IMG/VR virus record: IMGVR_UViG_3300010366_000042
Span: 1-30,735 of that record
Strand: one strand, 5' to 3'
Origin: a virus
Lineage: Duplodnaviria; Caudoviricetes
DNA: 30,735 nt
Positions 1 to 30,735 of the stretch are shown one piece after another. Made by a program: the position numbers and the translations under genes. Below the pieces are notes generated by a model. The model was not told the DNA's origin and did not search any database. It saw nothing but the letters and a program-made list of their open reading frames with translations. Every line of letters starts with the position of its first letter. The stretch's first letter is position 1.

Positions 1-113
1 CAGGCTTCCTTTTCGTCCGCGTGGAGGACGCACGCGCCGCCCGCATCGACCTCACACTGGGGTGCGTGCCATGCCATTGCTCGTTCGTTCAGCGTCTGAT
101 CTTTGGTAGACAT
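1..113 (-). CDS. Hypothetical protein, runs off the left end (MSTKDQTLNERAMAWHAPQCEVDAGGACVLHADEKEA...)
   Basis: Not in the ORF track. ATG at 113 follows TAAGGAG-TGAT, which overlaps the upstream stop; the frame stays open to position 1. Confidence 0.6.
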   Translation of the reverse strand, partial: MSTKDQTLNERAMAWHAPQCEVDAGGACVLHADEKEA

Positions 114-121
114 ATCACTCC

Positions 122-382
122 TTATGGTGACCAAACCCACTCAGTATCGGCGAAGACATACCGATCCGAATTCTGGCCGGTCTGCTCTTTGACCCGTCGC
201 CGCCACTCTCGCAAGACCTCATTACAGTCGCACAGAAACATCGGCCCACCCCCGGCCTCGCCATCAGGAACGCAGCTACAGCGGCGGTGATGCGGTGGGC
301 TGGCCGTGCCGATTTCGTCCTGTATGCGCCAGCCGGTTGGGTAGTCGCACATGTCCGTGCGCACTTCAGTTTTGGTCACCAT
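122..382 (-). CDS. Small Cys-rich hypothetical protein (CSC/CDC, possible Zn binding); start at 382 or 352
   Basis: Fills the gap between the DUF5131 stop (402) and the next gene. The 547 start in the track overlaps DUF5131 and is unlikely. Confidence 0.55.
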   Translation of the reverse strand: MVTKTEVRTDMCDYPTGWRIQDEIGTASPPHHRRCSCVPDGEAGGGPMFLCDCNEVLREWRRRVKEQTGQNSDRYVFADTEWVWSP

Positions 383-401
383 AACGGCACTAATATCTAC
401 C

Positions 402-1214
402 TCAGGCTGCGAGCGCAATCCGTGGCTGTGGGAACTGCTTCCGCTCGTAGCCGTCGAGCAGGCAGCCGCCGTCGTCGTGGTGCAGGCCGCCAACCTGCTT
501 GAAGAAGTGCGCCACGCCAAAACCGCCGCACTGGTGGTCGAGGTCACGCACCCACTCGATGTCGAACGGCCGATGGTGGGCGCCTGACTCGCCGCCGGTG
601 ATCACCCAGTTGATGCGCGGCATCCAGCGTGCCAGGTTCAGCGGTCCGAGCAGCGGCTCCGCGCTGACGAAGTGGACGGCCGCGGGCACCTCGAGCAGCG
701 CTTCGATGCGCGGCTCAGCCCACTTCTGGAACTCCACGCTCGTACCCAGCCAGACGTTCGGCCGCGGGTGGCGCAGCCATTCGGCTGGCAGCATGCGCTT
801 GATGTTCATCGGTCGCTTCGTGAGCAGCAGCCAGTCAAGCATGGGTGTCTGCTCGATCATGCGCCAGAGTCGCTGGCGAGCGTGATCCAACTCCGGGTGG
901 AACTCAAAGATGTCGGCCATGCTGGCGCAGAACACCAGCCTCCGCTGGGTGCCACGTACCGACGGCAGCCATCTCTTCGTCCAACTGGTGTCATTCGCCG
1001 CGGCTTTGGCGTTCCAGCGGATCGGGGACTTCCAGTTGACCTCGCCAGTCACCAGCCTGTTGCTCTTGCCGGGTGGTCCCCAGTAACCAGGGCCGCGCGT
1101 GTAGTTCGTCCAGGTTCGCGCGTAGCAGTTGTCGCAGCCCTCGCTGACTTCGTTGCAGCCCCACCATGCGTTCCAGGTGTGGTCGGTCCAGTAGATACGT
1201 GTGGTGTCACCCAT
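402..1214 (-). CDS. DUF5131 / phage Gp37-Gp68 family three-Cys protein (radical-SAM-like)
   Basis: Motifs TRIYWTDHTWNAWWGC-x6-C-x2-CYA, VFCASMADIF, LLLTKRP, NVWLGTSVE, FVSAEPLLG, WVITGGESG, FFKQVGG; RBS GAGGAG. Confidence 0.92.
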   Translation of the reverse strand: MGDTTRIYWTDHTWNAWWGCNEVSEGCDNCYARTWTNYTRGPGYWGPPGKSNRLVTGEVNWKSPIRWNAKAAANDTSWTKRWLPSVRGTQRRLVFCASMADIFEFHPELDHARQRLWRMIEQTPMLDWLLLTKRPMNIKRMLPAEWLRHPRPNVWLGTSVEFQKWAEPRIEALLEVPAAVHFVSAEPLLGPLNLARWMPRINWVITGGESGAHHRPFDIEWVRDLDHQCGGFGVAHFFKQVGGLHHDDGGCLLDGYERKQFPQPRIALAA

Positions 1215-2037
1215 CGGTTGGTTTCTCCTCGAGTGTGCGCTTCATGCGCGCGAGTAGATCGGTGTACTGCTTCGGCTGGATGGTCGAGACATCCGCGAAC
1301 TGCTGCCACGCGCGGACGCGATCGAGCACCTCGTCTTTGCTCGAGCGGCGGAGCTCTACCACGAAGCGCGAGTCAACATTGATGATGTTGTCATCGTGGT
1401 GCTCCTTGGGTTCGTACAGGTACTCAGCCTGTGTCGGTGCAAAAGGGTTGCCGGTGGCGATCGCGTCTACGAACCACACCTCGTTGCGCGCGGAGTAGCG
1501 GCTGTCCTGTCCGTACGTCACCTGCTGGTGGACTGGCAGCCACAGCCCGTCGCCACACAGCAGCACCGCGTCGTGCTCGATCACGCTCTGCTCGCGATCG
1601 CGTAGCGCGCGCCACTGTGCCCAGATGCCCTGCGGGCACTGCTCGGGGTGCAGTACGCCCACCGACTGCAGCACCAGGCTGTCACGATCGCGTCCGAGCG
1701 CGGCCACCAGCGCGTCCGATACCCAGCGGATCTGCGCGGTCACGCCGTCAATGAGCGACACGAGGTGGTCGGCAAGCGGGGGTGGCCACGGCACGCCGCA
1801 AGCAGCCACGTAGCCGTTGAACGTCGGCATGCTGAGGTCCATGTGGCCCGTCGGACCGGCGAAGAGCGTCTTCTTCCTCAGGCCGCGGTAGTAGGGCGAC
1901 TGATCCCGCCACTTGATCGTGCGGTACAGCTCGTCCATGAAGTGCTCGGGTGCCCACTTCGGCTGGCCTGGTTCAGGCCCAGGCGGGTTTTGCCAGAATG
2001 GTCGATCCTGCTTCTGTCCATCGCCTGCGGTATGCAT
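1207..2037 (-). CDS. Hypothetical protein (276 aa), overlapping the DUF5131 start
   Basis: Long ORF with protein-like composition; its stop overlaps the DUF5131 start; AAGGGAG upstream. No family recognised. Confidence 0.75.
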   Translation of the reverse strand: MHTAGDGQKQDRPFWQNPPGPEPGQPKWAPEHFMDELYRTIKWRDQSPYYRGLRKKTLFAGPTGHMDLSMPTFNGYVAACGVPWPPPLADHLVSLIDGVTAQIRWVSDALVAALGRDRDSLVLQSVGVLHPEQCPQGIWAQWRALRDREQSVIEHDAVLLCGDGLWLPVHQQVTYGQDSRYSARNEVWFVDAIATGNPFAPTQAEYLYEPKEHHDDNIINVDSRFVVELRRSSKDEVLDRVRAWQQFADVSTIQPKQYTDLLARMKRTLEEKPTDG

Positions 2038-2050
2038 CGGGCATAACTCT

Positions 2051-2106
2051 CCCTTGGATACCCGTCTGACTGCTCTGGCTGATGCGGGTTCCAGAGGGTC
2101 CCCAGT
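2051..2106 (-). promoter_or_regulatory. Candidate cis-regulatory RNA structure over the RBS of the 276-aa/DUF5131 operon
   Basis: 2085-2098 can pair with 2051-2064 (13 bp, one bulge per side) and cover part of the SD; an alternative hairpin CUCUGG/CCAGAG forms from 2091-2096 and 2073-2078. Confidence 0.4.
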
Positions 2107-2263
2107 GTCCGCCGTACTCCCGGAAAATGGTTCAGTCTCGAACGGTAAAAAGTTCGCGATCTGGCGGTGTCTTTACCCTGCCCTAGCACTTACTTTCACC
2201 GATCCGAAGGGCGACGTCAAGCAGGACAGCCGGGAGCCCTGAGATTGACTCGGATCGTGCCGG

Positions 2264-2452
2264 CTACTGGAGGTCGCGCGGACGCAGTTTGAGGGCGCGC
2301 GCCAGCTTGCGCACGCTGGACGGACGGATCGCCTTGCCCTGCTCACCGCGCATGACGGTGACCGGACTCACACCTGCCCGTGCGGCCAGATCCGCCTGAC
2401 TCAGCGCCGCCAGCAACCGCTGCCCACGCAGTTGCGGCACAAGCACCAGCAT
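2264..2452 (-). CDS. XRE/Cro-CI family HTH regulator (about 62 aa)
   Basis: LRGQRLLAALSQADLAARAGVSPVTVMRGEQGK...VRKLARAL is an HTH_3 pattern. ATG 2452 preferred over the GTG at 2488. Confidence 0.85.
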   Translation of the reverse strand: MLVLVPQLRGQRLLAALSQADLAARAGVSPVTVMRGEQGKAIRPSSVRKLARALKLRPRDLQ

Positions 2453-2516
2453 ATGACTACTCGACTCGACAGTTATCACGCCACTCACCTTTACTGTCTC
2501 TTCGCCTCACCTTTGT

Positions 2517-2538
2517 TCTGTATTGCAGGTAATACAGA
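2517..2538. promoter_or_regulatory. Candidate operator TCTGTATT-N6-AATACAGA in the divergent switch region
   Basis: Perfect 8-bp inverted repeat in the AT-richer gap between the divergent XRE and RHH genes. Confidence 0.5.
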
Positions 2539-2647
2539 CTACTGCCCGTACCGTATCACTGGGCATTGCCTGGGCATACTGGTTTTGGTTCAGTCTTTAT
2601 AACTTCTCCGAACCATTTACTTGGCCGCGGTTCCACACTTCGCGGCC

Positions 2648-2830
2648 ATGGAGTCACCTACCCGCATTTCACAGCGGGTCTTCAGGGTCAGCATGCGGGA
2701 GGAGCTCTACGAGCGGTTGCTCGAATGGGCTCTCGAGGAACGCACTGACCCGAAGAGCCTCGCCAGCGTCATCCTCGAGCGCGCCGCGCGCCGCTGGAAA
2801 CCAAAGAGCATGCCGCGGCGGGCAGCATGA
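2648..2830 (+). CDS. Small DNA-binding protein, ribbon-helix-helix (Arc/CopG)-like
   Basis: RVFRVSMREELYERLLEWALEERTDPKSLASVILERA fits a strand-helix-helix pattern; first gene of the plus operon; ATGA overlap with the next gene. Confidence 0.6.
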   Translation: MESPTRISQRVFRVSMREELYERLLEWALEERTDPKSLASVILERAARRWKPKSMPRRAA

Positions 2831-3039
2831 CGCTCGCCGACGAGCGGCCCGTCCTGCCCGACGATGTCTACGAGGAGTGGGTCGCTCACCCTGACAAGCG
2901 CGCCTTCGTCCTGCACCGCGAACAAGCGAAGTACGTCAACCAGTCCGGCTGGTGGCGCTCTGGCTGGACCGGCACTGAGGAACAGGTAGCGCGCTTCAAG
3001 GCGCGGCACTGGGTCGAACGCGGTGAGGTCGCGGCATGA
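2827..3039 (+). CDS. Hypothetical protein (70 aa)
   Basis: ATGA overlaps on both sides. Confidence 0.7.
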   Translation: MTLADERPVLPDDVYEEWVAHPDKRAFVLHREQAKYVNQSGWWRSGWTGTEEQVARFKARHWVERGEVAA

Positions 3040-3503
3040 CCGCGATCGTCGGCGCCTTCGCGGTACTCGCTACCGTGGTCGGTGCCGATGGCCAGGTCAC
3101 CTCGTGGCCGGACAGCGTCGATGCCGACACGATCGCGGCGGCCGCGGAGGCGAACGTCGGCCTCGTGCCGCTGCTCGGCGCGATGGCCAGCACCCATCTC
3201 GGGGCGCGCGACTACCTGATCAGCGTGGGCGAGATCGACGCGCCGGTGCTCGAGCCGCCGCCGCGCTACGCCGCCCAGGTGGCGTGCATCGAGTCAAAGG
3301 AATCGGGCGGCGCCAACGTCTGGAACAAGAACGGATCCGGCGCGGGTGGGGTGTTGCAGTACATGGAATCGACGTTCCGCCGCGGAGCGCTCGAGCTCGG
3401 TCATCCCGAGTGGTCGCGCTGGACACCGTGGCAGGCGCGTCTCGTGGCTGCCCACGACCTCGCTCTGGGCCGTCGTCGGCAGTGGACCGTGTCGGGCTGC
3501 TGA
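3036..3503 (+). CDS. Lysozyme-like/Rpf-type transglycosylase with a hydrophobic N-terminus
   Basis: CIESKESGG (catalytic Glu)...NGSGAGGVLQYMESTF...QWTVSGC; N-terminus MTAIVGAFAVLATVVG; RBS GAGGT. Confidence 0.75.
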   Translation: MTAIVGAFAVLATVVGADGQVTSWPDSVDADTIAAAAEANVGLVPLLGAMASTHLGARDYLISVGEIDAPVLEPPPRYAAQVACIESKESGGANVWNKNGSGAGGVLQYMESTFRRGALELGHPEWSRWTPWQARLVAAHDLALGRRRQWTVSGC

Positions 3504-3712
3504 TGCCTGTCTACCCGACCGATGAAGCACTTCGTCGTGCTCGCCGACGCTGGCGCGAGCGGCGTCGCGCACAGGGGCTTAGCTGGGCATGCACGATCGC
3601 CTGCCACGAGCGCTGCACTGGCTGGCGTGGGCGCCTCCAACCAGCAGATCAGCCACGGATGTTGTGCGTCTGCAAGTGTCACCAGGAAGAACTTTGGGGC
3701 ACCGAGTCCTAG
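3503..3712 (+). CDS. Small Arg/Cys-rich hypothetical protein (CxxxCHxxC...CxCxCH)
   Basis: TGATG overlap at 3501-3505; this is the C-terminal part of track ORF 3023..3712. Confidence 0.6.
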   Translation: MPVYPTDEALRRARRRWRERRRAQGLSWACTIACHERCTGWRGRLQPADQPRMLCVCKCHQEELWGTES

Positions 3713-4266
3713 TGGCGTGCGAATTCAGTGGCGAGGTACGCGATGCATTCATCGCTCAGGGCTGTGACGCGTGGTCGTGCGACTTGCTGCCCAGCGAGCG
3801 CCCTGGTCCGCACATCCAGGCTGACGTGCTGAGCGTGCTCGATGAGTCGTGGGATCTGATGGTTGCGCACCCACCCTGCACGGCGCTGTGCCGCGCGGGT
3901 GACCGCTGGTACCGCCAGTCGCAAGCACGTCTGGACGCAGTGGCCTTTGTGCAGATGTTGTGGGACGCGCCGATCGGTCGTGTCGCGATCGAAAACCCCC
4001 GCGGACTGAATCGTTTCTGGAAGCCCGCCAGTCAGACCATCCAGCCGTGGATGTTCAACCATCCCGAGACGAAGACGACGCTGCTGTGGTTGCGCGGACT
4101 GCCGCCACTCATGGCAACGGTGGTCAGCACCGGGCGACAGCCACGCGTCCACTGGATGTCGCCGAGCAAGGACCGCTGGAAGGAGCGCAGTCGTACCTTG
4201 CCCGGTGTCGCCGCGGCGATGGCTGCGCAGTGGGCACCACTGCTCAAAAGTGAGGTAGCTGCGTGA
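3694..4266 (+). CDS. Short phage DNA cytosine-C5 methyltransferase-like protein (TTG start)
   Basis: RVLVACEFSG (motif I variant), DLMVAHPPC (motif IV), AIENP (motif VI), QPWMF...KTTLLW; AGGAAG upstream of TTG 3694. Confidence 0.78.
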   Translation: MGHRVLVACEFSGEVRDAFIAQGCDAWSCDLLPSERPGPHIQADVLSVLDESWDLMVAHPPCTALCRAGDRWYRQSQARLDAVAFVQMLWDAPIGRVAIENPRGLNRFWKPASQTIQPWMFNHPETKTTLLWLRGLPPLMATVVSTGRQPRVHWMSPSKDRWKERSRTLPGVAAAMAAQWAPLLKSEVAA

Positions 4267-4652
4267 TCACACGCAGGACTGGCCTGACGTACAGCCAGAT
4301 CCACAAGCTGAACGAGCACCTGCCGCCGGAATCGGAATCGAGCTTTCAGGCAGCCATCATCGACCTGGCTCGCCTGTGCCACTGGAAACGCATCTACCAC
4401 CCGTGGAGCAGCATGCACAGCGCGCAGGGGTTTCCGGACCTCACGCTGTGCAAGCCGCCGCGGCTGCTCTTCGCCGAGATCAAGACCACGAAGGGACGCG
4501 TCACATCCGCGCAGACGGGCTGGCTAGACGACCTCAGCAGCTGCCCCGGTGTCGAGGTCTATTTCTGTCAGCGGCACAACGAATGGGGCATCTGGCGACC
4601 TGCTGACTGGGACGACATCGTGGCCATCCTGCAAGGGAAGGTGCCACGGTGA
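4263..4652 (+). CDS. VRR-NUC domain PD-(D/E)xK nuclease
   Basis: SESSFQAAII...GFPDLTL...FAEIKTTKGRVTSAQTGWLDDL...WRPADW. Confidence 0.88.
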   Translation: MITRRTGLTYSQIHKLNEHLPPESESSFQAAIIDLARLCHWKRIYHPWSSMHSAQGFPDLTLCKPPRLLFAEIKTTKGRVTSAQTGWLDDLSSCPGVEVYFCQRHNEWGIWRPADWDDIVAILQGKVPR

Positions 4653-5107
4653 TCGACGGCAACTGGCTGTCGAGTAACAAGTACGACCCGCGCGCGCTCG
4701 CGCTGTACGAGCGGCACTATTCGGCGCGCCAGTACGCCGACGGGCGCAAGCGCTACCAGTTCGTGCCGCCGGGCGAGCAGATGGTCCTGCTCACGGTGTG
4801 CTGCCGCGCGCTCTTCGTGTGGGTAAAGAATATCGTCGAGCGCTACGACAAACAGGTCGGCATCAACTGCACGGTGTTTCGCAACGAGGGCGCCGGACTC
4901 TCGAGCGACCTGATCCGTGAAGCTGACGACCTCGCTTTCCAGCGCTGGCCCGGCGAGCGGCACTTCACCTACGTCGATGTCGAAAAGACGCGCCGACGTC
5001 GATCGAAACGTGCCCAGCCGGGCAAGTGCTTCATCGAGGCCGGCTGGCATCCCTGCGGCTACAGCGCCAAGGCAAACCTACTTCTTCTCGAAAGGCTACC
5101 CGCGTGA
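4649..5107 (+). CDS. Putative Mom-like GNAT-fold DNA-modification protein
   Basis: HYS near the N-terminus, VFRNEGAGLSSDLIREA, TYVD and PGKCFIEAGW..CG resemble the Mom/GNAT C-terminal pattern. Inference from memory of the family. Confidence 0.5.
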   Translation: MIDGNWLSSNKYDPRALALYERHYSARQYADGRKRYQFVPPGEQMVLLTVCCRALFVWVKNIVERYDKQVGINCTVFRNEGAGLSSDLIREADDLAFQRWPGERHFTYVDVEKTRRRRSKRAQPGKCFIEAGWHPCGYSAKANLLLLERLPA

Positions 5108-5649
5108 CTGACGTCCAGGAAGTATCACGCGCTTTTGTCCGCGCCGCGGAGCGCGGCACCACGCTGTACGAACTCTCCGCTGAGTGGAACACGCTGCTCG
5201 ACGCGCTCGAGGACGGCGAGGCAGACGAGGCGACGATCGAAGATCAGCTTGCCAAGCTGGGCGGCGCGATCAAGGAGAAGTCGGAGTCGATCGCCGGTCT
5301 GATCCGCTGGTGTGAGGGGCTCGCCGAGATGCGTAAGGCAGAAGCTAAGCGCATGACAGACGGCGCCAAACGCTTCGAGAACAAGGCCAGCTGGTTGCGC
5401 TCGTACCTGCTCCAGCACATGCGCGCCATGGAGCTCCCGAAGATCGAGACCGGTCGCTTCACGATCGCGGTGCGCCAGAACCCGCCCGCGGTCGAGGTCC
5501 TCGAGGAGATGCTCATTCCGCAGGAGTTCAAGCGCGTGGTGCAGGAGGTGGTCATCGACAAGCGCGGCATCCTCGAGCACCTGAAAACGACCGGCGAGGT
5601 GCCCGCGGGCGTGGAGATTCGCCGCGGCGAGTCACTGCGGATCTCCTGA
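5104..5649 (+). CDS. Siphovirus Gp157 family protein
   Basis: TLYELSAEW...KAEAKRM...LRSYLLQHM...KIETGRFTIAVRQNPPAVEV...IP.EF...IDKRGI...GEVPAGVEIRRGESLRI; GTGA overlap at 5104. Confidence 0.9.
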   Translation: MTDVQEVSRAFVRAAERGTTLYELSAEWNTLLDALEDGEADEATIEDQLAKLGGAIKEKSESIAGLIRWCEGLAEMRKAEAKRMTDGAKRFENKASWLRSYLLQHMRAMELPKIETGRFTIAVRQNPPAVEVLEEMLIPQEFKRVVQEVVIDKRGILEHLKTTGEVPAGVEIRRGESLRIS

Positions 5650-5870
5650 TGGATCGTCTCACCCAGGCGATCGAGCGGCTCGATCGGAAACGCGCACGCA
5701 TAAACAGAATCAGCGGCGAGTCGATCCTGCCACCGCGCAACACTGAGGTGCGCTGGGCATGCCGCAAATGCTGGCGCATCTGGTCAGAGTCCGACCTGGC
5801 GGAGCAAGGCATCTTCGATCCGTCCGACTGCCCGGTCTGTAAGACACCGCTCGATGAAGTGAGCGGATGA
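5649..5870 (+). CDS. Small Zn-ribbon protein (CRKC...CPVC)
   Basis: Two CxxC motifs; overlaps both neighbours. Confidence 0.7.
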   Translation: MDRLTQAIERLDRKRARINRISGESILPPRNTEVRWACRKCWRIWSESDLAEQGIFDPSDCPVCKTPLDEVSG

Positions 5871-6079
5871 CGATCGAGGAAGAGGCAGAGCGTGCCCATC
5901 TTGCGTCGATTCTCGACCAACTCATCTGTATCGCAATCGTCTTCGACCGCGAGCCAGAGCAGCAGCGGCGAGCACGAGCACAAACGGCTAACGAAAGACG
6001 GGCGGAGTTGGTGCAGCGCGTGCGGCGTTCGTTGGCCGTGCCTCGCGAAGGCAACAGAAGTCGCAGCAAAGCTGCCTAG
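5867..6079 (+). CDS. Hypothetical protein (70 aa)
   Basis: ATGA overlap with the upstream gene. Confidence 0.55.
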   Translation: MTIEEEAERAHLASILDQLICIAIVFDREPEQQRRARAQTANERRAELVQRVRRSLAVPREGNRSRSKAA

Positions 6080-6119
6080 CGGTGGCCCACCGGCCCAAGC
6101 GGTGGGGGAAGGCCAGTAG

Positions 6120-6917
6120 ATGCCATTGATGAGACGCGCGAACGAAGCATCGGAAGCCGAGTGGCGCCCGGTCCCCGCGGGCGTGTGGCGATTCCGCATC
6201 AACCCCGAGATCGAGGTCAAGTTCTACGAGCAATGGAACGCGTACCGCGCGCGCTTCCCGCTGCTGCTGGTGACCGATGAGCAGACACGTCTGCTCGAGG
6301 AGTACGGCAAGCCACCAGAGGGTACCCAGCAGAGCACTCGCGCGACGCCGTACATGACCGGGTTGTCGCTCGGCTGGCCAGACAAGAAGACCGGTGCGTA
6401 CAAGAGCACCAAGCTGACCGACTTCCTGGCCGCGTGCCTGGGCCAGACGAACCAGAAGCGATTCTTCGACTGGATCGCCGCCGGCGGCGGCCCGAAGAAA
6501 GCGCAGGACCCCGACAACCCCGACGAGGAGCTCCAGATGATCACCCAGTGGCTGGGCTGGTTCGAGGACCTCGAGGTGCTCGGCAGCGTCCGCCACGAAG
6601 AGGACGCCAGCGGCAACGTCTGGGCGCGCTTCGGCGGACCGATGGCTGTGGGCTCGCTGCCCAAGCAGCCGGAGGTGGAGTACCAGGCGATCGGTCTGGG
6701 CAAGCTGCGGTCGATGGTGGCGGAGTACGAGCAGAGCGCCGGCATCGTGCGTCAGCGCCCGACACCCATCAACCAGCGACAGACGGTGACAACCGCAGCA
6801 GCGACCACGGTAGTGGCGCCCAGCAGCACCAACACCGCTACGCGCACCGCCCCGCACACCTACGAAGAGATCTTCGGCGACGACAAGCCAGCCGACCAGA
6901 ACGACATCCCCTTCTAG
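6120..6917 (+). CDS. Putative single-stranded DNA-binding protein
   Basis: Low-complexity linker and acidic tail ending DDKPADQNDIPF; sits next to the primase-helicase. Confidence 0.6.
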   Translation: MPLMRRANEASEAEWRPVPAGVWRFRINPEIEVKFYEQWNAYRARFPLLLVTDEQTRLLEEYGKPPEGTQQSTRATPYMTGLSLGWPDKKTGAYKSTKLTDFLAACLGQTNQKRFFDWIAAGGGPKKAQDPDNPDEELQMITQWLGWFEDLEVLGSVRHEEDASGNVWARFGGPMAVGSLPKQPEVEYQAIGLGKLRSMVAEYEQSAGIVRQRPTPINQRQTVTTAAATTVVAPSSTNTATRTAPHTYEEIFGDDKPADQNDIPF

Positions 6918-6947
6918 TCATCCTTCAGAAAGGCGTACCCGGCGCCC

Positions 6948-9281
6948 GTGGAAGACGTGTCCATCCCTGTCAGCGTGTTCGACTCCAAAGACGACAACCG
7001 TCCGATGCAGTATCGGCTCAGCTGGAACGACCTCGCGCAGCGGCTGTGCCGGTACGAGGAGCGCTCCGACAAGAATGGACGCGCATGGTCCCCGGTGACG
7101 TACCGACCGGGGACCACCCGCGGCAAGGCAAACGTCGAAGCAGTCCACGCGCTGGTGCTCGACGTCGATCACGCGCTGCCACCGTGGACGCTACTCGAGC
7201 GCTACGAGTACGTCGGGCACACCACCCACTCGCACACGCCCGAGAACCCGCGCTGGCGCATAACCCTACCGCTCAGTCGCGCGGTGAACGGCACCGACTG
7301 GCCCGGCTTCTGGCTGCGCGCACAAGCCTTCTTCGGGTCGTGCGTCGATCCCGCGGCCAAGGACAGCTCGAGGATCTACTTTCTGCCGTCGTGCCCACCG
7401 GGCGCGCAGCACGAGGTACGCCAGCAGCACGGCGAGTTCCTCGACCCTGACAGCCTGCCGCAGGTACCGCAGTACGAACCGCCGCCGCGGGCGACCACGC
7501 AGCCGCGCGTGCTATCGCGCTACCTCGCCGACTGGGCGATGCGCTTCGCCATCGCCAAGATCGACATGGTCGCGCTCCAGGTCAAGCCAGGGCGCAACGA
7601 CGCGTGCAACCGGGCCGCGTACACGCTCGCCGGGCTGGTCACCGATCGTGCCCACGAGATTCGTCCCGAGTGGATTACCGAGCAGCTGCTCGAGGCGTGC
7701 GAGCGCAACGGGCTGGTCGCCGACGACGGCGAGGTGAGCGTCAGGAACACGATCCACAGCGGCTTGAAGTCCGGGCTCGCTCGACCGTGGAGCCCAGCTG
7801 ACCAGGAAGAGCAACAACCGGTACCGCGGCGGCCGTGGACGCAGGTACGACCTGAGCCACAGCGTCGCGCACAGGGGCTGGAGTTGGGAGTCAAACACAT
7901 GGATGGAGTGAAGCCCGAACTGGTCGATTGGCTGTGGCGTAATCGCTTCGCCCGCGGCAAGGCAACGTTGCTGATGGGCGACCCCGGGCTCGGCAAGAGC
8001 CTGATCAGTCACTGGGCAGCGGCAGTGGTGTCGGTCGGTGGCGAGTGGCCGGACGAGGGCAGGTGCGAAGCAGGCGCGGCCATCCTCTTCACCATCGAGG
8101 ATTCGCTCTCTGACACGGTCGCGCCCAGGCTGATAGCGGCTGGTGCCGATCGCTCGAAGATTCTGGCGGTCACCGGTGTCATCGACGTGGACACGACCAC
8201 CATGGACGAGCGCATGTTTGCGCTCGAAGAGCACATCAGTCTGCTCGAAGAGCTGATCGAACGCGAGGGTGCGTTGCTGGTGGTACTGGACCCCATCAGT
8301 GCCTATCTGGGTGCCAACGTCAACGCTCACAAAGAGACAGACGTGCGTCGTGTGCTCGCGCCACTGCAACAAATGGCCGAGCGTACAGGGGTCGCACTCC
8401 TCTTACTTATGCATTTGACAAAAGGAAGCGGAGTGTCAGCACTATATCGGGCCACCGGATCGATCGCGTTTCCCGCGGTGTGCCGCGTCGTGCTGGGTGT
8501 CGCGATTGACCCGAACGACTCTGAAAAGAAGCGGCGCCTGCTACTCCCAATCAAATTCAACATCGCGCCGGACGCGGTCGGGATCGGCTACCGCATCCAC
8601 ACCACGCAGGAGATGATCCTGCCGCACGCCGACGAGCGTGACCAGCCGCCCATCCTGGTCTGGGACAACGACCCGGTGCTTGTGGACGCCACGACCGCGC
8701 TCGACCGCGGCAACGTGACCGAGCTTGGCGCCCTGGCACAGGTCAAGCGCGCGCTGGTGCAGATCGTGATCGACCAGCCCATCCCTGCCATCGAAGGCTT
8801 CCGACAGCTCAAGGAGGCAGGTGTCTCGACCACGCCCAACACGGTCGGCCGGGCGCGCGAAGAGCTCGGCATCGAAAGCAAGAAGGACGGCCGCGGCGGC
8901 TGGTACTGGCACCCACCCAAGATCACCAGCCTCGCGCGTGGAGATACATCTAGATCTTTACGATCTTTGAGATATTCAACATCTTCCGAGGCCCACATTT
9001 ACGTGGACATGGGTGACCAAGGCACTCAAGATCTCCAGCAAGATCGCACAGGCAATGGCCACGGCCCTTCTCAAGATGTCAAAGATCTCACAGATCGCAA
9101 GAATATTGGAGACACGCGCGCGCACGCGCGCGAGGCTGGCGAATCCAAAGAGGTGCGCTACTGCGCGCTGTGCATGGAGCACCTCGAGCCGTGGCTGTAC
9201 GACGCGCACCTGCCGTGCCGCGGCCAGCGCTGCCCAGTCCATGCGAAGTACTTCGATGAGCACGAGTGTGACGCTGTATGA
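6948..9281 (+). CDS. Primase-helicase: AEP primase, helical linker, RecA-like AAA_25 helicase
   Basis: LVLDVD, HTTHSH, RWRITLPL, DPAAKDSSRIYFLP (AEP); GRNDACNRAA (PriCT-like); Walker A GDPGLGKS, Walker B LVVLDP, MHLTK, GSIAF. Confidence 0.9.
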   Translation: MEDVSIPVSVFDSKDDNRPMQYRLSWNDLAQRLCRYEERSDKNGRAWSPVTYRPGTTRGKANVEAVHALVLDVDHALPPWTLLERYEYVGHTTHSHTPENPRWRITLPLSRAVNGTDWPGFWLRAQAFFGSCVDPAAKDSSRIYFLPSCPPGAQHEVRQQHGEFLDPDSLPQVPQYEPPPRATTQPRVLSRYLADWAMRFAIAKIDMVALQVKPGRNDACNRAAYTLAGLVTDRAHEIRPEWITEQLLEACERNGLVADDGEVSVRNTIHSGLKSGLARPWSPADQEEQQPVPRRPWTQVRPEPQRRAQGLELGVKHMDGVKPELVDWLWRNRFARGKATLLMGDPGLGKSLISHWAAAVVSVGGEWPDEGRCEAGAAILFTIEDSLSDTVAPRLIAAGADRSKILAVTGVIDVDTTTMDERMFALEEHISLLEELIEREGALLVVLDPISAYLGANVNAHKETDVRRVLAPLQQMAERTGVALLLLMHLTKGSGVSALYRATGSIAFPAVCRVVLGVAIDPNDSEKKRRLLLPIKFNIAPDAVGIGYRIHTTQEMILPHADERDQPPILVWDNDPVLVDATTALDRGNVTELGALAQVKRALVQIVIDQPIPAIEGFRQLKEAGVSTTPNTVGRAREELGIESKKDGRGGWYWHPPKITSLARGDTSRSLRSLRYSTSSEAHIYVDMGDQGTQDLQQDRTGNGHGPSQDVKDLTDRKNIGDTRAHAREAGESKEVRYCALCMEHLEPWLYDAHLPCRGQRCPVHAKYFDEHECDAV
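8931..9134. repeat. Iteron-like arrays in opposite orientations inside the primase-helicase 3' end; candidate replication origin
   Basis: ATCTT/ATATT at 8954, 8963, 8972, 8981 (9-bp period); inverted AAGAT/CAGAT at 9028, 9040, 9073, 9082, 9091; locally AT-rich; flanked by CGCG tracts. Confidence 0.55.
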
Positions 9282-9493
9282 GCGGGACTAGGACGACGAT
9301 CTACTTGCCAGAAGTATTGCTCGCAGGCGCGCGCCAGATGGAGATCAACGTCTCGGAGGTCTGTCAGCAAGCGCTGAGGGCGGAGATCGCCGGCAGGATG
9401 CAGTCGCTCGAAGCAGCCGTCGAAGCTGGCATGCAAGCGAGCGCGCTTCTCGAGCAGTTGAGGGTGGCCATGCACGCCGACGACGAGGCATGA
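9278..9493 (+). CDS. RHH protein, CcdA/VapB antitoxin-like
   Basis: RTTIYLPEVLLAGARQMEINVSEVCQQALRAEI. Confidence 0.65.
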   Translation: MSGTRTTIYLPEVLLAGARQMEINVSEVCQQALRAEIAGRMQSLEAAVEAGMQASALLEQLRVAMHADDEA

Positions 9494-10806
9494 CGGTGCG
9501 TCTGCTGCGCGGCGACTGCCGTGTCACCCTGTGGACCATCGAGGCCGGCAGCGTGCAGTGCGCGATTACCTCGCCTCCTTACTACGGTTTACGCGACTAC
9601 GGCACACCTCCCCTGGTGTGGGGGCAAACATGTTGTGAACATGTTCACGACTGGCAACCCGCCCATACCGCGGGCTGGAATCCCGGTGGGCAATCATCGC
9701 TCAATCGCACCGTCGATAGTCATCGCCTCAAGCAAGCCAGTATGGGTGAGCGCTGTGCCCACGTACATGACTGGCAGCAGACCGATGAATACCACAACCG
9801 CGGTGACGCTACAGCTGGACCAAAACAAAAGAGCAACAGTGGCTCGGTTACCGGCCGTGGTGTGGTGCGCTATGCCCAGTGCGATTGTGGAGCGTGGCTC
9901 GGATCGCTCGGACTCGAACCCACGCCAGAGCTCTACATCGCACACCTCGTGGAGTGCTTTCAGCATGTCAAGCGCGTTCTCCACAAAAGCGGCACGTTGT
10001 GGCTAAACCTGGGTGACGCGTACGCCGGTTCCGGCAAGGGTCCGAGCAATGGACTCTCGAGCACGGCGCACTCCGGTAATCCTCATTCGCACCTCGCGGC
10101 CCAGGTGAAGCAACTCTCCAACCGCGGCTCGCTCATGCCGCGGGACGGGCTGGTACCAGCTGGCTACAAGCCCAAGGACCTGATGCTGCTGCCGTTCCGG
10201 GCAGCGCTCGCGCTCCAGGCTGACGGCTGGTACGTGCGCTCGGTCATCCCGTGGCTGAAGCGCAACAGCATGCCCGAGTCGGTGCGCGACCGGCCGACGA
10301 CGTCGGTCGAGTACGTCTTCCTGCTGAGCAAAAGCCGCACGTACTGGTTCGACGTCGAGGCGGTTCGTGCCGCGGACAGCGGGCGGAGCTCTGGCAACGG
10401 CTTTGTCCGTGACCAGCGGCTGAGCTACGGCCGCGGCAACGACGACGAGTGGGTACCAGGCAAGGGCAGGCAGAGACGCGCGGCGGACTGGTTCTTCGAG
10501 TCGTGGCAGGGGTTATTGCTCGGCGAGCAGGACAACCCGCTCGCGCTGGTGGTGAACCCCTCAGCGTACGCAGGGGCGCATTTTGCGGTATTCCCGCCGC
10601 GACTGGTCGAGCCGATGGTGCAGGCGAGCACGCGCCCTGGCGAGGTCGTGCTCGACCCGTTCGGCGGCAGCGGCACGGTGGGCATGGTGGCCGATCGGCT
10701 CGGCAGGAACGCCGTGCTGTGCGAGCTCAGCGCGGACTATGGCCAGCAAGCCATCGAGCGCGTCGTCGGCGACGCGCCGCTGTTCGCCCAGGTGGAGGCG
10801 TCGTGA
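9490..10806 (+). CDS. DNA amino-methyltransferase, beta class (SPPY suggests N4-cytosine)
   Basis: ITSPPYYGLRDY, LWLNLGD, KPKDL, MPESVRDRPT, HFAVFPPRL, VLDPFGGSGTV. Confidence 0.93.
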   Translation: MTVRLLRGDCRVTLWTIEAGSVQCAITSPPYYGLRDYGTPPLVWGQTCCEHVHDWQPAHTAGWNPGGQSSLNRTVDSHRLKQASMGERCAHVHDWQQTDEYHNRGDATAGPKQKSNSGSVTGRGVVRYAQCDCGAWLGSLGLEPTPELYIAHLVECFQHVKRVLHKSGTLWLNLGDAYAGSGKGPSNGLSSTAHSGNPHSHLAAQVKQLSNRGSLMPRDGLVPAGYKPKDLMLLPFRAALALQADGWYVRSVIPWLKRNSMPESVRDRPTTSVEYVFLLSKSRTYWFDVEAVRAADSGRSSGNGFVRDQRLSYGRGNDDEWVPGKGRQRRAADWFFESWQGLLLGEQDNPLALVVNPSAYAGAHFAVFPPRLVEPMVQASTRPGEVVLDPFGGSGTVGMVADRLGRNAVLCELSADYGQQAIERVVGDAPLFAQVEAS

Positions 10807-11009
10807 AGCTCGAGCGGCGCTACGAACCCGAGCGCAACCCCGGCGCGCTGCTGCGCGTGCTGCTGTTCCTGATCGAGCGCGAGCTACAACAGAAAGCCGC
10901 GGCCGAAAGAGCCGCGGCTGAACCGTGGAGTGGTGGCGTCGTCCGTGAGGACGACTCAGGCGAGAATGCGCTCGCGAGCGCTCGGCATCTCGAGCATCCC
11001 TATGACTAA
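10803..11009 (+). CDS. Small hypothetical protein (68 aa) convergent with the integrase 3' end; candidate recombination directionality factor
   Basis: GTGA overlap with the MTase stop; RBS GGAGG. The RDF role is inferred from position only. Confidence 0.55.
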   Translation: MKLERRYEPERNPGALLRVLLFLIERELQQKAAAERAAAEPWSGGVVREDDSGENALASARHLEHPYD

Positions 11010-12779
11010 AGTCTTGATATTCGTCAAATCCCGGACGCTACTCATAGTGCTATCCGTACTGAAGGCGTACGTCACCTGCAGCCGCGGCAGATCCGGCTTG
11101 CCTGGCCCGGCCGCGACCGGCTCCTCCCGCGGCAGCGCGCGCACCTCGACCACCAACTCCTGGACGATGCGCTTCATGGCGACACGGTCGTTCGACGCGG
11201 TGATGTCATCGATCTGATCGCCCAGGCGGCGCATCAGGCTGGCGGTACTGGACAGGCGCGACTCGAGCGCGCTATCGACGGCGAGGTACGCCTCGACGCG
11301 GCTGATGTCGGCATCCAACTGGGCGATCTTGTCGCCGACGTCCACGAGGTCCTCTTCGATTTCCCGTATCGGGCGGTAGCGCGACGGTGAGCGGAGCGAG
11401 TCACGCAGGTGCAGTTGTGTCTGCTCGAGTACGCGCCGCTGGCTGCGTAGCTCGTCGTGCTGCCGCTGGTATAGCGCGCCATTGGACTGGCGCCCGCGCA
11501 GCGTACGCTGCAGCCCGGCGAGCACCTCGTCCGGGTGCTTGACTGCCCACACGAGGTCTTGCCAGATGACGTTCTCGACCTCGACGTTGACCATCGGCCC
11601 GTTGCACGGCGCGCCGCGGCGACGCGCGAAGTCAGCGTTGCGTCCGTTGCAGCGGTAGTAGCGGTACTTCTTGCGACCATCGGCCGAACTGTTGGTAATG
11701 CCGCCCGTGTAGCGCAGGTCGCACGGCGTGCCGTCAGGCAGCGTGCCGGAGCAGATGATTTTCTTGGACAGCGTGTAGACGTGGTCGTCGTGCGTCCCGT
11801 TCCACTTGTTGTTGCGCTTGAGGCGATCGTTGGCGGTCTGCCAGACCGACTCGCTCACGATGCCCGGCACGGACTGGTCGAGGTCGCGCTGGTCGAAGCT
11901 GAGGTTGCGCTCACCCTTGTAGACGACGTTCTTGATCGTTGCCCACACGCGCTGGTTGTTCCAGCGGCCATTTGTCTTGTCGGTGCTGCGCTGGTGCTGC
12001 TTGTTGAACCAGCGCTGGGTGGACGGCACGCCCGCGTCCGCGAGCCAGTCGGCGACGGCGTAGCACGTTTCGCCGGCGGCAACGCGCTCGAAGATCTGCT
12101 GCACCAGTTCGGACTCGGTGATAGCGAGCATCTCGACCGCACGCCGGCTGGGCACGAGGTGGTTATCGACCACGTCGAAACCGAATGGCACCAGTCCGTT
12201 GATGAACTCACCGGCGGACGCGACACGGTGCTTACCGTTCATAGTGCGCTCGCGAATCGTGGCACGCTCGAGCTCGGCAAGGCTGGCCAGGAGCTGGAAC
12301 ACGAAGCGACCGATCGCTTGCTGTGGGCCCGGCCGTGTGTCAAACGGCTCGGTCGCGCTGGTGATGGCGACGTTGCAGCGCTCCAATTCGTCGTGTGCGT
12401 CGATCAGCACACGCGCCGAGCGGCCCAGCCGGTCCAGCTTGTAGATGATGACGACGTCGAACATGCCCGCGCGTGCGTCGTCGAGCAGGCGCCGACCATC
12501 CGGCCGGTCGCCCAGAGCCTTGGCGCCGGACCAGCCGTCATCGCAGTACTCGCCCACGAGTTGCATGCGCACCGCGGTCGGTGCGTCGTCACGAAAGTCA
12601 GCACGGAACTTGTCGTGCAGGTAGATGCGCTGGGCCTCGACCGTGCCTTTCTCTTCCTGCTCGTCGGTGCTGACGCGGTAGTAGAAGACGACCCGCAGCA
12701 CGCCCGCGGTGTCAGCCGACACCTCTGTTTTCAGTGCGAGCGCTCGCCGGCGAGCGCGCTCTTTGAGTATCCTAGACAT
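10956..12779 (-). CDS. int: Large serine recombinase (phage integrase)
   Basis: YYRVSTDEQ (catalytic Ser), DDGWSG, YKLDRLGRS, ELERATIRERT, recombinase domain (PFGF, YKG), Zn ribbon (ICS...C...YYRC...C), coiled coil. ATG 12779 preferred over 12818. Confidence 0.95.
   Translation of the reverse strand: MSRILKERARRRALALKTEVSADTAGVLRVVFYYRVSTDEQEEKGTVEAQRIYLHDKFRADFRDDAPTAVRMQLVGEYCDDGWSGAKALGDRPDGRRLLDDARAGMFDVVIIYKLDRLGRSARVLIDAHDELERCNVAITSATEPFDTRPGPQQAIGRFVFQLLASLAELERATIRERTMNGKHRVASAGEFINGLVPFGFDVVDNHLVPSRRAVEMLAITESELVQQIFERVAAGETCYAVADWLADAGVPSTQRWFNKQHQRSTDKTNGRWNNQRVWATIKNVVYKGERNLSFDQRDLDQSVPGIVSESVWQTANDRLKRNNKWNGTHDDHVYTLSKKIICSGTLPDGTPCDLRYTGGITNSSADGRKKYRYYRCNGRNADFARRRGAPCNGPMVNVEVENVIWQDLVWAVKHPDEVLAGLQRTLRGRQSNGALYQRQHDELRSQRRVLEQTQLHLRDSLRSPSRYRPIREIEEDLVDVGDKIAQLDADISRVEAYLAVDSALESRLSSTASLMRRLGDQIDDITASNDRVAMKRIVQELVVEVRALPREEPVAAGPGKPDLPRLQVTYAFSTDSTMSSVRDLTNIKTLVIGMLEMPSARERILA
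11000..11047. other. Candidate attP: 48-bp imperfect inverted repeat with central GT at 11023-11024
   Basis: Left arm CTATGACTAAAGTC... versus reverse-complemented right arm CTATGAGTAGCGTC...; 14 of 24 positions symmetric; AT-rich relative to the flanks. Confidence 0.5.
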
Positions 12780-12781
12780 TG

Positions 12782-12799
12782 CTACTTCCCTTTCTTCAT
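12782..12799 (-). CDS. Mini-ORF MKKGK* directly upstream of the integrase
   Basis: ATG AAG AAA GGG AAG TAG, preceded by CAACCG; the stop lies 2 nt before the int ATG. Confidence 0.45.
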   Translation of the reverse strand: MKKGK

Positions 12800-12818
12800 C
12801 GGTTGGGGGACAAAGCAT

Positions 12819-12850
12819 CCCCGCGGCGGGAATCCGTCGCGGGGTTTCTT
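12819..12850 (+). terminator. Intrinsic terminator-like hairpin, best formed on the + strand
   Basis: CCCCGCGGCGG-GAAT-CCGTCGCGGGG (11 bp, one G-U) followed by TTTCTT. Confidence 0.6.
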
Positions 12851-12878
12851 GTACCTGACTATGTACTTACTTTTCCAG

Positions 12879-12986
12879 TTAGAGCCACGCGCCGGTCAGG
12901 TAGTGGTAGCCGTAGACGACGATCACCATCGACCACGGCAGACTGAGCACGACGATGGCGATGGCGGAGTCGAGGCGCCTTGTCAC
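12879..12986 (-). CDS. Small single-TM membrane protein (35 aa)
   Basis: GTGA overlap with the XRE stop; hydrophobic stretch AIAIVVLSLPWSMVIVVYGY. Confidence 0.55.
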   Translation of the reverse strand: MTRRLDSAIAIVVLSLPWSMVIVVYGYHYLTGAWL

Positions 12987-13285
12987 AGTGACACCTGCTG
13001 CGCTCGCCGCAGCGCTGCATCCTGTTTGCCGCGCTGGCTGCGGGCGCCCAGAGACTGTCGATCGGCAGCGCTGAGCGAACGGCGGCGCTGAACGGCAAGC
13101 TGCTCGAGTTCTGCGACCTGACGACGCTCGAGTGTCTCGAGCGCGAGGTCCAGATACGGCGGGATCTCTCGCCGGCCCTGCTCCCACGCTGCCACGGTCT
13201 GCTGGTGGATGCGCAGCTGGTCCGCCAGTTTGGCCTGCGAGATGTTCCAGGCCAGACGCCATGCCTTGAGTCGCTCGGGCGTCAT
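12983..13285 (-). CDS. XRE family HTH regulator
   Basis: MTPERLKAWRLAWNISQAKLADQLRIHQQTVAAWEQGRREIP. Confidence 0.9.
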   Translation of the reverse strand: MTPERLKAWRLAWNISQAKLADQLRIHQQTVAAWEQGRREIPPYLDLALETLERRQVAELEQLAVQRRRSLSAADRQSLGARSQRGKQDAALRRAQQVSL

Positions 13286-13467
13286 GGCACGTACACCTCG
13301 TGGGCATAGAGCGTCACCTCGCTGCCATCCGGCTTGCGACAGACCACGAGCAGATCGTGACGCACGACGGTGAGCGGGGTACGGCTGTCGTCCAGCATGG
13401 CGAGCACGGTGGTGCCCGGCTCGAGCACCGCAGGGTCGATATCCGCGGGTACGGGTACGGTGTTCAT
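13282..13467 (-). CDS. Hypothetical protein (61 aa; in-frame upstream GTG at 13560 gives 92 aa)
   Basis: GAGGAAT-CAACCG-ATG start; ATGA overlap with the XRE gene. Confidence 0.7.
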   Translation of the reverse strand: MNTVPVPADIDPAVLEPGTTVLAMLDDSRTPLTVVRHDLLVVCRKPDGSEVTLYAHEVYVP

Positions 13468-13556
13468 CGGTTGATTCCTCTTTTCGACAGCGTCGATATC
13501 CGCCAAGCAGCGGTCTAGCAGCGCGCGTGCTGCGGGCGAATACTCGATAGACGCGC

Positions 13557-14051
13557 TCACGACTGACCTCCGTACGCGTCGATCATGATGGCCAGCGCTT
13601 CGCTGAGCGGCCCGACGACCGGGTCGCTCTCCGGCAACGATTCGATGTGCGCCTGCAGCGCGGCAATGGCCGTCTCTAACTCGCCGAGTGATTCCTGAGC
13701 GACGACCTGGACGCGCTCGACGTAGTCGTCGCGCCATGCACGAATTGATTCGAGAATGGCGGCGGCGATCGCCTCGCCATCCTCAGACTCACTCGACAGC
13801 GGTGTCTCGATGTTCAGGTGCGTCATGTCCCACTCGTCACCGATGATGTCGTAGACGTTGGCGCCGATCATCGTGTCGCACACACCGAACGTCAGTCCGG
13901 TGGTGGCGTTTAGCGGGATATCAATCGACGGGCCGGCCTGTCCGAAGTTGTAGGTCGAGCCGGGGTAGGCTTGTGCCACGGCACGGAATGCTTCGAGCCA
14001 ACCGTCTACGACGGCGCGCGCGTGGCGCTGTGGTTCGGTGAGGGTGTTCAT
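13557..14051 (-). CDS. Hypothetical acidic protein (164 aa)
   Basis: CAACCG-ATG start overlapping the upstream TGA. Confidence 0.75.
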   Translation of the reverse strand: MNTLTEPQRHARAVVDGWLEAFRAVAQAYPGSTYNFGQAGPSIDIPLNATTGLTFGVCDTMIGANVYDIIGDEWDMTHLNIETPLSSESEDGEAIAAAILESIRAWRDDYVERVQVVAQESLGELETAIAALQAHIESLPESDPVVGPLSEALAIMIDAYGGQS

Positions 14052-14665
14052 CGGTTGAGTCCAATCTTTGCTGCGGAGTCCATCGTCTCTTTGACGATGG
14101 CGATGATGCGGACGACCTCGTCGTCCTTGACGGTGTGCTCGAGCACGTTGTAGACGGCGTACGACACCGCGGCACCGAGCGGATCGGTGGCGGCGTCGTC
14201 GTACTCCCAGTACCCCCAGTGCTCGCGGTCGAATGCGCGCGCCGCTTCGAATGCGTCCTGACCATCGTCTGTGTGATGTCGTGACGGGCCGTGCCCACAC
14301 ACGCACAGCGGCGGGTTGCCGGGCCGTACCTGACCGCTGCGGAAAACCGTGCAATCACAGTCGTCCACGGTGCAGGCGCCCGCGGCGCCCGTGTCGCGCA
14401 GTGCGGCCGCGCGCTCGGGGCCGAGCACCTCGTCACACGGGTGGTCGCCGATACCGTGGTCGGGATCGACGCACCCGGCCGACCACGCCGGAATCAGGAA
14501 GCACGACGCCTCCGGGTCGGTGTGGTGGTACTCGTTGTCGTTAGCGCAGTAGAACGCTGCGCGCAGGCAGTCATTGCAGACAAACAGACCATCGCTATCA
14601 ATGGTCTGATTGTCCGGGTCCGCGGTGCGGTCGTGCGCGCTCGGCGCGCATTGCGTGTGGTTCAT
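14048..14665 (-). CDS. Cys/His-rich hypothetical protein (several putative Zn sites)
   Basis: TAGGAGA-CAACCG-ATG start just downstream of a promoter; CNDC, CTVDDCDC, CVCGH motifs. Confidence 0.75.
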   Translation of the reverse strand: MNHTQCAPSAHDRTADPDNQTIDSDGLFVCNDCLRAAFYCANDNEYHHTDPEASCFLIPAWSAGCVDPDHGIGDHPCDEVLGPERAAALRDTGAAGACTVDDCDCTVFRSGQVRPGNPPLCVCGHGPSRHHTDDGQDAFEAARAFDREHWGYWEYDDAATDPLGAAVSYAVYNVLEHTVKDDEVVRIIAIVKETMDSAAKIGLNR

Positions 14666-14684
14666 CGGTTGTCTCCTATCAGGT

Positions 14685-14752
14685 ATTATGCGCGTTTGGC
14701 GCACCTTGCCCAAGTAATGGCCAGGTAAAGAGCTCGTAAAGACGCGGTTGAG
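14685..14752 (-). promoter_or_regulatory. Promoter cassette copy 1: TTGGGC-N17-CATAAT, operator 14687-14705, 11-bp phased repeats 14714-14752
   Basis: Sigma70-like spacing; strong similarity to the 16564-16657 cassette. Confidence 0.65.
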
Positions 14753-14768
14753 GTGAACGCTGGGCCGC

Positions 14769-15362
14769 TCAGAGCGGCCGCAGAACGAGTCTCAGATTGA
14801 ATGTGTCATGCACGTAATCGTTCGCGTGCTCGGCGCACACCGGGCGCCGTTCGAACGAGTCCGGGTCGTCTGCCACGACCGCGAGCAACGTCGCGACGTT
14901 CTGGCACTGCGCGACCGGCTGGCCAGTCTCAGCATCCTGAGCGTCGCGCAGCGCGGTGCAGGTGAGCGGCCGCGCGCCGTAGCGCGCGGTCAACGTCTCT
15001 AGCTGATGAATGATGCGCCCGGCCAGACTCACCTCTGTGTCGCGCGCGGTCGCCGTGTAGCTATCCGTGGCATAGTCGTCGTCGCCGTAATCCATCGTGG
15101 CGGCATCTACAGCGGTCGTGCCACTGTAGAACTCACTCAGGTAGCCGGTGGGCCCATTGTCTGCCCAGTACGAACCAGGCCCGGCCATCACATCGGGTTG
15201 CTGCCGCATGCCGTTGACGTCAGCCGCGCTGGGCAGAGCCGGCGACCGATAGGCGTAGATGGTGGCCACGCCACCACCGGTTTGCTCAACGTAGGCGTAA
15301 TAGCCAGCGGCAGTCACAATGTCTGCAATACGGCGCATGTCAACTAGTCGTCGGGAAGTCAT
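14769..15362 (-). CDS. Hypothetical phage protein (VEQTGGGVATIY motif; C-terminal Cys/His residues)
   Basis: (GA)6-CAACCG-ATG start at 15362. Confidence 0.75.
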   Translation of the reverse strand: MTSRRLVDMRRIADIVTAAGYYAYVEQTGGGVATIYAYRSPALPSAADVNGMRQQPDVMAGPGSYWADNGPTGYLSEFYSGTTAVDAATMDYGDDDYATDSYTATARDTEVSLAGRIIHQLETLTARYGARPLTCTALRDAQDAETGQPVAQCQNVATLLAVVADDPDSFERRPVCAEHANDYVHDTFNLRLVLRPL

Positions 15363-15399
15363 CGGTTGTCTCTCTCTCTCAGGTGTGAACACTCCGGGC

Positions 15400-16224
15400 C
15401 TACGCGGCCCGGGCAAGTCGTACGACGAAACCGGAGGTATCCTTGCGCGCCCGGCCCTTAGCCTTGAGACCAAGAATTACCCCGGCCGGGTCCAGGAATC
15501 GCAAATCGTCCGCGTCCGCGTTGACCACACGGCGCCCAGCGTAAATGTCGGGTAGTGCTTTCTCGAATACGACCGCGACACTCCCACCGGCCGCGAGCAC
15601 AGCCGCGACGTCCGCATCGTTCACCTCACTACGCGAAAACGTGAGGTGATAGTTCGCGGGCATCTCACCTCGCGCATGTTTGATCGCGCGCTCAGGTGAT
15701 TTGGTGTAGTCGTAAAATTGCACATCCGGAAACGTCTCTAGAATGGTGCGACCATCGCGCAGTTTGCGTAGTTCGAACGGTACATCTGACGTGCCGTTGA
15801 GACGTACACACGGAATCAGTCCGTGCTTCCGAGCCCTACGAACGTGCGCCTCTATCTCACGCACAAGCACATCATTGAAGATGTGCCGGAAGTGGCGCAT
15901 TGCCAAGGTGCGATTGATACGCGCTAGTTGAATGTTGTTTGTCGTCTCGCCTTTCTTGAAAATGCCTCCGCGGCCGGCCAGATTCAAACACCCGGACGTG
16001 CAACCGGCCGAGCGCCAATGGCAGACGTCAATACCCGAAAGGTCCGCCGGCGCGAGGTGAAGAATGGCTGTGCTGTAGCCTTTCGCCCGGCCTTTCTTTG
16101 TCTTCGGGTTGTACCCGTCTGGGGTGAGCATGTTTGCAAAGCCCAGTGCCTTGTACTGCGCCTTGAGTGTCTTCGCGTTAGCGAGCGCGATCGCGCGCTC
16201 GCCTTGTGCTTCGGTTGTGTTCAT
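15400..16224 (-). CDS. GP88-family phage protein (radical-SAM-like Cys cluster)
   Basis: LHLAPA..SG.DVC-x6-C-x3-CL..AGRG, VRLNGTSD, VQFYDYTK, NYHLTFSRSE, DDLRFLD, GLKAKG.A.KD.SGFV. Confidence 0.8.
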   Translation of the reverse strand: MNTTEAQGERAIALANAKTLKAQYKALGFANMLTPDGYNPKTKKGRAKGYSTAILHLAPADLSGIDVCHWRSAGCTSGCLNLAGRGGIFKKGETTNNIQLARINRTLAMRHFRHIFNDVLVREIEAHVRRARKHGLIPCVRLNGTSDVPFELRKLRDGRTILETFPDVQFYDYTKSPERAIKHARGEMPANYHLTFSRSEVNDADVAAVLAAGGSVAVVFEKALPDIYAGRRVVNADADDLRFLDPAGVILGLKAKGRARKDTSGFVVRLARAA

Positions 16225-16556
16225 CGGTTGACCTCAGTCACAATCGCGCCGTCACCGGCGTAGAACATCGTGCGCGCAAGGTGAACCTTGCATACACGGA
16301 CGGAATGATTGTCAGTGTCCGTAACCACGTAGGCTACGTCGCGATCATCGCAATACTCACAGAGGTCCGCCGCTTGCCGCGCCAATAGTGCCGCATGCTT
16401 GCGCGCATTGCGCAGCAACAAGAAGCTACGTCCTACGCGGCCGTCCCGGCCGTCAACAATGTAGTAGAAGCGCTCGCGCCCAGTGCCGTACGTCTCAATT
16501 TCGTACGGCCCATAGACCATACTGCGCCCAGCGGAGCGCTCTTCGGTTGTGTTCAT
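16221..16556 (-). CDS. Hypothetical protein (111 aa), probably leaderless
   Basis: ATG lies 7 nt after the -10 TATAGT; CEYC...CKVH; ATGA overlap with the GP88 gene. Confidence 0.7.
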   Translation of the reverse strand: MNTTEERSAGRSMVYGPYEIETYGTGRERFYYIVDGRDGRVGRSFLLLRNARKHAALLARQAADLCEYCDDRDVAYVVTDTDNHSVRVCKVHLARTMFYAGDGAIVTEVNR

Positions 16557-16563
16557 CGCGCAC

Positions 16564-16657
16564 ACTATATGCGCGCTTGACGCATAGGACAAGGGTAATG
16601 GTCCGTTTTGTGACACCGGTAACGTCCAGGTAATGAGCTCGTAAAGCTACGGTTGAG
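16564..16657 (-). promoter_or_regulatory. Promoter cassette copy 2: TTGTCC-N17-TATAGT, operator TATGCG-N7-CGCATA (16568-16586), 11-bp phased repeats 16619-16657
   Basis: Near-consensus promoter; perfect 6-bp inverted repeat in the spacer. Confidence 0.7.
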
Positions 16658-16664
16658 ACAGACT

Positions 16665-16691
16665 AGAGAGAGAGAGAGAGAGAGAGAGAGA
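16665..16691. repeat. (AG)13A microsatellite
   Basis: Directly visible in the intergenic region between the divergent transcription units. Confidence 0.95.
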
Positions 16692-16773
16692 TAGGGTGTT
16701 ATGACCATATATCGCGATAAATCGCCTATCACCGTTGCTGGGCCCCGGTCAATATCTTTACGCTCGCGCACAA

Positions 16774-17235
16774 GTGGCCGCCACCGCTCATAACCTCGCG
16801 CATAACCCTACACCTCGACAACTCGCGGCTGAGGTCAGACGCGAAGAAAGACGAGCACGCGCGCGCGACATCTTCCTAGAGGCACTAGCGCGCGACGGTA
16901 ACCTCACCTCCGCATGTCGTGTGGCCGGTGTCGGCCGAGCAACCGTCTACGTGTGGCAGGAAGAATCAGACCAATTCTCCGCGGCTGTGCGTGAGGCACA
17001 ACTACAAGCAACCGAAGTGCTCGAAGCGGAGGCTTGGCGCCGAGCGCGCGATGGCACACCGGAGCCTATCTACAACCGTGGTCAGGTGGTTGGCACAGTC
17101 CAGCGCTACTCCGATCAACTCCTAATGTTCTTACTGAGAGCGCGGGCGCCCGAGCGCTATCGCGACCGTGTAGATGTGAGTGTCACTCCGGTGATAAAGG
17201 CAGTCGCCGGGTTTGATCCGGCAGACGTCATCTAA
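16774..17235 (+). CDS. terS: Terminase small subunit (HTH); start uncertain (16774 GTG or 16735)
   Basis: FLEALARDGNLTSACRVAGVGRATVYVW HTH; LEAEAWRRA; YSDQLLMFLLRARAPERYRD; lies upstream of terL. Confidence 0.8.
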   Translation: MAATAHNLAHNPTPRQLAAEVRREERRARARDIFLEALARDGNLTSACRVAGVGRATVYVWQEESDQFSAAVREAQLQATEVLEAEAWRRARDGTPEPIYNRGQVVGTVQRYSDQLLMFLLRARAPERYRDRVDVSVTPVIKAVAGFDPADVI

Positions 17236-17314
17236 CCTATGTCTCCGGCAATTCAAGAACAGCCGGACACAGCGGCCGCCACCGCATGCCGCGCTCAGCT
17301 GACACGCGTTCTAA

Positions 17315-17430
17315 GGGCGCGCGCCAGGCGCCCGCACGCGCGCGCGACCCCCGCGGGTACCACCCGCGGCTCGTTTCGGCGCCCTGGCTTTACCCGGACA
17401 GTGAAGTTCAGAGAATTATTTTTTCTTTGT
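17315..17430. other. terS-terL spacer with a CG tract, hairpin and T-rich patch; candidate packaging site
   Basis: CCGCGGGT-ACC-ACCCGCGG (17351-17369), CGCACGCGCGCGCG, AATTATTTTTTCTTT; the base skew appears to flip here. Confidence 0.35.
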
Positions 17431-17456
17431 GTGAGAAGGGGGTTGAGCTCGGGGGC

Positions 17457-18788
17457 GTGGTAAGTCGGGCGAGTGTCGAGCGAGGGAAGCGGCGAGTAGA
17501 GAAAGAAGAAGAGCGGAGTTTCAGGCCGTGGGGGAGTGCGCTGGCGCTGATGAGGATGCGTGAGCGCGAGGTGTTAGTGGCGGGACCGGCGGGTACGGGG
17601 AAGAGCCGGGCATGTTTAGAGAAGCTGAACCTGGTGGCGATGCAGGCACCGATCCGTGGGGCGATAGTGCGGAAGGTGAGGAAGACGCTGAGTCAGGCAG
17701 CGCTGGTGACATTTGAAGAGAAGGTAATGCCGAAGCCGCATCCTGCGCGGTTCTGGACGGAGGACCAGGAGTACAGGTATGGGAGTGGGGCGGTAGTAGC
17801 GGTCTGTGGGCTAGACGATCCTGAGAAGATCAAATCGACGGAGTTTGATTTGATTTATGTACAGGAGGCGACGGAGCTTGAGCAATTGGACTGGGAGCTG
17901 CTCGTGTCCAGGCTACGAAACGGGCAACTCAGCTATCAACAGATCATCGCTGACTGTAATCCCGCGGACCCCTTTCACTGGATCAAGCAGCGATGTGATC
18001 GAGGTGAGTGTGTTCTGCTGGATTCACGGCATGAGGACAATCCGCTTCTCTACGACCACGAGCGGGGAGAGTGGACAGAGTTTGGGCGAAGGTATCTAGA
18101 GACGCTGGATACGTTGACGGGGTACACGTATCAGCGATTGAGGTTAGGGCAGTGGGTCGCAGCGGAGGGGATGTACTTCACGGAATGGAATCCTGAGGTA
18201 CATGTGGTAGACAGTTTCGAGGTACCCGAGGAGTGGCCGCGGTGGGTGGGGGTAGATTATGGGTTTGCGAGTCCGTGGTGCTGCTTATGGCTGACGCGGG
18301 ACCCGGAGACGAGGGTGGTGTATGTGTATCGGGAGCGGTATGGGGCTGGGCTGAGGGACGAAGAGCAGGCGCAGGAGATTTTGCGGGCGAGTGAGGGGGA
18401 GCGGCTAGTAGCGAAGGTATTGGACCCGAGCATGTTCAACAGTAGGAGTGAGCAGATGCGGCCCAGTATTGCGCAGGTGTATGCGGGTGTACTGGGTGAG
18501 GTAGTAGCGGGGATGAACAATCGACGGACGGGGTGGTCGATTGTGCGGGGGATGTTGGATACGCGGAGAGAGGGTGGGCCGCGGCTGCGGGTGATGCGGG
18601 GGCGAGCTCCGAATTTAGAGCGGACAGTACCGGCGATGGTGATGGACCATCTGGATCCTGAGGACCTGGCGGACAAGGTGAGGGGGAACAAGACCGAGGA
18701 TCACGCGGTAGACGCCTTGAGGTATGGACTGTGTGCTGAGGCGCAGCCGGAGGCAGCGCGGGACGTGGTGGAGCTCCGCTGGGGATAG
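17457..18788 (+). CDS. terL: Terminase large subunit
   Basis: Walker A GPAGTGKS, Walker B IYVQEA, DCNP, HWIK, DNP, nuclease GVDYG, EDHAVDALRY. GTG 17457 preferred over 17286. Confidence 0.95.
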   Translation: MVSRASVERGKRRVEKEEERSFRPWGSALALMRMREREVLVAGPAGTGKSRACLEKLNLVAMQAPIRGAIVRKVRKTLSQAALVTFEEKVMPKPHPARFWTEDQEYRYGSGAVVAVCGLDDPEKIKSTEFDLIYVQEATELEQLDWELLVSRLRNGQLSYQQIIADCNPADPFHWIKQRCDRGECVLLDSRHEDNPLLYDHERGEWTEFGRRYLETLDTLTGYTYQRLRLGQWVAAEGMYFTEWNPEVHVVDSFEVPEEWPRWVGVDYGFASPWCCLWLTRDPETRVVYVYRERYGAGLRDEEQAQEILRASEGERLVAKVLDPSMFNSRSEQMRPSIAQVYAGVLGEVVAGMNNRRTGWSIVRGMLDTRREGGPRLRVMRGRAPNLERTVPAMVMDHLDPEDLADKVRGNKTEDHAVDALRYGLCAEAQPEAARDVVELRWG

Positions 18789-18791
18789 GGG

Positions 18792-19514
18792 ATGGTAGTC
18801 AGCGCGCAGCACTTCCGCGAAGTGACGAACGGGTTTGAGCAGACGAGCGGTGGGTTATGGACGCACCGTGGGCATCTGATTGCGCGGAGCACGCCGCAAC
18901 GGATGGCGAGTTCGCCGAACCCGTATCGGGACAGCAACGTGGAGTTGATGGTAGATACGCCGAACGAGCCGCGGCTGGGGTTCCACGAGAGCAACTCGAC
19001 GGCGCTGACGTTATACAAGACGCAGGGCAGCAACACCGAGCTGCGGGTTCGTGGGAATGATGGGACGGACTACCCGCTAGCTGGGAATGCGGGGTCGATC
19101 ACCACGGCGATGTTGCAGGCGAATGCGGCAACCTTGCTGGTCATCGACGCCGGGGCGTACAGCAACTTCTCGTCCACGTCGAGTGGGCAGTGGATCGAGA
19201 CACCGATCAACGGCAGCGGCAACTTCAGTGGTGCCCAGGTCAGAATCGACATCAGCACAGTGGTTATCTGCACCACTGCCACCATCAATATCTACATGGG
19301 TTGGGGGTGGGACGGTGCGGTCACGGCGTCGATGCTGCTGGTCTACTGCCCGCAGAACTACTACGTGCCGATGAACAGTTTCGTCTACACCGCCCCGCCG
19401 AGCGCGGGCACGCACAAGATGTCGATGTTCATCCACAACGCCAGTCCGAGCACCACGTTCGGGTTGTCGAACGCGATTCCCTCCCGTTGTAGCGTCATGG
19501 AGTTCCGCCGATGA
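18792..19514 (+). CDS. Hypothetical virion protein; beta-rich C-terminus, tail-fibre/receptor-binding-like
   Basis: GSITTAMLQANA linker then a Ser/Thr-rich beta-type domain ending PSAGTHKMSMF...VMEFRR. Confidence 0.5.
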   Translation: MVVSAQHFREVTNGFEQTSGGLWTHRGHLIARSTPQRMASSPNPYRDSNVELMVDTPNEPRLGFHESNSTALTLYKTQGSNTELRVRGNDGTDYPLAGNAGSITTAMLQANAATLLVIDAGAYSNFSSTSSGQWIETPINGSGNFSGAQVRIDISTVVICTTATINIYMGWGWDGAVTASMLLVYCPQNYYVPMNSFVYTAPPSAGTHKMSMFIHNASPSTTFGLSNAIPSRCSVMEFRR

Positions 19515-21646
19515 GTCTGGGCACGGGTGCGCCGACTGGCTGGTTCAAGAGTAGTAGTGCTCAGGACGCGATGGAACGTGGGACGATGGAGCTGGCGCAG
19601 GAGTTGCGGCGTCAGTTCCGGGATCGGGACGAATTGTACGCGGACATTGACGCGGTGCTGTTTGGGGAAGTGCCGGTAGAGATTCCGGAGGCGTACGCGA
19701 AGACCGCGCTCGAGGTGAGGAGTCCGCTGGCGTTGCACATTGCGACGACGGTGACGGCGGCGCTGAGTGTGAATCCGATGAGTGTGATGTTCAAGCCGGT
19801 GGGGTTTGGGGACGCGGCTCAGCAGAACAGCACGCTCAGGGAGAAGTACTTCGAGGCGAGTTGGAAGCGGCAAGAGGCCGAGTCCAAGCGGCAATTGCTG
19901 AGGTTGTTCTTGTGGAGCTTGGCGGTCAAGGGTGAGGGGATCCTGAAGACGGTCGAGCGCAGCAAGAGTGCGTGGTCGAGCTATGACCAGAAGGCGCAGG
20001 ACCTGCAGAAGGAATTGGACAAGGTCAAGGAGTACGACCAGGCGGCGCGGGACCAGCTGTACGACCATGGCACGGAGGAGTACAAGCTGGCGTTGCCGTA
20101 CCCGATCATGACGACGGACGTTCCGCCCGAGACGTTTTATTACACGAAGAACGAGAACGGGCTGACGAGCGTGGTCGAGGTGAAGGAAGTGCCGTATGTG
20201 GAGGCACTCGAGCGGTTCGGGGCTGGGCTGGATAGTAGCGGCAACGTGGTGGACCCGAAGACGTGGTCGGGGCTCGATCCGAGGGCGATGGAGTTGGCGC
20301 GGGCAGAGTGGACGCATCTGATGAAGGGTGCAGCCACGAACACGATCAGGTGTGTGGAGGCGTGGGACCACGAGGTGCAGGTGGTCTTGCTGAGCGGCCC
20401 CAATCAGAGGAACAAGTCGGGGAGTCTGGGGACGGCGACGCTGTGCAACGTGGTCAGGCATAGCTATGGGGACCCGATTTTGAAGACGCTGCGGGGTCCG
20501 TATTTCCATGCACTGGGGATCACGACGGCGAGCAGGCTACCGGAGCACGCGGGGCTGAGTATTCTGTTCGGGTTTCTGCGGTTGTTCCCGTTGCTGGACA
20601 GCTTGCTGACGATGCAGGGGAACGCGGCGTTTCTGACGGGGTTCCCGGCGTTCAAGAAGACGACGCCGCCGGGGGTGGTGCCGGGGCTGACGAGCGCGCC
20701 GTACGGCAATGATGGGCGGGAGAAGGCGAAGGGCGACGTGATCGAGCCCGGCAAGCTGTACCCGTACGACATTGCGCCCATTGACCAGCCAAAGAGTGGC
20801 ATTGATTCGGACAAGCTGATCGACAACATCAAGAGCATGCTCGAGTGGGCGTTGCCGAGCGCGGTACAGGGCCTGGTGGCCAGCGATCAGTCAGGGTATG
20901 CGCTGAACCAGGCGGCGTATCTGGCGCGATTGAGTTGGGACCCGATCGTGAAGAACGCGGAGGTTGCGCTGGGCGATCGGGTGGGCTTCGAGAGCTGGCT
21001 GATCGAGTCGAGGATAGGCGAGAAGGTCTACGCGTGGGGCGAGGAGGAGGCCAAGCGCGGGCGGAAGACGATCGCCGGTCAGACGAAGGCTGGCTGGGTA
21101 GGGGTAGGGCCGGACGATCTGAAGGGGGTACATCGGTACGAGGCGAAGCTGAGTCCGAGCACGCCGAGCAACGAGATCATTCAGATTCGCGCGATCGGTG
21201 AGAAGATGCAGTTGAAGTTGATCTCGTACGAGGACGCCGTGGAAGACGCGGGCAGTAATCCCGACGAGGTGGAGCGCAGCTGGCTACTGCACGACATCAA
21301 GAACTCGCAAGAGATACAGGGTGTGCTGAAGCAGAAGATCTTCCAGGAGCTCGCGACGATCATGGGCAAACAGATGAGTGGACCGGGTATGCCGAGTCCG
21401 CAGGAGATGGCCGGGGGGCCGGGGCCTGGTGCGACCGGGGTACCCGGTGGGACACCCGGTGCACCTCCTGCGGGTCCGCCCGGTGGCATGCCAGGCAATC
21501 CCGTGCCGAGTCCAGGGCAGGGATTACCGCTCGCCCCGCCGCCTCCAGCAGGGGCGGGCGGTGGCATGCCGCCGGGTGGGATCCCGGGCGCACCGGTGGT
21601 ACCGGGTCCGCCAGCCAATGCGTTGCCGTTACCTGGGGGCAGGTAG
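19511..21646 (+). CDS. Probable portal protein with a Pro/Gly-rich C-terminal tail
   Basis: Size and position after terL; LAVKGEGILK, VPPETFY, SGYALNQ are portal-like; low-complexity tail. Confidence 0.7.
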   Translation: MSLGTGAPTGWFKSSSAQDAMERGTMELAQELRRQFRDRDELYADIDAVLFGEVPVEIPEAYAKTALEVRSPLALHIATTVTAALSVNPMSVMFKPVGFGDAAQQNSTLREKYFEASWKRQEAESKRQLLRLFLWSLAVKGEGILKTVERSKSAWSSYDQKAQDLQKELDKVKEYDQAARDQLYDHGTEEYKLALPYPIMTTDVPPETFYYTKNENGLTSVVEVKEVPYVEALERFGAGLDSSGNVVDPKTWSGLDPRAMELARAEWTHLMKGAATNTIRCVEAWDHEVQVVLLSGPNQRNKSGSLGTATLCNVVRHSYGDPILKTLRGPYFHALGITTASRLPEHAGLSILFGFLRLFPLLDSLLTMQGNAAFLTGFPAFKKTTPPGVVPGLTSAPYGNDGREKAKGDVIEPGKLYPYDIAPIDQPKSGIDSDKLIDNIKSMLEWALPSAVQGLVASDQSGYALNQAAYLARLSWDPIVKNAEVALGDRVGFESWLIESRIGEKVYAWGEEEAKRGRKTIAGQTKAGWVGVGPDDLKGVHRYEAKLSPSTPSNEIIQIRAIGEKMQLKLISYEDAVEDAGSNPDEVERSWLLHDIKNSQEIQGVLKQKIFQELATIMGKQMSGPGMPSPQEMAGGPGPGATGVPGGTPGAPPAGPPGGMPGNPVPSPGQGLPLAPPPPAGAGGGMPPGGIPGAPVVPGPPANALPLPGGR

Positions 21647-22171
21647 ATGGCGGTACAGGGTGGCGACCAGTACACGGAGATTGCCCAGGACCTGGCGACG
21701 TGGATCAATCAGACGGCGCACGAGGTGGCGCTGGGCATGATGCCGCAGGGCAGAGCTCCGTTCAGTGCACCGTTGAGCGAGCAGCAGAAGTTGGACTACT
21801 ACACGCAGCAGTTGTTCAACGCAGATGGCACGCCGAATATGCAGGGCCGGCAGGCGCAGTTGCAGCGGCTGGGGCCCGAGAACTTTGCCAACGTGTTCAA
21901 AGCGGTGATCAAGGCGCACCCGGAGTTGAAGGTACCGAGCCCGCCGGAGGGGGCAGCGATTCCGCCGCCGACGATCGAGCAGATGGCCGCGGCCGGACCG
22001 GCGGCTCCGATGCCGATGCCTGGACCACCGATGGGTGGTGGGCTTGGACCGGGCATGGGTCGGATGCCCGCGGTGTTGCCCGGCGCGGCACCGGGCACAC
22101 TGACGCCGGGCGGGCCGGTGCCGGTGGCACCGGCGCGCTACCCGCAGGGGCCGCTCACGCCCGCGGGATGA
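21647..22171 (+). CDS. Hypothetical virion protein with a Pro/Gly/Met-rich C-terminus
   Basis: Abuts the portal stop codon. Confidence 0.75.
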   Translation: MAVQGGDQYTEIAQDLATWINQTAHEVALGMMPQGRAPFSAPLSEQQKLDYYTQQLFNADGTPNMQGRQAQLQRLGPENFANVFKAVIKAHPELKVPSPPEGAAIPPPTIEQMAAAGPAAPMPMPGPPMGGGLGPGMGRMPAVLPGAAPGTLTPGGPVPVAPARYPQGPLTPAG

Positions 22172-22182
22172 GGTGAAACGAG

Positions 22183-23367
22183 ATGCCCAATTACACGGTC
22201 CCGATTCCAGGTGGCGGCGAATACCACGTCAACGCCTCGAGCTACAGCGAAGCTCTTAATAATGTAGGCATGGGTGGCGGCGGAGGTGGTGGAGGTGGTG
22301 CCACTGCGAGCTCAGGTGGTGGTGGTGGTGGCGGCGGAGGCACGGGCGCCAACTGGCAAGCGGCGCAGATGGCGCTGTCGAACGCACAGCAAGCCGCCAA
22401 CCAGGCGTACCTGAACGCGAAGCTGAACCTCGAGACAGAGCAGCAGGCATTCGACCACGCGCAGCAGGCGTTCACCAACGAGATCACCAAGGCTGGGCTG
22501 ACCGGCATGTATCAGGGCGCGCCGACGCAGGCGGCCTTGCAGTACGGCGCCAACACGTTCGGGACGTGGGGTATGCCGCAGGCGGGCGCGGAGACGCTGG
22601 CGAGCCAGTTGCAGACGGCCAATCAGCTCGGCACGTATCAGGGCCAGCAGACGCTGGGCGCCCAGCAGCAGTACTTCAACCAGTGGCTCGCCGGACAGCA
22701 GCAAGCGCTCGCGCAGCAGAAGCAGCAGCAGGACACGGCCAATCAGTATCTGACGCTGCTCAGCCAGATGCGCGGACCGCAGAACTACTTCCAGTACCAG
22801 AACGTGTTGGGCAGTACGCCCGGTGGGATGCGCGACCTGGTCGCCGCGGCGATGGGCCAGTACGTACCGGGCGGCGGGGCGACGACGGGTATGCAGCCGA
22901 CCGCGCAGAGTTTGCAAGGCATGAGGCAGGACGTGCTGGGCGCGGGCGGTGGCACCAACATGATGGGCGCCCAGCAGTCGCAACCGGGACAGCCAGCCAT
23001 GGGCACGTTGCCGCAGATGACGGGCTATCAGCCGTGGATGGCGGGCGCCGCGGGTGGGCAGATGACGCCCCAGATGGCGGGTGGTGGCAGCTACAACCCG
23101 TCGAACGACATGCTGACGGGTGCGGGCCAGTACCAGCAGCAGCCGACGCAGGCCAATCAGATGAACCTGCCCGCGCCGAACCAGATCTCGTCGCAGGCGT
23201 GGAAGAACCTCGCGCCCAGTCAGCAGCAGTTATTGCAGAGTGCGTACGAGGCGCAGGGCTGGAACAAGGACGACGTGAACGCGCTGCTCAGCCAGAGTCT
23301 GCCCAAGTACGCGAGCAACGCGCCGAGCGCCGGGACGTGGCGATTGGGCAATACGCCAAGCTGGTAA
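22183..23367 (+). CDS. Gly/Gln-rich protein; candidate internal virion (ejection/pilot) protein
   Basis: RBS GAGGTG; poly-Gly and Gln-rich segments; lies before the SLT-containing giant gene. Confidence 0.7.
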   Translation: MPNYTVPIPGGGEYHVNASSYSEALNNVGMGGGGGGGGGATASSGGGGGGGGGTGANWQAAQMALSNAQQAANQAYLNAKLNLETEQQAFDHAQQAFTNEITKAGLTGMYQGAPTQAALQYGANTFGTWGMPQAGAETLASQLQTANQLGTYQGQQTLGAQQQYFNQWLAGQQQALAQQKQQQDTANQYLTLLSQMRGPQNYFQYQNVLGSTPGGMRDLVAAAMGQYVPGGGATTGMQPTAQSLQGMRQDVLGAGGGTNMMGAQQSQPGQPAMGTLPQMTGYQPWMAGAAGGQMTPQMAGGGSYNPSNDMLTGAGQYQQQPTQANQMNLPAPNQISSQAWKNLAPSQQQLLQSAYEAQGWNKDDVNALLSQSLPKYASNAPSAGTWRLGNTPSW

Positions 23368-23371
23368 TGCC

Positions 23372-26300
23372 GTGAGCATGCTGCCCGACGTCGATCAGGA
23401 CAGCTGGGACCAGCATCAGAACGACCAGTTCATGGCCAATGCTGATCACCAGATCAGCATGCTCGACTACGACCATCAGACCAATAGCGCCATCGCCGAC
23501 CTGGGCAGGATGGCCGCGCTCGCGCAGGCGCCCACACCGTCGGACAGCCTGACCAATCCAATTGGCACGGGCAACGCTCAGCCGGCGGAGCAGCCCGAGC
23601 CGGCTCAGGAAGCGGCCCCCGCGGCGGTAGCATCCGACCAGCCGGCGGCGACACCTGTTCAGACGACTGCCCCAATCATCTCGTCGTCTGTGCAGCCTTC
23701 CCCATCACCGTCGCCGCCGGCTCCGCCGCCCGATCAATCGCAGGACACTGGTGGATTGGGCGGGTTGCTGAACTCGGTCATGGCCGCCGGTGGCGACGCT
23801 GCCCACTTCGCCGACCAGGTGCGTTCGGGTACCGGCGACGCTATGACCGCGGCGATGAACGCGGTAGTGAAGGGCGGCGGCGACCTCGAGCAGTTCGTCG
23901 GCAGCCTGGGCGGAAGTCAGCATGCGCCAACCACGGTGAACGCGCCGCCGGCGGTGGCGGGCGGGCCACTGCAGGACTACGCGCGCGGCGCGGCGCAGCG
24001 CGCGGGCATCGACCCGGACATCTTCGTCCGCCAGATCCAGCAGGAGAGCGGCTTCAATCCTGGCGCGCGCAGCCCGGCCGGCGCCACGGGTGTCGCACAG
24101 TTCATGCCCGGTACGGCGCAGGGCATGGGCATCGACCCGACCGATCCGTACGCCAGCCTGGACGCGGCCGCGCAGCTGGACGCGGGCAACCTGAAGCGCT
24201 ACGGCGGCGACTGGTCGAAGGTGCTCGCGGCGTACAACGCGGGTCCGGGCAACGTCGAGAAGTACGGTGGTGTGCCGCCGTTCGCCGAGACGCAGCGCTA
24301 CGTCAACACCATCCTGGGCAATCAGCCGACCCCGTCGGATGCACTGACCAATCCACTCGGGACGGGCAACGCGGCGACTTCGACGCGCGACATCAGCCAG
24401 TTCGGCAACCCCCAACTGACGAATGACGAGGCATACGCTGCATGTGGCCCAGCTGCCGCTGTCCGATTTGCGCAAAGATTCGGCAGGAATCCAACGCTCC
24501 GGGAAGCCGTGGATCTGGCGGCGACAGTCGGCTGGACGAGTGCCAACGGCATGGCTGGGCTGGGGTCGGAAAAAGCGCTCATGGACAAGATGGGCGTGCC
24601 GACGAAGCTGGTCAGCGGCGCGGACTGGGGGACGTTCGCCAACGAGGCGATGACCGGTAACCCAGTCACCATCAGCACACAGGGGCACTACTTCACTGCC
24701 GATGGCTACGACCCGGCGACGAACAGGTTTCACGTCGGACGCTCGGGCATGGATCTGCGCAATGGCTCGGAGTGGATGACGCCCGAGCAGATGACCGCGG
24801 TCATGGGGCCGGTGCAGGGCGGGCTGCTCGCCGACAACCCGCAGGTCGCGGCGCCGAGCGTGGCCGATCAGGACACCAATCCTGGCGGCTGGCTGGACCG
24901 TTCGCAGGCGGCGATGGCGAGTTCGTTCAATCCGCCCGCTGACACACAACAGATGTCGCGCGCGCGCGCGCGAGGGGTGAGCGCGATCGCGCCGGACGAC
25001 GGCATGACGATGTCGGCCGCGAGCGTTGGCACGCCGTCGCCGATCGACCAGGCGATCGACGCCGTCGGCAACACCGCGCAGGACCTGGGCCAGCCGGTGC
25101 GCGACGTGATGGGTGGTCAGCAGCAGACGCAGGACCAGTCAGCGCAGCCACAGGGTGTCTGGGACAAGATCGGCTCCGGGATCGCGGACGTGTTCAAGAG
25201 CGCCTTCGGTGGTGGTGACAACACAATGACGCCGTCCATGCAGCCGACACCGTCGGAGAGTCTGACCAACCCGGCAGGCACGCGCTACCAGCAGCAGCCG
25301 ACCGAGCCGCAGCCATCCGAGCCGGGATTACCGGTCAGGAGTCTCGAGCCGACAGTGGATGCAAACCAGCCGCCGACGCTTTCGCAGGCGATTCGTCAGG
25401 GCTACGACGACGCGATGCAGACGCCGGTTGGCTCTGCCGCGGGCGCCACGGCCGCGGCACTCTTCGAGCCGGGCCGCGCGCTCAAGGATCTGCAACAGGT
25501 CGGGCCGGCGCTCGGAGTGCCGCAGGGCGCCGACCTGTCCGCGGTGGGCGACTACCTGTTGGCTGGCAAGGGGCCGATTCAAGATGCCAAGGAGCGAGCT
25601 GCCGCCGGTCTCGAGAACCTGGCGCAGGGTATCTCAGATGCTGGGGTACCGGTGCTGTCGGGCGCAGGTGCGCTCGCTACGCGCTTCGCCGAGGACGTGG
25701 TCAAGAGCAAGCCGATGGCAGTCGAGTGGACCGAGGGGCAGAAGACGCTGAACGACCTCGCGGCCAAGTACGGTGGCGACCCCAAGTTGGGCGCCTATGA
25801 CCCGAACCTCGTGGACCGCATGTCGGACGAGGACCGCGCACTCTACGACCAGACGCTGAACAACATGACCATGATGGTCGGCGGCATGGTCGGCGGCGTG
25901 GGCGGACATGGCCCCGGCGGCGCCGCTCGCCCCACGCCCGGTGACTCGGCTAACGCCGCGGTGCGCGCGGTCGATGCGTCGCTCGGCGCGGTCCCGCCCG
26001 GCGCAGGCCCGCAAGGCAATCCTTTCCAGCGTTTCGTGCGCGCGTGGACGAACCGCAACGAAGCCGCCGATCGCTTCCAGCAGGGCTCGCTGCGTGACGC
26101 GGGGCTCACCGACCAGGAGCTCCTGAATCCAGACGAGGCGTACGACCTGTCGTCGCGGCTGCGGACGCTCGACGGTGGCTCGGCCGCTTCGCAGACGATC
26201 GAGAATCTGCTCAAGCCAGCCATCCGCGCCGCGGGCGACGACGTCGATTGGTTGCAGAACGTGCTGACACACCAGAACAACGTCGAGGTCGCCGACGAGA

Positions 26301-28885
26301 TCGGCCGCCGCGTGCAGGCAGAGATGGCGGATATCCCGGTCGATCCGGCGATTCGCGACGCGCTGAACAACGCCAATACCAGCCTGCGGATGCGCCAGCA
26401 CGCGCTCGACATGGAACTCAACGCATCGGTGCCCGATTCCACCCGAGTGGCCGCGTTGCGGCGTCGTGTGTCCGCTGCTCAGACGGTGCTGAACCGTCGT
26501 CAGGCTGACTTCGACGCGGCGCAGCAGGACATCCTCAACAACGCCGCGCAGGGCGGCATCGACGCGCGTACCAACCGTCAGTTCTCGGGCGACCTGAACG
26601 TCGCCGATTCGGAGCAAGCGCTTGCGGATATGCCAGCCGAGATGGGGCCAGAACGCTGGAACCGCGTCCAGGGTGCGGCCAATCAGGTCTACAACTACGT
26701 CGATGCGCTCCGCCAGCGCATGCTCGAGAGCGGCCTGATCAACCAGGACACGTACGACCAGTGGTCGCATGACATGCCGCACTGGGTACCAACGAACATC
26801 CTCGACTACGTCGATGAGACGGTCGATAAGCCGCTATCAGGCAGCGGGCAGCGCATCAGCCTCGCCGACAACGGGGTGCGCCAGTACACCGTCGATGGCA
26901 CTCAGCGTTTCCGCGAGAACCCGCTCGGCGCGCTGTACGACCTCGCTCATCAGGTCGAGTCGAGAGCGCGCAAGAACGATGCGGTGAACGCGCTCGTCAA
27001 CCTGGACGAGCTCGCCGCGCCCGCCGATCGCGTGCTGCAACAGACGGATCGCCCCGCGCTGGGCAACGAGAATGTCATCTCGCGCATCAACGACGGCACT
27101 GTCGAGCGCTATATCGCGCCGTCCGACCTCGCCGCGGTGGTCAACGGTACGCAGATCGAGCGCGCACCGGGCTTCGTTCGCAACTGGACCAACTTTGTTC
27201 GCAACATGGCGACGATCAGTAGCCCGGTCTTTGCGCTGGTGCGTAATCCGTCGATGGACATCCCCGAGTACCTGACGCGCGAACTCGCGCGCGAGGGTGG
27301 CAATCCACTCGCCATCCCGCGCATTCTGGGTCAACTCGGCGCAGGTTACGCCGATGCGTTTCAGGGCTTCACCCACGGTGAGTTTCAGGGTCAGGGCGCG
27401 CAGCAGTACCGGCTCGGTGGCGGCGGCAGCGCGAGCAGCGTCGTGCGCTCGGTTGCCGATCGGCAGCGTGCAATCCAGGCGCTGCAGGAAGGCACTGGCA
27501 TCGAGGTCCAGTCGGCGAGCGATTTTGGTCGTATTGCACGCGACGTCGGCTCGCTGGTGCCGTCGATCGCCGAGCGCACGGAGATGGGTCCGCGCATCGC
27601 CAGCATGCGGCTCGCCGAGCAGCGCGGTGCGACGCCGCTGCGCGCGGTGATGAACGGTCGTACGGTGACGATCGACTTCAACGAGGGCGGCAACTTCGCC
27701 AAGACGATCAACCAGTTCGTACCCTTCTTTAATGTAGGGCTGCAGAGCACGGCGCAGATGGCGCGCATGTACCGCGAGAACCCGCGCGGCATGGTCGCGT
27801 CGATGATGATGCTCGCGGGAGCTCCCGCGGCTGCGGCCGAGGCGTGGAATCGTAGCGACCCACAGCGCAGCAAGGACTACGACGACGTGCCGCAGTACCT
27901 GAAGGATCAGGGCGTCGTGGTGATGCTGCCCGGCGACGCGCCCGTCGATAAGGACGGTAACCGCAAGCCAAACTTCTACTGGTTCAATACGCGCGGCGGC
28001 GCGCCGTTCAGCACCATGGCGCGCGAGGCGACGGACCGCGTGCTCTCGGCGTCAGGCAACGAGAACGCCAGGGTGACCAGCGCGAAGGATCTGCTGGGAC
28101 AACTGCTATCCGGTGCTTCACCCGTGCGCGCAAGCGCGGTGGGCGATCTGCCCGCCGCGCTGACCCCGGAACTCATTCCCGGGCTGAGCACAGGTACCCA
28201 GCTGGCGATGAACAAGGACGTCTTCCGCGGTCGCGACATCGTCTCCAAGCAGGCCGACGAGGACGCACCGCAGGCCGCGCGCGAAGTCGCCCACGGCCTC
28301 ACAGCGGCGGCGCGCCTCGTGAACCCGCAGTACGACATCCATCCATCGCAGGTGGACTTCGCCGTGCGCGACATGCTGGGTGGTGTCGGTACCACGGCGG
28401 AGGGCGCGCGTGAGTTGCCGTTCGTGCCTGGCGCTGAGCCGCAGCAGGGTAGCGAGCCGCAGAAGCTGCCCATCGCCGGTGGCATTCTGAAGGGAATCGG
28501 GTACCGCGGCGACACAGGCGAGGTCGGGCGCGAGGCGCGCGAGCAGTTGCTCACCGACTCGGCGCAGCGCTACTTGCAGTCGGAGGGCATCGAGTACGTG
28601 CCCTCCGCAGTGGGCGACAAGATCGAGGACCTGCCGCTGCTACGCAACGAGCAGGCGCAATATCAGCTCGCGGCCAACCGTTACGTCGATGACGCGATCC
28701 ACATCGTGCAGCAGCGCGGTCTGCTCGAAGGCAAGACGCAGGACGTGAAGACGGCGATCGTGCAGCAAGCGGTCGCCGAGGCGCACGACAAGGCAGCGGG
28801 CGAGGTGGTCAGGTCGATTCCGTACGCCCAGATGCGTCAGCGCGTCGAGGCGGCGATCGCCAAGCAGCAGGCTGGAACGCCCTAG
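23372..28885 (+). CDS. 1837-aa polyvalent internal virion protein: SLT transglycosylase, C39-like peptidase, LPD38-like C-terminus
   Basis: QESGFNP...GVAQFMPGTA...AYNAGPG...ETQRYV; ACGPAAA...GHYFTADGYD; TIDFNEGG...NQFVPFFNVGLQ...NKDVFRGRDIV. Confidence 0.85.
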   Translation: MSMLPDVDQDSWDQHQNDQFMANADHQISMLDYDHQTNSAIADLGRMAALAQAPTPSDSLTNPIGTGNAQPAEQPEPAQEAAPAAVASDQPAATPVQTTAPIISSSVQPSPSPSPPAPPPDQSQDTGGLGGLLNSVMAAGGDAAHFADQVRSGTGDAMTAAMNAVVKGGGDLEQFVGSLGGSQHAPTTVNAPPAVAGGPLQDYARGAAQRAGIDPDIFVRQIQQESGFNPGARSPAGATGVAQFMPGTAQGMGIDPTDPYASLDAAAQLDAGNLKRYGGDWSKVLAAYNAGPGNVEKYGGVPPFAETQRYVNTILGNQPTPSDALTNPLGTGNAATSTRDISQFGNPQLTNDEAYAACGPAAAVRFAQRFGRNPTLREAVDLAATVGWTSANGMAGLGSEKALMDKMGVPTKLVSGADWGTFANEAMTGNPVTISTQGHYFTADGYDPATNRFHVGRSGMDLRNGSEWMTPEQMTAVMGPVQGGLLADNPQVAAPSVADQDTNPGGWLDRSQAAMASSFNPPADTQQMSRARARGVSAIAPDDGMTMSAASVGTPSPIDQAIDAVGNTAQDLGQPVRDVMGGQQQTQDQSAQPQGVWDKIGSGIADVFKSAFGGGDNTMTPSMQPTPSESLTNPAGTRYQQQPTEPQPSEPGLPVRSLEPTVDANQPPTLSQAIRQGYDDAMQTPVGSAAGATAAALFEPGRALKDLQQVGPALGVPQGADLSAVGDYLLAGKGPIQDAKERAAAGLENLAQGISDAGVPVLSGAGALATRFAEDVVKSKPMAVEWTEGQKTLNDLAAKYGGDPKLGAYDPNLVDRMSDEDRALYDQTLNNMTMMVGGMVGGVGGHGPGGAARPTPGDSANAAVRAVDASLGAVPPGAGPQGNPFQRFVRAWTNRNEAADRFQQGSLRDAGLTDQELLNPDEAYDLSSRLRTLDGGSAASQTIENLLKPAIRAAGDDVDWLQNVLTHQNNVEVADEIGRRVQAEMADIPVDPAIRDALNNANTSLRMRQHALDMELNASVPDSTRVAALRRRVSAAQTVLNRRQADFDAAQQDILNNAAQGGIDARTNRQFSGDLNVADSEQALADMPAEMGPERWNRVQGAANQVYNYVDALRQRMLESGLINQDTYDQWSHDMPHWVPTNILDYVDETVDKPLSGSGQRISLADNGVRQYTVDGTQRFRENPLGALYDLAHQVESRARKNDAVNALVNLDELAAPADRVLQQTDRPALGNENVISRINDGTVERYIAPSDLAAVVNGTQIERAPGFVRNWTNFVRNMATISSPVFALVRNPSMDIPEYLTRELAREGGNPLAIPRILGQLGAGYADAFQGFTHGEFQGQGAQQYRLGGGGSASSVVRSVADRQRAIQALQEGTGIEVQSASDFGRIARDVGSLVPSIAERTEMGPRIASMRLAEQRGATPLRAVMNGRTVTIDFNEGGNFAKTINQFVPFFNVGLQSTAQMARMYRENPRGMVASMMMLAGAPAAAAEAWNRSDPQRSKDYDDVPQYLKDQGVVVMLPGDAPVDKDGNRKPNFYWFNTRGGAPFSTMAREATDRVLSASGNENARVTSAKDLLGQLLSGASPVRASAVGDLPAALTPELIPGLSTGTQLAMNKDVFRGRDIVSKQADEDAPQAAREVAHGLTAAARLVNPQYDIHPSQVDFAVRDMLGGVGTTAEGARELPFVPGAEPQQGSEPQKLPIAGGILKGIGYRGDTGEVGREAREQLLTDSAQRYLQSEGIEYVPSAVGDKIEDLPLLRNEQAQYQLAANRYVDDAIHIVQQRGLLEGKTQDVKTAIVQQAVAEAHDKAAGEVVRSIPYAQMRQRVEAAIAKQQAGTP

Positions 28886-29061
28886 TGGCCTCGTATGGCG
28901 GCGATCATGCCGAGCAGCAGGAACAGCAGGAATGGGGCGCCCAGGATGACGAAGAGCGTCTTGCCGGTTTCGGTCGTGCTCTGGCTGGTGACGTACAGGC
29001 CAATTCCCCAGAAGGACAGTACGGTCAGCGTCAGCCACGTAGGTATCGGGGGTATTTTCAT
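28882..29061 (-). CDS. Two-TM membrane protein (59 aa) antisense within the virion operon
   Basis: CAACCG-ATG start; two hydrophobic helices; fills the gap between two + strand genes; TATGCT upstream could be a -10. Confidence 0.7.
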   Translation of the reverse strand: MKIPPIPTWLTLTVLSFWGIGLYVTSQSTTETGKTLFVILGAPFLLFLLLGMIAAIRGH

Positions 29062-29087
29062 CGGTTGGTGCAGGGAGCATAACTGAG

Positions 29088-30735
29088 ATGCCGCAACCAG
29101 ACGAAGATCTGAAGACACAAGCTGGCTTCGACGCGTTTACCGCGCGCCACGGTGGGCTCGTGGGCACCAGCAAGATGAGCCCGGACACTGAGGGTGGCAA
29201 GCTCACCGGCGCGATCGTTCAGAATCCCGTCTACCACTACGAGTTTGGCGACGGTTCGACGCTCGATGCGAGCTCACTCGGGCTGCCTGGTCTGGAAGTC
29301 AAGTCCATCACCGAGAAGCAGGCGAAGGCAACGCCCGAACAGCTTCAGCAAGTCACCGATCCGCGCACGGGCGAGGTCATCGCGCTCACCGGTCCAGGTA
29401 CCACGATCAACCTGCCCAAGCTGCCCGCTGGGTATTCGGGTGCGTTCTGGCGGAAGAACTCGGATGGCACCGAAACCCGCATGGCCACGAACGCGGCCAG
29501 CGGCAATATCGAGGAGGTACCGGGTCCTGACGGCAACCCGATCACTCAGCCTGGAGCTGCGGGTACCGCGCCGCCGGGGTGGAAGAATACCGATTGGGTC
29601 GAGAAGCCGGACGGGACGAAAGAACTCTGGGGCTTCGATCCGTCCGGCAACTACGCGAAAGTGCCGGGTGCGCCAACGCAGGCCGGCACGCCGAAGAAGC
29701 CGACCGCTCCTACCTTTATAGAGGTCAAGGGCAACAAGTACCCGGTTATTCCCGACGACTCGGCGCAGGGCTACCACCTGGGCGACCCGGTCGCTGGCGG
29801 GGCTAGCCACGATTCGGGTTACTTCGTCGAGAACGGGTACAAGGTCTACAAGAACTACAACGAGGGCACCGGGCAGTACGAGGTCGATCCGACCATTCCG
29901 CCAGAGGCGTGGAGTCCGGCGGCCAAAGCGACAGAAGCAAAGACCGCGTCGCAGCCCAAGGAAGGCGACACTCGCACCAACATCGAGGGTGGCTACAACG
30001 TCACCCAGACATACAAGGGTGGCGACTGGACTACTACATCTATAGGTAACCGCGCGCAGCCGATGACGCCGGCCACGCTCCAGGCGCCGACTGACCAGCC
30101 GTTCATCGTCCGCACCGACGAGACTGGCCAGCCGCAGACCATCGCCAACCCGAACTACCAGCCCAAGGCGGCTACCTCGAGGGCGGAGATCGCGCAGCGC
30201 GCGGCCAATCTCCAGCAGCAGGCGACGGCGATGCGCGACAAGATCGCCCAGGACGTGACCGTCCCGGCCGACCAGAAGGCGCAGCGCTTCAACGACTGGT
30301 GGGCGCAGAACATCGCCCCGCAGAAGCAAGCGCTCGAGGCCGGCTACGCGGACGTGGCCAGGGCGGAAGCGCAGGATCAGGCGAAGCAGCAGCGCGAAGC
30401 GCTCACCACCGCGCAGACCACCGGTCAGAACGTGGTCGAGGCGTACGCCAAGACGCTGCCGTACCGTGTCGGGCCGAACTTCGACAAGGTCATGGGCCAG
30501 CTCTCCCAGGCGTGGGCGACGGGCAAGATGCCCGGCAACCTGGACATGACGGGCGCCTTCACGTACCAGCTGCCGGATACCCAACAGATGTACCAGGACG
30601 CAGTGGCGCAGACGCTGAAGAGCATCTCGCCACAGGCGGCCGCGATGACCGGCAACGCGCCGCCGAGCTTCGACCTGAACAACATGCTCAACATGGGCGC
30701 GTACAACTTCGGCGGACCTCCTGCTCCCACCGCGG
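29088..30735 (+). CDS. Large virion/ejection-type protein, truncated at the window end (MPQPDEDLKTQAGFDAF...)
   Basis: Absent from the ORF track because it has no stop in the window. GGGAG RBS at 29073-29077; I translated it by hand to about 30260 without a stop and the frame appears open to the end. Confidence 0.85.
   Translation, partial: MPQPDEDLKTQAGFDAFTARHGGLVGTSKMSPDTEGGKLTGAIVQNPVYHYEFGDGSTLDASSLGLPGLEVKSITEKQAKATPEQLQQVTDPRTGEVIALTGPGTTINLPKLPAGYSGAFWRKNSDGTETRMATNAASGNIEEVPGPDGNPITQPGAAGTAPPGWKNTDWVEKPDGTKELWGFDPSGNYAKVPGAPTQAGTPKKPTAPTFIEVKGNKYPVIPDDSAQGYHLGDPVAGGASHDSGYFVENGYKVYKNYNEGTGQYEVDPTIPPEAWSPAAKATEAKTASQPKEGDTRTNIEGGYNVTQTYKGGDWTTTSIGNRAQPMTPATLQAPTDQPFIVRTDETGQPQTIANPNYQPKAATSRAEIAQRAANLQQQATAMRDKIAQDVTVPADQKAQRFNDWWAQNIAPQKQALEAGYADVARAEAQDQAKQQREALTTAQTTGQNVVEAYAKTLPYRVGPNFDKVMGQLSQAWATGKMPGNLDMTGAFTYQLPDTQQMYQDAVAQTLKSISPQAAAMTGNAPPSFDLNNMLNMGAYNFGGPPAPTA

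Follow-up and report, generated by a model that had tools for sequence, protein, structure and literature searches.

The locus described here raises the question of why a single short sequence, CAACCG, stands directly before one start codon after another on the same strand of a phage genome. The window, which is the whole stretch of 30,735 nucleotides analysed, is a 30.7-kb virus record encoding a serine integrase, a primase, a terminase and a large virion protein with an SLT domain. Complete relatives measure approximately 40–45 kb, and the record is therefore probably a fragment. An early accessory operon occupies the minus strand and is divergent from the small terminase gene. The likely genetic switch contains two divergent small genes, 2264–2452 (minus strand) and 2621–2830 (plus strand), of which the leftward encodes a 62-aa HTH protein, short for a CI-type repressor.

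An exact count over the whole window revealed eight copies of CAACCGATG on the minus strand and none on the plus strand, whereas 100 dinucleotide shuffles averaged 0.34 copies and never exceeded 2. All eight copies lie where a preliminary description of this DNA had placed them. The hexamer CAACCG is followed by ATG in 8 of its 17 minus-strand occurrences and in none of the 15 on the plus strand, which agrees with the reported absence of the motif from plus-strand starts; the association has a binomial p of ~4e-8 after correction for all hexamers and both strands. Also present in the sequence, as reported, are four extensions to CAACCGATGAAC, the overlaps of the tag with the ends of upstream genes (GLNR*, EVNR* and KPTDG*) and the hexamer in codons 3–5 of the gene at 16556. 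The claim that every copy opens a reading frame stood for the seven that are gene starts, but not for the copy at 12797, which opens only the five-codon frame MKKGK*. The start-tag feature in the window is real. The tag, 6–9 nt long, lacks an SD core and either adjoins the AUG or overlaps it. The AA that continues after ATG in six of the eight copies is explained by the loop complement of CAACCGATGAA described below.

Five of the seven tagged starts belong to the early operon, one to a DUF5131 gene and one to a small gene that stands alone in the virion region. By profile search all seven genes are non-structural or of unassigned function, and no plus-strand virion gene in the window carries the tag. 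The DUF5131 tag, located by the motif count at 1212–1220 (minus strand; gene 402–1214), is absent from both orthologues inspected, which are 81% and 82% identical. Within the operon, also on the minus strand, the tag marks the starts of a 61-aa accessory gene (13282–13467; tag at 13465–13473), the orthologues of which carry other tags or none; a 164-aa accessory gene (13557–14051; tag at 14049–14057, within the last codons of the upstream gene); a 205-aa accessory gene (14048–14665; tag at 14663–14671, between SD and ATG); a 197-aa accessory gene (14769–15362; tag at 15360–15368); and GP88 (15400–16224; tag at 16222–16230), where a second CAACCGA follows at 16209–16217. The remaining tag, at 29059–29067 (minus strand), is located at the start of a 59-aa hydrophobic gene (28882–29061). 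This start indeed lacks an SD; it has instead a -10-like hexamer, TATGCT (29076–29081), 8 nt upstream of the tag, which would thus be nearly the entire leader of the gene. The first early gene is apparently leaderless, and the minus-strand region of its start (16541–16556) contains CAACCGA in codons 3–5. Homologues align from residue 1–6 at four tagged starts (DUF5131, 13467, 15362 and GP88), and no N-terminal homologue support was found for the starts at 14051, 14665 and 29061. An 18-nt direct repeat (16209–16226 and 16541–16558) spans the starts of GP88 and the first early gene. GP88 is the first, leaderless gene in several relatives, so the first early gene of the window may be a later insertion.

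Two sigma-70-like early promoters were assigned by consensus match only, at 16564–16592 (minus strand), 7 nt before the ATG at 16556, and at 14685–14712 (minus strand), before gene 14665; 2.4 would be expected in shuffles. Upstream of both promoters there is an ESAS-like 39-nt repeat on the minus strand (16619–16657, with a second copy, 85% alike, at 14714–14752), which includes an imperfect palindrome; the 17-bp inverted repeats of ESAS were not found. The repeat begins with CTCAACCG. Because CTCAACC is also found before the early promoter in L001 and L004, which carry a different tag, it is probably a separate DNA element. Other repeated sequences in these regions include a minus-strand (CT)n tract upstream of the early promoter (16664–16692), with a similar tract in L027; a (GA)n tract (15369–15379) that serves as the SD before gene 15362; and a longer element upstream of tagged genes in G013, G014 and G016.

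The copy at 12797 makes better sense on the plus strand, where it constitutes the loop of a predicted RNA of ~73 nt. The predicted -10 box, TATCCT (12768–12773, plus strand), precedes the first hairpin by 6 nt, with the same spacing in relatives. The -35 region is poor and contains no convincing -35 element, and the promoter call is a consensus match only. Folding places hairpin 1 at 12780–12817 (plus strand), with the complement of the tag as its loop; it is followed at 12819–12852 (plus strand) by a predicted intrinsic-terminator-like hairpin (11 bp, GC-rich) with a U tract, again assigned by consensus match only. The seed (12795–12805, plus strand) is the complement of CAACCGATGAA. In the predicted ensemble, positions 12796–12800 and 12803–12804 are unpaired with p >= 0.9, and 12801–12802 and 12805 are mostly paired, which gives a predicted accessible seed complementary to several translation starts. 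The two-hairpin RNA folds with z = -3.7 to -4.4, and the cassette strand reaches -34.6 kcal/mol with four G-U pairs versus -29.2 kcal/mol and none for its mirror. A structure-only scan, in which the motif was not used, returned this cassette as the sole one in the window, and it came first of 67 candidates when -10 boxes were scored by how well the adjoining sequence complements the starts. Rfam covariance models gave no match in window positions 10000–18000 at E<=1 or, at gathering score, in six cassette-bearing loci of relatives.

The opposite strand encodes the large serine integrase (607 aa; 10956–12779, minus strand; entry P0121, profile search), the start of which is at 12779 and not at 12797. 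The predicted RNA is antisense to the whole of the integrase 5' leader, ribosome-binding site included, and the small-RNA -10 box lies antisense within integrase codons 2–4. These three codons are rare in the window (TCT, 13/405 Ser; AGG, 30/504 Arg; ATA, 8/260 Ile), for which AT-rich N-termini could be an alternative explanation. No close integrase relatives were found in viral contigs, and a metagenome integrase search returned only the contig of the window itself (L353) and two weak fragments.

At the seven tagged starts, the RNA is predicted to form duplexes of 10–13 bp with energies of -16.6 to -25.2 kcal/mol. The corresponding values are -9.9 to -14.8 kcal/mol at six untagged minus-strand starts, some of them guessed, and -8.9 to -19.4 kcal/mol at 18 plus-strand starts. 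Two untagged plus-strand starts (-18.0 and -19.4) lie within the tagged range, and energy alone therefore does not separate tagged from untagged starts cleanly. Pairing at the leaderless start at 16556 is predicted to be weak (-12.8 kcal/mol). The start of the presumed portal gene (19505–19515, plus strand) contains the partial tag CCGATGA, and its predicted duplex with the loop, -19.4 kcal/mol, makes it a possible additional target; no cultured-phage match was found for this gene. An unrestricted duplex-energy scan was discarded, since it was swamped by the targets' own antisense strands and by GC-rich windows.

We further compared the window with related phages, whose terminases are 48–81% identical to that of the window. 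Whole records were fetched for 31 of the 37 relatives, which have a common gene order; G026 (rearranged gene order), G021 and G029 (no tag defined) and six of the 37 records were left out. The exact 9-mer was found at no early-gene start in 57 terminase loci, and the exact motif occurs there as three scattered copies in two loci, with five copies in 80 GP88 loci. A 14-mer search of viral contigs yielded 120 loci, none with two same-strand copies. Inspection revealed, however, that 28 of the 31 fetched relatives have a tag of their own. On the records compared, the exact motif is private to a lineage, although motifs of its class are present. Among the related phages at least ten different tags are found, including GGCACCC, GGAGACCCAC, GGAGCAATCT, GCAAGACA and GAGTAGTTCC. 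They are positioned between the SD and the start codon, or just 3' of the ATG in leaderless genes; many contain the SD core, and most have the form of an SD with an extension. Judged by its terminase, G029 is the nearest relative; its record stops short of the integrase gene, and the available part contains no downstream tags. L021 (G008) has a long, apparently structured non-coding leader before its first tagged gene. Searches of genome contigs by terminase or integrase found no relative that would point to the host.

A cassette built of a -10 box, 5–7 nt and an anti-tag hairpin is present in 23 of the 28 tagged relatives. With the window counted, there are 24 cassettes, from 24 of 29 tagged genomes and ten tag groups. 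The five genomes in which the search found no cassette are G003, G024, G025, G028 and G031, two of which are ~44 kb long. In the GGCACCC group one reversed tag recurs, mostly downstream of the integrase, in a unit of -10 box, hairpin and terminator. Eight further groups have units with a different, matching loop, that of G010 coming from the structure-only scan. In G011 and G012 the unit is antisense to the start of the gene behind the early operon, as in the window, and this gene encodes an integrase-like protein in G011; the anti-tag is located in the second hairpin, unlike in the window. Alignment of eight GGCACCC-group cassettes showed two-sided changes at 11 of 17 pairs with a nearly invariant loop, a value reached by 0 of 500 shuffles and compared with 2–6 in slid controls. 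This conserved structure with compensatory changes was found in eight relatives of one tag group; no close homologue of the window's own RNA was among the sequences compared. The tag groups are scattered on the terminase tree (30 rows), which implies that loop and tag changed or moved together more than once.

Gene starts were called without reference to the motif, and perfect matches of at least 7 nt to the loop window were counted: 84 of 173 starts of the same phage have one, as do 277 of 574 starts of the same group and 150 of 3405 starts of other groups. These statistics are partly circular in that most cassettes were located via the anti-tag and the rows are related phages. The window scores 5/7 in this count because the gene caller mis-set the start of gene 15362. 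When phages are ordered by duplex energy with each RNA, the phage that encodes it comes first against other groups in 15 of 24 rows; for the RNA of the window, its own phage is only 4th of 24. The structure-only filter, which was tuned on seen examples, picked up 8 of the 23 cassettes already known, along with 8 others. When 15 structure-only cassettes were scored on their own starts, seven beat all but 3 of 300 random windows and eight did not.

Additional cassettes were observed elsewhere in these genomes. In G002, G006, G007 and G017 a cassette without second hairpin is antisense to the large terminase leader, and its -10 box overlaps the large terminase start codon. Further cassettes antisense to integrase-like or HNH-like starts are found in G006, G007, G015, G016, G017 and G031, with that of G031 antisense to a 55-codon frame. 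Some phages may have two such RNAs.

Given the observed tag positions, the complementarity of loop and tags and the matched loop–tag differences among relatives, we consider it likely that the tag is the site of a phage sRNA (~12780–12852, plus strand) that pairs over the tagged starts and represses their translation. Of the two agents suggested under one option of the preliminary description, a translational regulator or an sRNA, the comparison favours the sRNA, with a candidate gene on the other strand of the '12797 copy'. Host polymerase would make the RNA from the plus strand. Pairing would begin at the loop and lengthen to 10–13 bp, covering the stretch from SD to AUG or, in leaderless messages, reaching into the first codons. 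An sRNA bound over either region normally blocks initiation. All sites lie where the ribosome binds, and for this reason the bound RNA is expected to block ribosome loading and lower translation of the tagged genes as a group; a site in the ribosome footprint would also be expected to move behind the AUG where a gene is leaderless, as the tag does. The integrase would be silenced in cis by this RNA. The absence of the tag from DUF5131 orthologues is consistent with a target that fits itself to the local RNA. In the proposed sequence of events, host polymerase would fire the early operon, the lone small gene, the integrase and the sRNA together, and accumulation of the RNA would shut off the tagged genes after an early pulse. 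The RNA would also keep these genes off in the lysogen and damp a superinfecting phage bearing the same tag. Delayed shut-off and silence in the lysogen are favoured because the tagged genes lie largely behind host-type promoters; the role in immunity is less certain than pairing with repression. A broader interpretation is possible and is offered tentatively: one RNA of ~70 nt would silence every gene with the private tag, and joint change of loop and tag would create a new immunity group. The RNA would then probably derive from an integrase antisense RNA, and new genes would join by acquiring the tag, with no change of protein repressor needed.

Other explanations of the tag can be weighed against RNA pairing. 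A phage protein might bind it as an RNA operator or a stoperator-like DNA site, in which case the hairpin would be the mirror of the integrase leader with a two-way terminator. Many cassettes do overlap opposite-strand integrase, terminase or HNH starts, a small HTH gene with matches in 31 of the 37 records searched ends the early operon, and G-U-tolerated target variants are not enriched (19/362 vs 15/259, p 0.86), so the targets provide no G-U bias. We nevertheless consider a protein improbable. In nine GGCACCC-group cassettes the longest opposite-strand frame starting inside is 1–67 codons, and cassettes of this group without a sizeable opposite ORF keep the -10 box, the compensated stems and the U tract. 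G-U pairs sit on the anti-tag strand (2–7 per cassette vs 0–2 on the other strand). Of the two strands, that of the RNA gives the more stable fold in 30 of 30 cassettes, a count biased by the selection of hairpins on that strand. A start-phased site of 6–9 nt is short for a DNA repressor. Cluster A stoperators, by comparison, are 13-bp DNA sites bound by a protein repressor, are not phased to AUG and have no complementary RNA cassette, and they share with the tags the many asymmetric, phage-specific sites in one orientation. These elements are named in the cluster K study of Pope et al. (PMC3203893).

It is hardly probable that the RNA pairs with the tags but activates translation, protects messages or acts only in cis on the integrase. 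Such a role would suit an RNA that is fully complementary to the integrase leader and matches other starts over 10–13 bp only, and some second cassettes facing integrase or HNH genes have loops that match few or no early starts. Yet the sites overlap the SD–AUG stretch or the first codons, where a bound RNA is normally inhibitory, and with action in cis alone there would be no selection for matching tags at seven distant starts. The proposal that the tag is a junction for swapping accessory genes by recombination, or a relic of start duplication, is decidedly improbable, although the starts at 16556 and 16224 share the 18-nt direct repeat, and G028, a member of the GGCACCC group, has a foreign tag before a shared gene. 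In GGCACCC-group early regions 37 of 448 alignment ends lie <=15 nt from a tag versus 4.6% expected, a weak support for the microhomology cassettes suggested previously; 92% of the ends lie elsewhere, gene starts are natural breakpoints anyway and recombination near tags could be a by-product of their presence. Recombination also leaves unexplained the reversed copy in the hairpin loop and the tags of DUF5131 and 29061. Least probable of all, and very unlikely in our view, is pairing of the tag with 16S rRNA helix 45, or a host translation-enhancing spacer. The preliminary description pointed to the complementarity of CAACCG to the E. coli-type 16S, but the conserved 16S end cannot follow ten different tags. 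The related phages use at least that number, each group with a matching phage-borne loop, and no plus-strand CAACCG in the window precedes ATG.

The favoured reading, repression by an RNA that pairs with the tags, can be compared with known systems. Small phage RNAs that pair with phage mRNA include P1 C4, P22 Sar, lambda OOP and aQ and BTP1 STnc6030, and the P4 CI RNA is a further one of this kind. In the accounts available, each of the first five acts on a single gene or operon (PMC8198154, PMC12197685) and holds down lytic or antirepressor functions or excludes superinfection. By contrast, the loop predicted here would address seven dispersed starts in addition to the integrase, and its address varies between relatives. 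GcvB (PMC3879156) is an example of the bacterial sRNAs that act in trans on many targets. Such RNAs use a single seed for many targets, pair at translation initiation regions and end in an intrinsic terminator, as the RNA proposed here would; the latter differs in being phage-encoded, in acting on the phage's own genes and in its near-perfect hairpin-loop seed, private to each lineage. The sequence comparisons lend good support to a putative form of antisense control in which the phage uses a seed private to its lineage and tags the genes of its own regulon.

The closest parallel to the tags themselves is provided by the start-associated sequences (SAS) of cluster K mycobacteriophages. In the sections available of Pope et al. 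(PMC3203893), SAS is a 13-bp motif at non-structural starts, composed of an SD core and a conserved extension unable to pair with rRNA; its binder is left open as RNA or protein, and one reversed copy is reported in four K1 phages. A SAS-like motif is also described for cluster EF Microbacterium phages (PMC7302621). The contrast drawn previously between SD-like cluster K sequences and a tag that is not SD-like fails on this account, since an SD core with a non-pairing extension is the form of most relatives' tags. Like SAS, the window tag is short, asymmetric and phage-specific, is located within a few nt of start codons in one orientation, is restricted to non-structural genes and is conserved beyond SD pairing, and a promoter-linked repeat lies upstream in both cases, ESAS in cluster K and an ESAS-like repeat in the window. 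Unlike the 13-bp cluster K/EF consensus with its SD core, the window tag has 6–9 nt at the AUG, lacks this core and is also found 3' of the AUG in leaderless genes. On this comparison, the window tag is one that works like SAS but differs from the cluster K sequence. The available parts of the SAS descriptions (PMC3203893, PMC11373665, PMC7302621) propose no antisense RNA gene, and a literature search, mostly outside subscription journals, found no paper proposing an antisense RNA for SAS-like tags.

In Adephagia (JF704105, about 58650–58724), the interval between genes 92 and 93 contains a long plus-strand hairpin that carries the single reversed SAS in its loop, and the region has matches in 170 phage records. 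Freeman et al. (2024) report late transcription initiation between the same genes (PMC11373665). Among 12 aligned cluster K phages the loop is kept in six, altered in three and absent in three, and the altered loop of Tierra does not follow its unchanged SAS. Given this mixed conservation, the extension to cluster K is a lead and not a result: RNA-addressed logic would also explain SAS in part of that cluster, and the reversed SAS of Adephagia offers a cultured test case. Start-associated sequences have been described since 2011, and the available part of the 2024 paper still calls their role unknown (PMC11373665). For these sequences the phage family described here provides a specific, testable mechanism with ten natural loop–tag pairs. 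If it is true, phages control their own genes through programmable RNA regulons, and the loop–tag pairs would constitute a ready set of orthogonal translational switches.
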